A stretch of DNA of 61,359 bases, counting the filler, from Stramenopiles sp. TOSAG23-6 (Eukaryota): NCBI GenBank assembly GCA_900128565.1. It is 15 parts of 15 records of this genome, joined end to end, with 100 filler letters (N's around TTAATTAATTAA, not from the genome) between each part and the next. Parts side by side here need not be neighbours in the genome. Positions count along the whole stretch, not along the records: positions 1 to 4,020 come from LT637293.1; positions 4,121 to 8,140 come from LT637294.1; positions 8,241 to 12,256 come from LT637295.1; positions 12,357 to 16,371 come from LT637296.1; positions 16,472 to 20,485 come from LT637297.1; positions 20,586 to 24,597 come from LT637298.1; positions 24,698 to 28,690 come from LT637299.1; positions 28,791 to 32,782 come from LT637300.1; 7 more parts are not named here. One strand, given 5' to 3'. The notes under the pieces are model-generated. The model searched no databases. It saw only the letters and a program-made list of their open reading frames with translations, and was not told the origin of the DNA. A program made the position numbers and the translations under genes. Shown here in pieces: positions 1 to 61,359 of this stretch (position 1 is the stretch's first letter; every line of letters starts with the position of its first letter).

Positions 1-85
1 TTTGTTAGGTACAAAATTTCGTATGAAATTATTTTATAGAGGAGATGAATAAAAAATAAAAACAATTCAAGTGTAATTACATACA

Positions 86-323
86 TCACAAATGTTCTTT
101 GTAGCTGCGTCCATATTGTCAGTATTAGTAGTACAGACCTTGGGAAGTTGTTTATGATCATATTGTGTACACATTCTAAAAAAATATATATATTTTGTTA
201 GGTACGAAATTACGTACAAAAAAAAAAAAAAAAAAAAGTAAAAAAAAGTAAAAAAAGTATAATCATATTACTTTTTTTTTTATTGTAGAATAAAAATAAG
301 AAGAAACCTGAGATCACTACCAT
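86..323 (-). CDS. Possible 5' start of an intron-containing gene (MVVISD-DHKQLPKVC...), truncated by contig end; repeated at +4120
   Basis: ATG at 323, GT donor at 307, family intron with CCTAAC, short open exon, then another GTATGT donor. Confidence 0.35.
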
Positions 324-354
324 TTTTTTGTGTGATTTATGGTAATATCACATA

Positions 355-1545
355 TTATTTCTTTTTAGGTCTCCCTCTCTTTGTAGTCTTTTTAGGTCTT
401 CCCCTCTTTTTAGGTGTCGCTTTCTCAGCAGTTTTGTGTTTTTTTGAAGGGGTACTTTTCTGGGTACTACTCGCATCTGTCTTGCGTTTCTTTGAAGAGG
501 TACTTTTTCCAATCGAAAAAAATCCCTTAATAGTATCGATAAGTCCACCACCTGAATCTGTATTATCTTCGACATCGCCATTTTTCACCAGAAGTTTCCA
601 CTTGTCTTTTAGATCAACATTAGTTCTGTGAGCATGAAAATCATATTTGTCCAAAATGTCAGCCCACCATTTCCCGTGATTTTCCACTCCTTCCTTCAAA
701 TTTTCTATCTCTTCTTCAGTCCAAGGCACTCGATGTCGACGTTCTACCTTGTTTTTTGGCAATGAATTCTTGTTGTCATTTTTCTTAAGAACTTTCCACT
801 TATCTTTGAGATCAACAGGTTTTCTGTGATCAGCAAATTTTGTTCCTTTACCATAGATTTTTTTCCAGTTATACCCATGTTTTTTCACACCAGTCATTAG
901 GTATTTTGTTTCAGCAGCAGACCATGGTACACGGGGTCGTCGGTCGATCTGTATTGTCGATTCTTCGACTACTCCATTTCTCAACAGAACTCTCCATTTA
1001 TCTTTGAGGTCTACCGCCGTCCTGCAGGATTCAAAAGTATACTCGCTCAATATTTTTTTCCAATCAGGGCCTACTTCTCCGACAGCTTCCTTTAACTCTT
1101 CTACTTCATCTTCTCCCCATGGTACACGTTGTCGTCGTTGGAGATCGATTGAAGACTCTTCGACGTCTCCATTTCTCAAAAGAACTCTCCACTTATCTTT
1201 GAGGTCCATCGGTCTTCTGTGAGAAGCAAATTTTTTTCCTGTACCATAGATTAATTTCCAATCATACCCATGTTTTCCCACACCAACCAGTAGACTTTTC
1301 TTTTCAGCAGTAGACCATGGGACACGTGGACGGCCACTTTTGTTTCGGATCTCGTTGACAGCACCTAGTTTTAACATGACTCTCCACTTGTCTTTGAGAT
1401 CCACTGCAGTTCGAGAAGGTTCAAAAACATATTCACTTAAGATAATACTCCATTTATTTCCTTTTGATTCAACACCTGTCTTCAATTGTTTCACCTCATC
1501 AGTACTCCATGGAGTTCTTGGGCGTCGAGCTTTTCTGATTGGCAT
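355..1545 (-). CDS. Protein with five tandem telobox-type Myb/SANT domains and two C-terminal AT-hooks (TRF/TRFL-like DNA-binding protein)
   Basis: Five repeats of R.PW...E...L..GV...G..W..I...R..VDLKDKWR; C-terminal KRGRPKK twice; first ATG at 1545. Confidence 0.85.
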   Translation of the reverse strand: MPIRKARRPRTPWSTDEVKQLKTGVESKGNKWSIILSEYVFEPSRTAVDLKDKWRVMLKLGAVNEIRNKSGRPRVPWSTAEKKSLLVGVGKHGYDWKLIYGTGKKFASHRRPMDLKDKWRVLLRNGDVEESSIDLQRRQRVPWGEDEVEELKEAVGEVGPDWKKILSEYTFESCRTAVDLKDKWRVLLRNGVVEESTIQIDRRPRVPWSAAETKYLMTGVKKHGYNWKKIYGKGTKFADHRKPVDLKDKWKVLKKNDNKNSLPKNKVERRHRVPWTEEEIENLKEGVENHGKWWADILDKYDFHAHRTNVDLKDKWKLLVKNGDVEDNTDSGGGLIDTIKGFFSIGKSTSSKKRKTDASSTQKSTPSKKHKTAEKATPKKRGRPKKTTKRGRPKKK

Positions 1546-1965
1546 TTGCAAAGAAAATGTATATCTTTCTTAGAGAAACAGAGATAAGATACTACTAAAG
1601 ATACCGATAAAGATACCGATAGTATCTTTCGGGATTCTCGTCTTTCAACGGATCGACGAAATTTGGACTGACACGAAATTTGGAAAAAAAAAATGAAATT
1701 CGAAATTAAAATTGTTATTTTTTTTCAATTTAAATTTGAAACTTACCATGGTAAAAAAAATCATATATTATTTCATACGATATAGCTGCATACATTTAGA
1801 TAGATAGATACATACATACAAAAGTACCCTAACTTAATAAAAACAAAACAATTAAATTTCGTTTATAATGATTACTTTATAACGATATACAATATCATTA
1901 ATAAACGACATAAAGTAATATATTGTACATATATTATATATATATAGTCTGCGAACCTGTGGGAT

Positions 1966-3930
1966 CTATACATTTTGTTGTTGAAGTGCTTCTCTCTCTT
2001 CTCTCTCTCTTTTTAGTTTCGCGTCCTTTCTTACTATAGTTCTCCATTTATCTTTGAGATTAACGTTTGTTCTGTAGTCCGGGAAATCAAAGTCCTTCTT
2101 TATAGCAGCCCACCTACCAAAGCCATGTTTTGCGACACCATCTCTAAGCATATTTTCCTCGGCTTCTGTCCACTTGTTTCTTTGATATTTTGTTCTTTGT
2201 TTTTTCTTTGATGGAGAATCTTCGTCAGCACCATCAGCATCATCTTCACGACTGCGCTTTTGGTTGCCACTACTTGTAGCTCTCTCGTTTTCTTTGTCAT
2301 CAAACAGTCTAAGTGGTTTTATCGATGTTTTCATAGGTTGTAACCTTCTTCTTGTTGGCACAGCTTCATCCGACTCTGAATCTGTTTCAATTTCTTCAGC
2401 TGGAATGATTTTTTCAACTTCGTTTTCATTATGATTTTCATGTCCACTCGCATTTCGATGGCAATTAACATCATCATCAACAATTTCAACATCAACAATG
2501 TCCATATCAGGATCGTACTCATCATTTGTATCAGGAACGTAATTATCACCATCATTGTTATTTCTCGCTTGCAATTTTTTTAAGATTCCATTCGAGTCGG
2601 GAGAAAATTCATCTGAATCTGAGTCACTGTCATACCAAGACAAGGCTTTTGCAGAAGATTTCTTGTTGAGTAAACTTTCTTTTTTTTGTCCACGTCCACG
2701 GGTCGATTTTCCTTTTCCTTTACGATCCTTTGATAGATTTCTTGTATTTCTGTGAGTGGACATTCGAGAAGTAGATGTCTGCGAGACACTTACTGGTTCA
2801 AGAGGGCCTCTAGATTCACTTCTGGGATGACTCGGACGTGTAAGAGCAGCCTCACTTGAAACAACTGCAGCATTCAAAGGATCTTCACCACCAGACTTAT
2901 CTAGAGTCATTCTACTGTCTTTAACACCAGATATAACATCTTCAACCAATTGTGCAGATTCTTCAGAGTTATCACGACTATCATTTTCATCGTCTTCCTC
3001 GTCTTCAGTATCATCATCAACAAACGGATCTCCAATTTCTACGCTTTCTATTTTTTTTGGCTTTTCAGATTTTCGCTGTACATCTGTTTTCTTTGTATTT
3101 GTTTTAGACTTCTTTGCAACACTTCCGTGAGAAAACAAATTACTTAGCGCACTGAATTGGTTTGTAAATACTTCTGCTGCTTTTGCTGCAGAATTCAAGG
3201 CTTCTTTAAAAGGCGAATATTGAGAAACCTCATTTACAGGTGATTCAATTGAAGTCTCATTTACTGGTGATTCATTAGGCTTAGAGTTCTCATTTACTGG
3301 TGATTCGTGTGATTTTTCAGGCTCATCAAAAGGTGAGTCCTCTTGGACAATTGCATCAAGATTACTTTTACCACCAGCCAATTCACGAATTTGACTTAAA
3401 CTTAAATTCTGAGTGTCGTCGCCACGAGAAACACTCTTTACAGTACTCCTAGGTTGAGGAAAATTCGATTCGTTCGGACCTGAAGATGACGATAAAGTGT
3501 CCTCACCATGGTCCGAAATACGCTTCTTACTTAGCGGTGGAACTATCGTTTGATAAATACTTTTAATCCCATGATTCGTTTCACATGTCTTGGCAAGTCT
3601 TAGAAGAAAAGGTTTGCTAAAGACTGTAGACTCAACCAAGTCAATAGCGTTTTCGAAATCCTTTTTAAAGTCTTCAAAAGAACATGTATTTTGGAAAAAT
3701 ATTTGAAAAAAAAAAAAAAATTGTTAGGTACAAATTTTCGTACGAAAAAAAAAAATCCAATTTGAAAAAAAATAAAACATACATTGATCTAACAAATATT
3801 TTGCACGTTTTCGGATAGCTGACACAGATTGATCAGAGCTACTTGTAAAAATATCTGTTAATTGGTTTCGGTTGCTGTGATACATTTCGACGACTTGGTC
3901 ATACAAATTTTCTTCAAGATCTTTCGAAAT
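1966..3930 (-). CDS. TRF1/2/Taz1-like protein: long acidic disordered region plus a single C-terminal telobox Myb; 5' partial, intron 3684-3782
   Basis: KWTEAEENMLRDGVAKHGFGRWAAIK...RTNVNLKDKWR; removing the intron joins KYLLDQ-C-SFEDFKK in frame. Confidence 0.8.
3684..3782 (-). other. Family intron, GT-AT (99 nt)
   Basis: CAAT|GTATGT...TACCTAAC...AATACAT|GTTCT restores the frame. Confidence 0.8.
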
Positions 3931-4020
3931 ATGGATTATGAAAAAATATTTCAAAAAAAAATTTTAAAAAAATCGTTAGGTACGAAATTTCGTATGAAAA
4001 AAAAATTAAATTAGAAATTC

Positions 4021-4120
4021 NNNNNNNNNNNNNNNNNNNNNNNNNNNNNNNNNNNNNNNNNNNNTTAATTAATTAANNNNNNNNNNNNNNNNNNNNNNNN
4101 NNNNNNNNNNNNNNNNNNNN
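4021..4120. other. Artificial contig linker N45-TTAATTAATTAA-N44. Recurs near 8141, 12257, 16372, 20486, 24598, 28691, 32783, 36872, 40960, 45045, 49125, 53204 and 57282
   Basis: Identical six-frame-stop PacI-containing spacer flanked by N runs. Confidence 0.97.
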
Positions 4121-4474
4121 TTTGTTAGGTACAAAATTTCGTATGAAATTATTTTATAGAGGAGATGAATAAAAAATAAAAACAATTCAAGTGTAATTAC
4201 ATACATCACAAATGTTCTTTGTAGCTGCGTCCATATTGTCAGTATTAGTAGTACAGACCTTGGGAAGTTGTTTATGATCATATTGTGTACACATTCTAAA
4301 AAAATATATATATTTTGTTAGGTACGAAATTACGTACAAAAAAAAAAAAAAAAAAAAGTAAAAAAAAGTAAAAAAAGTATAATCATATTACTTTTTTTTT
4401 TATTGTAGAATAAAAATAAGAAGAAACCTGAGATCACTACCATTTTTTTGTGTGATTTATGGTAATATCACATA

Positions 4475-5665
4475 TTATTTCTTTTTAGGTCTCCCTCTCT
4501 TTGTAGTCTTTTTAGGTCTTCCCCTCTTTTTAGGTGTCGCTTTCTCAGCAGTTTTGTGTTTTTTTGAAGGGGTACTTTTCTGGGTACTACTCGCATCTGT
4601 CTTGCGTTTCTTTGAAGAGGTACTTTTTCCAATCGAAAAAAATCCCTTAATAGTATCGATAAGTCCACCACCTGAATCTGTATTATCTTCGACATCGCCA
4701 TTTTTCACCAGAAGTTTCCACTTGTCTTTTAGATCAACATTAGTTCTGTGAGCATGAAAATCATATTTGTCCAAAATGTCAGCCCACCATTTCCCGTGAT
4801 TTTCCACTCCTTCCTTCAAATTTTCTATCTCTTCTTCAGTCCAAGGCACTCGATGTCGACGTTCTACCTTGTTTTTTGGCAATGAATTCTTGTTGTCATT
4901 TTTCTTAAGAACTTTCCACTTATCTTTGAGATCAACAGGTTTTCTGTGATCAGCAAATTTTGTTCCTTTACCATAGATTTTTTTCCAGTTATACCCATGT
5001 TTTTTCACACCAGTCATTAGGTATTTTGTTTCAGCAGCAGACCATGGTACACGGGGTCGTCGGTCGATCTGTATTGTCGATTCTTCGACTACTCCATTTC
5101 TCAACAGAACTCTCCATTTATCTTTGAGGTCTACCGCCGTCCTGCAGGATTCAAAAGTATACTCGCTCAATATTTTTTTCCAATCAGGGCCTACTTCTCC
5201 GACAGCTTCCTTTAACTCTTCTACTTCATCTTCTCCCCATGGTACACGTTGTCGTCGTTGGAGATCGATTGAAGACTCTTCGACGTCTCCATTTCTCAAA
5301 AGAACTCTCCACTTATCTTTGAGGTCCATCGGTCTTCTGTGAGAAGCAAATTTTTTTCCTGTACCATAGATTAATTTCCAATCATACCCATGTTTTCCCA
5401 CACCAACCAGTAGACTTTTCTTTTCAGCAGTAGACCATGGGACACGTGGACGGCCACTTTTGTTTCGGATCTCGTTGACAGCACCTAGTTTTAACATGAC
5501 TCTCCACTTGTCTTTGAGATCCACTGCAGTTCGAGAAGGTTCAAAAACATATTCACTTAAGATAATACTCCATTTATTTCCTTTTGATTCAACACCTGTC
5601 TTCAATTGTTTCACCTCATCAGTACTCCATGGAGTTCTTGGGCGTCGAGCTTTTCTGATTGGCAT
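4475..5665 (-). CDS. Five-telobox-Myb plus AT-hook protein (duplicate copy)
   Basis: Identical to 355-1545. Confidence 0.8.
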   Translation of the reverse strand: MPIRKARRPRTPWSTDEVKQLKTGVESKGNKWSIILSEYVFEPSRTAVDLKDKWRVMLKLGAVNEIRNKSGRPRVPWSTAEKKSLLVGVGKHGYDWKLIYGTGKKFASHRRPMDLKDKWRVLLRNGDVEESSIDLQRRQRVPWGEDEVEELKEAVGEVGPDWKKILSEYTFESCRTAVDLKDKWRVLLRNGVVEESTIQIDRRPRVPWSAAETKYLMTGVKKHGYNWKKIYGKGTKFADHRKPVDLKDKWKVLKKNDNKNSLPKNKVERRHRVPWTEEEIENLKEGVENHGKWWADILDKYDFHAHRTNVDLKDKWKLLVKNGDVEDNTDSGGGLIDTIKGFFSIGKSTSSKKRKTDASSTQKSTPSKKHKTAEKATPKKRGRPKKTTKRGRPKKK

Positions 5666-6085
5666 TTGCAAAGAAAATGTATATCTTTCTTAGAGAAACA
5701 GAGATAAGATACTACTAAAGATACCGATAAAGATACCGATAGTATCTTTCGGGATTCTCGTCTTTCAACGGATCGACGAAATTTGGACTGACACGAAATT
5801 TGGAAAAAAAAAATGAAATTCGAAATTAAAATTGTTATTTTTTTTCAATTTAAATTTGAAACTTACCATGGTAAAAAAAATCATATATTATTTCATACGA
5901 TATAGCTGCATACATTTAGATAGATAGATACATACATACAAAAGTACCCTAACTTAATAAAAACAAAACAATTAAATTTCGTTTATAATGATTACTTTAT
6001 AACGATATACAATATCATTAATAAACGACATAAAGTAATATATTGTACATATATTATATATATATAGTCTGCGAACCTGTGGGAT

Positions 6086-8050
6086 CTATACATTTTGTTG
6101 TTGAAGTGCTTCTCTCTCTTCTCTCTCTCTTTTTAGTTTCGCGTCCTTTCTTACTATAGTTCTCCATTTATCTTTGAGATTAACGTTTGTTCTGTAGTCC
6201 GGGAAATCAAAGTCCTTCTTTATAGCAGCCCACCTACCAAAGCCATGTTTTGCGACACCATCTCTAAGCATATTTTCCTCGGCTTCTGTCCACTTGTTTC
6301 TTTGATATTTTGTTCTTTGTTTTTTCTTTGATGGAGAATCTTCGTCAGCACCATCAGCATCATCTTCACGACTGCGCTTTTGGTTGCCACTACTTGTAGC
6401 TCTCTCGTTTTCTTTGTCATCAAACAGTCTAAGTGGTTTTATCGATGTTTTCATAGGTTGTAACCTTCTTCTTGTTGGCACAGCTTCATCCGACTCTGAA
6501 TCTGTTTCAATTTCTTCAGCTGGAATGATTTTTTCAACTTCGTTTTCATTATGATTTTCATGTCCACTCGCATTTCGATGGCAATTAACATCATCATCAA
6601 CAATTTCAACATCAACAATGTCCATATCAGGATCGTACTCATCATTTGTATCAGGAACGTAATTATCACCATCATTGTTATTTCTCGCTTGCAATTTTTT
6701 TAAGATTCCATTCGAGTCGGGAGAAAATTCATCTGAATCTGAGTCACTGTCATACCAAGACAAGGCTTTTGCAGAAGATTTCTTGTTGAGTAAACTTTCT
6801 TTTTTTTGTCCACGTCCACGGGTCGATTTTCCTTTTCCTTTACGATCCTTTGATAGATTTCTTGTATTTCTGTGAGTGGACATTCGAGAAGTAGATGTCT
6901 GCGAGACACTTACTGGTTCAAGAGGGCCTCTAGATTCACTTCTGGGATGACTCGGACGTGTAAGAGCAGCCTCACTTGAAACAACTGCAGCATTCAAAGG
7001 ATCTTCACCACCAGACTTATCTAGAGTCATTCTACTGTCTTTAACACCAGATATAACATCTTCAACCAATTGTGCAGATTCTTCAGAGTTATCACGACTA
7101 TCATTTTCATCGTCTTCCTCGTCTTCAGTATCATCATCAACAAACGGATCTCCAATTTCTACGCTTTCTATTTTTTTTGGCTTTTCAGATTTTCGCTGTA
7201 CATCTGTTTTCTTTGTATTTGTTTTAGACTTCTTTGCAACACTTCCGTGAGAAAACAAATTACTTAGCGCACTGAATTGGTTTGTAAATACTTCTGCTGC
7301 TTTTGCTGCAGAATTCAAGGCTTCTTTAAAAGGCGAATATTGAGAAACCTCATTTACAGGTGATTCAATTGAAGTCTCATTTACTGGTGATTCATTAGGC
7401 TTAGAGTTCTCATTTACTGGTGATTCGTGTGATTTTTCAGGCTCATCAAAAGGTGAGTCCTCTTGGACAATTGCATCAAGATTACTTTTACCACCAGCCA
7501 ATTCACGAATTTGACTTAAACTTAAATTCTGAGTGTCGTCGCCACGAGAAACACTCTTTACAGTACTCCTAGGTTGAGGAAAATTCGATTCGTTCGGACC
7601 TGAAGATGACGATAAAGTGTCCTCACCATGGTCCGAAATACGCTTCTTACTTAGCGGTGGAACTATCGTTTGATAAATACTTTTAATCCCATGATTCGTT
7701 TCACATGTCTTGGCAAGTCTTAGAAGAAAAGGTTTGCTAAAGACTGTAGACTCAACCAAGTCAATAGCGTTTTCGAAATCCTTTTTAAAGTCTTCAAAAG
7801 AACATGTATTTTGGAAAAATATTTGAAAAAAAAAAAAAAATTGTTAGGTACAAATTTTCGTACGAAAAAAAAAAATCCAATTTGAAAAAAAATAAAACAT
7901 ACATTGATCTAACAAATATTTTGCACGTTTTCGGATAGCTGACACAGATTGATCAGAGCTACTTGTAAAAATATCTGTTAATTGGTTTCGGTTGCTGTGA
8001 TACATTTCGACGACTTGGTCATACAAATTTTCTTCAAGATCTTTCGAAAT
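6086..8050 (-). CDS. TRF-like single telobox Myb protein (duplicate copy, 5' partial)
   Basis: Identical to 1966-3930. Confidence 0.75.
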
Positions 8051-8311
8051 ATGGATTATGAAAAAATATTTCAAAAAAAAATTTTAAAAAAATCGTTAGG
8101 TACGAAATTTCGTATGAAAAAAAAATTAAATTAGAAATTCNNNNNNNNNNNNNNNNNNNNNNNNNNNNNNNNNNNNNNNNNNNNTTAATTAATTAANNNN
8201 NNNNNNNNNNNNNNNNNNNNNNNNNNNNNNNNNNNNNNNNTTTTCATACGAAATTTTGTACCTAACAAATTTTTTTAGATTTTTTTTTTGAAATATTTTT
8301 CCAAAATACAT

Positions 8312-8391
8312 ATGTTGTCAAAGGTGTCTCTACAGCTGAACGTGAAACTCTTGAAAAAGAACGTGCCATTAGCTCGTGTTCCTATGAATAA
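8312..8391 (+). CDS. Terminal exon of an unknown gene (..VVKGVSTAERETLEKERAISSCSYE*)
   Basis: Follows a family intron 3' end AATACAT; open to TAA. Confidence 0.45.
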
Positions 8392-8930
8392 ATAATTAAC
8401 AAAAATTTAAAAAAAAAATTTAAAAAAAAATTTTAAAAAAAATGAAAACCCTGATAGAAACACGAAAAACACGAAAAACATGAAAAACATGAAAAACACG
8501 AAATTGTACACTTTCATCATTGTAAGATAAAATGGTTCATTAAAAAAAAACATGTTGTCTTGTTCTGATTCAAATTATTCATTTATGTTAATATGAGTAA
8601 AAATATAAATTATAAAAATGAATTTAAAACATGATTTTTTTCCATCTTTTGAGTTTTTCTTTTTCAACCAACAACAACAAATTCCAACAAATTGACAAAT
8701 TCGAAGATTTTTTTTTTTTTAAACACTAAAACAGGTTTGCGCAATTTTTCGAGGAAGGAATTATTTTCAAATCCAAAATCATCCAAAATCTCGAATCTTT
8801 CTGCCGATTTTTGAAAACAAGCAAACCCTTGGAGCGCACGATTCACGCGAAAGATACTATTTTGTTATCATTCAAAGAAGTTTTGAATATTTGAGTCTAT
8901 CAACGTTTTAATTTTATCAAAAACGATACA

Positions 8931-9995
8931 ATGCAAATCTTTCGATTCCTTGTGCTTCAGTGTTTTACTATTTCTGTGATGGGTATACGAAATTTTCGAG
9001 AAAAAAGAAACTTGGACGACGTCATGATGAGTGTTCCGATTGTTCGAATGAAACAAACGCAGTCAATTGTAGAACCAGGAAAGGATGACGCGAACAAAGT
9101 GGCTGGAAAGGGAAATGCTGATGCAAATGCCGAGGATACAAAACAAAAGGCTCAGAAAAAGGCCGAGGGTAAGAAACAAGAGGCTCAGGTAAATGCCGAG
9201 AATAAAAAAAAAGAAGCTCAGGTGAAGGCCGACAAGGAAGCGCAAGAAGCTCAGGTGAAGGCCGACAAGGAAGTGCAAGACGCCCAGAACAATGCCGACA
9301 AGGAAAAACAAGACGCTGACAACAAAGCTAAAGAAGATAAAGAAGATAAAAAAGCTACTGAAGGAAGCGCAGATGCCACAGGTTCCCCAAAACCGAAAGA
9401 AGAAGAGACAAAGACTGATGGCGAAACCAAAAAAAAAGAAGCCACGGTACCCGCAAGTGAACTCACAAAAGCCACGGTTAATTTGCATAATGCTACAGAA
9501 ACAGCGACTGGACATTTACAAAAGTCTCAAACACAACGAACCCAAAATGAGGCGAAAATTGCAGAATTAACAAGTGAAGCTACTACAAATCATGCAAATC
9601 TAACTGAAGCAGGGAAACAATACGCAAAAGACAAGAAGGTTTTTTCTGAAAAAGATTTGGCGGTGAAAAAAGCAACTCTAGCTCAAGCAGAACTCCAAAC
9701 TGCTTCGGGTGAATCTGGACCTAAAGATCCAAAAAAAGAAGGCGGAGCACCTGAAAGTGCAACACCAGAGGGTGGAGATGTTCAAAATGGAAAAACAGCT
9801 CCACCAAAGGTAGCAGAACCATCAACTAAAGCAGATACAGCTGTAACTAAAGCAGATAAAGCTGTAACTGAAGCAGATAAAGCTGTAACTGAAGCAGCAG
9901 CTACATCCGAAATGCCAAAAGAGGCATCACCTACAGCAACTGCTTCAGGAACACCTAAAGCAACTGCTTCAGAATCACCTAAAGCAACTGCTTAA
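8931..9995 (+). CDS. Secreted low-complexity K/E/A/T-rich protein
   Basis: 354-aa ORF with hydrophobic N-terminus and short repeats (EAQVKADK, KAVTEAD, SPKATA). Confidence 0.7.
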   Translation: MQIFRFLVLQCFTISVMGIRNFREKRNLDDVMMSVPIVRMKQTQSIVEPGKDDANKVAGKGNADANAEDTKQKAQKKAEGKKQEAQVNAENKKKEAQVKADKEAQEAQVKADKEVQDAQNNADKEKQDADNKAKEDKEDKKATEGSADATGSPKPKEEETKTDGETKKKEATVPASELTKATVNLHNATETATGHLQKSQTQRTQNEAKIAELTSEATTNHANLTEAGKQYAKDKKVFSEKDLAVKKATLAQAELQTASGESGPKDPKKEGGAPESATPEGGDVQNGKTAPPKVAEPSTKADTAVTKADKAVTEADKAVTEAAATSEMPKEASPTATASGTPKATASESPKATA

Positions 9996-10329
9996 GGTTG
10001 ATAATCTACGACGAATATGTAATTCTGTAGTAACATACTTTCGAAATCTTTAATACTTACGCGAAATATGTGTTTTTGATGCAAGATAAAATATTATCAA
10101 TAAAAGTTTTTACTATGTCAATTTTGAAAAAATATTTTAAAATTTTTATCAAGTATAAAATTATCTAAGGAAAAAAAAGTTCAAAATTGTTTTTGGGAAG
10201 TTTTTTTTATTCAGTTAAATTTGGATGTTTTTTTGTCATTTAATTCAGATAATGTGAACAATTTATGGTACAACACTATTTAAAATTGATCGTGTATACC
10301 ATTAATTCTCCTCTATGATAGGTCTCCAA

Positions 10330-10398
10330 CAAACCCTAACCCTAAACAATTTCGATCAAACCCTAACCCTAAACAATTTCGATCAAACCCTAACCCTA
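10330..10398 (+). repeat. 2.5 copies of a 27-nt unit CAAACCCTAACCCTAAACAATTTCGAT containing (CCCTAA)2 telomere-like boxes
   Basis: Directly visible, about 120 nt upstream of ATG 10521. Confidence 0.85.
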
Positions 10399-10520
10399 GT
10401 AACTAAAATTAAAAATTGCAACCGACGGATATGGATACATACGGAAAAATCGTATCCTTCTTTTATATACGTCTTGTGCACGTCTTGAGCTTGTGTAATA
10501 TTCTACGAAAGAAAACGAAA

Positions 10521-12256
10521 ATGAGTTTGAATAAGCGACTTTGGATAATGATGTTTGTTACATTAAGCTATGCCTCAGTAAGTGTCAAGGCATTTAATGT
10601 CGGAGATTGCAAAAGAATGTGTAGAAGTGAATCCGCAACTACTGGTACTCCTGATGGTGGTGATGATGATGGTAGTGCTGGTGGAGATACAGCGCAACAG
10701 CAAGTTCCACGAAAAAAACAAAATGGTGAATTAACGACACACAGAGCAGCAGAAGAAGCGAAAGCCGCAGCAGCAGCAAAAGCTACAGCAGCAGCCGCAG
10801 CAGCAAAAGCTACAGCAGCACGAATTGCTGCAGTAGCAGAAGCAAAAGCAGCAGCAGAAGAAGCAGCAGTACGCATTCAAGCTCTCCATCGTGGAAACCA
10901 AGGAAGAAAAACAGCAACAGGAGCGCGGAAAGCAAAAGCAGAAGAAGCAGCAGAAGCAGCAGCCGCAGCAGCAGCCGCAGCAGAAGCAGAAGTACAAACA
11001 ATAGCAAGAGCTGCTACTACAATTCAAAATGCATGGAAAACTAAAGCAGCAGCACAACGAGCAGAACGACAAAATGATGCTGCTATAAAAATTCAAGCTT
11101 TTCAACGTGGTAATGCAGTTAGAGCAGATCAACAAAAGCAACATGATGCTGTTACAACAGTCCAAGCTATTGCCCGTGGTAATACAGTTAGAAAAGAACA
11201 ACAACGAGTAGCAGCAGCAAAAAGAGAAGCAGCCGTAAAAGAAAAAGCAGCTACACAATTACAAGCTCTTTATCGTGGTCATACAGTTAGACAAACACAA
11301 AGAAATGAAAATAATGCTGCTAAAACTATTCAGACTGCTGTACGTCGTCATCAAGCAACAGCAAGGGCAGCAGCAGAAACACAACAACAAAATGATGCTG
11401 CTACAAAAATTCAAAATGCATGGAAAACTGCTCGCAGAAAAGCAGCAGCACAACGAACACAACGAGTACAACCAGCACCACCACCACATGGTGAGGGTGG
11501 ATCAGGAGAGGGTCCTGCACTAACACCTGGTAGTGATAAAATCCAGGAATTACAAATTGTTGCGTCTCCTGAAAGACAAGAAACTGTACAAGTATCTGGT
11601 TCACATGGTGATATGCCTCTTCTTGTAGCAGATGGCAATTTATTCAGACTAAACCCCAAAGTAATTGCGCCTTTATTATTTTTAATTTTACAGCCGTCAA
11701 CCTCGACTCCTCAAAGAAGCAAGGAAGTACAACTTGAACTTCTAAATCAACTGAATTCACAGAAATCATCTTTTGGTTCACAAGAGGTAACAGCAGAACT
11801 CCAGCATGTTCTCTCAGATCTCTCAGATCTCATCGGACGAGATGGATCAGAATCCACAGTTGATTTTCTTAAGGGTGATCTCTCAGCTCTCCTCAAACTA
11901 CGTCTTACTCCTCAGGAATGGAACCAATTTATTGCACATGTTCAACCACAACTTCAACAAGCGTTAACCTTGAGTGAACGTCAAAATGATGGAAACGTCG
12001 TGTTTTTACAAGATGGCAATAATGATGAAATGAGTAGTCTGCAAGATGTTACACATGGTGGTGGTGGTGGTTTTGGTGAAGTTCTTCCAGGAGCAGCACA
12101 GCCATCTCCTGAACTTCATGAACGACTTCGTCAACCACGACTTGCTTATTCACAAGGTACAATAGTCCGAGTACCAGCAACAGCGACACGGCAACCAGGA
12201 CAAAAAGATGTACCAACAGCAGGCAACAGACAACATCTTCTTGCACCAGAACCTGA
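10521..12256 (+). CDS. Signal-peptide protein with multiple IQ-like motifs; 3' truncated
   Basis: MSLNKRLWIMMFVTLSYASVSVKA; IQALHRGNQGRK, IQAFQRGNAVR, VQAIARGNTVRK, LQALYRGHTVR. Confidence 0.75.
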
Positions 12257-12356
12257 NNNNNNNNNNNNNNNNNNNNNNNNNNNNNNNNNNNNNNNNNNNN
12301 TTAATTAATTAANNNNNNNNNNNNNNNNNNNNNNNNNNNNNNNNNNNNNNNNNNNN

Positions 12357-12630
12357 CTAACGAACCACTATATTTATTCTCTTGTAAACTTCTTGTAATC
12401 CAAAGCATATAACAGAAATTAACTGTTTGTAAACCAAAAAAAGTTGTAGCAAATAAATGAAAGACACTACGATGAGCACATATTCCACTAAAACGAACGT
12501 GTGTGAATAAACGTGAAATCCCCAACAAGAGAAATGTAGAGTACAGCACAACTGAGATTATATTAATCACAATAGCACTCTTACCCATATTCCGCATATC
12601 TATTTGAACTGGATTCCAATTCAATGGCAT
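12357..12630 (-). CDS. N-terminus of a multi-pass membrane protein (truncated)
   Basis: Two hydrophobic segments, runs into the gap. Confidence 0.5.
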
Positions 12631-12904
12631 TTTGGGGAAAGAAATTATCCCAAGTAATCAAAGTAGAATACCATTTTTATTACTTTTGAAAATTTGAAAA
12701 TAATACTATTTCGGTTCAGTAACACGAAATCCCGAAAAAATCGTATTTTGATAGATCAGTCATTCATGAAGATATATCAAAGGCGGGTACCCCCATATAT
12801 ATACCCTAATGCCTTGAAAAAAGATATCCAAAAAGAAAAATGTATTAAGATCATTCCATCAACACACATTATAGGCGTATAGATGCTTTATTTGCTGATA
12901 TAAG

Positions 12905-14834
12905 ATGGATTCTATTAACGGTTGGTGGCCGGAGGATCTCCCATTTGATAAAGCTCCTATCATCAAGGTTGGAGGCACTGTAAGACTCACTAGAAGCGAC
13001 GTTTCAAGCACACCAGTTTTCGGTACCGTTCGCTATTTTGGTTACGTACATTACAGCAGTAATATTATGTTGGAATAGAATTAAATACAGAGCAGAAAAG
13101 TATAGCTACTCATGACGGTTGTGTTCGAGGCGTTAGGTATTTTCATTGTCCAAAAAATAGAGGCATCATGCGGAAATGGGGCAACGAAGTTCTTTGTGGA
13201 ATCAAGTGTGTCACGGATGATGAGTTACGCAAAGTAGAGGTAATAAATTCAGATATTTTGAGAAATCAAGTTGCATTGCACAAGAGTTTAGCTATTTCTA
13301 AATTGATAAAACGAAATATTTCTGCACTGCGTATAGAGACATTTTATCGAAGATATAAAGCTCGAAAAAAATTTCAAGATCTGAAATTAAAAAGAGATAA
13401 TGCGGCTGCAACAAAATTGCAGTTATGTTATTTGAAATTTAAAGCTTGCAAAATGTTGGATGCATTAAAAGCAAATCAAGTAAAGAATCTTGCTGCAATT
13501 AAAGTGCAATCTCTGCAACGTGGAAATATCTGCCGTTCGTTAGGAATCATTTCAACATTGAAAAACACTAACCCTACAGTTATCCCAGATGAAAAGACAA
13601 ATACAAAAGAATTTACTCAAGCCATCAAAGATACAAAACTTAAAATTTGTCCAGCGTTACTCCATAAAATACAAATCGATGAAGAAATTGATAAAATTAC
13701 TAAAAGAGCTACAACTAAAAAACCTATAAACGCTGTAAAACAGGAAAATATATATTCAATTGAGCACTCACAGTTAATTGACATTCTTCAAAAGGTTTCT
13801 TTAGGTCTCAAAATGCATTCCGATGGTGATACGAAATCCCCATATTTCAAAAAAATTAAAAATATGATAAAAAGTCAAAATTTACAGCAGGGGTAGCATG
13901 TGCCAAAAGACGACGTTTAGAATATTTAAAGACAAAATTCAAGCGTGAGAAGTTAAAAAAAAGAAAAGCGTTAGGTACAAAATTTGGTACACAAAAAAAA
14001 ATGAATGAAATACCAGAAAAACATGTTGTTGGATTCAAAGCATACCAGGCTGCTTCGATGAGACGCTTACTAATGGCACAAACAGAAAATATACGTCGCA
14101 ATAATGCAAGAAAAATAAAAGAAATGAAAATGAGAGAAGCATCTAGGCGACGGAGAGATGTACGACTTGAACGACATAATATTAGATCTCGAGTTGTTCA
14201 ACTGAAAAAACTATCCAAGTCAATGCGCGCAAAGAAAAATAATGAAAATAATGGATCATCTCTAGATTCTAAAGAATCTGAACCAACTCATAATGAAAAT
14301 AATGGATCATCTCTTGAATCTAAAAAAGTTGAACCAACTCATGCATTGAAACGTGCGAATCTTAGGCGAGAACAAAAATTAAAAAGTCCAATAAAACTTT
14401 TTTCTCAAGCTTTACTAAGTGAAAATTCTGCACCACCAAGTCATAAATATTCACATATGAAAAAATTATACGTCAAACCACCTAAAAAGAAATGGTCACC
14501 GAGTGCGGCATGGGGAGCAAATCCAAAAAAAAAGAAAATATTAAGAAAAAAAACACGAGATTCTAGCACTTTTTCACCACGAGGTTCTACTAAGAATTTC
14601 CATAATAGTAGTAACAGTATCTTATACAAAACGTACAAGTCAAAGATTCCTACAAAAACGAAAGGAGTAAATAATAAAACATCAAAGATACAAAACTCAA
14701 AGATACAAAAATCAAAGAAATTGGAAAATTATCTTCAAATGAAACCAGAAGATCTGTTTCTTGAAGACTTATCTGTTTTGGTATCCAATCAATTATTAAT
14801 GAGCAAGTTTATACAAGATACAAAATCAAAATAA
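12905..14834 (+). CDS. CAP-Gly domain plus IQ-like, basic coiled-coil protein, with two apparent frameshifts (~13063, ~13855)
   Basis: GTVRYFGYVHY / YVGIEL...HDGCVRGVRYFHCPKNRG is a CAP-Gly signature split over two frames; VQSLQRGNICR IQ motif. Confidence 0.7.
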
Positions 14835-14907
14835 TACTCTAATAAATAACAATATATAGTATATTATTACAAAAATAATAATTTTAATTTTGTAACAAAT
14901 TATCGAT

Positions 14908-16337
14908 TTACACGGCCGAAGTTTTTGGTAAAATAAGATTTTTACCCTGTGTCATCATCTTCCAAGCAAAGCTCAATATAGCTACAAATAGAGGTTTCGT
15001 TAAATACAGAAATATTACGATTGGGATCACAATGCTCACACACACAACACAGCAATCCAACGTAAAATATGAAGCTTTCAACCAAAACTTTTTCACATTT
15101 TCTTTCGTTTTTTGAAGATGCTCTACATATATTGTTAAAAAATATTTCAAGAAAAAAAAACTAGAATTTGTTAGGTACAAAATTTCGTATGATAAAAAAA
15201 CTCAAAATTGAAATGAAAACGTACAATTATTTCCCACCACTTTAATTTATCCGGTAGTGATGGCTCAGGTACTTTTCGTTTTTCAGTAATTGATAGAGTT
15301 ATTGTAGCCATATCGCTTTGCTTTTTTAACGATGCTAGTCGAGCTGACTGCGATTCGACTTCTTGAGATACTATTCTCAGCTGTTTCTGTATTGTGATTT
15401 TTTTTTAGTACAAATATTTGTTAGAATTTTCATAGAAAAAAAATAAAAGTACGAAAAAAATAAATTTAAAACTCATATGTAATGAAAAAATACCTGTACC
15501 TCCAGAACGTCTTTCACGGCATTAGCTTTTTTCATTAAATGTAATAACTGGTTGTGACTTGCTAATAGAGACGAGTGTCGAGCTGTACGATCGACATATT
15601 CATCTGTAACATCACGAGAGTTAATATACTGTGAAACTAAATTTTCTTGTGGGACTAAATCTTTCAAAGAAGAAACAACTTCGTCGAACATATTTGACGA
15701 AATCCGAAGCGTGAGATGTACACGAACTAACTTTCTTGGTTTCTCTAGATTCTGCTGTTTATTGTACTGCCAGTGGTGATCGTTAAATGTATCGGTGCGA
15801 GAACTTTCGATATATCCACCAGAACGTTTCACAGTTTCTTCAACTTTTTTTTCTATTTCGACTATTGGCATTTCAGAATTTTTCGATATAAATACCTCAA
15901 GGTTCAGTGTCGCAGTTTTAATTAGTACACGTCCATCCGGTGAAGGGAATTTCTGGCTAGGCGATCCAACTTGCCTTTTTTAAATCTGAAAAACTTTCGT
16001 GGTTGGACATTTTTCTTGCACTTCGCTTTTGCGGCATTGCATTGCTTGCCATCATTGGTTCTGCCAAGTACTCCATACCAGAAGAACGATCCATCGCATT
16101 TACATTTCCATGCATCAAATGAGAATCATCGGCGTCGGTTTTAATAACGAATGTTAAAACTACAGCAAATATCACAACAAAAGAAATATAAAGGCGAGAT
16201 TGAAAAGTGTTCGACATTGTTTTTTGTGTTTTCTCTTTAGTAAATTTCTGATTTACTTTCGATTCCACTGATGAAGCTTTCTCTTCACACTCCTCAGATA
16301 CAACTCGCTTCGAATTAGTCAACCGCTGTCGAACCAT
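14908..16337 (-). CDS. DUF4349-family membrane protein; 2 introns and an A-run frameshift near 15980
   Basis: RVLIKTATLNLEV, GGYIES, SRDVTDEYVD, DVLEVQ-KQL, MATITLSI, C-terminal TM. Confidence 0.7.
15127..15224 (-). other. Family intron, GT-AT (98 nt)
   Basis: ATT|GTACGT...AATATAT|GTA gives WWEII-VEHLQK in frame. Confidence 0.75.
15387..15493 (-). other. Family-like intron, canonical GT-AG (107 nt)
   Basis: CAG|GTATTT...CTAAC...AATACAG|AAA gives EVQ-KQL. Confidence 0.8.
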
Positions 16338-16471
16338 GCAATTAACAGTACCTAAAACTTTGTTTCTTTTCNNNNNNNNNNNNNNNNNNNNNNNNNNNNN
16401 NNNNNNNNNNNNNNNTTAATTAATTAANNNNNNNNNNNNNNNNNNNNNNNNNNNNNNNNNNNNNNNNNNNN

Positions 16472-16506
<35 letters not shown>

Positions 16507-16552
16507 ATGAAAATTTGTACCTAACAGAAAAAAAAAATTTGAAAAAAAAAAT

Positions 16553-17099
16553 ATGTTTGTACGATATATGGGTAAAAAACGAAATGAAGTGGAACGACAA
16601 ATTGCTAAATTGCTTGCTTTTGAAAAAGCACATCCAAATATTGAAGGATTAATTATCAAACAAAGTGAATTAGACGATGCTGTACATCAGATTGGTCGTA
16701 CTGTTGAAGATCGTAAAATTGTGAAAGATGTAATTTTTTTTTCATTTTTTTTACAAAAATTTTTTTTTTTTTCCTATGAAAATTTGTACCTAACAAAAAA
16801 AATTGAAAAAAAAAAAAAATATTTTTAAAAAATGTATGAAGAAAAGAAAACATCAGATCATGATAGTAATCATCATGAACATTCAAATCATCGTCTTCAT
16901 CGATATGACGATGAGTCATTTGAAGAGGAGCATTTTTTTGGAGAGTTAGCCATCAAAGTCTGTAGTGGAACAGACCTGCCGTCTATGGATTTTCTNAGTA
17001 AAAATGATAATTTTGTTACTTTACAATTTATCAGTCAAAAAAGCAACAATAAAAAANTGTTAGCTGAGGGAGACTCGAGTGANGGACCCAGTGATGATG
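16553..17099 (+). CDS. Internal fragment of a C2-domain-containing protein; GT-AT intron 16730-16837
   Basis: GELAIKVCSGTDLPSMDF.SKNDNFVTLQF resembles a C2 start; GAT|GTAATT...GTAT|GAA is in frame. Confidence 0.55.
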
Positions 17100-17110
17100 T
17101 ACGTTATACA

Positions 17111-17150
17111 TTAATTATGATTAATTATGATTAATTATGATTAATTATGA
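17111..17150 (+). repeat. (TTAATTATGA)4 minisatellite
   Basis: Visible tandem repeat. Confidence 0.85.
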
Positions 17151-17275
17151 TATGTCTACAAAATGTTAAAAAAAAAAAAAAAAAAAATATTTTTTTTTTC
17201 GCTGCTGTTTTTGTTTACGTACGAAATTTCCTATATAAAAAAAAAATGAAATTGAAATGAATGATATAAACGTAC

Positions 17276-19817
17276 ATGTGGGATCACCTTTAAACATATT
17301 TTGAGTAGATATAAAACGAGGATCATCGTCTTCGATAGCAGGTCTGTCAATATCGTCATGTTGTGTACAACAAAATATTTCAAAAAAAAAAAAAAAATCG
17401 TTAGGTACAAATTTTACTATGAAAAAAAAAAAAAAAAAATCGAAAAATTCGAAAAATTCAAAAAAAAACACATACAACACAAACTCGCCAAAGTGGAATT
17501 GGTTTTTTCAAATTTTTCAACCAAAGTTCTCTTTCTTTCTTTTTTCGTGTTTTTTCGATTTCAGCGACTTCTTCAGGCGTTAAACGAACTTTAATATTTT
17601 GTTTTCGTAATAATTCTGCCAAATCTTGAGATTCTTTATAGCTTAAACCTTTTACATCCGTCATATACTGTAGGAAAATATAATGAAACATTTCACATTT
17701 TTTTTTGTTAGGTACAAAATTTACTATGAAAAAAAAAAAAAAATTAAAAAAATTAAAAAAATTAAAAAAATTTCATAGTTTACAGTTTTATCTATAAACA
17801 TGTGTAACTATATATGATGACAACTCACATATGAACTTCTTTTTCCCATGTCGCTTTACTATAAATATATAAAAAATTCTTACTTTGTTAGCTATAGTAC
17901 TTTCAAAGAACAAAGCAAAAAAAAAAAAGATCCAAAAAAGTTTTTGTTTAGATACAACGTTTCTTATTAAAAAAAAAAAAAAAAAAAAAAATGTTTTGTT
18001 TTAGGTACGAAATTTCGTACGAAAAAAAACGTACCAGGAGCGTTCGCCAGACTTTCTGCATCGTCCTGTAATTTTCGTCTTTTTTTTAATAAATCTCTTC
18101 GCGTCTTTTTAATCTTTGATGTAGTGTACAAACAAAATCAAATTTTTTTTAAACATTTGTTAGGTACAATTTTTTCTTACAAAAAAAAAAACATTTAGTT
18201 ATTTAGTTATTTAGTTATTTAGTTATTTAGTTATTTAGTTATTTAGTTAGTTAGTTATTTAGTTATTTAGTTATTTAGTTAGTTATGAAAACAAACATAT
18301 TTTTTTTTGTTTTTTTATCTTTTCTGCCAGTACCAAATGATTTGTCAAAAAATATACCGTGCATATATAATTTTGTTAATGAAAGATAATTTTTGTTCAC
18401 AAAAAAATGACGTCATCAAGAGGAATCAAAAAAAGGTTAATTTAAAAAAAAAAAAAATTCAAAAAAATTTAAAAAAAAATTTAAAAAAAAATTCAAAAAA
18501 ATTTTAAAATTTTTTTTTTAAATTAAAAAAAAATCGTTAGGTACAAAATTTCGTATGAAACAAAAAAAAAATTAACCTACAGCGTCCCGTTTATCTCGTT
18601 CAATAATATCCTGAATTGATTCAATTTTCGCATTTGGTGGATTTGAAATATTTTCTATTTTAGTTTGATTTTGGACAAGTAAAGAAATACTCTCCATATT
18701 TTTTTTTTCCTTTTTTTTGCTTCTCTTTTTTTTATCTCTTTTTATTTTGATTATTGGTGCCATTGTTGGATACCGTTTATACAATTTTGACCATAGCATT
18801 TTCTCTTTATTTTTATATACATTAATAAAATATGTCGGAATAATAAATTATGTTTAGATGGAGAATTAAGGAAACAGTAACAAAGATTCAATACAATTCT
18901 ATGAAATTTTTTTTTTTTGTATGAAATTNTATGAAANATTTTTTTTTNGTAAAAAAAACATACGGTATCAATTTGTTCTACAAATACGGACATATCACTA
19001 TTAACTTTTTCCTTGTCACATTCCTCAAAAAATATTTTTAATCTTTCTTTCAATGGGCGATTTGGCCATTGAAACTGACTCCATTTTGAGGGTGGATTAG
19101 GGTTAGGCCTATCTTTTTTAGTTTCCTCAAGAATAAGGTATACAGTGTAGGAAAATATTTCAAATTTGTCTAATCATTTTTTGTTAGGTACAAACTGTAC
19201 TATGAAAAACAAAATGAAAACAAAATGAATAAATGAATGAATGAATGAATAAATGAATGAATGAATGAATGAATGAATGAATGAATGAATGAATGAATGA
19301 AGAAAATGTACCTGAAAATTCAGCGTGTTTTTGTTTTGCATCTGCAATCTATAGTTGTGTGAAGATGTATATACGTAAACTATTTTTGTTAGTCTATATT
19401 GTACGAGAATTAGTATAATATAAGGATGAAACGAATATTGTCTCTATTATCCGTAAATTGCGTATCATTTGTGTTGTACCAATAGGTACAAAAAATGGTA
19501 CGGAATCCAAAGATACGTAGAGCAACAAAGCAATGACACAAACAGATAAAAATGCATAGACATATTCGGCCAACACATCATTGTATATGAACAATACGTA
19601 ATCAAATCCTTTCAAAACAAAAAACAAAAAAAGACAGTAAAAGAAGATTATTGATGAAAAGAGACGAGAAATAGAAAAGTGTAAAGAAACAAAATTGATC
19701 AAAACAGAATTAGACACGTACTTTTTTAGCCAATTCAGCTGCGCGTCTCACAGCACGAAGTGTAAAGTAATTTCTCTCTTCTTGTTCACGTGAAGACACG
19801 TGTTCCTTAGTAGCCAT
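17276..19817 (-). CDS. Intron-rich gene of unknown function (MATKEHVSSRE...)
   Basis: ATG 19817; GT-AG intron 19349-19721; GT-AT intron 19311 to ~19140; several further family introns between short exons. Confidence 0.55.
18193..18286 (+). repeat. (TTAGTTAT)n intronic microsatellite
   Basis: Visible tandem repeat. Confidence 0.85.
19224..19300 (+). repeat. (GAAT)n intronic microsatellite
   Basis: Visible tandem repeat inside a family intron. Confidence 0.9.
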
Positions 19818-20585
19818 ATCTTTCGACAGATGTAATCAATAATACGTTATCTATATAGGAATGAAGGAAACGTTATACACGAAATACTTTCGAATGGTAA
19901 TATGATTGAATGACTACCACCAAGTATACCTTTTTTTCAAATTCAGATATTTACTGTTGTACTTTTTTCGTCATGACACAATACCTTTCGTTGGTATACA
20001 TTGAATGACATGTATTTTCAATAGAGGTCTGCAAATCAAGTATATAATTACAATAAATATATTGAGTTGTTGAATGAGTACCAACAGAGTTTATTTAAAT
20101 ACCCGTAGGAGTCTCTCTCTCTCTCTACTCTTACTAGTTGGTACCTTTAGACTAAGTCAAAACTCAAAAAAAGTCGTTGTACAGTTACAAAAATTACAAA
20201 ATTAAAAAAAAAAATGAACAAAAAAAAAACTTAACCCTAACCCTAGCTAAAATCCGTCGGTTATAAAAAATTGTTCGTCGTTCCGGTGATTTTCCGTTAA
20301 ATTTCTTCGGCCTGTTTTTTCTCGCAAAACATATCTTTCTTATATATTCTATAGTACTCAAGTTACTATACAAGTATATTACTATACAAGAAACAACGCA
20401 AACGCAACAAAGGTATTCAACGATGAAAATAACATGTGTATTCTTTCTTTTCTTGGTTATATTGTATAACACAACAAGTGTTGTCNNNNNNNNNNNNNNN
20501 NNNNNNNNNNNNNNNNNNNNNNNNNNNNNTTAATTAATTAANNNNNNNNNNNNNNNNNNNNNNNNNNNNNNNNNNNNNNNNNNNN

Positions 20586-21264
20586 CTTATATTTTGGTAA
20601 ATCCATCAAAGGTGTTCTATCTGCTACAGTTGTGATTTTTTCTAATAACTTTGCTTTTTTAACACGACGTATTGCATTTTTCATATTTTTGGAGTCATCC
20701 ATGAAAACACTGTGACATTTGCATTCATTTTTCAATGGCTCACCAGGACCTTTTTCAATCAACTTCAAAAGAAGCCGAATAGTCAAAGCTTTTTGTCCTT
20801 TATACGCAAAAGCGAAATAAATATAGTTTTTTATCAAAAATACCTAATTCTTCTAATGTACGTGATCCATGTTTTGTATTTCCTAACTGGAGAACTAACT
20901 TCTTTTCTAAGCTTCCATCTCTTGAATAAGGTAAAAGTTCTCCACTAGGAAAAGGACAAGGCCCTCCAGCCGAATATGGAACACATCTCACGACTTCTCG
21001 ACTACCGTAAGGGTTCAGCCTTTGATGTTCCTCGGGTGTAAATGCCTTATAAATAAGTCGGTGAAACTCGTCAATAGTAGTACTTTTGCAAGCAACGACT
21101 GTCTTTGTACGTGACGGTCGATTTGTTTTTTCTTTGTTCTTACTCTTACAGTGTAAACAAACAACGTCGAATTTTCTAAAATCAGCACCTGCTTCACGTC
21201 CATGTGTTTGACCTTTGTACAATCGCGCAGGAATTGTACATGTAACCCCACCAGCAGATGACAT
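20586..21264 (-). CDS. Unknown protein, 3' truncated, probable frameshift near 20835
   Basis: Two overlapping ORFs joined at an A/T run. Confidence 0.45.
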
Positions 21265-21535
21265 GCTAGTATACAGACTTGGATAGTATAAAGTTAAATT
21301 CTTGAGAAAATAAGGTGCGGAGATGGCGAACTCCGTTATTTTAACGTTTCTGTTTTGAATTATTATACGGTTTCAGTTTCATTTTGCCTAGTCAGCTTTT
21401 GAATTCTTGCCGACATTAGTGCTGATAGGCATAGTTTTGTCTACAATAACAATATTGTATCATTTGATACTTGTGCAATATTCATAGTAATGTATTGATA
21501 GTGGTAATTATTTCATCTGTATTTGTGTAGAAAAA

Positions 21536-23845
21536 ATGTCAGATATTGGAGTTTGCGAATCTACAGAGGGTAAAGACTCCTCCATGTGGTTTGTCGGAGT
21601 TATCATGTCAATATTTGCGTCAATTGCGTCTAATTTTGGACTCAATGTTCAGAAATTATCCATGAATAAAGAGCAATTGCGTAACTTGGCAAAACGACGC
21701 CCTTACATCCGTCAACCTTCATGGGGAACGGGGTTGATTTTAGTAGTTTGTGGTTCTATTGCAGACTTTGCAGCTCTTGGTTTTGCAGCTCAGTCTCTTA
21801 TTACTCCCGTAGGAGGAATTACTATGGTCGCAAATGTGTTCTTTGCATATGCTTTTCTAGGCGAAAATGTTACAAGAAAAGATGTATTTGCTACTGTAAT
21901 TATATGTAGTGGTGTTGCATTGATTCCTGTATTTGCAGATAAGTCTGAGTCTTGTTATACAGCAGACGATCTTATTATGCTTTTTCAGCGTTGGCAATTT
22001 GTTTCATACGCTGTTGTATTTGCTATTTTCTTTTTTAGTCTTTTTTTTTTTTTTGTACGTTACCCGCCAAGCGTCAATGAAGAGACGCCAGTATGGTGAC
22101 AATTCAAAAGAATATGCACTTGCTCGTACATTGCACCGTTTTGGTTACCCTACTCTATCTGGTTTAATTGGAGCACAGGATGTACTTTTTGCAAAAGCGA
22201 CGGCGGAGCTGATTAAAAGTTCTTTTCGAGGTGAAAATCAGTTCAGGTACATAAGCACATGGCTAATAGTTGTAATGATGGTTCTATGCATTTTTGCACA
22301 GTTGCATTTTCTCGCGATGGCACTAAAACATTTCGATGCGGTTTACGTCGTTCCAGTTTTTCAGTGTTTTTTTATATCTGGTTCAATTATTGCTGGTGCA
22401 GTGTATTACAGAGAATTTGAGGATTTTAGTTTTTCTCAGACAATTGGTTTTATTATTGCTGTCGCGTTGACTCTAGTGGGAGTGTATATACTGTCTCAAA
22501 GGTCTTTGAAAACTATACCAATATTTAGAACCAAAGAACCAAAGAAACGATTTAAGGCAGCGGTACACTGCGTCACTTTTCTTAACTGGAGATATAAATA
22601 CCCTCAGTGGAAAAGAAAAAGGTCCTCTGCTTGGTCCGCGTAAGAAGGATTTAGTTACTCGAAGTATAGGTGCACAAACAATAGTTACAGGACAAAATAG
22701 TATATGGTCTGATGGAAAGGATAAATCAACTTTGATAGATATACAATCAAGAATTATAGCACCTNNNNNNNNNNNNNNNNNNNNNNNNNNNNNNNNNNNN
22801 NNNNNNAGGAACACTTGGTACGGCTCTACCATCGGATATAGTTCGTAATACAGCAATACAGAGAGCACATACACATCAACTAGGAAGAAGATACCCTGAT
22901 GATAATGATCCATTTTATACTGTAGAAGAAGATGATATAACTTCATCGAATTTATATCCAAATGCTATGAGTCATATGAATGCACAACCACAACGTGGTA
23001 ATATTTTACGATCTCTCACCGAATTTCCCCAACGTCCTGGTTTTCAAGAAAATCAGAATTATTCTAGATTTGATGAACCTGGAATGCCACAGTTTGCTTT
23101 TAATCTTGATCAAAACTACAGTGAAGAATATTTACGTCGAAAGCAGCAAGAACTGAGGACATATACACGAAATGTGTATAAACCAGATATGCTCGCTCCT
23201 GTTCCTACAGGGCTTGGTTTATCGTTTGCTTTAAGTGAAGTCGGTGGTTATATAAAACGAAAGTTTCTACCTTCCTCTAGTGGAAGATCTCGAGGAAATA
23301 GCCTAGAATCTGACAATGTACTCTCGGATGCCTCAGCTTTAAGGAATACAAGTCAACCAAATGACCCTTTTTATACTTCCCACCATTCACTTGAAGTACT
23401 AGGTGAACAATCAAATGGGGGTTCGACGGCAGTAGCAGTTGGAAATCGATTAGCTTCTCAAGGTCAAATATACAGAACCGAAGGAGATACTTTATTAACA
23501 CCATCTGCGATACGTTCTAAATCGCGCACTGCAAGTATTCGGAAAGAAAGTAATTTATCCAAAGAACAAAAAGAAAACAAAATTGAAAAAATTCCTGTCA
23601 AGGTCAAAAAAATAAAGAGTGTTGGTTTACAAAATTTGGAGAAATCAAAAAACGCTAAAAAAATGGGTGCAACTGAAACGAAATATACAACGACCTACCA
23701 AACACTAGAATCATCTAGGGAAAATATGAATTCCCCAATAGGTTTCACTTCTGACATTGATGATCCATTTGCACTTGGAAATACATTACCACTGAAGCAA
23801 CCAAAAGAACCTAAAGAACAAAACCATTCAAAGAATTCAAAATAA
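21536..23845 (+). CDS. NIPA-family magnesium transporter with long disordered C-terminus (homopolymer frameshifts, internal gap)
   Basis: SNFGLNVQK, ADFAALGFAAQSLITPVGG, QLHFLAMALKHFDAVYVVPVFQ, GAVYYREF. Confidence 0.85.
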
Positions 23846-24260
23846 TACATTCATCAAATCGAACATATTTTAAATATGTTTTATTGAATTGTTGAACATA
23901 CAATGGGTATAACATACACGCAATGTAGTCATAATTTTCTTTTGAGTTGTGTGTTACTCATGCGAGAATGAAGTCTTTCAAGGAAATGTATATACATTTA
24001 TACTTTTATATAAAAAAAATCTTTTTCGTGTATAAAACAATCAATATTTTTATTGTGCAGTGAGTTACTATCAATAATTAAGTCACGACAATTAATGACT
24101 ACTCAAAGTCAAACCTGTCGCTTACACTACAAAATAGATAATATTTTTTCGTATAATCTAATACTTCAATTCATGTATAAAACATAACCTTCAAATCCTT
24201 GAAATCCTTGAAATCCTTGAAATCTTTGAAATTAAAACTAACATAACTACGTATATTGTC

Positions 24261-24597
24261 TCATATTAAATTTATCGTCAGATGAATGAAAAATAATACT
24301 GAAATTAATGAAATCTGTATCGTAGAGGATAGGGAGACATGCCCATAACAATCTATGTTGTCTTCAATTATTTCAACAGTATAATCTTCAAAAAAAGCTG
24401 GCTTTGCACCTTGATTAGAATTCAAAAAAGTCTTCGCATCCGCCCACTCCAATGAAGGGACAACTACATCGTCACCTAACGCTTCCATGCCTCTCTCCTC
24501 AACTTTTAGCATACCACATTGATCAAATTTTGATGGCGCAATTTCATCCGCAAGAGACTTACAAATACGCACAACACCATTTTTTATATACTTTGGT
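24261..24597 (-). CDS. 3' end of an unknown gene
   Basis: Open frame from the gap to the stop. Confidence 0.5.
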
Positions 24598-24795
24598 NNN
24601 NNNNNNNNNNNNNNNNNNNNNNNNNNNNNNNNNNNNNNNNNTTAATTAATTAANNNNNNNNNNNNNNNNNNNNNNNNNNNNNNNNNNNNNNNNNNNNATA
24701 TGTATGTTTTATTTTTTTTCAAATTCGTTTTTTTCGTACGAAATTTTGTACCTAACAAATTGAATTTTTTTTTGAAATATTTTTCCAAAATACAT

Positions 24796-25378
24796 ATCAG
24801 ATGTTCTCAATAGTAATTTTCAAAGCATACAATCGGCAAAGTTAGAATTAGAAGAAAAAATAAAAGAGCAGAATTGTACAATGTCTAGTATCTATAATTC
24901 AGTAGAGAATATGTTTTCACTTGTACAATGTAAAGATAGGAAAATTATAGATATCATAAAATCTCAAGGGATAAACAGTGCCACAATCATCCAAATTTTA
25001 GGTGGTATCGAATCATGTATATCTCGAATAAGGCAAAAATATTTCGTTTTAAAACATCAAGAAAAAGAAAAAATATCAGAGAAAAAAACAAAGTTTGTAG
25101 TACGGCCGTACAACCCTAGATCAAAATCGAATAAATGCAGAGGATTAAAAGTTACTGCACCTCATATTGGAAGTAAGATGGTGAGGCAGCTATATGGTGC
25201 TTCAAATGATGATTTTATCGAAGCAAATCAACCAAAAAGTCAGTCATCATTACTCATGGAACTAAGTACTCGTGCAAATCATTTTTCAGATGTACAAACG
25301 AAATTTCCAGAATACAGAAATAATGATCAATGTAGAGATGAAATAGATGAGACGAAATTACATGGCGTAGAAGTGTGA
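24796..25378 (+). CDS. Terminal exon, possibly outer-dynein-arm docking complex (ODAD1/CCDC63-like)
   Basis: After GT-AT intron 24702-24795; FSLVQC...QGIN..TIIQILGGIE resembles this family (weak). Confidence 0.4.
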
Positions 25379-25500
25379 TAATATTATGGTACAAAAATAA
25401 AAGTTTTACAATTTCGAAATCTTATACTTATTCTTACTTCTCTTAGGTTAGGGTTAGGGAAATATAGACCAATTTCAATTCATGTAAAGCTCATTTATTC

Positions 25501-27154
25501 TTATTTCTCTTGAGACATATAAAAGTAAAAACCTGATAGAAACACGAAAAAAAAGACAAGAAATATATTTTTTTCCAATTTTTGTGTCTTTTTCATTACT
25601 TTACTTTTTTTTATACGATTTTTCAGAATATTTGTGTCTTCTTCATGGATATTTTTGATTCCAAGAATGGCGCCAAATTTTGCAAATGGACATTTCCATT
25701 CTTCATCAAAATTCACTGAAATATTTAATAGTTTATTCAATGCTTCAGATAAAGGAGGTATTTCGTTGGAAGAGTCTCCACCCATTATATCCAATTCTGT
25801 GAATAACCTCATATTCAATAAAAATGCAAATATTATGAAAAAATATGTCTTTTTTTGTTTGAAATTCGTTAGGTATAGAATTTTCATTGTAAAGAAAATG
25901 TTAGGTACAAAATTTCGTACGAAAAAAAAACAAAATTCGAAATTCAAAAAAACACGTTAGCTTCTGCAATAATAGTTTTTGCAGTTTCATTAGACAAATC
26001 AAGTGAATCTAAAGCTTGCCTATATTTGTCTTTAAAAGCTCTCTCACCTGTTTTTATATTTTCAAATACGTAGAATGAAAGTCCGTTTTTATGTATTGTG
26101 AAAAAATACTTTACAACTCAATACTTTTGTTGGTAAAAAAATTTAAAAAAAAAACTAAATAAATTCGAAATTCATCTTGAACACGTATATCTTTTAGATG
26201 TAAGCTTTTCTTTGCTCGTCGCATTAGAACCCTCCCACCAGATAAATCACCCATATATCGAGTGTATGCATGTGCTATTAACTCAGATGCATTACATTTT
26301 TTAATTCTATTACAATACTCTATTGTACATGTATTGTTGGAAAAAAAAAAATCATTAAAAATTTGTTAGGTACAAAATTTACTATCAAAAAAAATTCGTG
26401 TTTTTTGTAAAAAAAAAAAATAAAACATTCATGGAGAGGGTTGTGTTGCTTCTATTGAACTTTTCCATTTGTCGTTCGAACCAAACCAAAACGCCATGTC
26501 TTTTTCGAGAGATACTTTACGGTTTAATTCAGTAGGGAAATGTACTTTAGATATCATTTTATCATTTTTCATATCATTCAGACGCGTCTCTAGGACAGTA
26601 TATACAAAATAGAGATCAGCAATGAGTTGTTTATACAGTTTTTCCTCAATGTTGCCACGAATAAATTTTTTTACAAAGTTTACATTTTCTGCTGCAGTAT
26701 GGGATGCACGAGTTCCTTCTTTAATTTGCTTACTAAATGAAGAATTCATTGCGTTTTTCGTATCATTTTTATGAATAGTTGACGACAAATTAGAAGACCA
26801 AGTGCAACGTTCGAGGGCTACCATGAGCTCAGGAGTTGCATTGTGTTTAAATGGACAAATAGAGTTAAACTGTGGGCAGTTACCCATCTGTTTTTTAGTA
26901 CGCTCACTAACAGCGTGTAACTCTCGAAGTAATTTTATGAGAAGTATATGCGCTTTACTAGAACTTTGTCCACGATGAGGAATCTTTTCAAAGAGTACCT
27001 TTAGTTCTTCCGTTGTTTTAACGCGTTTGAAAGGACAACCATTCTCGAATGCTGGGCATTTCGTCAGATCCTCTTCACCTCCAGTTATATTGCACAGAAT
27101 TTCTTTGTATGGGCACCCTTCAAGAAAGGCGGGACAGTATTCTTTTAGATTCAT
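25501..27154 (-). CDS. HMOX: Heme oxygenase with N-terminal Cys-Pro repeats; three family introns
   Basis: IKEGTRASHTAAEN, LYFVYTVLE, FPTELNR, AHAYTRYMGDLSGG, GLSFYVF, EAN.AFLLN assembled across introns. Confidence 0.9.
26091..26188 (-). other. Family intron, AT-AT (98 nt)
   Basis: GAT|ATACGT...AATACAT|AAA gives LKD-KNGLSFY. Confidence 0.75.
26329..26430 (-). other. Family intron, GA-AT (102 nt)
   Basis: CCAT|GAATGT...AATACAT|GTACA gives PSP-C-TIEY. Confidence 0.8.
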
Positions 27155-27461
27155 GGTGGTAGACTTGGATAGCGTCTCTACAGAGAGAGAAGAAGAGAGA
27201 CTTTTTCAGTTTTGAAAAAACATCAAGAAGCAAAGAGAAAATTTTTGCCACGGCACGCGCACTAAAAAAAATTGAGAAAATCGCCGACGTCAAAACGAAA
27301 AGGCATAGGTAGTCTTTCCTGTGGATACGGACTATTGATTTTTGATCCTGTGAATGATTCGTATCTTTTCATTGAATGCTACATTCAATTGCCAAAGAAA
27401 TAAAACGAAATATATTCCAGAAGGCTTTCCATACAACTCTACACAAACAACACTTTGAACA

Positions 27462-28238
27462 ATGTCTTCATTTTCTGCACTATCAGTTGTAGTACTCTTT
27501 CTATGCATCACAAAAACTCTCGCTGTCAAAACTGAAGATATTCACAAGATGTATATGGATAGAAAGAAGTTCAAAGTCGGTGAGTGGCAACCACCAACAC
27601 CACCTAAGAATGAGACTATTCTTACCAGTAAAGTTCCAATACCTGAGTGGTTAGAAAAGAAGGACAACTTTAGGTTTTCTGAAATGAGAAACAAGCAAGC
27701 AAGTCAAAGAAAATTACTCGCAGATGACGCTTACGATGGAGGTGATGGAGAGGATGGAGAGGATGGAGGCCAAAAACAAAAAAACAAAGGAAAAAATATG
27801 CCAATTACAACAACAATGAGAGTTCCTCATAATTGGTTTGGTCAAGGAAAGTATGTTGCTCCTGCTGCTGAAATTGCAAATGGTAAGGAAGAATGTGACG
27901 TCTGTAAACTAATGATACAAAATCAGAAGCAAAAAGTATGTGATGATTATGAATTCCATGCAAATCAAAAATCTTCTTCCTCAAAAGGTGGTCTATCTAA
28001 TACTGATACTGCCAATGATGAAGATCAAGAAAATGGAGGTACTCAAAGCAATCAAAATAAGGCATTAAAGGCACAAAGATTTGATCTTGCACCAGGTGAA
28101 AAAGATTTATGCTTTAATGTCAGTAGCCCATATCAAGAAATGTGCCGAGGATATCAACACTACTTGAAAGATTGTCCCTCCTTCAAACACAATATCTGTC
28201 ATGAGGACGTTGGAGGCTCTGAGAGGTTACGCGCTCCA
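27462..28238 (+). CDS. Secreted cysteine-rich protein, saposin-like; continues past a GTACGT donor at 28239
   Basis: Signal peptide; ECDVCKLMI ... LCFNVSSPYQEMCRGY. Confidence 0.55.
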
Positions 28239-28844
28239 TGTACGTTTTTTTTTCATACTTCCTGGACGATACTGCTGTTTACAAGGTCTCCGGAGGTCAC
28301 CTGTAGAAAAATCATCTGCAAAGAAATCGTCCGGTACAAGCTTTTTTACACTTTGATTTACCGGTCGTTGACGCTTGAGACCCTTCTTACTCTTCTTTTT
28401 ACCCATGAATTGGTCAAAGGATAAAATTTTGAATATATTTCACCTTATTCTATCATTTATCCTTTGTTAGAATAGATTCAATCTCGAATGTTGTTGAAGA
28501 TTTGAGATTGTCTATGAAAGATTTTTAGCCCACGTGCAACGAATTCATGTCAACGAAAATTTGCTACTTATACGTAGCTTAGGCTTACTAGGGTTAGGGT
28601 TTTATTTCTCAATACTAATTGAATTTCAATTGAATAATAATCGATAATAATTTCACTTACTTCGTTTTATTGGATAGTAGGATATATAATNNNNNNNNNN
28701 NNNNNNNNNNNNNNNNNNNNNNNNNNNNNNNNNNTTAATTAATTAANNNNNNNNNNNNNNNNNNNNNNNNNNNNNNNNNNNNNNNNNNNNTACGAAATTT
28801 TGTACCTAACGATTTTTTTTTTCAAATATTTTTCCAAAATACAT

Positions 28845-30658
28845 GAACCTCTATTCGATGAAAAAGGATTATTACACATTCTCAAGGATACTTTGACAAG
28901 AAAATGTATTTTGTTCATCATTCATTTCAGATTTATTTTGTTGTTTTTGGTGTGAAATTTTGTACCTTATGATATTTTTTTTGAATAATTAAATATTTTT
29001 TCAAAGCACAGTTTTAGAAAAACAGCATAAAAGTGTTTATAAATCATTTTCTCAAAGAAAGACTGAAAAAAGTACAAAAAATAGTTCAAAAATTATCCGA
29101 TTATCTTTTCGAGATGACGTCAGAGATCCCGTGAGTGAATACAATATCCCTATTTGTGGCAGATGGCTGATTTCTGCCGATTGTCCAGCCAATATAAAAC
29201 ATACATTTTCGCAGTGTCTACAACAGTTACGCAACGAAAATCGAGGGATTCAAATTTTACTTCGTGCAATATATGTTTTCAAAATTGAATTTTTTAACAA
29301 TTTCGAATTAATTTTTTTTCATACGAAATTCCGTACTTAACAAATTTGTTGCACTAAAAAAAAATATTTTTTCAAAATACATAGGTGGTGGTGAAATAGA
29401 GAGACAATCAAGAATTGGAAAAAATAAAAAGAATGGTACTAGAGATTTATATGGGTGGAAATTGACCGAACGTTTTCATTTTAATTTCGAATGTATTTTT
29501 TTTTTCGTACGCAATTTTGTACCTAACAAATTTAAGTTTTTTTTTTTGAAATATTTTTTCTAAAATAGGTGCAAGGTCTCCCTAGATGTTTTCATCCAGC
29601 GAAAGAAATAATCGAAAATTGTTTCTCTACTTTTATAAATTCAGATCCACCAAATAGTTATAAACAGGATAAAAACCGAAATTCAGATGCAGAAAATAGT
29701 TATAAACAGCATGAAAACCAACTGAATAATAAAAATAGTAATAATGATAGTAATAATAATAATATCATTGAAATTGGACCTTATCTAAAATATGAAGGTT
29801 GTGTTACTTTTGTAGATATTAAAAACAAAAATCAAAGAAAGAATGGATTAATTTCTTCGAATAGTTCAATGGATTTGAATATTGGTAACTGCAATAGTTC
29901 TAGAAAAAGAAGTGAAACGAATCAAAATTACAATAATTCTACACCTAAAACAACTCCACTTTCTGACGAATCAATACAAAAACCTGTACATTATTATTCT
30001 CCACTTTCGAATGAATCGTCAAAAGCAACAAATTGGAAAAACATTTTACTAGGCACTCCAAAGCGCAGCCCAATGAGACTTCGGCATACATTTTCTGGCT
30101 CCCAAGGTGTTGTGAGTCAGTATCATCACAACGACGAAAATATTTGGGATACATCGAATCATAGNACTGGGACCGTGTACTTTTTTCAAAATTGAATTTT
30201 TTAATAATTTCNAATTTTTTTTTTCATACGAAATTCCGTACTTAACAAATTTTTTTAGTCAAAAAAANATATATATATATTTTCCACAATACATATCCCA
30301 TCCATATGCGACAATATCTGGACCAGATGATATNTTATTTTGTACCACNGCTTTACAAACAGAAAATGATATAAAAGATACTCCTCCTACTATAAATACT
30401 ATAAATAAACATATAAAAAAATGCTGGTCTTTGGAACTTGATAGTTGGACGAGTAAAATTCGGACTAGAAGTTCGTCTTTTGAATGGCGAAATTTAGCAA
30501 TTGGTATGATGAAATGCATGGCTGAAAATGAAATATTGCAAACTTTACCAGACGAAAATTATTATGATAATGACTTTAGTCCTACTCTATTTCCATCNAG
30601 CACAGATCATTCGCCGAAATGTTCTGATTTTAAAGGCCCTTCACCTCTAAACATTTAA
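28845..30658 (+). CDS. 3' part of an unknown gene with four family introns (GT-AG 28906-29011, AT-AT 29271-29382, GA-AG 29468-29568, GT-AT 30177-30294)
   Basis: Each removal links the open frames on either side. Confidence 0.6.
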
Positions 30659-30866
30659 TAAACACTTGAATTATTGAAATAAAATGTATATCCTTTGTTT
30701 TATTATCATCTAAATTTATATAAACAAAAGGTTGACATCAGATTTAAATGCCCGTAAGATTTATGTACTACCAGTAAAACGATTCAAAGGTTTTTTTCCG
30801 GCCAATTTCAATTTCGATTTTTGTTTCGTACGAAATTTTGTACCTAATGAATTTGTTTTTGAAATA

Positions 30867-32652
30867 TTATGTACTGCCAGTAAAAGGATTCAAAGGTTTT
30901 TTTCCGGCCGCATTGTCCCAATCACTAACGGTAAGATCGTTACCATAAGTACTGCAATCAACAGTACTTTGTTTTTTGACTGATGGATCAACTGTGCATG
31001 TATTCTTGTTTGCATCTTCAAAAAATTCACGAAGGAAACCTTTGATTCCATCAATTTTCTGATTCCAGCAATGTGGTACTAATATTGTTGGAATGTCAGT
31101 GAGTTTAATCTCGGTCAATCCCTTCAAATTATCATAATCATCGATTACTCCATTTGCATACTCACGTTCGAAAACAAGCGTACTGTCTGCTACACTCTTA
31201 TAAACGTAGCATTTAGGTACATTTACCATGTATTTTGGAAAAATATTTTTTTTTTGTAAAATTTGTTAGGTACAAAATTTCGTTCGAAAAAAAAAACTAA
31301 ATTTGAAATTCAAAACATAAAACATACATGGATGAATATCGTCGGCCATATATAGCCTTCAAGAATTTGGAAGGAATATTATCACCATACAAAGGATATT
31401 CCATGACTTTTTTTCTGTAAAATGAACTAGCGGTTGGAGATATCTGGCATTGACCACCAAGGATTTCAACATTCATTGAAATAGAAATATTTATTTCGTG
31501 TAAATTATCATATATTATCTTTTCAATAAAACAGGATAAATATCCAGCCCCACTCGTTGTATTTTTAGAATTTAATTGAACCCAGACAACACCACCCTCT
31601 CCAACACCAATATCAGTAGCTGTTATAAACTTTGTACCTTTGCCAATTGATTCATTCAATTTACCCAGAACTTCAGTTTTGCCTATATCAAGAAGTGATC
31701 GAGCAGCACCAATACACGAAAATGAAGAAAAGCCTTCCGAAAGACATATTAATTGCTCATCAGTAGAAACTCCATTGGCTCCAGAGGGTATATTAGGATT
31801 TCCATTATAACCTCCACTTAGAATGCCATTTTCATCATCATTTATCTTTAGACGCTCCTGACAAGCATCTAAATCATAGTCCGTGTTCTGTAAGTAATCT
31901 GGAAGTGGATCATAATTGTTTTCCCATCTTAACGCGTAAGGTACACAATTTTGAAGTTGAAAATTTAACAAGACTAAAATAAAATCACCCACTGCATCAA
32001 GTCGACGGCGATTACCGTTTCCTTTAGAAAATTCTGTACATGTATCTGCGTAAGACACTCCACAATTATCTGAATCTCCTACAATAGAAATGCATCGCGC
32101 AGTACACGAATTTTTTGCACAGCCTGGTTGACACAACTCATCTGTTTCTTTGTTAAACTGCTTTGTAATTAGTTCATCTTCATTTTGACCTTTTATAGCA
32201 ACAACTAAATTAATTGCAGTCACTTTTGGAGCATTGTTAGAATTGGTTCCTTGTGTCACATATTTTTCAATGTCTTTTTTTAACTTTGACTTCAAGTTAG
32301 ACGTTTCGAGAAATGCTCCAACATCCTCAACTTTAATCTGAAGCATAAGATTTTGTTTCGGCCCATCTATACCTTGCGTTGATGGCTTTTGAGGCGTAGC
32401 ATCGTAGTATAATAAGATACCCATGATAGCTAGGGATATGAGAAAAATTATTGTAAAAAACCATGTGCAAACACAACGTAAAGAACAACGACAAAAACTT
32501 TTTTTGAAACACCCAACTTTCTTTATTGGTGGAAATGACTGTTGTTTCATTCCTGCATTGTATGTCGCATACCTAGCCTCGTCAGCTGGTACGGCCACAG
32601 CTGTGGATAGAGCATCAGCGCGGTTATTCATGGGTTCCTTGTTTGCACTCAT
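30867..32652 (-). CDS. Type II single-pass membrane protein with Cys-rich ectodomain; GT-AT intron 31228-31327
   Basis: TM WFFTIIFLISLAIMGILLYY; TCCAT|GTATGT...ACAT|GGTA is in frame. Confidence 0.7.
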
Positions 32653-32883
32653 GGTAAATTGGTAATCTAATATTAAATTTTCAAAGTGTTTCTGTTTGAG
32701 CGACAGAGCACGAGCAGAGCGAGTTCGAGCAGAGAGATATTCGAGCTGTTTTTGAGCAGTTTTGTGTCCCGATGGCTCAATTNNNNNNNNNNNNNNNNNN
32801 NNNNNNNNNNNNNNNNNNNNNNNNNNTTAATTAATTAANNNNNNNNNNNNNNNNNNNNNNNNNNNNNNNNNNNNNNNNNNNNT

Positions 32884-35800
32884 TTGGAAGCAGGTAGTAG
32901 CGGTGAATCGAATGGGGCGTCCATTAAAATTTCAAGTGGTACCAGTGAAGGTGCAAAAGGTGGCGAAATATTATTATCAAGTGGTGCCAGCATCGATGAT
33001 AAGAGTGGATCAATTCAAATCTCTACTAAACATTCTACTGAAAGTGGTAGCATTACTCTAAGTACGGGTGAGTCTGAAAAACATAGCACCGGTAACATTG
33101 AAATCTACTCAGGTACGGCTATAGATGGTACAAGTGGGACGGTATCAATTTCGGCAGGCTCAAATGATTCAAAACAAAGTGGTTTAGTTTTACTGAAAGC
33201 AGGCAAGTCTACTATTTCTAATGGTAACGGGGGTGATGCGATCATTCGTTCCGGCCCAAGTGATGCAAAAAGAGGGGTTGTCGTGGTCTCAACAGCTGAT
33301 AGTAAAGAAAGCGGAGAGCTCCGTTTATCCAGTGGGATTGGGGAAACCAAATCAAGTGGATCTGTTAAATTAATGACAGGTAGATCCTTGAATGGTGTCG
33401 CCGGAAGCGTAAATATCGCAGTTGGAAACAGCACTACAAGTGGTGGGGAAGTTATTATAAGCGCCGGTAAATCAAAAGATGCAGGTGGTGATGTCATTGT
33501 AAATAGTGGTAAGGGAGAAGAAAATAGTGGCAGTCTTATGATTGCTTCAGCCGATGGCTTCTCTGGCAGTGGTGACCTCTACGTTGGATCTGGGCGTGCG
33601 ACTGAAGGAAGTAGTGGGGATGTTTCACTTCGTTCTGGCAGTGCAAGTGGAGGTACCTCTGGGGACATCAATATTCGTGTTGGTGAAAGTGATCAATCAA
33701 ATGGTGGTAAAATTGCAATCAGAGCGGGTGCATCCTTGACAACTGAAAAATCTGGAGGTGAAATAATCTTTGAGAGTGGAAATGGTTCGGTTAGTGGTAA
33801 TACCACCATTTCAAGTGCGATAGGGTTATCTACTGGTGCTGTTACAATATTAAGCGGTGAAGCTAGTAGTAGTTCATCTGGTTCAATGATTCTTGGAACA
33901 GGTGATTCCACATCTGGTTCCGCGGGGGGTGTAATTATCAAGACGGGTAATAGTGCAAGTGGTACTGCTGGATCAATCAGACTTGTTGGTGGTAATAGTA
34001 TTGGTGAAGGAGTTGGTGGATCTATGGAACTTACTACAGGTGCCAGTGCTAACAATGATAGTGGGTCTGTGAGAATTACAACTGATACTTCTGAAAGAAG
34101 TGGAGACATCTTTTTAAAAACGGGCGATGCACCAAAAAGTGCAGGTAGCATTTATTTAAGCTCGGGTTCTTCAAGTGGTATTGGTGGTTCAATTGTTTTC
34201 GATGCTAGATCAAATGAAATATCACAAAAAGGAGGCAATATATCCTTTTTCGCTGGTGATTCTTCTAAACATGGTGGTCGCGTATTAATTAGCTCGGGAT
34301 CAGGTGGCAGTAAAAGTGGCAATGTCGACATCGTGTCGGGAGATGCGGATATGAGTGGCAAATTAAAGTTAACAAGTGGTACGTCTATCAATGGATCTTC
34401 TGGAAACGTCACAATTGAATCTGGGTTTTCTACTCACGGAAAATCTGGATCTGTAACTATCTCAGCAGGAAGTTCAGGGAAATCAGCAGGTGATTTATTA
34501 CTCTCTGCTGGAGCGAGTACCGACGCAAATGGTATAGGAGGAAATACACTTTTGACAGGTGGTACGGGGGATACTAAGAGTGGGTCTGTGTCGATTTCTA
34601 CATCAGAGAGTGCATTATCTGGCAATATCTCAATTGTAACTGGTACCGCAAGTGAGGGAAAATCTGGCCATATATCAATTAAAACTGGGTCGGCGTCTGG
34701 TGGCAACGCGGGAAGTATCTCGCTAATTGCGGGGGATGGAACTTCAGGAGTAGCTGGATCTATAGCAATTAACGCAGGTAACGTCGAAGGCCCAGGCGAT
34801 GCAGGAAATGTTGATATAATCACTGGAAGAAGCGACGATGGCATTGGGGGCTCGCTTCATATTAATACTGCAGCATCTCAAACAAGTGGTGATATTACAG
34901 TTGCATCCGGAGAAGCTACTTTAGGCTCTTCAGGCACAGTAAAAATTTTTTCGGGGTCGTCTTCATCTGGCACTGCAGGTGAAGTTCAAATATTTGGTGG
35001 TATCGGTAAAAATAAGAAAGGTGGACATGTTTATCTTCAAGGAGGAGACTCTTCGGCAATAATGGGAGTTGGGGGCGATGTTACTGTCGCATCTGGTACA
35101 GGAGGTAAAGTGACAGGAAATATTTCCATCAACACATCCCAAGCAGACACTACTGGTGACGTTCGCCTTTCAAGTGGTGTTGCTTCAGTAGGAAATTCTG
35201 GTTCTATACACATAGGCTCTGGGATATCGAACAATGCAAAAGCCGGGAATGTTCACATTGCTGTTGGTGACAGCCATTTGATGGGAGCGGGGCTCATGAT
35301 GACTGCAGGGTCTTCAAACATAGATAGAGGTGGTAACGTCGATGTTACTAGTGGCTCAGGTGCAATACACAGTGGGCATATAAACATTGCATCTGCAGAT
35401 GGTGTAACAAAAAGTGGTACTGTGACCATTGGCTCTGGTAATGCAAGTGAAGGCTCTAGCGGAAATGTTTTACTTGGCTCCGGTAGTGCAACTGGAGGCG
35501 ACAGTGGATCTATCCGCNTTNCTGTTGGTGAAACAGATACTGGGAATGGTGGTGATGTATTAATCAATGCAGGNTCATCATCCGCNGANGANTCNACNGG
35601 TGGNCNTATAGCNCTGANTAGNGGATCTGGANCTAAAAGCGGAGACATTGAAATATCTAGTATGAACAGTGCTACCACCGGTTCAATCTCTTTGATAAGT
35701 GGCAAAGCTTCCACGGGTTCATCTGGCGACGTAAGAATTGGTTCTGGGGATTCCGTTGAAAGCACGGCTGGTTCTCTCAGTATAAAAGCAGGAACCAGTA

Positions 35801-36871
35801 ATCTTGAAACTGGAGCATCTGTTAACATTTCAAGTGGCAGTAACACTGGATTTGGTAAAGGAGGCGATTTAACACTGATAAGTGGTGCAAGTACAAATGG
35901 TATTAGTGGAAATGTACAAATTTCTTCACAGTCTTCAACTGAAAGTGGAGATATTACTCTGCATTCTGGAAATTCTCAAGAATCAAATTCTGGTGCCATT
36001 GAAATTCGTTCCGGTACTGCAATGTTAGGTGAAAGTGGAACTATTTCCATTTCAGCCGGGTTAGTCAACTCTGAAAACGGCGGTTCACTGTTGTTAAATG
36101 CAGGGAAATCAATTGCAGATAATGGTGTTGGTGGTTATGTCAATATAAGTTCTGGTACGGGCAATGCTGAAAGTGGGGNTATTAAAATTGATACAGCTGC
36201 AGGTGTCCAAAGCGGGGATCTCTCTTTGTCTACAGGTGAAGCATCGAATGGTAAATCAGGTGATATTATATTGACATCTGGGTCATCGGACCATGATGTA
36301 GCTGGAAGCATACATATTGCTGTTGGTGAAAGTGTATCTCAAGGCAGCGAACTTACCTTAAATGCTGGTCCATCAAAGAATAAATCTGGTGGAAGTGTCG
36401 TTATAAATAGTGGTATTGGTGTTGAAAAAAGTGGTTCTCTAAGTCTGTCATCCGGTGTGGGATTGACTGGAAGTGGAAGTGTTTCATTCGGTTCTGGTGG
36501 TGCAAGTGAGGGTTCCAGTGGAAATGTTCTACTTGGCTCTGGTAGTGCAACTGGAGGTGATAGTGGATCTATCCGCATTACTGTAGGTGACACAAATACT
36601 GGGAATGGTGGTGATGTGTTAGTCAATGCAGGTTCATCATCCGCCGAGGATTCCACGGGTGGGCGTATAGCTCTGAATAGCGGGACTGGAAATAAAAGTG
36701 GGGATATCTCACTCTCGAGTTCGGATGGTTCATCCTCTGGTACAGTGACTTTTAGTACTGGTGATGCTTCTGATGGAGTATCTGGTAATTTACTCATTGG
36801 TGTAGGAGATTCAACGAATGCTGCGGCTGGCTCCATAAACCTTAAAGCTGGAAACAGTACTGAGTCTATCG
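32884..36871 (+). CDS. Giant Gly/Ser-rich repeat protein (likely beta-solenoid surface protein), partial at both ends
   Basis: Uninterrupted ORF over 1300 aa made of ~13-16 aa SG.I.I..G repeats with higher-order duplication. Confidence 0.85.
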
Positions 36872-37029
36872 NNNNNNNNNNNNNNNNNNNNNNNNNNNNN
36901 NNNNNNNNNNNNNNNTTAATTAATTAANNNNNNNNNNNNNNNNNNNNNNNNNNNNNNNNNNNNNNNNNNNNTTTTCGTACGAAATTTTGTACCTAACAAA
37001 TTTCGAATTTATTTTTTTTTACAATACAT

Positions 37030-38541
37030 GTGATAATTTTATGGAAATTGTTTCTGAACTTTCGGAATACGTATCAGATGTTGATTCAGAAATGGCTCGC
37101 CGATCTATTTCTGCAATTGGGGAGATTGGTGTAAAGTTACCAAATGCGTGTAACAAGGTCATTGAGCAATTATTAGATTTTACAGAGTTGGAGTCTTTTG
37201 TCCGATGTGAAACTGTTCGTGTGTTGAAAGATATCCTTCGAAAATACCCAGACCGAGCTCCAGAGATTATTCCAACTATATCAAAAACTCTTGGAAATAT
37301 TGAGGAACCACTTGGTAAATCATCTGTTGTGTGGATGCTTGGTGAATATGGTGAGATGCTTGAAAGTGGGCCATATATTTTGGAGAGTCTTGTCAATAAT
37401 TATGAGAATGAAGAGTCTAATATTGTTCGACTTGAATTACTGACTGCTACAATGAAGCTTTTCTTCAAAAGACCTCCCGAATGTCAAAAGATGCTAGGAA
37501 AAATTTTGAATTTTGTTCTTTCTGATGATCGTCCAGACGTTGATCTGCACGATCGAGCACTTTTTTACTATCGTTTATTACGTGAAGATCCAAATGCTGC
37601 TAAAGATATCGTCAATTGTTCAAAAAATGTTGTGGCTGCGTTCATGGATGACACAAATGATGATGTAAAACAACGCATATATTCTGAGTTTAATACGTTA
37701 TCTGTAGTGTATAATAAAATGAGTGACCAGTTTATTCTTCCGGAGAATAGATTGGGTGTGGTTCATAATGAAGGCATTGAAGACGAATCTGTCATTGAAG
37801 AATCTGATGATGAAAAAAATGAAAATCTGATGTCCAATACTCCATCTAGCCCCTCCCTTGAATCCTTTTCTCATGAAGGTGACCTCATTGGCACTACAAG
37901 TAGAAAAACCTCTATGGCATCTGTAGATAGCAGCATCGGTGGTGATTTATTAGGTAGTGGACTTGATGGACTTTTGGGTGATGCAGACTCCTCGACTCAA
38001 CATGGAAATTCTGGTGGAGATTTATTAGGAGATTGGGGAGATGATTTACTAGGTGGTACTCCTAATGGTGGTAGTGATAATGACACATTAAATGAAACAA
38101 AAACAGTGTCTTTGCGTCCTCGGCCTAAAATTAGTGGTGCCAATTTCCAAAGTAAATGGGGAAATCCAGATAGTCAAGACTCGATAAAAGTTCATGTATC
38201 TTTTTTTTTTTTTTCAATTTCGAATTTATTTTTTTTTCATACGAAATTTTGTACCTAACGTTTTTTTTTTGAAATATTTTTCCAAAATACATGTGCCAAA
38301 TTCGTCAAAATTAACAGATACACTAAAATCTGCAGGAATATTGACAATGGCCACTGGGAAACAGGGAGATATGTCGAAGTATTATATGTTTGCTCAAGAA
38401 TCTTCCCCGAGTGAAAGTTTCTTTTTATTAGAATTACTTGTGCCACCTTCAAGTGGTGATATTAATGCTATTATAAAAAGTGATGGCGCTGATATAAATA
38501 CATTTATGGAATACTTTAAGAACATTGTTATGTCCATGTAA
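37030..38541 (+). CDS. AP4B1: AP-4 complex beta subunit (beta-adaptin), 3' part; GT-AT intron 38196-38292
   Basis: ELSEYVSDVD, WMLGEYG, LFFKRPPECQ, DLHDRALFYYRLL, EFNTLSVVY; appendage domain restored by splicing. Confidence 0.85.
38196..38292 (+). other. Family intron, GT-AT (97 nt)
   Basis: CAT|GTATCT...AATACAT|GTG gives IKVH-VPNS. Confidence 0.8.
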
Positions 38542-38808
38542 TGCATATTATTGTGTGCTTTTGAAGTTTTAAAAAATATGTACGCCGGGAGTGATTTCGA
38601 TGTTACCACTATATTTACATAGTCATACCATTGCTTATGCAATGGAAATTAAAGTGATTCAACGCCAAAAATTGTTTATGCAATGAAAATTAAAGTGATT
38701 CATTCAACGCCAAAAATAAATAGATCTTTATCGAAATATTATAGTATTTTTTTCTTTATGGTAGTTATACTTTTTCAGTACTAATTAAAAAATGTGTTTA
38801 AATGTTCT

Positions 38809-39984
38809 TTAATGTTCAATTTGTGAAATACATTCGCCTAATGGACCAGCGTCTGTTATTGTGAAATTTATAGTAGATTTTCCGGCAATAGGGCATTTTG
38901 CTACAACAATCTGTTTCCATGTTAATGTAGATCCTACATTATACAAGTTATCCTCATTTTCATTATTTTTTGCGGCAAAAAGACCATTATGTGGTAAAAC
39001 CTGTCTACATTGACCATTAAAAGTATCACTTAATGGAATATTCTCTGTTAAAAATAACCTGGTATTTACACAATGTGACCAAGTGTTTCCAAGTGCGGGG
39101 ATGTGTGTCATACCAGCCATTTCAAATGAATTCTTATTATTTCCATCACTAAAAACTTGATTTGTTACAATCACAGGAATGTGGAACATTTCTGCTAGGT
39201 ACTTTAAGCGCGACGCTAATGCACCAAGCATAAGTTGACGTTTTACCAATTGGCCGTGTAAAAAGTCTTTACGAGCAAGAAAGGCTACAGAATCTAAAAT
39301 TATTAATTTAATACTTTTCTCAATGATAAGAGATTCAACTTCTTTTCCTAAGTTCGTCATTAAATCAGTTGTTGTTGCTGGTGAAGTTACAACCACACTG
39401 CCCGCGAGTAACCGGAGATTATCAGTATTAGAATTGTTGGTAATAGTTGTGTTGAAAATATGAGGTAGGCGATTTTTTGCAATTTCCACTAAACGTTTGG
39501 CAGAAAACTTTTGTTCAGAGTCTAAATATAAAACTCCATGCTTCACAGACGGTATAGTTGGCTCTGAACTAACTTCGTCTGTAAAGCTCGATGGCCTTTT
39601 TTCTATATGTAATGTTGCTAATACAGCAGCTGTGAGACAAAACTGTGTCTTTCCTACCCCTGAAGGTCCAGCTAATTCTGTAATTCCGTTGACTGGAATG
39701 CCTCCACAAAGTGCTGAATCCAAATATACAAGGCCAGTTTCAAGGTTTGAAATACTTTTTTCTGCCTGTATCCAAAGTTTTAAAGCTGTATTCGGTTTAG
39801 GTGCTAAAGCTCGCGCCACTTTTACTTTAACTTCGCGAACAACTGATAGAGGAATGTCGAGAAGATCAAGTAATTCGAATTCGTTCTTGCAAAGTACGTC
39901 AACGCAAAGAGATAATCCTGCGGCATTCAATTTGGCAAGTAATTTTGGAGCTAATTTGCAACGAGAGAGTGACTTTGAACTCAT
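38809..39984 (-). CDS. RAD51B: RAD51 paralog B
   Basis: Walker A GPSGVGKT, Walker B LIILDSVA, VTNQV, ALGNTWSHCVNTRL; RAD51B-like N-terminus. Confidence 0.88.
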   Translation of the reverse strand: MSSKSLSRCKLAPKLLAKLNAAGLSLCVDVLCKNEFELLDLLDIPLSVVREVKVKVARALAPKPNTALKLWIQAEKSISNLETGLVYLDSALCGGIPVNGITELAGPSGVGKTQFCLTAAVLATLHIEKRPSSFTDEVSSEPTIPSVKHGVLYLDSEQKFSAKRLVEIAKNRLPHIFNTTITNNSNTDNLRLLAGSVVVTSPATTTDLMTNLGKEVESLIIEKSIKLIILDSVAFLARKDFLHGQLVKRQLMLGALASRLKYLAEMFHIPVIVTNQVFSDGNNKNSFEMAGMTHIPALGNTWSHCVNTRLFLTENIPLSDTFNGQCRQVLPHNGLFAAKNNENEDNLYNVGSTLTWKQIVVAKCPIAGKSTINFTITDAGPLGECISQIEH

Positions 39985-40210
39985 TCCGTTGTCATATTAT
40001 ACACATACTACCATTATAAGCTACCAATTATCTCCTCTGTGCAGTAGACTATGTTGATGTTGACAGACATCATCAACACTGGTCAATCGAAATGGCAATT
40101 CGAACAACAACACGAAATACGAACTATTTAAAAAAATAAAATTTAATAAATGAATCGAAAATCGAGATCCTCAACACAATCCACAAAATCATAAAAGATT
40201 TACCTTTGGA

Positions 40211-40906
40211 ATGGCGGAAGATGCATCGTTGGTTGCGCTTCTGAAAGAACGCTCTAACTTAGAATTAAAGTTGCTAAATCTTGCTGACGAAGTTGAAAAG
40301 ACAGCGCAGCAAAAAGGCCTCGAGGAGGATGCTGCTGAACTTGATCGAGTTATTGAGCTTTCCAACTTTTCATGTGGTGTTGCAGGAGGAAGACTATCAA
40401 CAAAGTACGGGAATGCAACGCTACTATGTGTACGCCAAGACGGCGTTGCAGTGGTTGAATTAATTGATTGGAAAATGGCAGATGAAGAACCTGTGTATGT
40501 GTATCTACCACTCGTCAATTCTGATACTTCTACAACACACACTGACACCACAGACGATGTTGACTTGAACACAGAGACAAATAGCTTTGAAGAAAAAATT
40601 ATAGATAACAATGATAAGACTGAAATTAGTTGTATTGGTGATGAATTAGTATTAGTATGTAAAGAAATTGAAGTTATTCAATGTGCAACTCTGAAAAAAA
40701 TACTAAATAAAAATCGAGTAGATCCTTTCGAACTAAGACAAAAATGCTCAAATATTGGAGGCATTCCTTCAGAACTGAGATCAAAAGTATATGCTATATT
40801 ACTAGATAGTTATCAAATAAAAAATAATGACAATAATGAAAACATCGAGATCCCCAGCGATTTCGACGATGCGTCTATTGAGGATCTGCGCACAATTGAT
40901 GCAGAT
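40211..40906 (+). CDS. TBC (Rab-GAP) domain protein, 5' part
   Basis: GGIPSELRSKVYAILL ... LRTIDAD, then a GTATGT donor. Confidence 0.7.
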
Positions 40907-41059
40907 GTATGTTTTATTTTTTTTCAAATTCGAATTTTTTTTTCGTACGAAATTTTGTANNNNNNNNNNNNNNNNNNNNNNNNNNNNNNNNNNNNNNNNN
41001 NNNTTAATTAATTAANNNNNNNNNNNNNNNNNNNNNNNNNNNNNNNNNNNNNNNNNNNN

Positions 41060-44000
41060 ATGGAGGAAAGCTTTAATAATTCAACAGACATAGGATTTGA
41101 GGTTTTGTTATTTTCTTGTCTAACAGATACTATATCTTCTAATAAAGCTGATAAAGACGACTTATTGAATAATCTAGTATCTGAGTCATCTGGTGCAAAA
41201 ACCGGTTTTCCAATTGTAGAATTAGGTTTGTAAGCGTCATTTAGAATTGGAATAATAATACGTCGCAGCGAACAAACACGTAAAGCTTCTAGGCGACCCT
41301 TTGAACGACTATTCATAGACTCAAGATTAGTTGAGAACGTCGCATCAAATAATGTTGTAAAATATTCCACTGATTTTGTTCCCGACAAAAACAACCCAAT
41401 GCATCGGACACATAAACACAAGAAGAAGATCGTATAATACAGTGACGAAGTTGTTTTGGCTCACTGTCACTTTACTAGAATGCTCATTTGAAACACATTC
41501 TTTGATATATATAATAAAACAACGCAGAAGTAATTTAGTTTCTTCTTCGTGATTGTGAGTTATCAAAGGTTCTGATTTTTCCGATAGCATCACCTGCTGT
41601 CTTCGAGGCGAGTGCCAAAGAGCCATGAGCTGTTTAAGAATATGTATATTTTCATCGCTACTTAACCAACCAGGGGAATGCTGAGAAAGATTGTGAACTA
41701 TCCAAATCCCTTGAATGTGTAACTGTAAAACAGTGGCAGTTGAGAATCCAGCCGTAGAGGTAGATAATTCTCCCCCCTCCTCAGATTTGTTTGTTTTTGT
41801 TTCTATATTTTCAGTGCTAAGTTTATTTTCATTGGAGTTATATGCTATACCTAAAGTTTTTGTGATAAAATGATGTACCCCAATAGTCGAACACAAATAT
41901 TCGCGAATAGATTTCGCTTCCTTTGAGGAAAGAATTTCTTTCCATAAAGCAACATGACGTGGTAATGATAATCGATTTGAATTTAGGAAATATGTCATAG
42001 TGACTTTAGGGTACAGCGATAAATATTTTGCTAGAGGTTTTCTATAAGGTGAAGAAATCCAACCATATCCTTGATACTTCGTATGTGCAGTCTGATGCTC
42101 ATGTAGAACATTTTCAAGTTGTATGTATTTTGGAAAAATATTTCAAAAAAACATTGTTAGGTACAAAATTTTGTACGAAAAATAAATTCAAAATTGAAAA
42201 AAAATAAAACATGCATTACCGTTGTCGTGAGAGATTCAAGAAATTTAGGACATGATGGTAATAGATGAAATAGATTTAAAATCTCAGCTGCGACATCAGC
42301 TTCCTTTCCAGGCCATCTATGTAAATTTTGTATTTTCGAAGGGTCTGTCCATTGGACTAAATGATCGATTAATTGTTGTCCTAGTTTTAGAGTTTGGTCA
42401 TTGAGATGACTTTGATATCCCTCCTTTATCTTTTTTTGTGAATCCGAGGAAATATCCATATCATCAGTAGTAGTAGTAAAGGTATTTTTCAAAACAACAC
42501 CACTTATGTGATCAAAATAACCTTTCAATAAAGATAATAACCTTGCTAGGCCACGAAGCAAAGCAAGCGATAAATGCTTCACATCTTGAAGATTCACTAA
42601 CATATGTTTCAAACAACTTTCAAGTAATTCCTGTGCTAATGTATGATCACTGTTGGCTTCATTGGAAGCAGAACTGAGAGCCGATTCCAATGCACTATGC
42701 GCAGCAGTTACAACTACTTGACTACGCCCAGTTAAGGATTTGAGGAATAATCTAATACAATGATTACGAAGCTCTTGATGTGGAGAATCTTTTAGAGATG
42801 CTGGTGCTTGTTCAATAACAGAAGCTAGCAAACGAATTACTCCGACACGTAATTGAATTTCAAGCGTACCGGAAAACGGAAAGGCACCAGGTGCTTGAGA
42901 AGTACTCTTTGATGAAACTCCTCCATACACAGCACGGCGGCGTTTCTCTGATCTATCTAAATTATCTGGGTCTCGCATTTCCGTCAATGATAAAGCCTCT
43001 TTAAGGAAAGCTTTAATCTGTTTTGCAGAATTACCATGAACTCTAAACAAAGGAGGGCGAACAGATATAGCAAATGTAAGAGCATGTATTATACCACACT
43101 GAATATCCGCAGGATGGACTAGTAGTTGTCTTGCAAAAATAGCAATATGGAGACGCTTCCTATGAGCATGCATTAAGGTTAACGGAGTGGCCCCGAGACG
43201 ATTTGCCATTCGAATAACAAGTTTTTGTGCGATATCTCTTGCCCATGGTTTTCGACTACAAATCTCAGACATAAAGAGTGCACAAACATTTGATATCATA
43301 GGTTTTGATTTCCAAGTGTACGATGAAAAAATTCTCTTCTGAATTTCCTGCATTTTCTCCGCTGTATCTTTTTCTTCTTCTTTAAGAATATCAGGGATAT
43401 CTGCATCTGCTGCAGAAGCAAGTTTTTCCGAGAATGAATTCGCAACCACCTCGGGTACTTTTTCACCAACTTCATTCGGGTGGCACCTATCGAGCACGGC
43501 AAACAGAGCATCTTGAGCTTCTTGCATTACCTGTGGAAGTACTTCTGGTAGCATCGATTGAACTATATAAAATAAACCTTGAAATAATTGAAGTTGATGT
43601 CGATATGCCACATAAAGATCTTGCCATTCGTTTGCATAAGTATATTACTAATCTAGCCCCTCCACGCTGAACAATCCAACTTTTATGATAAAACGCTTCA
43701 CAGAGTCGCGCAGTTAACGCGGCAAAGAACGCCGCACCACTTTGTACTGCAGCAAGAGGCGAACCACATACAGTTTCTAGCATATTAACAATATTTCCTA
43801 ATAAATCTTCTGCAGTTTTTGCGACAACAACATAATTGTGACAATATGCTTCGACTAGTGGTTTGCATATAAGTAAAGGATCAAGACAATCTTTCAACGC
43901 AGAAGGCGTTAATGCAACTGATAATCGAAGTTGTTGAACATCACTAGCCCAACACTGGCGTAATCTATCTGTTAAGNTCACTATTACTTGTAGACGGTTT

Positions 44001-44992
44001 CTGTGGTTTTACGCAAGAACTTCTTGTGAGCGCTACCAAAGCACAATGATTCAACGCACCGCTCAAACATTTACGCGAAAATTTACCAACATCAACATCT
44101 GCAGCACCCTCAAAGAGAGAAAATAATACATTTTGCAACATACATTCCATTGAAAAAACCTGTTGCATCTTTATTGTAGACGAACAAGGTCTTTTTGTAC
44201 CTGATAAAGATTCGGCTCCATGCTTTCCACGTCTTGTGAAAATTGACTGAGAACTAGCATCTGAAATATTTAGTACATCACTTGCTTGTGTAACACCTCG
44301 CGGTAAATGATATACACGTGGGATATTTTTGACATTATCTTCACATACTTCAGACTCTGATTTTTCTGTATTATTTGGAACAGGAAATACAAGTTCTTGG
44401 AAATCATCTTTTCTATTATTTATATCATCAGAAGTTGCAGATACAACACTACAAAATATTGCGTCAAGAAATTCAATAGCACTTCGTTTTTGTTGTTTAA
44501 TACTTTTCTGATTTAGTATACTCTCAACATTCTCAGGTGAAAAATCTGCATCAACAGAGCATTTTGGTGAGTATGGTTTGCCTACTGTGTTAAATTCTTC
44601 CGATTCAGGAGATGAAGGTACCTTCAAATACTTCGTCAAGAACTTACCAGCTAATTCTACCAAATCACTGCATGGCATGTCAAAATTATTTAAAGGATTC
44701 GAAGTCTTCTTCTGACTATATAATGAAGTAAAAGTGCTCATTTTCTTGAACGCCATTCGAATTGAAGGGTCTTTTACATGCCCAGAGTCATTGGCACCAC
44801 GTTTTACATTTCTCGATTTATGAAGAAAACGGCGATTACGTCCTCCTAATTTTCCAAGCAAACGAATGGCAAGATCTTTATGTGGCATATCTTTTGCTTT
44901 AAGTAAATCACATAGAGCTTCCATTAGTTCCGATAAGAGTGGTTGTGCACTCATAACAGGATAAAGGTAATCAGGATTCAGCGAGTTGATCC
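41060..44992 (-). CDS. TRRAP: TRRAP/Tra1 PIKK-family scaffold, internal HEAT fragment; GC-AT intron 42123-42214; frameshifts ~43600 and ~43977
   Basis: WINSLNPDYL, RLLGKLGGRNRRFL, LRGLARLLSLL..YF, SSPYRKPLAKYL. Confidence 0.85.
42123..42214 (-). other. Family intron, GC-AT (92 nt)
   Basis: GTAAT|GCATGT...AATACAT|ACAA gives TTV-I-QLEN. Confidence 0.8.
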
Positions 44993-45237
44993 ATGTATTT
45001 TGGAAAAATATTTCAAAAAAAATCGTTAGGTACAAAATTTCGTANNNNNNNNNNNNNNNNNNNNNNNNNNNNNNNNNNNNNNNNNNNNTTAATTAATTAA
45101 NNNNNNNNNNNNNNNNNNNNNNNNNNNNNNNNNNNNNNNNNNNNTATTTTTTTTCAATTTCGAATTTATTTTTCGTACGAAATTTTGTACCTAACAAAAG
45201 TTTAGTTTTTTTTTTCAAATATTTTTCCAAAATACAT

Positions 45238-46046
45238 GCTAAGTGGATAGAAGAGAAAGGTGGCTTAGATTATTTAGTTGCAGAATCGAAAGATGTAATG
45301 CGTAGGTTTTCAAACCCTAACCCTAATTTCATTTTCGATTTTTTTTTCCATACAAAATTTTTGTGCCTAACAAAAAGCAATTGAAAAAATATTTTTTCAC
45401 TATATAGTTGATCCTGTCAAACGCCAAGAATTTTTGAATAGAGTTAAAGATACTGCGCTTAACTTTTTGTTATCCTATCTTCCTGCAGTAGAAGTTCCGC
45501 GAGTGGAAGGGGTGAGTAATGGAGTTGAATATGTACGTCTAAAAATTGAATATTTTTTATTATGAAAATTTTGTTTCGAATTTTGTACGTAACAATTTTT
45601 TTTTACTAAAAAAAAAAAAAAGGATATTTTTCACAATATAGTAGAAAGTACCTGCTGATAGTGTCGATTTAGTTATTGTAGATGGATGTGAACTTCACCT
45701 ACAGGCAGATGATATAAGTTTTATTATTTTCAATTTCAAAGTTTTTTTTCGTACGAAATATTGTGCCTAACAAAAATATTGAATGAAAAATATTTTTCAA
45801 AATACATATAAGTTTCGAAATGCATGACTTGCAATGGACGTACAGACAACCAACTTTTCCATATTTATCGGGTCAAGGCACGATCGATTGTTTGAGTGAG
45901 AGGACACAGTTTAAAGTAGTTTTAAGTTTAGATATTTTGGAAGATTTTAACAAAAAACAGGAAGAATTGGATGAACAATGGTATGAAGCACTCGCAGAAC
46001 GTTCGAAACTTGAAAAACAACGAGTAGAAAAATGTATAGCAAAGGG
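45238..46046 (+). CDS. Internal exons of an unknown gene (introns 45302-45407 GT-AG, from 45533, 45714-45807 AT-AT)
   Basis: Open exons between family introns; LQWTYRQPTFPYLSGQG. Confidence 0.55.
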
Positions 46047-46148
46047 GTACGTTTTTTTTTTTTTTTTTTTTGAATTTATTTTTTTTTACATACCTAAATG
46101 TATACCTAACAAAAAAAAATTATTAAAAAAATATTTTTTACCATACAT

Positions 46149-46536
46149 TGGCTCATCGAATTCCAGCTTTTGAAGAGTCGAAAGTCGTGAGTTCTTGGGC
46201 AGGTTCGTATGAGTATAATACATTTGATCAGAACGCAATTATGTGCGTTTTCAATCATTGATTTTTACCTATATTTTTTCATAGTAAATTTTGTACCTAA
46301 CGATTTTTTAACGAAAAAAAAAATATGTTTCACAATACATTGGTAAACATCCTAAGATATTGAATTTTTATATGATGAATGGATTTAGTGGTCATGGAAT
46401 TCAGCAAGCACCTGCTGCAGGATTAGCCATAGCAGAGCAAATTGTTTATGGAAAATATAAAAATATAGATCTCACACCTTTTGGCTATGAGCGATATCTT
46501 CAAGGCTTACCTTTGAAAGAAAAGAATGTTGTATGA
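46149..46536 (+). CDS. FOXRED1: FOXRED1-like FAD-dependent oxidoreductase, C-terminal two exons; GT-AT intron 46243-46340
   Basis: [35 protein letters not shown]...[14 protein letters not shown]...EKNVV*; absent from the ORF track. Confidence 0.85.
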
Positions 46537-46581
46537 TAATTTTATAGTAAATTTCTTTGTTAAAAAAATATATTGTATGTA

Positions 46582-49124
46582 TTATTTTTGAACTCTTTTT
46601 AGGGTAACTTCTCTCATTAGCTCTTTAATACTTTGATGTGTTTTTGCTTTCTTTGATAACTTCTTTGCAATTCGAACTCCAAGAGCAACTTTACGAGGAC
46701 TCATAGACCTCTTTTTCGCATATTCTGCAAATTTCTTTTTCGCCGTAACTTCTTGGCGTGCTTTTAATTCATCTAGGAGTATCAACCACGGAGCTCGTTC
46801 AAAGCCACATAGGCATGCAAGAACTCCACCTTTCGAGTAAACATTCCGACCCATAATACTATCTCTTGCGTGACCATGCCTGTGTGTCTTTTTGTCAGAA
46901 ATACCATTATTCGTTTTTTTTGCTCTACGATGGCACATTCCATATAATAACTTTTTTAGCATATCTTCATACATATTTTTCTTTTTATAACCACCAGTCC
47001 AGAAAGTGTTCATTACCAAAGCAACTGATATGCGAATAATCATCATCTTCACAATGATCCAATATAATAGAAAAAATGTATAAGAAACTAAATCAGACGA
47101 GACTTTGGAGTATGCATCAGCAAAGAGAAATGTCTTTGTCATCGCAACAAACATTGTGATATAGCTATTATAAAAGTCATTAAAATTATAAACTAATCGA
47201 TTCTTTCTCCCCATTTCTACGCAAGCCGCAGCTGTACACCAAACATTTGTTTCACTACCATCAATGGTAAGATAAGCAAATCCACCAAATAAGCGCATAC
47301 CTACAGTCGAAAATAAATGAATAGTAGGAAACGCAATACCAACCATAAGTATTATATGTGTTTCCATATTCGCAAGGATGCTTAGCATTACGTAAAATGG
47401 TTTCCATGAAGATAATATTCGGAGACATCGCATACCTCGGCACAATGCTAATGTAATCATAATGATGCTTGTAATTTCTTTAGCTCTTGAATCATTATAT
47501 AACGAAAAAAACAAAAGGCTACCCATTTCGCCAGTAAAACAGGAAAAATTAAGTATCAACTCATATTGATGTCGTCTAGTACTTAAGTATGCATTCCAAC
47601 CAAACACAAATATTTTCATTAAAGAATCGATCATAAAAAATGTTGAGAAAGGCGTATATATATTGTGTAAAATATTTTAAATTCGAAATTTTGTTAAGTA
47701 CAAAATTTTGCATGACAAATAAATAAATTTAAAATTCATGATGAAAACGTATCATATCGAAGAGTATCCATAGCATTAGCAGTGTTTGATCTTGGTATCA
47801 TCATGTGATCATTATTTGAATTTTCTGCATGTTTGGCATCCTTATTTGAATAATGCGTCATTATTTCAACAAAATTAAATAATACTAATAAAGTAATGAA
47901 AATCTCGTAAAAAAAATGAGCGACATGAGGTTCTCTTCTCATCGCAGAAATTTCTTTAGGTCCGAAAAACATCTTTTCAAGAAACATAAACCACCTTTTA
48001 CTTCTACAACGTCGTCTACAACTTGATAGTGAACAGTAGTACTTAACCACAGACCACCAATTATATATATTACACCTATTTTCAGGCAAAGGTGGAGAAA
48101 TCCAACGAGACATTAAATAATTTCGCATTTCGTGTTTTTTTAAATCACTGGATGAATCCTCCATCATTCCAAATAGTTCACAAAAGCCTAAAAATTCTGA
48201 TGGATTAACTACAGAATCTCTATCTAGATCTAATCTTTGAAGAAAATTTTTTGCAATTTCATGAAGTTTTACTTCAACACGAAATTTTGAAAATAATTCT
48301 TCCTCATATTCATCAAATTGGGCATCAATTGTACGGAATCCTTTTGTATGCTTTTTATTATCATCAGTGTTAGGTTTATCATCAGTGTTTATTGAATGAG
48401 GCAGCTCTGGAAATGCTGTTATATTTTCATCTTTCTTGTTATCAATATTGCTTGTGAAAATACTGCTACTTTCCGTTTCATTACTGGAAATTCCTAATTC
48501 AATACCTACAGCACTATCTACATTTACTTTTGTTTCACCACTGGAAGTTCCTAATTCAATACCTACAGCACTATCTACATTTACTTTTGCTTCATTTATT
48601 TTTGTTTCATTTATTTTTTTCACAGATTTTTGATATTTTTTATACTTTTTTATTATGCGTTTCCCTTTTTCTTCATTTTTTGACAATTTTAAACCATAAT
48701 TAGATATTGATAACACCTCATGCACAAGGTCACGAACAACAATAAATGAAAGCTCTCCTGTGTTATTTACGTCAAGCATCTTGAAGACAGTCAATAAAGC
48801 ATGCATTGCGAAAATATATTTTTTTTAGCAAAAAAAATTGTTAGGCACGAAATTTTCATAGTAAAAAAAAATCGAAATTCATGATGAAAACGTACATGAT
48901 GTTTCATCTGTTCTCCATTAGACATAATACAATTTCGATAATCCTCAACAAAAGACTTTACAGTAATTGCCAGTAGCATTGGCACTAAGTAAAAGCATGT
49001 TAAACACATAAACACAATCCAAAGCAAATATTGTGATAAAATATTTAAAAACAAAGTTGTTAGGTACAAAATTTCGTACAAAAAAAAAAAACAGTCAAAA
49101 TTCGATTTTGAAAACGTACAAAGG
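46582..49124 (-). CDS. Two-pore/voltage-gated-like cation channel with EF-hands, 3' part; introns 47658-47752, 48801-48895, 49026-49119
   Basis: FKMLDVNNTGEL EF-hand, S4-like RGMRCLRIL, GMRLFGG, YNFNDFYNSYITMF pore region. Confidence 0.65.
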
Positions 49125-49224
49125 NNNNNNNNNNNNNNNNNNNNNNNNNNNNNNNNNNNNNNNNNNNNTTAATTAATTAANNNNNNNNNNNNNNNNNNNN
49201 NNNNNNNNNNNNNNNNNNNNNNNN

Positions 49225-51834
49225 AACTTTTTTTTTTTTTTTTTTTTGATGACTTTTGTATTTTTGTTCCAGATAGCCAAATGAGATCATTATCTTGATT
49301 CGATATCTGTTGTATAGGTAGCAAAGATTTATATAAAACAGGTCTTTCTTCACCAAGACTAGGCTTACTCATAGACATCAGTAATCGATTATAACGATTA
49401 CTCGCATTACGTTCCTTCATTATCCATTTGAAAAAGTTTGTCTTCTTATCGATACGATTATCTATATACGCGTTTTGAAAAAGAAGCAAATCATCAAACA
49501 TAGCAGACATTATCCATTCACCCACATTATCTAATTGTGTTGATACTCTTCCATTCAGTAGGACAGAATTCAATGAAAGACCTTTCAAAGCAACAAAAGC
49601 AGAAGTTATTCTAGCCATACTTTCATATTCTGTACCCATTGTGGATATAGTCTCAAGCTCATTAACATAAGTCAACTCGCTAGGATCATCGTCAAAAACT
49701 TCATTATCATTACCATTTTGTTTATTTCGATCAGGTAGCACAGTTTTCATTTGTTTCTTTCCCGTTGATGAAAACCTTTGTGCAGCTTCCATTGTGACTT
49801 CATCGGTTTGCCAAGAACCTACAATATTATCACTTAATAAATGTAAAAGACGAGCTCGCATAAAAGGAGCTGGTTGATCTGAATTTGCATAAACTCTTAA
49901 GAATTTGGTACATTTCTTATTACCAAATACTTCACGTGCATATTGTACAAGTTTAAGAAAATCCATGGCATTCGACTCCCCTTTAAATCCTACTTCTCGC
50001 CCAATTTCATCAATGGATTCCTCAGGTTCTTCATCACCTATTTGCCAATCAATGTCTTTTACTTTTTGCACAAGACTCTCTGAAGTAAATACAAAGCCAA
50101 TTCGTATTGGAATTTTGTTATTTTCTACTAAAGCAAACATTTCTTTCATAGTTTTTTTACCTCGTGTTGTTGTGGGATCTATAATTAGTATCATTGTATA
50201 CAAATTAAGTGCAAATGTAGGTACGTTGTATGAGTTTTTATGAATTAGTGATTCTAGAGATTTAGGCCATTCCATGTATCGATCATCTTTTGATAGATCA
50301 TTAATAAAATGAACTGCACCTTTTGATTTTCGTCGGACATTTATAAAAGAGTCATTTTTATATTTTGATTCTTTTGGAGTTTGTGAAAAACCAACAATTT
50401 GCATCGTTCCTTGATTAATACTAGCTATACGCTTTACATCAGAAAAATATTTGAAGAATTTCCTATTGTATGAGACGTTTGATGGTTTAGGGGTTTCAAC
50501 ACTTTTCGATTTTTGTAAGTCTAAAAAATGCCGTATTAAAGAAGCTTCTTCTCTAAGAATATCTGTAAATCCGTGAAAATCAAATGAATCATTATTTGTA
50601 TCGATATGACGCCCATTCACAAATAACATACTATCACCCTCCGGAAGAAGATTCTGGAGTTTTAATTGTACATTAGAAATTCTTCGCCTCATTTTTGAAG
50701 GTATTCTGACACGTGTCAATGCTTTGGTGTAGCAAGGGAAATTTTGGGAAATTGTTTGAAGTTCACTTAACCGATCAATACTACCAGAAATATTCACGAT
50801 ATGCAGAACTGTTTGAACTCCTAAATGTTTTAATCTCCATCGCTGTAAAGACTCTGGAGATATTTCTCGATCACATTCCAATGAACCTACAGGAGAATCA
50901 ATGTCTCCAAACGTTTCTTCATTTTCTTCATTTTCAATATTGACATCATCAAATATCTGACGATCATCTGTTGATTTGTATTCCACATTTTTTATGTCTA
51001 ATACTGCTGCCCAACCATGTATTGGTGAACTAGTTCCTCCTGTTTCTCTATTGTTGAGAGCAGGTATGTGCCGCAATATGAAGTCACACTCTTCTTGTTT
51101 AGTAAGCTTAATTAGTTCAGAAAGAAGCACACCCATTGAGTCAGTACCAAAACGACCATATAGAGCAACAAGAGGCATATTCTTTAAAGGTGGCCCTAAA
51201 CGTCTAGAAACACGATATGAACTCTCAAAGTCAAATAGTTCACCAAAGTTTACGCTCTCAAAACGAATGGCTTTTGCTAAGTCTTTAACTTTACAGATAA
51301 TACGATTATCTGACAACTGAACCCATGCATCAGCGTTGGAGGCACAAGAACTCGAGTGACTCCGAGACATGTCAAAATACATTTGAATAGCTGGATGAAA
51401 TGTATGTAAATGAAGGGATAGTCGTAATACCTTGATTTGTAAAGATGACAACCATTGACTAGCTACTTGAATGGCATATGATATCATCTCGGATTCATTA
51501 TTTAAGCGCGCAATATAAACTTGCTCCTTTTTTGTAATCGAAAATTCTGCGAAATCCCAGAATAAAGATGATTTATATTCCATCAAAAATTCTGCAGTTT
51601 CTTGTAAAACCGACAGGCGGTCTCTTCCCCAGGGTACTCTCATGTTTACACGGACATTACTACTGTTACTTTTTGCTTCTACAGATTGATAGGGAATGTT
51701 AACACCAAGTAGAAATAAAAANNNNNNNNNNNNNNNNNNNNNNNNNNNNNNNNNNNNNNNNNNNNNNNNNNNNNNNNNNNNNNNNNNNNNNNNNNNCAAA
51801 AAAATAAATTTGAAATTTCAAATGATTCATTCAT
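49225..51834 (-). CDS. UGGT: UDP-glucose:glycoprotein glucosyltransferase, N-terminal TRXL region (3' truncated)
   Basis: LQETAEFL, LDIKNVEYKSTDD, LQTISQNFP, LFVNG, NDLSKDDRYMEWP. Confidence 0.85.
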
Positions 51835-52104
51835 TGCGGATTTAGATTGTGTCACACTCACAAACAAACAAAGTTTGAGCAACACACTTTGTCTGACTTG
51901 TAACAACACTACTACTACTAGATTCCACTGTCCTCTTGACTCTGCTGAAGTATCAAATTTATAGTCGTGAAAGTTGCACCTTGAATGTATTTTGTATATA
52001 TTTTCTGATTTGCACAATGTTGTCTGGGAACTCAGATGTTGGAACATATACGAGAGAATATTCTACTGGGATATTTTCTTCTCCACAGCACCAATACAAT
52101 AACA

Positions 52105-53153
52105 ATGGTTTGCAAATTTGGTGGAATATTTGCAATACTTCGATATGCGTTAAGAAAGTTAAACTTTAAAAGTTTCAAAAGTTTTAAAGCAGGATCCTTT
52201 ATTATGGCAATTGCAGCTGCAATATGGTATTTCTCCCGATACAAACGCAAGCGATACAAATCGTGCAATCGTGTTGCTGTAATTGGTGGTGGGATTGCAG
52301 GTATGGGATCTGCTTGGGCACTTGCAATAGGCGGAAAAGATGTTGTATTATATGAAAAGAAAAACAAATTAGGAGGCAATGCAAAAAGCTTCACACTACT
52401 GGTGTGAGCGTTCTCGCATGGCCAAAACCATATTTTCACACATATACAGAATTACTCAAACACTTAGGTGTCCAGACAGAATCACATTCATTACGTTTTT
52501 TTGTTGCAGAACGTGACAAAATTCAAAAAACGACTTCTAAGGTATTTGCTCATGATGGTAAGAAAAGAGAAAAATGGCTCGAGACTGATTTGCGACGTTG
52601 GGCTCGCCTTGTATCTTTTGTTAAATTCATTAATTCGTGGTTACAACCTTCCGCACATCCTAGCCTTTATCGGATGTGTATGTATAACCCATTAAATCTT
52701 ATTAGTTTGAAATCGCTTACGCGGATTTTCGGTTGTTCAAACAAGTTTTGGATGTCTGTATTCCGTCCTGTACATACTTCCACATTCCTTGAAACAAATA
52801 TGGATGAATTACCTGCAGTCATGGCAGAAATACTTGATGATTTAGTTCCATTTGAAAAGAATCCTGTGATGGAAACATGGTCGACTCATCCAGGTGAAGT
52901 ATTTGAAAAAATGAAATTGGAACTGTCATCACCAAAATCCGTTCGAACCAGCTGTGCTGTAACTTCAGTACAATTTAATTCAAATAAAACTGTACTAGTT
53001 ATTGATGAAGATGGTGTGGAAGAAGTATATGATACTGTGATATTTGCATGTTCTGCGCCGGCCATGTATAGAATTTTACATGGAAATAAACAAATTCGTC
53101 GTCATGGGCCAGTTGAAATATTTGAGAGATGGTTATTGAAAGGTGTGATGTAT
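52105..53153 (+). CDS. Flavin-dependent amine-oxidase-like oxidoreductase, 5' part, frameshift near 52398
   Basis: VAVIGGGIAG Rossmann motif, YEKKNKLGG, YDTVIFAC. Confidence 0.75.
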
Positions 53154-53303
53154 GTATGTTTTTTTTTTTTCAAATTCGAAGTTTTTTTTCGTACGAAATT
53201 TTGNNNNNNNNNNNNNNNNNNNNNNNNNNNNNNNNNNNNNNNNNNNNTTAATTAATTAANNNNNNNNNNNNNNNNNNNNNNNNNNNNNNNNNNNNNNNNN
53301 NNN

Positions 53304-55020
53304 TACCATCATCTTCGCCACCTTCAGATTCACCATCAGCTTCACCATCATCATCTTCGCCACCTTCAGATTCACCATCATCTTCGCCACCTTCAGATTC
53401 ACCATCATCTTCGCCACCTTCAGGTGTAACAGCATCATTTTCGCCACCTTCAGATTCACCATCATCTTTGCCACCTTCAGGTGTACCATCAGCATCTTCG
53501 CCACCTTTAGATTCACCACCATCTTCATTGTCTGCAGATATATCTTCAGCATCTTCCTTGGTTGACGCTGTTGTTTGTGCTGATGCTTTTTCACCAACCT
53601 TCTTTTTCTCTGGTGCTTTTTTCTCGGTTGATGCTGTTGTGTGTGTTGTTGTAGGCGCTGATGCTTTGTCACCAACCTTCCTTTTTTCTGGTACTTTTGT
53701 CTCGGTTGATGCTGTTGTAGATGTTTTTGTAGGTATTGGTGCTTTTTTCTCTGACAAACTTTTTCCATACTGTGATAAATGCTTCTGAAGATCTTCAACT
53801 ACTTTTAATTTTATATCCATTTCATCTGTAGGTCTCCTTTCTTGTCCATGTTCTGCATTTTTCTGGTGGTCCAATGTGTCTTTCATGTTTTTAGTCGCTA
53901 TTTTTTCCACAGATTTTATTACGTCTTCAACCTTTTCTTCAGTTTCTTTTGTGTATTTTTCTTTTTGACTTTGAAGTGCTTTGCGAGCTAGTTCCAGTGT
54001 GTTTGCCGAAAAATTGTCAAACTCATTAGAAACTTTTTCAGCAACTTCTTTTTTTTCTTCCATATGCTTATTTTGCATCTTTTCAAGTTGACTACGAATT
54101 TGTTCTGTTTCGTCTTTCGCTTCGAGATAGTCTACCTTCGCTTGCTCAATGATATGTGAAAAATTGTTTCTTTCATGCTCGACAGCTTCTTCAATAGCAT
54201 GTTTTGCCACACCAAAATCCTCTTTTTCTTGCTCTTTCAAAATAACGTTTAAATCCTTCTTGCTCTTTTCAACAGCAGATTTCACCGCGACTTTTTGATT
54301 CGTATGTTCCGAGTCTAAAAGATCTTGGATGGCTTGTGTGTTCTCTGCTTTGATCTTCTGAATTTTACGTTTGTGGTTTTTATTCATATGCTGAATTTTA
54401 CGTTTGTGGTTTTTATTCATATGTTGAAATTCAGCAGAAGCTTCCTTCATGGCAGCATCCAATACGGCTGCTTCCGTCTTTGCTTTGATCTTCTGAATTT
54501 TACGTTTGTGGTTTTTATTCATATGTTGAAATTCAGCAGAAACTTCCTTCTCGGCAGCATCCATTACGGCTGTTTCCGTCTCCACTATTACATTATCCAT
54601 AGCAGTATTTAACTCTTTTTCCTTCCTTTCATCATGCTCTTGTATAGCTTTTGAAATCATCTGATTTATCTTTTCGTGTCTCCGCAATCGTTTTTCAATT
54701 CGATTGGCTTGGTCGTTTGCTACCTGTTTTTCCTTCTCTTTTTTTTGCTTTTCAAACAATGCCTTGTGTAATTCTTCATCTCCAACAAGAAAAGGTTCTA
54801 CCACAAGGGTATTTTCAGGGTTTGTTTTCTTCGCAACATGTTTTCTTCCCGTTATATTAATTTGAAGTTTCGAAGGTAACTTTTGGAGTGTGACTGTTGT
54901 TGTTGCCGATGTTTTGTTGTTGTTTTTGTCGTCTTCGGGTTTGAGTTTAACATACACCGCATTAGTTATTGCAAAGATACTTAATAAAAATAATAATACT
55001 TGCATGTTCATATGAGGCAT
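53304..55020 (-). CDS. Secreted coiled-coil protein with acidic GESEGGEDD tandem repeats, 3' truncated
   Basis: Signal peptide VLLFLLSIFAITNA; QHMNKNHKRKI x3; repeats at 53304-53520. Confidence 0.75.
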
Positions 55021-55268
55021 GAAAATTATTGGTCGTGTGAAGATATGTTGCAAAACTCAATCGCCGGATATCCAAGCAAGATCCAAGCAAGATCCATCGG
55101 TTAAATACCTCCCAGCTAGATCGACAAACGCAATATACGTACCAGATCGACAAACCGCCAAATTCGAAAACCTCCTAAAACGCAAATGGTCAAAATCTCC
55201 TAAACGCGCGTGAAAAGTCGTCGTAAAAGAAAAAAAAATCAACACATAATAATTATATTTCTCAAAGC

Positions 55269-57281
55269 ATGGTTAATAGTTCAAACACTTGCATTTACTC
55301 ACACGATGAGTGCCTTCTGCATAACATTAAAGATCACGTTGAACAACCCGCGCGAGTTCGAGAAATTATGTTGGCTTTAAGGAGTTTTTATCCGAAAATT
55401 CCTGTTGTTGAAGCTCCATTAGCAACAGAAACACAGTTGTTGCGGTTTCATTCCGAACGGCATTTGTATCGTTTGTCTTGCGCGCATGAGCGACTGAGAG
55501 ACTTTCCTGAATTCTATAATCAAGATACTCATGTAATAAATAGTAGGAAGTCATCTGGTTCTTCTAATAAAAGAAACGGTAAAAAACTTTCAAAGAGAGA
55601 AAGAAAAGTGGAAGCTCGACAACGCCGACGGAATGAAGCGAATAAAAAACGTCACCGACCAGCCATAGCGAAGGGACAGCGAGTAGAAAAAATCGATACT
55701 GACACGTTCTTGACGCGATATACACAAAATGCATTTCTTCGAGCATCCGGTGCTTCCGTCGCTGCTGTTGATGCTGTATTATCTAGTACATATAAAAGAG
55801 CTTTCTGCGTAGTTAGACCTCCTGGGCATCATTCTGGTCCTTCAACCGCTGCTGGTTTCTGTTTCGTAAATAATATTGGAGTTGGTGTACGACATGCCCA
55901 AGAAGTGTATGGCTTGACACGTGTTGCTGTGGTTGACTTTGATGTTCATCATGGAAATGGAACACAAAAAGGTTTTGAATTAGATCCAAATGTCTTTTAC
56001 GCCTCCACGCATCAAATGCCTTTATGTATGTAGTATTTAATTTTTTTTTGGTTTTTCATAGTAAATTTTGTACCTAACATTTTTTTTATTACAAACAAAA
56101 CTAAAAAAACTACATTTTTTTAATCGTACTAAAATAAAAAAATTGTTGTTATATTGTACATATTGAATATCCAAACACTGGTAAAGCGACTGAAACAGGA
56201 TGCTGTCGGAATGTTACGAATGTACGTTTAATTTATTAATTTATTTTTCTATGATAATTTCGTACCTACAAAAAAACATTTTTTTTCATTATTCAATATT
56301 GAATTTGACATATTTTTTCACAAAACATGTACCGATGAAAAAATCCACAACTTCAGAACAATTTCAAGTCGCTTATTCTACACAAATTCTTCCAGCGTTA
56401 CACAAATTTTCACCTGAGCTTATAATGTAAGTTTCAAAATTGAATTTCAATTCTTTTTTCATAGTAAATTCCGTACCTAACGATTATTTTTACTAAACAA
56501 TATTTCTTCGCCACCCATGATTTCTGCTGGATTTGACGCACACAAAGATGATCCACTTGGGGGGATGTTACTCGTTAAAGAAGATTTTTTATGGGTTACC
56601 CTTCAACTTGTGGCTGCGGCAGAAACAATAGTTCGTTTTCATCATTTCAATTTCATTTTTTTTAATAGAAAATTTTGTACAAAAACATATTTTATCATCA
56701 TTTCAATTTCAAAATTCAGTACCTGACGAATTTCGAATTTGACATATTTTTACTAGCACGTGACTCTTGTAAAGGTCGTGTAGTATCGTGCTTGGAAGGA
56801 GGCTGTAGGTTTTGTTTGTTTCAATTTTATGTGACGAAGTATCCTATTTTTTTATTTTTAGTATGAAATTTTGTACCTTACACTCGAATTTGTTTTAAAC
56901 AAAATATCACTTTTATTAATTTTGTTGCATCGTTGACAAATTTCACACATTATATACAATGTTGAAGCCATCAAGGAATGTTCAATTGCTCATCTAAGAG
57001 CTCTTCAGAGCCCTGATGCTTTACCTGGAACTGAAGATTCGAAATTATTTATTAATGCAGTTGAATTGTATTTAAGTACAATTTCTGTAGATGAAAAGAT
57101 CGATTCTCCAGAGGGCGATAGTAGCGATATTGCAACGGTTATCAGTGTTGCCTCTGGTATTGGGAATTTTTGGTGCAAAGAGATAGAAAAAGAAAATCCA
57201 AAAATTATAAATAAATCTCAAAAAGAGATAGAAAAAGAAAATCCAAAAATTATAAATACATCTAAAAAAGAGATAGAAAAA
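55269..57281 (+). CDS. Histone deacetylase-family (class II-like) protein with five family introns, 3' truncated
   Basis: HVEQPAR, RPPGHH, GFCFVNN, DFDVHHGNGT, PL-YPNTG, N-VPM, ELIM-ISAGFDAH, LEGG-YN. Confidence 0.9.
56026..56168 (+). other. Family intron, GT-AT (143 nt)
   Basis: TTAT|GTATGT...TTGAAT|ATCCA restores PLYPNTG. Confidence 0.8.
56222..56328 (+). other. Family intron, GT-AT (107 nt)
   Basis: AAT|GTACGT...AAACAT|GTA restores NVP. Confidence 0.8.
56427..56518 (+). other. Family intron, GT-AT (92 nt) with textbook GTAAGT donor
   Basis: ATAAT|GTAAGT...CCCAT|GATT restores ELIMISAGFDAH; no AG between branch point and motif. Confidence 0.88.
56631..56761 (+). other. Family intron, probably GT-GT
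   Basis: The nearby TAG is out of frame; ATA|GTTCGT...CACGT|GAC is in frame. Confidence 0.5.
56805..56955 (+). other. Family intron, GT-AT (151 nt)
   Basis: GGCT|GTAGGT...TATAT|ACAAT restores the catalytic LEGGY. Confidence 0.82.
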
Positions 57282-57381
57282 NNNNNNNNNNNNNNNNNNN
57301 NNNNNNNNNNNNNNNNNNNNNNNNNTTAATTAATTAANNNNNNNNNNNNNNNNNNNNNNNNNNNNNNNNNNNNNNNNNNNN

Positions 57382-60216
57382 TGCTATTACCATAATACTG
57401 TCACAGAAGAATCCTCTTGGGAGTGGCCAGAAGGAGTAGAAGAAAATATGATGGCAGAGGAGGGTAAGGTCGATGTTTTACAACGGCAACATAAATTAGA
57501 GGCATTATTTCGATCTTATGATAAAGATAGTAGTGGCACGATATCAACAGAGGAATATAAACAAGTTTTGACTGATATGCATAAAAATACTAGTATAGTA
57601 AAAGCTCTATCAAACAAACAAATTGACAAACTATTGAAATCAGCTGATAAAAATAACGATGGAAAAGTAGATATCTCAGAAGCTACTATACTTACACACA
57701 CGGCCATTGAAGAATGGATGAAAAATAATGTTGGTGCGACTGCTAATACGAAACGTATGCGAAGGGCTATGCTAAAGCTACAGTTTGCAAAGACAAGAAA
57801 ATCAGCCAAGGCAGAGAAGCCACTAGAAGTACCAGTGATTGTGTGGGAGACGTGCTACACGAAAGATGGCTACTGCTATTACCATAATACTGTCACAGAA
57901 GAATCCTCTTGGGATTGGCCAGAAGGAGTAGAAGAAAATATGATTGCAGAGGAGGGTAAGGTCGATGTTTTACAACGGCAACATAAATTAGAGGCATTAT
58001 TTCGATCTTATGATAAAGATAGTAGTGGCACGATATCAACAGAGGAATATAAACAAGTTTTGACTGATATGCATAAAAATACTAGTATAGTAAAAGCTCT
58101 ATCAAACAAACAAATTGACAAACTATTGAAATCAGCTGATAAAAATAACGATGGAAAAGTAGATATCTCAGAAGCTACTATACTTACACACACGGCCATT
58201 GAAGAATGGATGAAAAATAATGTTGATATTGATCTAGAAGAAGAATCTCCTATGAAGAAAATGAATAGGGCGATGTTAAAACTACGATTTGCAAGAACAA
58301 GAAAAACAGTGAAGCCACTAGAAGTACCAGTGGTTGTGTGGGAGACGTGCTACACGGAAGATGGCTACTGCTATTACCATAATACTGTCACAGAAGAATC
58401 CTCTTGGGAGTGGCCAGAAGGAGTAGAAGAAAATATGATGGCAGAGGAGGGTAAGGTCGATGTTTTACAACGGCAACATAAATTAGAGGCATTATTTCGA
58501 TCTTATGATAAAGATAGTAGTGGCACGATATCAACAGAGGAATATAAACAAGTTTTGACTGATATGCATAAAAATACTAGTATAGTAAAAGCTCTATCAA
58601 ACAAACAAATTGACAAACTATTGAAATCAGCTGATAAAAATAACGATGGAAAAGTAGATATCTCAGAAGCTACTATACTTACACACACAGCCATTGAAGA
58701 ATGGATGAAAAATAATCTTGATATTGGTAAAGAAAAAGAATCTTCCAAGAAACGTGTGCGTAGGGCGATGTTAAAACTAAAATTTGTACAGGCAAGAGAG
58801 AATGCTTTAAAAAAAGAGATATCGGAATTGGGAGATACCTTGTCTTCCATTAAAGTGAAAATTAAAAACACCGACACCGAAAAGCAAGGTTTAGAGTCTC
58901 ATTTAAAAGAAATCAGAGTAAAAAAGGAGATGAGAAAAAAACTTGCCGTGGAAGGTAAAAGTGAATTTGATGTTTTTTTAGAAGTGGCAAAGGATAGATT
59001 AGAGAGAGTATTTCAAGAACAAAACAGTGCAATAGAGCGTGATGCGAAACTATTATTTCATTTGGCAGAGAAGCAGTACAAATATTTTATTGATGAAAAG
59101 GTTTCTGTTGATAAAGCATTTTGTATAACTACCGATTTTGATGAACTTCGAGAATCAATGTTAGACTTAATCGTTCCACAAGTATCTGATAATAATACAG
59201 AAAAGAGTAAGGAAGGACACAACAAAAAAACTACAAAAGACAAATATTCTAATGTGACTCTTACACAACTTTTACACTTACTTTCTTCTTCGATATTAAA
59301 AGGTGACAAAACAAGTAAAACCAATCAAAGTCATATGATACAAAAACCCTCGAAAGATAATTCCCATAGTACCAAAGCAACATTAGAATTAGAGAATGAG
59401 TGTACAAAGCTTAAGAAATCGAATAATTATTTTAAAGCGCGACTAGAGGAATTAGAATTTGAGTATTCCAAAAATGTTTCATTGAAAGATCGTATATGTA
59501 TTTATGAAAAGTCGAATCGAGAATTTAGTGGAAAAATCAAGAACTTTATAGATCTCCGTGCATCAGCTGAAAACCAAATTGCTATAGCTAATGAAAAGGT
59601 TGTTCGCTTAGCTGAACACATTGAAAAACTAATGTTGCATGTCAAACACGAGTCGACTAGCAAGATGAGGGCACGAAATGAAAAGAAACGCATGGAGAAT
59701 GAGGTGAAAAAACTTCGTATGAGATTGACTGGATTAGCGTCTAAAAATAAATCTAGAGATAAAGTTATTTTAGAATTAAGGGAAGGAGCAAATATTCTCC
59801 AACAGCAACTTGCATTAATGGATGAGCATTATATTGGATTGCGGGGAAAATTAGACTTTACAAGAAAACAAGCGAGGAGACATATTTTAAAAATTCAAGT
59901 GGAAGCAAATTCTTTAAGAGAGCGGTGGATAAATGCGGGTGGCTTTAACATCGAACTACTTGCACACACTGCAAAAGTTGCCAAGCCAAAAAAAGGCGGA
60001 GCTGCGTTATTTGATCTCTTGAAAAGTCCACCTTCGATGAAGACAAAAAAGGAAAAAAAACAAACCCCTTTACTTCAGAATATAGACAAGGTCAGCAATC
60101 AAACCGACATTATAGTATTACCAGCCATTCAGAACATTGTGAACGAAGAAAGAAATAGTGTAGATTTACTAAATGAATCAATGCCTTGGGGCACCAAAGC
60201 GCACGAATTATACTAA
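57382..60216 (+). CDS. Protein with three near-identical WW plus EF-hand-pair modules and a C-terminal coiled coil; 5' partial
   Basis: WETCYT.DGYCYYHNTVTEESSW.WP; DKDSSGTISTEE; DKNNDGKVDISE; units about 492-495 nt. Confidence 0.85.
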   Translation, partial: CYYHNTVTEESSWEWPEGVEENMMAEEGKVDVLQRQHKLEALFRSYDKDSSGTISTEEYKQVLTDMHKNTSIVKALSNKQIDKLLKSADKNNDGKVDISEATILTHTAIEEWMKNNVGATANTKRMRRAMLKLQFAKTRKSAKAEKPLEVPVIVWETCYTKDGYCYYHNTVTEESSWDWPEGVEENMIAEEGKVDVLQRQHKLEALFRSYDKDSSGTISTEEYKQVLTDMHKNTSIVKALSNKQIDKLLKSADKNNDGKVDISEATILTHTAIEEWMKNNVDIDLEEESPMKKMNRAMLKLRFARTRKTVKPLEVPVVVWETCYTEDGYCYYHNTVTEESSWEWPEGVEENMMAEEGKVDVLQRQHKLEALFRSYDKDSSGTISTEEYKQVLTDMHKNTSIVKALSNKQIDKLLKSADKNNDGKVDISEATILTHTAIEEWMKNNLDIGKEKESSKKRVRRAMLKLKFVQARENALKKEISELGDTLSSIKVKIKNTDTEKQGLESHLKEIRVKKEMRKKLAVEGKSEFDVFLEVAKDRLERVFQEQNSAIERDAKLLFHLAEKQYKYFIDEKVSVDKAFCITTDFDELRESMLDLIVPQVSDNNTEKSKEGHNKKTTKDKYSNVTLTQLLHLLSSSILKGDKTSKTNQSHMIQKPSKDNSHSTKATLELENECTKLKKSNNYFKARLEELEFEYSKNVSLKDRICIYEKSNREFSGKIKNFIDLRASAENQIAIANEKVVRLAEHIEKLMLHVKHESTSKMRARNEKKRMENEVKKLRMRLTGLASKNKSRDKVILELREGANILQQQLALMDEHYIGLRGKLDFTRKQARRHILKIQVEANSLRERWINAGGFNIELLAHTAKVAKPKKGGAALFDLLKSPPSMKTKKEKKQTPLLQNIDKVSNQTDIIVLPAIQNIVNEERNSVDLLNESMPWGTKAHELY

Positions 60217-60309
60217 ATAAAAATAACTATAAAATAAACTATAAAATACCAAAGCACACGAATTATACTAAACATAAAAATAACTATAAAATACTATATT
60301 TTCACTACA

Positions 60310-61294
60310 TTATTTTTTTTCACTTTGAACCGACCATTTACATTGGTTATAATCTACATTATATACAAAACTTCGATAATTATTAATTTCACCAATTCCT
60401 TCATCTTGTCGGTCTTTGCCGACTTTAATATAGATCTCTTCATTACATTGTATATATTGTAAAAAATTGGCTAGTTGAACATGATCTCCTGATAAAGCAT
60501 CGGTTAGTAACTCTCGCAGATACGACCACTGTGAATATTTCATCCTATGTATTATGAAAAAATATTACAATATGTTTGTTATTAGGTACAAAATTTCGTA
60601 CGAAAAAAAAACAGACAAAAAAAATGAAAACGTACATGAACATGTCGAGGCCAAACACCATCTATTTTTTTCATTTCTATTTCATTCTGATCAGATATGG
60701 ATATTCGTATTCTTTCATCAGGAATTTCTAATTTACCAGAGAAAACTTTACTGAGCCACAAACATTGAATATCAAACAATTGAAATGGTAAAATTCCATA
60801 TGGCAAACCAATCAAGGCAAGTGTTGGATATTTCGCATGAAGTATCCCTTTATAGAGTGGTGATGCAAATCGCATCGTTTTATCAAATACAGGAATATCT
60901 AAAAAGCTAGACACGGAATACGATGCATTGTGAAAAGATATTTTTAAAAGTTTGAAAGGTGATGAAATCAAAGATAAAATGATATTTGTAGATTAGAGTC
61001 AAAAAGTCGAAAAACGTCGAAAAACGTGTTTTTGTGAAATCACTCTATTGTAGTCGCTCAAATTGGAGTTCTGTGATTGAATTAGAAGGATGATGTAATA
61101 CAAAATAAATGTACAACTGCTGCTGTAGCACGAAAAAAACAAAAATGAAATTCATGATGAAAGCGTACAATATCCAGTAGCTAATATAACTTCATCAATA
61201 TTTGATAAAATTTCGCCATTTTCTAAAATGACGTTATGACCATCAAAACTTTGAATATTTGGCATAACCCGAAAATCATTTTCGGATGATTTAC
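60310..61294 (-). CDS. Flavin-containing monooxygenase-like, 3' part; GT-AT introns 60547-60635 and 60923-61168
   Basis: IDEVILATGY-SYS, PLYKGI, PTLALIGLP..ILPFQLFDIQ, RHVH-RMKYSQWSY. Confidence 0.8.
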
Positions 61295-61359
61295 ATGTAT
61301 TGTTAAAAAAATTAAATTCGAAATTTGTTAGGTACAAAATTTCGTACGAAAAAAAAAAT

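Follow-up and report, generated by a model that had tools for sequence, protein, structure and literature searches.

Do the look-alike introns of an uncultured marine protist belong to one family, multiplied by copying, and are they spliced at a 3' end other than AG? The question is raised by the window analysed here, i.e. the whole stretch of 61,359 nucleotides, composed of 15 length-sorted contigs of about 4 kb each, from a marine eukaryote with 33% GC, in which long frames stay open when read with the standard genetic code. The contig at 4121-8140 is an exact duplicate of contig 1 (1-4020); copies found there were left out of the counts, and 55,939 bases of unique sequence remain.

A preliminary description had reported that introns of unrelated genes share one layout. 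The layout is real, with all of its motifs present far above chance. The palindrome TTTCGTACGAAA, searched with at most one mismatch, gave 27 matches in the window, versus 0.39 expected from shuffles, and CAAATTCGAATT is the weakest block, since only 10 matches were found under the same conditions against 1.82 expected. A nhmmer profile built from 7 copies gave 65 matches in the window, of which the 51 with E<=0.01 collapse into 45 unique family loci, duplicate contig excluded, within about 56 kb. When aligned by MAFFT, 28 out of 28 complete or nearly complete introns fit one ordered plan, which reproduces the block order originally given: GTAYGTTTT; an A/T block with AATTTCGAAT; a T-run; CRTASKAAA; TTTTGTACCTAAC; a T/A run; GAAATAT; TTTTTYCAMAATAYAT.

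The donor is yeast-like, AT^GTAYGTTTT, where the caret marks the exon-intron boundary and AT belongs to the exon. The extended branch region spans 25 nt, TTTCRTASKAAA-TTTTGTACCTAAC, preceded by the T-run and followed by a spacer, 3' of which lies a pyrimidine tract with CAMAATAY. This region is kept even in diverged introns, and in 20 of 23 introns the branch A lies 34-44 nt from the 3' cut. Along the alignment, conserved blocks alternate with variable low-complexity runs; in the core class conservation extends to about 65 of about 95 nt. In-frame introns are 83-151 nt long, with a median of 101.5. Each of the 28 delineated introns runs in the sense direction of its host gene, in agreement with the orientation first noticed. 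Conservation ends at both inferred junctions, except for exon positions -2,-1 (AT) and +1 (a purine in 28/32). AT precedes the donor in 16-18 of 26 introns, the share of this dinucleotide in nearby exon being 9.7%, and it is present in the 5' flank of every core-type copy whose flank is readable. The proposal that nearly all introns belong to the family holds for the window, where no intron lacking the plan was found by a delineation made without complete gene models.

In order to define the junctions, donor and 3' end were placed by consensus, and then tested for the joining of the flanking reading frames. Choosing junctions by the longest open frames had been discarded: the tails of the introns stay open in frame, which led to the choice of false AT sites further upstream. 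At consensus-placed ends, flanking frames were joined in 26 of 28 introns (binomial tail 7e-11); three of the in-frame ends (introns at 45533, 56026 and 56805) were picked with the help of frame or homology. The first two intron bases (n=26) are GT in 20 cases, AT in 3, GA in 2 and GC in 1; the last two are AT in 19, AG in 5, TT in 1 and GT in 1, so that the final base is T in 21/26 and G in 5/26.

The pattern AT^GT..AT is found in frame on the minus strand at 3684-3782 (complete, core-type, joining 60 + 571 open codons and supported by alignment), 31228-31327 (complete, core-type, 484 + 119 codons), 48801-48895 (complete, 76 + 354) and 60547-60635 (complete, 119 + 78). On the plus strand it is found at 16730-16837 and 46243-46340, both complete and in frame, and at 38196-38292, a complete core-type intron of a beta-adaptin gene (in frame, 408 + 82 codons), 3' of which the alignment with the homologue resumes. 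Exon AT and final AT also accompany other first bases: GC in the complete core-type intron at 42123-42214 (minus, in frame, 476 + 258 codons), GA in that of a heme-oxygenase-like gene at 26329-26430 (minus, complete, in frame, 258 + 71) and AT at 29271-29382 and 45714-45807 (plus, complete, in frame).

An AT 3' end is used although the exon does not end in AT in five in-frame introns, with ends at 15224, 17475, 18034 and 47752 and in the intron starting at 56805. The first two are complete introns of the type TT^GT..AT (15127-15224 and 17358-17475, minus). The third is a short family intron, TG^GT..AT (17952-18034, minus), with a weakly defined upstream frame (34 codons versus 24 and 17), and the fourth is a complete TG^AT..AT intron (47658-47752, minus, 357 + 357 codons). 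The fifth is an intron of the HDAC gene, where four junctions are exact by homology. Introns 1 (56026-56168, with a longer 3' part), 2 (56222-56328) and 3 (56427-56518), all plus and AT^GT..AT, are fixed by the protein joints HQMPL-Y-PNTG, NVTN-VPM and PELIM-ISAGFDAH, respectively; intron 5 (56805-56955, plus), CT^GT..AT, is fixed by LEGG-Y-N, its Y codon being split as T^AC. Intron 4 (56631-56761, plus) resembles two tandem partial members; it reads TA^GT..GT if consensus-aligned and is in frame at 56761, and further in-frame ends exist. Taken together, reading frames (26/28) and HDAC homology indicate that AT does serve as a 3' end.

Ends other than AT include AG^GT..AG at 15387-15493 (minus, complete, 162 + 71 codons), where the junction given earlier was confirmed in frame, AT^GT..AG at 28906-29011 (plus, complete, in frame), CC^GA..AG at 29468-29568 (plus, complete, in frame, 52 + 198 codons) and AC^GT..TT at 25828-25955 (minus), an intron with two branch blocks whose consensus end is in frame (54 + 108 codons). 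Two diverged family introns on the plus strand also end in AG: GC^GT..AG at 45302-45407 and AT^GT..AG at 45533-45644, in frame at its second AG, whereas use of the first AG would leave a stop codon. The two misses at the consensus end, by 1-2 nt, are the introns at 17663-17828 (minus, 1 nt out of frame) and 46047-46148 (plus, GG^GT), the latter in frame only if it ends at 46146 (AC) or 46149 (TT), or if its donor lies 1 nt upstream. At 30177-30294 (plus), a family intron according to the profile, N bases nearby preclude frame reading.

The intron at 45302-45407 is skipped exactly by a polyA RNA contig (X6 record 28), which joins 45301 to 45408. This GT..AG junction is the sole one seen directly in RNA; all AT ends rest on frames and protein homology. 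Read depth was available over one contig, from a DNA run (X2) and a polyA run (X6). Intron and exon depths are 616.8 versus about 2 in X6 and 73,785 versus about 7.6 in X2, a ratio about 30 times lower in polyA, which is a weak hint of splicing. The read-depth joints listed for this contig are mostly repeat artefacts, and its uncovered parts carry no evidential weight.

Copies are frequent at contig ends: 11 of 28 unique ends lie in a copy or no more than 8 nt from it, versus about 7% expected (p = 1.7e-6). According to the family profile, plus-strand copies are cut by a contig start at 8241-8311, 28791-28844 and 45145-45237 (all core-type, the last with the highest metagenome depth), 16472-16554 (T-run onward) and 36972-37029, and plus-strand core-type copies are cut by a contig end at 40907-40959 and 53154-53203. 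On the minus strand, a contig end cuts the copies at 3931-4020 (3' part kept) and 44993-45044 (core-type), the window end cuts that at 61295-61359, and the window and contig start cuts a family match, 2-28, at 1-28. A complete core-type copy at 24702-24795 (plus), recognized by family alignment and contig-end check, starts 4 nt from a contig start. For the copy at 49026-49119 (minus), the consensus-aligned ends agree with the TT^GT..TT reported before; its frame is outside the reach of the contig, which ends 5 nt upstream of the donor.

Further family matches, all on the minus strand and with boundaries not set, are found at 174-231 (profile E 4.6e-06), 17186-17275 (no open frame downstream), 18152-18191 and 19148-19222; for that at 18513-18580 (minus, donor GTAGGT) the 3' end is not set. 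Apart from these, the window contains only one partial intergenic copy and one antisense fragment. The former (30803-30867, plus) is non-intronic, has the middle blocks only and lies between convergent genes, flanked by 43-nt direct repeats (about 30760-30802 and 30868-30911); the latter (13968-14005, minus) is a 38-nt family-like stretch inside an open plus-strand frame (profile E 2.9e-05).

Contig breaks, metagenome depth and near-identical copies on different contigs all bear out a dispersed, high-copy intron family. Depth of metagenome words is 1,000 to 10,000 times higher in consensus-like introns than in exons: in X2 it reaches 73,785, 20,104 and 7,905 in the former and about 7.6 in the latter, with diverged introns at about 4 to 105; these figures are not copy numbers, because they sum all contigs at least 90% alike, including those of other organisms. 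The nearest neighbour is on another contig for 27 of 29 introns, and local spreading or gene conversion was rejected, as same-contig pairs are no more alike (0.650 versus 0.659; a mean at least this high came up in 3,381 of 5,000 label permutations). Pairwise identity goes up to 0.89, composition-matched shuffles reaching at most 0.72; core copies are 83-89% alike, with no identical pair in the window. The median identity of 0.66 is little above the shuffled control, 0.60. The introns at 29271 and 30177 (identity 0.84) have in common the same rare three-change branch variant and a 5' block variant. Linkage of 5' and 3' variants was not significant in a crude, post-hoc two-class test (p = 0.12); a sharper split looked better and was set aside, being post hoc as well. 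Full identity is not needed for function, because diverged members without several of the blocks are in frame and one is spliced.

The genome thus carries, at high copy number and dispersed over unrelated genes, introns with a shared plan, consistent junctions and mostly non-AG ends. These are probably an introner-like, lineage-specific family of U2-type spliceosomal introns of about 100 nt, comprising essentially all introns here, with a non-canonical 3' end. Both the donor and the branch, TACCTAAC, resemble those used by the spliceosome; a GT-like donor, a branch motif with a bulged A, a pyrimidine tract, one removal seen in RNA and joined frames in 26/28 are all in line with the U2 type, with an AG end in only 5/26. 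Two of the features expected of introners, look-alike introns in unrelated genes and high copy number, are found as well (best pair in the window 0.89). The family would have grown by copying of an intron-generating, introner-like element, and about a quarter of the copies would form a young, homogeneous core, beside older ones keeping mainly the parts needed for splicing. The host spliceosome may tolerate, or may have moved towards, 3' ends that are defined by position and have U at -1. Copies could have spread either through DNA, in a MITE-like manner with AT as the insertion site, or through reverse splicing of introns after excision. More tentatively, the major spliceosome may have been freed from the need for AG, cutting at a place fixed by the plan and preferring a last U (AU, UU and GU being tolerated, and G or A as first base); this rule would have arisen together with the invasion by a single introner of about 100 nt, which, by insertion after AT, made most of the introns of the genome, tens of thousands in number.

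Mobility is not required if these are ordinary, vertically inherited introns, whose shared blocks act as splicing signals of unusual length and strictness, maintained by selection. Some small-genome eukaryotes are known to have strict signals at the 5' end, the branch and the 3' end, and this would be an extreme form of them. The conserved blocks are indeed split by variable low-complexity runs, the most diverged introns retain the 25-nt branch region and, in 20/23, the branch-to-3' distance of 34-44 nt, core copies are only 83-89% alike, and neither flanking duplication nor structure signal was seen. Extended signals under selection, already considered in the preliminary description, probably explain part of the conservation, mainly that of the branch region. 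However, conservation of about 65 of about 95 nt in the core class exceeds any signal set known to us; far from being sparse, the introns are dense, with about 45 in 56 kb; the full plan is not required, as diverged members in which blocks are missing are in frame and one of them is spliced; rare variants and spacer variants held in common point to copying, and the repeat breaks the assembly. We regard a purely vertical origin as rather unlikely.

Copying through DNA had been the mechanism first suggested: a non-autonomous, MITE-like transposon with GTAT..ATAC termini would insert at AT and duplicate it, and splicing would then remove the element and one AT. It would account for the AT before 16/26 introns (9.7% background), for the AT in all readable 5' flanks of core-type copies and for the removal of GT..AT leaving exactly one AT, and it agrees with the one partial copy outside introns and with HDAC intron 4, which resembles two tandem members. 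The 2-bp flanking duplication itself, however, showed no significant excess (15/26 matches versus 12.0 expected from separate frequencies), and of the 10 introns preceded by another exonic dinucleotide than AT only 1 shows a match. AT-AT association is weak (14/16 versus 5/10, Fisher p = 0.069) and, AT being its own reverse complement, flanks of the form AT..AT do not distinguish between insertion after AT, a duplication and a longer inverted repeat. Clear flanking duplication was not found in the window. The inverted ends GTAT/ATAC are present as described, but measure only 4 nt (6 nt with flanks), do not co-vary with GTAC donors and give no folding signal, none being detected in 8 copies (z from -1.9 to +1.3). 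Copies are, moreover, almost all sense and intronic. As a whole, this mechanism appears unlikely.

Sense orientation and intronic position of almost all copies would be expected if excised introns reverse-spliced into transcripts at AT^R-like sites, and were then reverse-transcribed and recombined into the genome. Similarity ending exactly at the intron ends, an AT^R exon context common to all copies and no inverted-repeat structure are also consistent with such a route. Direct evidence of it was not found, and it does not account for the partial copy between genes or for the antisense fragment, although both are only partial; to our knowledge spread by reverse splicing on a genomic scale has not been shown in any organism; we consider it doubtful.

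If boundaries were off by 2 nt, the introns could be read as AT-AC introns (^ATGTATGT..ATAC^), of U12 type or on a U2-type AT-AC route. The shifted boundaries give the same mRNA for the 14 AT^GT..AT introns, and an A at +1 is known to be compatible with a C at -1. This reading is made very improbable by the five in-frame introns ending in AT without AT before the donor, one of which, with the homology-fixed CT^GT..AT HDAC junction, is not re-readable as AT-AC. U12-type introns have the donor RTATCCTT and a branch 10-26 nt from the 3' end, and the family was not assigned to this minor class, given its donor, GTAYGTTTT, and its longer branch distance, 34-44 nt in 20/23. Removal from DNA, as for ciliate eliminated sequences, which also have short inverted ends and a flanking dinucleotide repeat, is hardly credible in view of the spliceosomal donor and branch signals, the sense-only copies, the spliced member in an RNA contig, the introns retained in DNA contigs and the long frames open under the standard genetic code.

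No relative of the family was found in the collections searched. Rfam gave no match at gathering scores over the whole window, and the 25-base core had 0 matches in metagenome contigs and 0 in viral contigs. HDAC exon 1, searched against metagenome contigs, led to 80 kept loci, none with a family match; the only low-GC full-length HDAC locus among them (L073) encodes the domain without introns, and is uninformative on intron positions because it may be bacterial. Protein searches, limited to the longer proteins, gave full-length identities of at most 41% for HDAC and 55% for beta-adaptin; no close relative was found in the metagenome contigs, loci and protein sets searched. A literature search produced no description of such an AT-ending family of look-alike introns.

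Partial likeness to known systems is evident. Fungal introner-like elements are near-identical introns which multiply in the genome and decay to ordinary-looking ones, and they are reported to fold more stably than ordinary introns; the multiplication and decay would be similar here, whereas fold z-scores are -1.9 to +1.3. Irimia and Roy are said to have described, in 2008, strict splice signals in small-genome eukaryotes such as Ostreococcus. The present family recalls that situation in the similarity of introns from unrelated genes, in its strong consensus at donor and branch and in the constant distance between branch and 3' end. Genomes of that type have GT-AG ends and a likeness restricted to short signals; in this window the plan spans most of the intron, the copies break the assembly and the ends are mostly AT. 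The family was not placed in this strict-signal class of intron-poor eukaryotes, its blocks covering most of the intron at about 45 loci in 55,939 unique bases.

Like the transposon-derived introners of Micromonas, Aureococcus and Pelagomonas, these are many short, mutually similar introns scattered over unrelated genes of a marine picoeukaryote, nearly all sense and with a characteristic length peak. Those of Pelagomonas are about 210 nt long, with conserved terminal inverted repeats, GT/GC donors and always AG acceptors (10.1101/2021.10.25.465678); the copies described here are about 100 nt, their inverted repeat is 4-6 nt without structure signal, and their 3' end is mostly AT. Amoebophrya is likewise a marine protist with mostly non-canonical introns, in which repeated introns seemingly spread as mobile elements; they have no dominant terminal dinucleotides, 8-20 nt hairpin-forming inverted repeats and 3-5 nt boundary direct repeats (PMC7789003). 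Compared with that account, the present family falls outside the Amoebophrya-type class, with one dominant pattern (GT 20/26, AT 19/26), classic donor and branch signals and no hairpin. In the tunicate Fritillaria borealis, the major spliceosome removes mostly non-GT/AG introns, 3' AT ends occur, and the authors tie the change to U2AF and snRNA changes; its introns are diverse and mostly start with AG (AG/AC 18%, AG/AT 16%), whereas here the 5' end remains GTAYGT and only the 3' end departs (10.1101/2025.08.15.670264).

A GT-AT majority in a free-living eukaryote, if true, would be a natural experiment on 3' splice site recognition, with the U2AF small subunit, Prp8, Slu7/Prp18 and U2/U6 as candidates in an abundant ocean grazer lineage. 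It would also offer a compact and uniform system for studying intron birth, because nearly every intron would be the same element at a different age. Gene finders assuming GT-AG will mis-model most genes of this organism; gene numbers, intron statistics and protein sets already published for genomes of this kind may be distorted as a consequence. Overlapping frames are also present at 21924-22099, 41345-41460 and 43487-43644, and look like frameshifts, not introns.

Introns of unrelated genes in the window share one layout. The palindrome TTTCGTACGAAA occurs 27 times with at most one mismatch, where 0.39 occurrences are expected, and CAAATTCGAATT is found 10 times against an expectation of 1.82. 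A profile built on 7 copies produced 65 matches, 51 of them with E<=0.01; after merging, 45 unique loci were obtained, a count which leaves out a duplicate contig. Contig 1 (1-4020) and contig 2 (4121-8140) are in fact identical in sequence, and their features count double unless one of them is removed. All 28 complete or nearly complete introns, including five more diverged ones within the histone deacetylase (HDAC) gene, align to a single ordered plan, composed of GTAYGTTTT, an A/T block with AATTTCGAAT, a T-run, CRTASKAAA directly followed by TTTTGTACCTAAC, a T- or A-run, GAAATAT and TTTTTYCAMAATAYAT. The common layout reported in the preliminary description is thus confirmed. No intron lacking the plan was seen in the window, as surveyed by family matches and open frames. 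At 13860-13896, 21924-22099, 41345-41460 and 43487-43644, adjacent long same-strand frames overlap and have no intron-like sequence between them; they are probably frameshifts resulting from assembly errors, or else real pseudogenes. One of the four sites sits in a T-run.

Intron boundaries were evaluated by setting both ends from the consensus (donor at its usual position, 3' end at the last base aligned with it), and by comparing the longest upstream with the longest downstream open frame. At these ends, 26 of the 28 introns are in frame, against the one in three that chance alone would give (binomial tail 7e-11); for 45533, 56026 and 56805 the ends were chosen by frame or homology, and the count without them is 23/25. 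The other two, 46047-46148 and 17663-17828, are out of frame at the consensus end by 1-2 nt each; an error in the sequence, use of another site or a misassigned donor could account for this. For four junctions of the HDAC introns (56026-56955, plus strand), homology gives the exact position (HQMPL-Y-PNTG, NVTN-VPM, PELIM-ISAGFDAH and LEGG-Y-N), in every case with GT..AT ends, and in beta-adaptin the alignment picks up again past intron 38196-38292, with a gap size right within 2 residues. A contig from a polyA RNA run (X6, record 28) joins 45236-45301 to 45408-45532, so that precisely 45302-45407, a diverged GT..AG member of the family, is removed. According to position counts, both junctions are the limits of conservation, except for AT at exon positions -2,-1 (18/26) and a purine at exon +1 (28/32). 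HDAC intron 4 (56631-56761) resembles two partial family members in tandem: its first part is 58 nt long and ends in ...AAAACAT, and the 5' block TTTCATCATTTCAATTTCA is present twice; spliced as a single unit, the intron would end in GT at the consensus-aligned position.

An introner-like origin is the best supported reading of the family, and is held here with moderate confidence. Eleven of the 28 unique contig ends fall in, or at most 8 nt from, family matches, compared with an expectation of about 7% (p = 1.7e-6), and two further ends lie in copies, as judged by eye; since short-read assemblies break at repeats, these ends are evidence of a dispersed repeat present in many copies. In a DNA metagenome run (X2), the summed word depth, which adds up all contigs at least 90% alike and is not a copy number, was 73,785, 20,104 and 7,905 in bins with consensus-like introns; it was about 7.6 for exons and ranged from about 4 to 105 for bins with the diverged introns 45533-45644 and 45302-45407. 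In this sample, the consensus form is vastly commoner than single-copy sequence. Core copies, which form the homogeneous, consensus-like class, show an identity of 0.83-0.89 over their whole length when taken from separate contigs, with shuffled controls not exceeding 0.72, and 27 of 29 introns have their nearest neighbour on a different contig. Local duplication or conversion was rejected as the cause, same-contig pairs being no more alike than other pairs. The introns at 29271-29382 and 30177-30294 share one rare variant of the branch, with three changes, and also a variant 5' block, which is hard to explain otherwise than by copying. Diverged members without several blocks remain in frame, and one of them was seen spliced in RNA; core copies are therefore more alike than function requires.

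The introner-like interpretation had been put forward together with a mechanism, a non-autonomous MITE-like element inserting at AT sites with a 2-bp target-site duplication. The interpretation holds as the preferred one, but this mechanism is one among at least two routes of spread which fit equally well. Among in-frame introns, AT ends the exon in 16/26 and the intron in 19/26, and the two dinucleotides coincide in 15/26 vs 12.0 expected under independence (Fisher p = 0.069 for the association of exonic with intronic AT). In the 10 introns with a non-AT exon end, the sole match is AG/GT..AG (exon end, then first and last intron bases), and flank matches overall show no significant excess. 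The preference for AT at the exon end is real (69% vs 9.7% background), and could be either a target preference or the exonic part of a 5' signal. Because AT is self-reverse-complementary, AT..AT flanks are equally compatible with a 6-nt inverted repeat (ATGTAT/ATACAT), with a duplication, and with a GT-to-AT element inserting after AT. The inverted-repeat ends GTAT/ATAC, also proposed, are present, and with the flanks become the 6-nt form; however, the repeat is short and does not co-vary with GTAC donors, and no folding signal emerged when 8 copies were compared with shuffled versions (z from -1.9 to +1.3).

Two family fragments, both partial, lie outside introns and do not discriminate between mechanisms of spread. 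The first (30803-30867) is 65 nt long, contains the middle blocks only and lies between two convergent genes. It is flanked by two 43-nt direct repeats with 2 mismatches (30760-30911), the second of which overlaps the minus-strand gene at its stop-codon end, and the whole 30760-30911 stretch could be read as AT/GTAC..AT. The second (13968-14005) is a 38-nt family-like stretch matching the branch region, antisense within an open plus-strand frame, where its translation would be ...KALGTKFGTQKK....

The likeness could alternatively come from splicing signals alone, which we consider unlikely. A simple picture of a young transposon, for its part, meets several objections: there is no identical pair of copies within the window, differences mostly fall in the runs separating conserved blocks, the median identity (0.66) is near that of the shuffled control (0.60), and the 25-nt branch region is retained even in old-looking introns; hence, part of the likeness is probably a selected signal.

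Terminal bases were counted over the 26 in-frame introns. The first two are GT in 20, AT in 3, GA in 2 and GC in 1, while the last two are AT in 19, AG in 5, TT in 1 (25828-25955) and GT in 1 (56631-56761). T is the final base of 21 introns, among them all 3 that start with A, and G that of the other 5. In 20 of 23 introns, the distance between the branch A and the 3' end is 34-44 nt. Read most simply, these are U2-type introns, in which the 3' cut would be placed largely by position, usually after AU; the AT ends rest on frames and homology, and this support makes the observation of non-AG ends stronger than in the preliminary description. Re-reading the common AT/GT..AT form as /ATGT..AC/AT, an AT-AC intron, yields an identical mRNA, but fails for five in-frame introns without exonic AT (15224, 17475, 18034, 47752 and 56805), one of them with a homology-fixed junction, and U12-type introns misfit in both donor and branch distance.

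A 25-base family core had no match in a metagenome contig collection or in a viral contig collection, 80 HDAC-related metagenome loci contained neither a family match nor a close relative, and Rfam gave no match. Literature searches for introners together with MAST-4 found no paper, and none of those covering introners, GT-AT, stramenopiles and single-cell genomes turned up such an intron type. Word searches of the main texts of papers on uncultured marine stramenopile genomes (PMC5269757, PMC5778133, PMC8163842, 10.1101/2020.10.15.341214 and 10.64898/2026.04.17.719054) found introns only in methods or summary statistics. The nearest cases in the literature comprise >60% non-canonical introns in Amoebophrya, with hairpin-forming inverted repeats and without dominant dinucleotides (PMC7789003), introner elements of about 210 nt in Pelagomonas, with conserved inverted repeats and always AG acceptors (10.1101/2021.10.25.465678), and 95% non-GT/AG introns in Fritillaria, mostly AG/AC and AG/AT (10.1101/2025.08.15.670264). 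None of these, unlike the introns of the window, brings together in a single uniform family a classic donor (GTAYGT) and branch and 3' ends that are mostly AT.

The 15 pieces, joined by N44-TTAATTAATTAA-N44 linkers, steadily decrease in size from 4,020 to 3,978 bases, and the window is therefore a length-sorted set of assembly contigs. GC content is about 33%, and the standard code keeps long frames open. The products are ordinary eukaryotic proteins, including a class II HDAC, beta-adaptin, Myb-repeat proteins and others, with a putative RAD51-like protein recognized by its motifs; the closest database proteins, only 36-55% identical, belong to a range of protists, among them an oomycete and species represented by MMETSP transcripts. 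Region 45145-49124 was found in one small DNA run, and also in seawater metagenomes and metatranscriptomes, which identifies the organism as a marine planktonic protist. The contig at 32883-36871 consists of one open frame, about 1,330 residues long and without introns, made up of Gly/Ser/Thr-rich repeats; it has several single N bases and a GC content (0.40-0.44) above the rest of the window. A long coding frame contains 2.8 repeats of a 495-nt unit at 57382-58786 (92% matches), each unit coding for a WW-like and an EF-hand-like stretch. Directly upstream of a gene starting at about 10413, a 27-nt unit is present in 2.6 perfect copies (10330-10398), with CCCTAA, telomere-repeat-like, twice per unit; its CAAACCCTAACCCTAA string is also found at 45311-45327, within intron 45302-45407. 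The most AT-rich of the contigs (26% GC) carries microsatellites at 17110-17151 (ATTAATTATG x4.2), 18193-18285 (ATTTAGTT x11.6) and 19224-19301 (AATG x19.5), which adjoin or sit within family introns.

What the first reader, a model, noticed from the sequence alone, without database searches (positions are those of the whole stretch)
55269..56955. Most introns end in AT, not AG: a GT-AT splicing system, clearest in the HDAC gene
Seen: restoring the invariant HDAC motifs (PLYPNTG, NVP, ISAGFDAH, LEGGY) needs introns 56026-56168, 56222-56328, 56427-56518 and 56805-56955 to end in AT. For 56427-56518 the first AG after the CCTAAC branch point lies beyond ISAGFDAH, so AG use would delete a Zn-ligand Asp. 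The same holds in FOXRED1 (46243-46340), heme oxygenase, AP4B1, TRRAP, FMO, the channel and DUF4349. By hand, roughly 20 of about 28 frame-checked introns end in AT, about 5 in AG, and single cases look like GT or TT. Established: U2 spliceosomes nearly always require 3' AG (U2AF35 binding, G+1/G-1 pairing in step 2). Inference: this organism has a spliceosome that routinely accepts AU-3' ends, keeping A(-2) but dropping G(-1). I know of no description of this as the majority class in a genome.
Basis: partly seen in the sequence, partly recalled or inferred. Interest (0 to 1): 0.95.

Follow-up and report, generated by a model that had tools for sequence, protein, structure and literature searches.

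The report
Introns that end in AT, not AG
Genes of this marine protist are broken by about 100-base copies of one repeated element that must be cut out at GT...AT rather than the near-universal GT...AG borders to give intact proteins, but no spliced RNA has yet been seen.

Summary
The window is a chain of about 4-kb contigs from a low-GC marine eukaryote. One exon is 100% identical to a EukProt protein labelled GSMAST32, so it is probably a MAST-3 stramenopile.

The only border pair that fits all four is GT..AT.

Across the window I curated 25 introns by frame or homology. Twenty end in AT, 3 in AG, 1 in TT and 1 in GT. Position -1 is T in 22.

Copies in unrelated genes are up to 90% identical. 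An AT direct repeat flanks 16 of 25, so this is an introner-like element whose target duplication supplies the 3' AT.

A public gene model forces GT-AG borders and aligns worse to all 10 homologues tested.

The weak point is RNA. No spliced read was obtained, and the single RNA contig over HDAC is unspliced. Whether the U2-type spliceosome, the U12-type spliceosome or another machinery removes them is inferred, not shown.

This is a new variant of transposon-derived non-canonical introns. I found no description of it for this lineage.

The parts
55269..56025 (+). HDAC (class II, PF00850-like) exon 1, from ATG
   Evidence: Stop-free 252 codons; 35-41% identity to P0003/P0008/P0010/P0011
56026..56168 (+). 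HDAC intron 1, GT..AT (other register TG..AA); diverged family copy with an insertion and a second TACTAAA
   Evidence: PL|YPNTG is contiguous in homologues; nhmmer hit 56047-56098
56169..56221 (+). HDAC exon 2
   Evidence: tblastn YPNTG…NVTNV
56222..56328 (+). HDAC intron 2, GT..AT; a GTAC repeat at both ends allows five registers, including GT..AC
   Evidence: Same length as homologues across NV|P; 3' block …TTTTTTCACAAAACAT
56329..56426 (+). HDAC exon 3
   Evidence: tblastn against P0003 residues 257-281
56427..56518 (+). HDAC intron 3, GT..AT (ATG repeat); no in-frame AG in the next exon
   Evidence: PELIM|ISAGFDAH
56519..56630 (+). HDAC exon 4
   Evidence: tblastn ISAGFDAH…
56631..56761 (+). 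HDAC intron 4, GT..GT. An alternative end at 56755 gives GT..TA, the same mRNA as TT..AG. Not resolved.
   Evidence: Both options are in frame and score alike, 1602 against 1605
56762..56804 (+). HDAC exon 5 (may start at 56756)
   Evidence: …CKGRVVSCLEGG
56805..56955 (+). HDAC intron 5, GT..AT (other register TG..TA)
   Evidence: LEGG|Y restored
56956..57281 (+). HDAC exon 6, runs to the contig end
   Evidence: Open frame
26329..26430 (-). Heme oxygenase intron 1, GA..AT
   Evidence: SPCTIEY aligns with TPCTREY of P0152 without a gap; in frame
26091..26182 (-). Heme oxygenase intron 2, GT..AT; the public model reads its 3' block as YFFTIH
25828..25955 (-). Heme oxygenase intron 3, GT..TT (or GT..TA ending at 25831)
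7804..7902 (-). Family intron, GT..AT, consensus-like (duplicate copy at 3684-3782)
   Evidence: In frame, 60 and 571 codons; 90% identical to 42123-42214
16730..16837 (+). Family intron, GT..AT
28906..29011 (+). Family intron, GT..AG, with AG at the consensus end position
29472..29566 (+). Family intron, GT..AT; the alternative 29468-29568 GA..AG is also in frame
   Evidence: and my frame arithmetic
30177..30294 (+). Family intron, GT..AT
   Evidence: In frame, 202 and 120 codons
31228..31327 (-). Family intron, GT..AT
   Evidence: In frame, 484 and 119 codons
38196..38292 (+). Family intron, GT..AT, in an adaptin (Adaptin_N) gene
   Evidence: In frame, 408 and 82 codons
42123..42214 (-). Family intron, GC..AT, in a Tra1/TRRAP-like gene
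   Evidence: In frame, 476 and 258 codons
45302..45407 (+). Family intron, GT..AG, with AG at the consensus end position
45533..45644 (+). Family intron, GT..AG; the AT end at 45639 is excluded by an in-frame TAG
45714..45807 (+). Family intron, AT..AT (the register AT..AC is also possible)
46034..46148 (+). Family intron, GT..AT; the alternative 46047-46146 GT..AC is also in frame
46243..46340 (+).
   Evidence: The chain of five introns stays open for 257 codons up to a stop.
47658..47752 (-). Family intron, AT..AT, in an ion-channel gene; a 5-nt ATACG repeat also allows GT..AC
   Evidence: In frame, 357 and 357 codons
48801..48895 (-). Family intron, GT..AT
   Evidence: In frame, 76 and 354 codons
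60547..60635 (-). Family intron, GT..AT
   Evidence: In frame, 119 and 78 codons
8241..8311 (+). 3' part of a family copy cut by a contig start; ends …AAAATACAT
24702..24795 (+). Full family copy 4 nt from a contig start; ends …ACAT
28791..28844 (+). 3' part of a family copy at a contig start; ends …ACAT
36972..37029 (+). 3' part of a family copy at a contig start; ends …ACAT
40907..40959 (+). 5' part of a family copy (AT|GTATGTTTT…) cut by a contig end
44993..45044 (-). 3' part of a family copy at a contig edge; ends …ACAT
45145..45237 (+). Family copy at a contig start; ends …ACAT
49026..49119 (-). Family copy 5 nt from a contig edge; ends …ATATTT (TT)
53154..53203 (+). 5' part of a family copy (AT|GTATGTTTT…) cut by a contig end
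61295..61359 (-). 3' part of a family copy at the window end; ends …ACAT

Best explanation
Most introns in this genome are copies of one short non-autonomous element of 89-151 nt, an 'introner'. The organism is probably a MAST-3-type marine stramenopile.

The proposed steps are these.
1. The element inserted into coding sequence and duplicated an AT target.
2. It carries a yeast-like 5' splice site at its first base (GTAYGTTTT), a branch-point-like TACCTAAC, and a conserved 3' block (T-rich, then CAAAATAC).
3. The 3' copy of the AT target ends the intron.
4. The pre-mRNA is cut at |GT and after …AYAT|. This removes the element plus one AT and restores the original reading frame.
5. The enzyme is most likely the major spliceosome, with a second step that does not need G at -1.

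The 3' site seems to be set by the 3' block and its position, because AG, TT or GT at that same position also serve. U(-1) could pair with either G(+1) or A(+1), which would explain the two AT-AT copies.

What is shown: the family, the direct repeat, and the junctions demanded by frame and homology. What is inferred: removal at the RNA level, the spliceosome as the enzyme, and the pairing idea.
For: **One repeated family.**
- GTACCTAAC with at most 1 mismatch occurs 55 times, against 5.8 expected.
- nhmmer finds 49 hits at E < 1e-3 in 61 kb.
- Copies in unrelated genes are up to 90% identical.
- By my reading, 15 of 30 contig ends fall in or beside a copy, as expected for a high-copy repeat that breaks assembly.

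**Direct repeat.** The upstream exon ends in AT in 16 of 25 introns, against a 9.5% background (P = 4e-11).

**Junctions.**
- HDAC is contiguous with homologues.
- In heme oxygenase, the model with junctions at the end of the 3' block beats the public GT-AG model against 10 of 10 homologues. Summed bits are 2394-2430 against 2227, with fewer gaps in every case. The public model has a 13-aa deletion and two 6-aa insertions exactly at the three junctions.
- A chain of five introns stays open for 257 codons up to a stop codon.
- Frame tests give 7 of 7 and 12 of 14.

**AG is not the rule.**
- Only 2 of 17 AT-ending introns have any AG between the core motif and the junction.
- The first downstream AG is usable in 4 of 17.

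**Signals kept in old copies.** The HDAC copies are only 66-73% identical to their nearest relative, yet they keep G1, T2, G5, T6 and the TACCT.AC core.

**The DNA is real.** Contigs from an independent seawater metagenome (X2, records 3 and 4) carry introns 2-4 of HDAC whole, with 1 difference in 738 nt. No intron-less DNA form was seen.
Against: - No spliced RNA was observed. RNA contigs of three metatranscriptomes covered only the neighbouring gene.
- The one RNA-library contig over HDAC (X5 record 12, 56298-56510, depth 3.8) is unspliced at the 3' end of intron 2 and the 5' end of intron 3.
- The intron core has high summed depth in the RNA libraries (806 and 2577, against 4497 in the DNA run). 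Intron-bearing RNA is therefore not rare, although other organisms or other copies may contribute.
- Removing a transposon plus one target copy restores the frame by construction. The frame tests alone therefore prove insertion, not splicing. The case for splicing rests on intact, conserved exons around old, diverged copies.
- Several introns are ambiguous or do not fit. 29275-29382 fits AT..AT or GT..AC but not GT..AT. The borders of 29472, 46034, 25955 and 56631 have in-frame alternatives.
- The inverted terminal repeat is only about 7 nt long.
- A 3' AU is strongly disfavoured in the spliceosomes studied so far (recalled knowledge).
Confidence: 0.6

Rival explanations
1. The introns are removed by a re-tooled minor (U12-type) spliceosome. 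This would be an expansion of U12-like introns by a transposon, as proposed for Physarum.
For: - Long, nearly invariant 5' and branch motifs are typical of U12-type introns.
- Both G and A occur at +1 with the same downstream motif: 23 G and 2 A of 25.
- The 3' dinucleotide is free (AT, AG, TT, GT).
[quoted passage not shown] They carry inverted repeats with a TA target (passages of bioRxiv 10.1101/2020.10.12.336362).
- Blastocystis, another stramenopile, has hundreds of minor introns (passage of PMC10639083).
Against: - The 5' motif is GTAYGTTTT, not [AG]TATCCTT; positions +5 and +6 are G and T.
- The core is TACCTAAC, not TTCCTTAAC.
- The core lies 33-43 nt or more from the 3' end, further than the 10-20 nt I recall as usual for U12-type introns.
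- No minor snRNA could be looked for, because no genome is held, and Rfam found nothing in the window.
Confidence: 0.15
2. The elements are cut out of RNA by a non-spliceosomal route, like the nonconventional introns of euglenids. There, paired intron ends bring the junctions together and the intron leaves as a circle.
For: - Junctions carry short direct repeats, so the borders are ambiguous.
- In young copies the last 2 exon bases plus GTAT can pair with ATACAT at the 3' end. This terminal stem appears in the MFE or centroid fold of 3 of 4 young copies.
- The borders are non-canonical.
- Such introns are described for euglenids and diplonemids (passages of PMC6221363; sections of PMC12621601).
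Against: - The 5' GT..GT and the branch-like motif are conserved, unlike euglenid nonconventional introns.
- The terminal stem is absent from HDAC introns 3 and 5 and displaced in intron 1.
- No fold is more stable than shuffled sequence; z-scores run from -1.4 to +0.5 for 8 of 8 introns.
- Protein affinities point to stramenopiles, not Euglenozoa.
Confidence: 0.1
3. The segments are not removed from RNA at all. They would be recent transposon insertions in dying genes, or they would be excised from DNA in the expressed nucleus, as ciliate IESs are, or they would be an artefact of single-cell amplification.
For: - Frame restoration follows from insertion alone.
- The only RNA contig over HDAC is unspliced.
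Against: - Five to six insertions per gene sit in HDAC and in the 45145-46600 gene, yet the exons are open and conserved. The HDAC copies are old, at 66-73% identity to their nearest relative.
- The same intron-bearing DNA is present in an independent metagenome, and no intron-less DNA contig was seen.
- The elements are not TA-bounded.
- Stramenopiles have no known germline/soma split of nuclei (recalled).
Confidence: 0.07
4. The shared sequence is only this organism's unusually long splicing signals plus T-rich filler, not a mobile element. The introns would then be old and independent.
For: - An earlier finding of this scan (e1-562441) resolved a similar 'introner-like' signature in Ostreococcus as genome-wide splice signals.
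- The conserved blocks here coincide with the 5' site, the branch region and the 3' site.
Against: - Identity of up to 90% extends over the whole ~95 nt, filler included.
- Lengths are uniform: 89-108 nt for 20 of 25, by my reading of the lengths.
- Palindromic internal motifs (TTCGTACGAA, TTCGAA) have no known role in splicing.
- An AT direct repeat flanks 16 of 25.
- Contigs break inside the repeat.
Confidence: 0.08

Closest known systems
Introners / introner-like elements: transposon-derived spliceosomal introns of Micromonas, Aureococcus, dinoflagellates and fungi
   Same: Many near-identical short copies lie inside unrelated genes. There are flanking direct repeats. One splice site comes from the element and the other from the duplicated target. 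They are common in aquatic protists (passages of PMC11282704; search listing of PMC9860276 and PMC12130899).
   Different: Described introners, including those of the stramenopile Aureococcus, use canonical GT-AG motifs (passage of PMC7789003). Here the target copy gives AT, and 20 of 25 introns end in AT.
Non-canonical MITE-derived introns of the tunicate Fritillaria borealis (Henriet et al. 2019; known to me only through PMC11282704 and PMC12621601)
   Same: Most introns are non-canonical, carry inverted repeats and target duplications, and are thought to be removed by an adapted U2-type spliceosome.
   Different: In Fritillaria the commonest borders are AG-AC and AG-AT, with many other pairs, and the 5' GT is lost. 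Here the 5' site is canonical (GT in 22 of 25, by my reading of the termini), only the 3' dinucleotide deviates, and one pair dominates.
Non-canonical introns and introner elements of Amoebophrya (PMC7789003)
   Same: It is a marine protist in which more than 60% of introns are non-canonical. A subset has 3-5-nt direct repeats over the junctions and inverted repeats that can form a hairpin.
   Different: Amoebophrya has no dominant dinucleotide pair and its inverted repeats are 8-20 nt long. Here there is one dominant pair, conserved 5' and branch motifs, and only a roughly 7-nt inverted repeat that is lost in old copies.
Expanded U12-type introns of Physarum polycephalum (bioRxiv 10.1101/2020.10.12.336362)
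   Same: GT-AT and AT-AT borders are real there, a purine is accepted at +1, the motifs are long and strict, and an origin from a transposon with a 2-bp target is proposed.
   Different: In Physarum, non-canonical pairs make up 0.8% of all introns, the motifs are [AG]TATCYTT and TTTGA, and the branch lies 10-12 nt from the 3' end. Here the motifs look U2-like and yeast-like, and the branch-like motif is 33 nt or more away.
Nonconventional introns of euglenids and of hemistasiid and eupelagonemid diplonemids
   Same: The borders are non-GT-AG, there are direct repeats at the junctions, and a MITE origin is suspected.
   Different: Those introns lack conserved borders and U1 complementarity and depend on paired ends. 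Here GT, +5G and a branch motif are conserved, and pairing of the ends is not maintained. The taxon also differs.

Membership tests
Introner (transposon-derived intron family) | Many similar copies in unrelated genes | tested here: met
   49 nhmmer hits at E < 1e-3 in 61 kb. Copies are up to 90% identical between genes.
Introner (transposon-derived intron family) | Target-site duplication and terminal inverted repeats | tested here: inconclusive
   An AT direct repeat is present in 16 of 25 (P = 4e-11). The inverted repeat is only GTAT(G)TTTT / AAAATAC. No autonomous partner was seen.
Introner (transposon-derived intron family) | Precise removal from mRNA | tested here: inconclusive
   Homology and frame demand it. 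No spliced RNA was seen, and one RNA contig is unspliced.
U2-type GT-AG intron | GT (or GC) at the 5' end with +5G | tested here: met
   +1 is G in 23 of 25, +2 is T in 23 of 25, +5 is G in 17 of 25, +6 is T in 22 of 25.
U2-type GT-AG intron | AG at the 3' end | tested here: not met
   3 of 25 end in AG and 20 of 25 in AT. The first AG is usable in 4 of 17.
U2-type GT-AG intron | Branch-point motif upstream of the 3' end | tested here: met
   A TACCTAAC-like motif is present in 24 of 25. It lies 33-43 nt from the end in most (19 of 24 by my reading of the list). Use as a branch point is not shown.
U12-type intron | 5' [AG]TATCCTT | tested here: not met
   The consensus is GTAYGTTTT.
U12-type intron | TTCCTTAAC branch site close to the 3' end | tested here: not met
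   The motif is TACCTAAC and lies 33 nt or more from the end.
U12-type intron | U11, U12, U4atac and U6atac snRNAs present | not testable with these tools
   No genome is held. No Rfam hit in the window.
Euglenozoan nonconventional intron | No conserved borders; stable pairing of the intron ends | tested here: not met
   The borders are conserved. Folds are no better than shuffles for 8 of 8, and the terminal stem is missing in old copies.
Ciliate-type internal eliminated sequence (DNA excision) | TA-bounded and absent from the bulk (somatic) DNA | tested here: not met
   The borders are not TA..TA. Metagenome DNA contigs carry the segments.
Class II histone deacetylase (PF00850) | Conserved motifs in order on the spliced product | tested here: met
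   Hits carry PF00850. PLYPNTG, NVP, ISAGFDAH and LEGGY are restored.

The most novel reading that the evidence does not exclude
This would be the first genome in which GT-AT is the standard intron class. The spliceosome of a MAST-3-type stramenopile would have given up the 3' AG rule. It would place the 3' cut by a conserved 3' block and accept U at -1, which can pair with G or A at +1. A mobile introner whose AT target duplication supplies the intron end would then have been free to spread into hundreds of genes. Public gene models for this lineage, built with GT-AG rules, would be wrong at most exon junctions.
Probability: 0.5. Interest if true: 0.85.

Novelty: new variant of a known kind. 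Interest (0 to 1): 0.74.

Why it matters
- **Splicing chemistry.** The 3' AG is among the most constant signals in eukaryotic gene expression. A free-living, abundant marine protist that uses AU at most 3' splice sites, while keeping a textbook 5' site and branch motif, would be a natural experiment on how the second step of splicing reads the 3' end.
- **Intron origin.** It would be a clean case of a transposon making introns with a border that the host had to tolerate.
- **Annotation.** The one public model I could compare (P0147) mis-places all three of its junctions, with a 13-aa deletion and two 6-aa insertions. Proteomes of this lineage used in phylogenomics and ocean gene catalogues may therefore carry errors at most junctions.
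- **Testability.** The question can be settled with existing seawater metatranscriptomes.

Tried and rejected
**RNA evidence.**
It was then run on the HDAC contig alone.
- The RNA contigs did not cover the HDAC exons, so there is no verdict on splicing.
- The 'joints' listed inside 56079-56855 are cross-matches between intron copies, not splices.
- The 36-nt skip at 54572-54609 is also present in DNA and is a strain indel.

**Whole genome.** None is held.

**Diplonemid idea.** I first suspected a eupelagonemid. I dropped this when protein affinities and the EukProt label pointed to a MAST-3 stramenopile.

**Searches that gave nothing useful.**
- The metagenome scan with HDAC exon 1 returned only distant, mostly bacterial-type deacetylases.
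- The search with the 'FOXRED1' exon found nothing.
- The Atlas search gave no taxon.
- Rfam found nothing in the window.
- A full-text search for TACCTAAC gave only unrelated papers.
- The scan's earlier findings held nothing on this genome or its look-alikes.

**Analysis steps that failed or were corrected.**
- Automatic motif picking of borders failed in A/T-rich or diverged copies, so those were curated by hand.
- 45533-45639 was first counted as AT. It was corrected to AG at 45644 after the chain test showed an in-frame TAG.
- My script count of contig ends lying inside repeats (5 of 38) used a faulty split of the contigs and is discarded.

**Border registers rejected.** AT..AC as the general register: it needs an exon ending in AT and an intron ending in ACAT, which by my reading holds for only about 10 of 25.

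**Mechanism rejected.** A tRNA-type bulge-helix-bulge cut: the ends show no such structure.

**Left out of the 25.** These were left out because their borders were not resolved:
- most introns of contig 16472-20485
- 29275-29382
- 13978
- 4325 and its duplicate 205
- 30802
- copies cut by contig ends
Full report
**What the window is**

- The 61,359 bases are 15 contigs of about 4.0 kb, joined by spacers of the form N44-TTAATTAATTAA-N44. The first two contigs are near duplicates.
- GC content is about 26-44%.
- ORFs carry eukaryotic domains: Myb, IQ, Adaptin_N, Rad51, Tra1 ring, the thioredoxin-like domains of UGGT, an ion channel, EF-hand/WW and heme oxygenase.
- A heme-oxygenase exon (26432-27205, minus strand) is 100% identical over 232 residues to P0147. 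The EukProt source labels P0147 'GSMAST32.ASY1.ANO1.2796.1 assembled CDS'.
- The best named relatives of HDAC and UGGT are oomycetes and a diatom.
- I therefore read the organism as a MAST-3-type marine stramenopile. It is not a euglenozoan, as I first suspected from the literature on diplonemid introns.
- The HDAC contig is held by seawater metagenomes and, in small shares, by metatranscriptomes.

**The observation in HDAC**

- Exon 1 (55269-56025) is an open 252-codon class II deacetylase start.
- tblastn of four homologues shows that the next four coding pieces follow with no missing or extra residue at PL|YPNTG, NV|P, PELIM|ISAGFDAH and LEGG|Y.
- The spliced model is stop-free and 463-465 aa long. 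It raises the summed score against 7 homologues from 998 (exon 1 alone) to about 1602, with about 2 added gap positions.
- Because of 1-5-nt direct repeats at the junctions, each intron has several equivalent registers. Only GT..AT fits all four.
- The fifth HDAC intron (56631-…) ends in GT, or in TA, which gives the same mRNA as TT..AG. The two in-frame options score alike.
- AG cannot rescue the gene.
  - Intron 3 has no in-frame AG in the whole next exon.
  - Intron 2 has one, at 56419, which would delete nearly all of the exon.
  - In intron 1 the nearest would remove YPNTGK.

**The window as a whole**

The introns share one architecture:

AT|GTAYGTTTT – T-rich with TTCGAA-like words – TTTTCGTACGAAATTTTGTACCTAAC – T-rich – (G)AAATATTTTTCCAAAATACAT|R

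*Frame tests*

- With borders chosen by motif alone (at most 1 mismatch to each end word), 7 of 7 unique introns join the dominant upstream and downstream frames. These frames are often hundreds of codons long.
- A profile HMM built from 9 copies gave 87 hits at E ≤ 10.
  - Of these, 16 had E ≤ 0.01 and reached both ends of the model. One was skipped for N and one is the duplicate contig.
  - Of the 14 unique introns left, 12 are in frame at the HMM-defined borders (P = 8e-5).
  - The 9 seeds had been chosen after I had seen that they were in frame. Of the 5 new ones, 3 were in frame.
  - The two misses each have an in-frame alternative. One is 29472-29566, GT..AT. The other is 46034-46148, GT..AT from an upstream GTATAG.

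*Heme oxygenase*

- The public model P0147 uses three GT-AG introns.
- Placing the three junctions at the ends of the conserved 3' blocks instead (GA..AT, GT..AT, and GT..TT or GT..TA) aligns better to 10 of 10 homologues. Summed bits are 2394-2430 against 2227.
- It also removes a 13-aa deletion and two 6-aa insertions that sit exactly at the junctions of the public model.

*The 45145-46600 gene*

- Five introns chain into a frame that is open for 257 codons and ends at a stop.
- This test corrected one of my calls from AT to AG.

*Final tally of 25 curated introns*

| Borders | Count |
|---|---|
| GT-AT | 16 |
| GA-AT | 1 |
| GC-AT | 1 |
| AT-AT | 2 |
| GT-AG | 3 |
| GT-TT | 1 |
| GT-GT | 1 |

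- Position -1 is T in 22 of 25, and -2 is A in 23 of 25.
- Four of the 25 have an in-frame alternative border: 29472, 46034, 25955 and 56631.
- Left out because I could not resolve them: most introns of contig 16472-20485; 29275-29382, which fits AT..AT or GT..AC but not GT..AT; 13978; 4325 and its duplicate 205; 30802; and copies cut by contig ends. Of the cut copies whose 3' end is present, nearly all end in …ACAT, with CCAT and TT in single cases.

*AG is not the hidden rule*

- Only 2 of 17 AT-ending introns have any AG between the core motif and the junction.
- The first AG beyond the junction is usable in 4 of 17.

**What it is**

- The copies are one family. Identity between copies in unrelated genes reaches 90% over the whole length, while the HDAC copies are 66-73% identical to their nearest relative. 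The family therefore has young and old members.
- About half of the contig ends (15 of 30, by my reading) lie in or beside a copy. This is what a high-copy repeat does to a short-read assembly.
- The upstream exon ends in AT in 16 of 25, against 9.5% expected (P = 4e-11), and the intron ends in AT. The excised piece therefore equals an element GTAY…ATAC plus one copy of a 2-bp direct repeat.
- The element's ends are a short inverted repeat: GTAT(G)TTTT and AAAATAC.
- This is the anatomy of a miniature DNA transposon that became an intron, that is, an introner.

**How it probably works**

*Removal is needed.* Removal of the element plus one repeat copy restores the frame by construction, so the frame tests alone do not show splicing. 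The argument for removal from RNA has three parts.
- Essential-looking genes carry three to six copies each and still have open, conserved exons.
- Old, diverged copies keep G1, T2, G5, T6 and the TACCT.AC core, while the filler has drifted.
- The same intron-bearing DNA occurs in an independent metagenome, with no intron-less form (X2 records 3 and 4). This speaks against DNA excision and against an amplification artefact.

*The likely enzyme.*
- The 5' motif equals the yeast-type U2 site GUAUGU, and the core is UACUAAC with one extra C (recalled consensus). I therefore favour the major spliceosome.

*How the 3' cut is placed.*
- It lies at the end of the conserved 3' block. By my own count from the listings, that is 13-14 nt after ATATT in the HDAC and heme-oxygenase copies. 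The last two bases may be AT, AG, TT or GT.
- It follows the 3' block even when the core is 59-90 nt away.
- The site therefore seems to be set by that block, not by scanning for a dinucleotide.

*A possible reason for U at -1.*
- U(-1) is nearly invariant, and both G and A occur at +1. I suggest as an inference that a +1/-1 contact (G·U or A-U) replaces the usual G·G contact.

*Structure is not required.*
- Pairing of the intron ends is possible in young copies but is not kept in old ones.
- No intron folds better than shuffled controls: 8 of 8 have z-scores between -1.4 and +0.5.
- A structure-guided, euglenid-like route is therefore less likely.

*The U12-type reading stays open.*
- Strict long motifs, a purine at +1, and GT-AT and AT-AT pairs are what Physarum's expanded minor introns show.
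- Against it, the motifs do not match U12 consensus, and the core lies far from the 3' end.

**What speaks against the reading**

- I obtained no spliced RNA.
- Three metatranscriptomes cover the neighbouring intron-less gene but not the HDAC exons.
- One 213-nt contig from an RNA library (56298-56510) runs unspliced over two junctions at depth 3.8.
- The intron core has a high summed depth in the RNA libraries.
- These are assembled contigs. They cannot show rare forms or expression levels, and the core depth may come from other copies or other organisms.

**Comparison with what is known**

- Transposon-derived introns are known in several protists.
- Majorities of non-canonical introns are known in three cases.
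  - Fritillaria, with AG-AC and AG-AT borders.
  - Amoebophrya, with no dominant pair.
  - Hemistasiid diplonemids, with CT-CG and other pairs each under 12%.
- GT-AT and AT-AT occur as a small class of U12-type introns.
- What differs here is a single dominant pair, GT-AT, together with canonical 5' and branch signals, in a stramenopile.

**Whether it is in print**

I found no description of it.
- Full-text searches on non-canonical introns, GT-AT, MAST-3 introns, introners in stramenopiles, and the motif itself returned nothing relevant.
- The main text of a paper on MAST single-cell genomes (PMC5778133) has no word beginning 'splic' or 'canonical'. It mentions introns only in its Methods, where genes were built with Genewise, est2genome, SNAP and GAZE (term search only).
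- The Incisomonas paper (PMC12614181) has no mention of introns (term search only).
- Supplements were closed and may hold a remark that I could not see.
- Henriet et al. 2019 and Gawryluk et al. 2016 were not in the library. I know them only through the papers that cite them.

**Verdict**

It is better stated as an introner family with GT…AT borders that now makes up most introns.
- It is a new variant of a known kind. It is of high interest to people who study splicing and intron origin, and it can be tested directly with existing data.

Noticed in passing
window 25504-27154 (minus strand): The public gene model P0147 (EukProt label GSMAST32…) forces three GT-AG introns. Against homologues it has a 13-aa deletion (13 gap columns in the alignment) and reads two intron 3' blocks as YFFTIH and TYFFIIF. 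Gene models of this lineage may be wrong at most junctions.
   Followed up: yes
window 1-4020 and 4121-8140: Two contigs are near-identical duplicates, with the same motif positions offset by 4120. They may be a redundant assembly or two alleles.
   Followed up: no
window 53305-55056 (minus strand): A 584-aa intron-less ORF has no Pfam family but is covered by contigs of three metatranscriptomes. It carries a 36-nt skip (54572-54609) and a 27-nt insertion (after 54447), each seen in both RNA and DNA runs, so these are strain indels. About 25 single-base differences from the metagenome were also listed.
   Followed up: partly
window 32884-36870 (plus strand): A 1329-aa open frame without any Pfam hit lies in the most GC-rich part of the window (38-44% GC), which also has a strong positive GC skew. 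It has no introns of the family. Several single Ns fall inside it.
   Followed up: no
window 17100-19240 (minus strand): Some introns of this contig are swollen by simple repeats (ATAACTAA, TCATTCAT and T/A runs), so family copies can grow well beyond 100 nt. I could not fix their borders.
   Followed up: partly
window 56041-56087: The intron core has summed contig depths of 806 and 2577 in two RNA libraries and 4497 in a DNA run, where single-copy sequence is about 8. This suggests hundreds of copies in the DNA and plentiful intron-bearing RNA. The depths may include other organisms.
   Followed up: no
window 30786-30882: A family-like copy here is flanked by a repeated ~40-nt stretch (…GATTCAAAGGTTTTTTTCCGGCC…) on both sides. 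This may be a larger duplication around an insertion.
   Followed up: no
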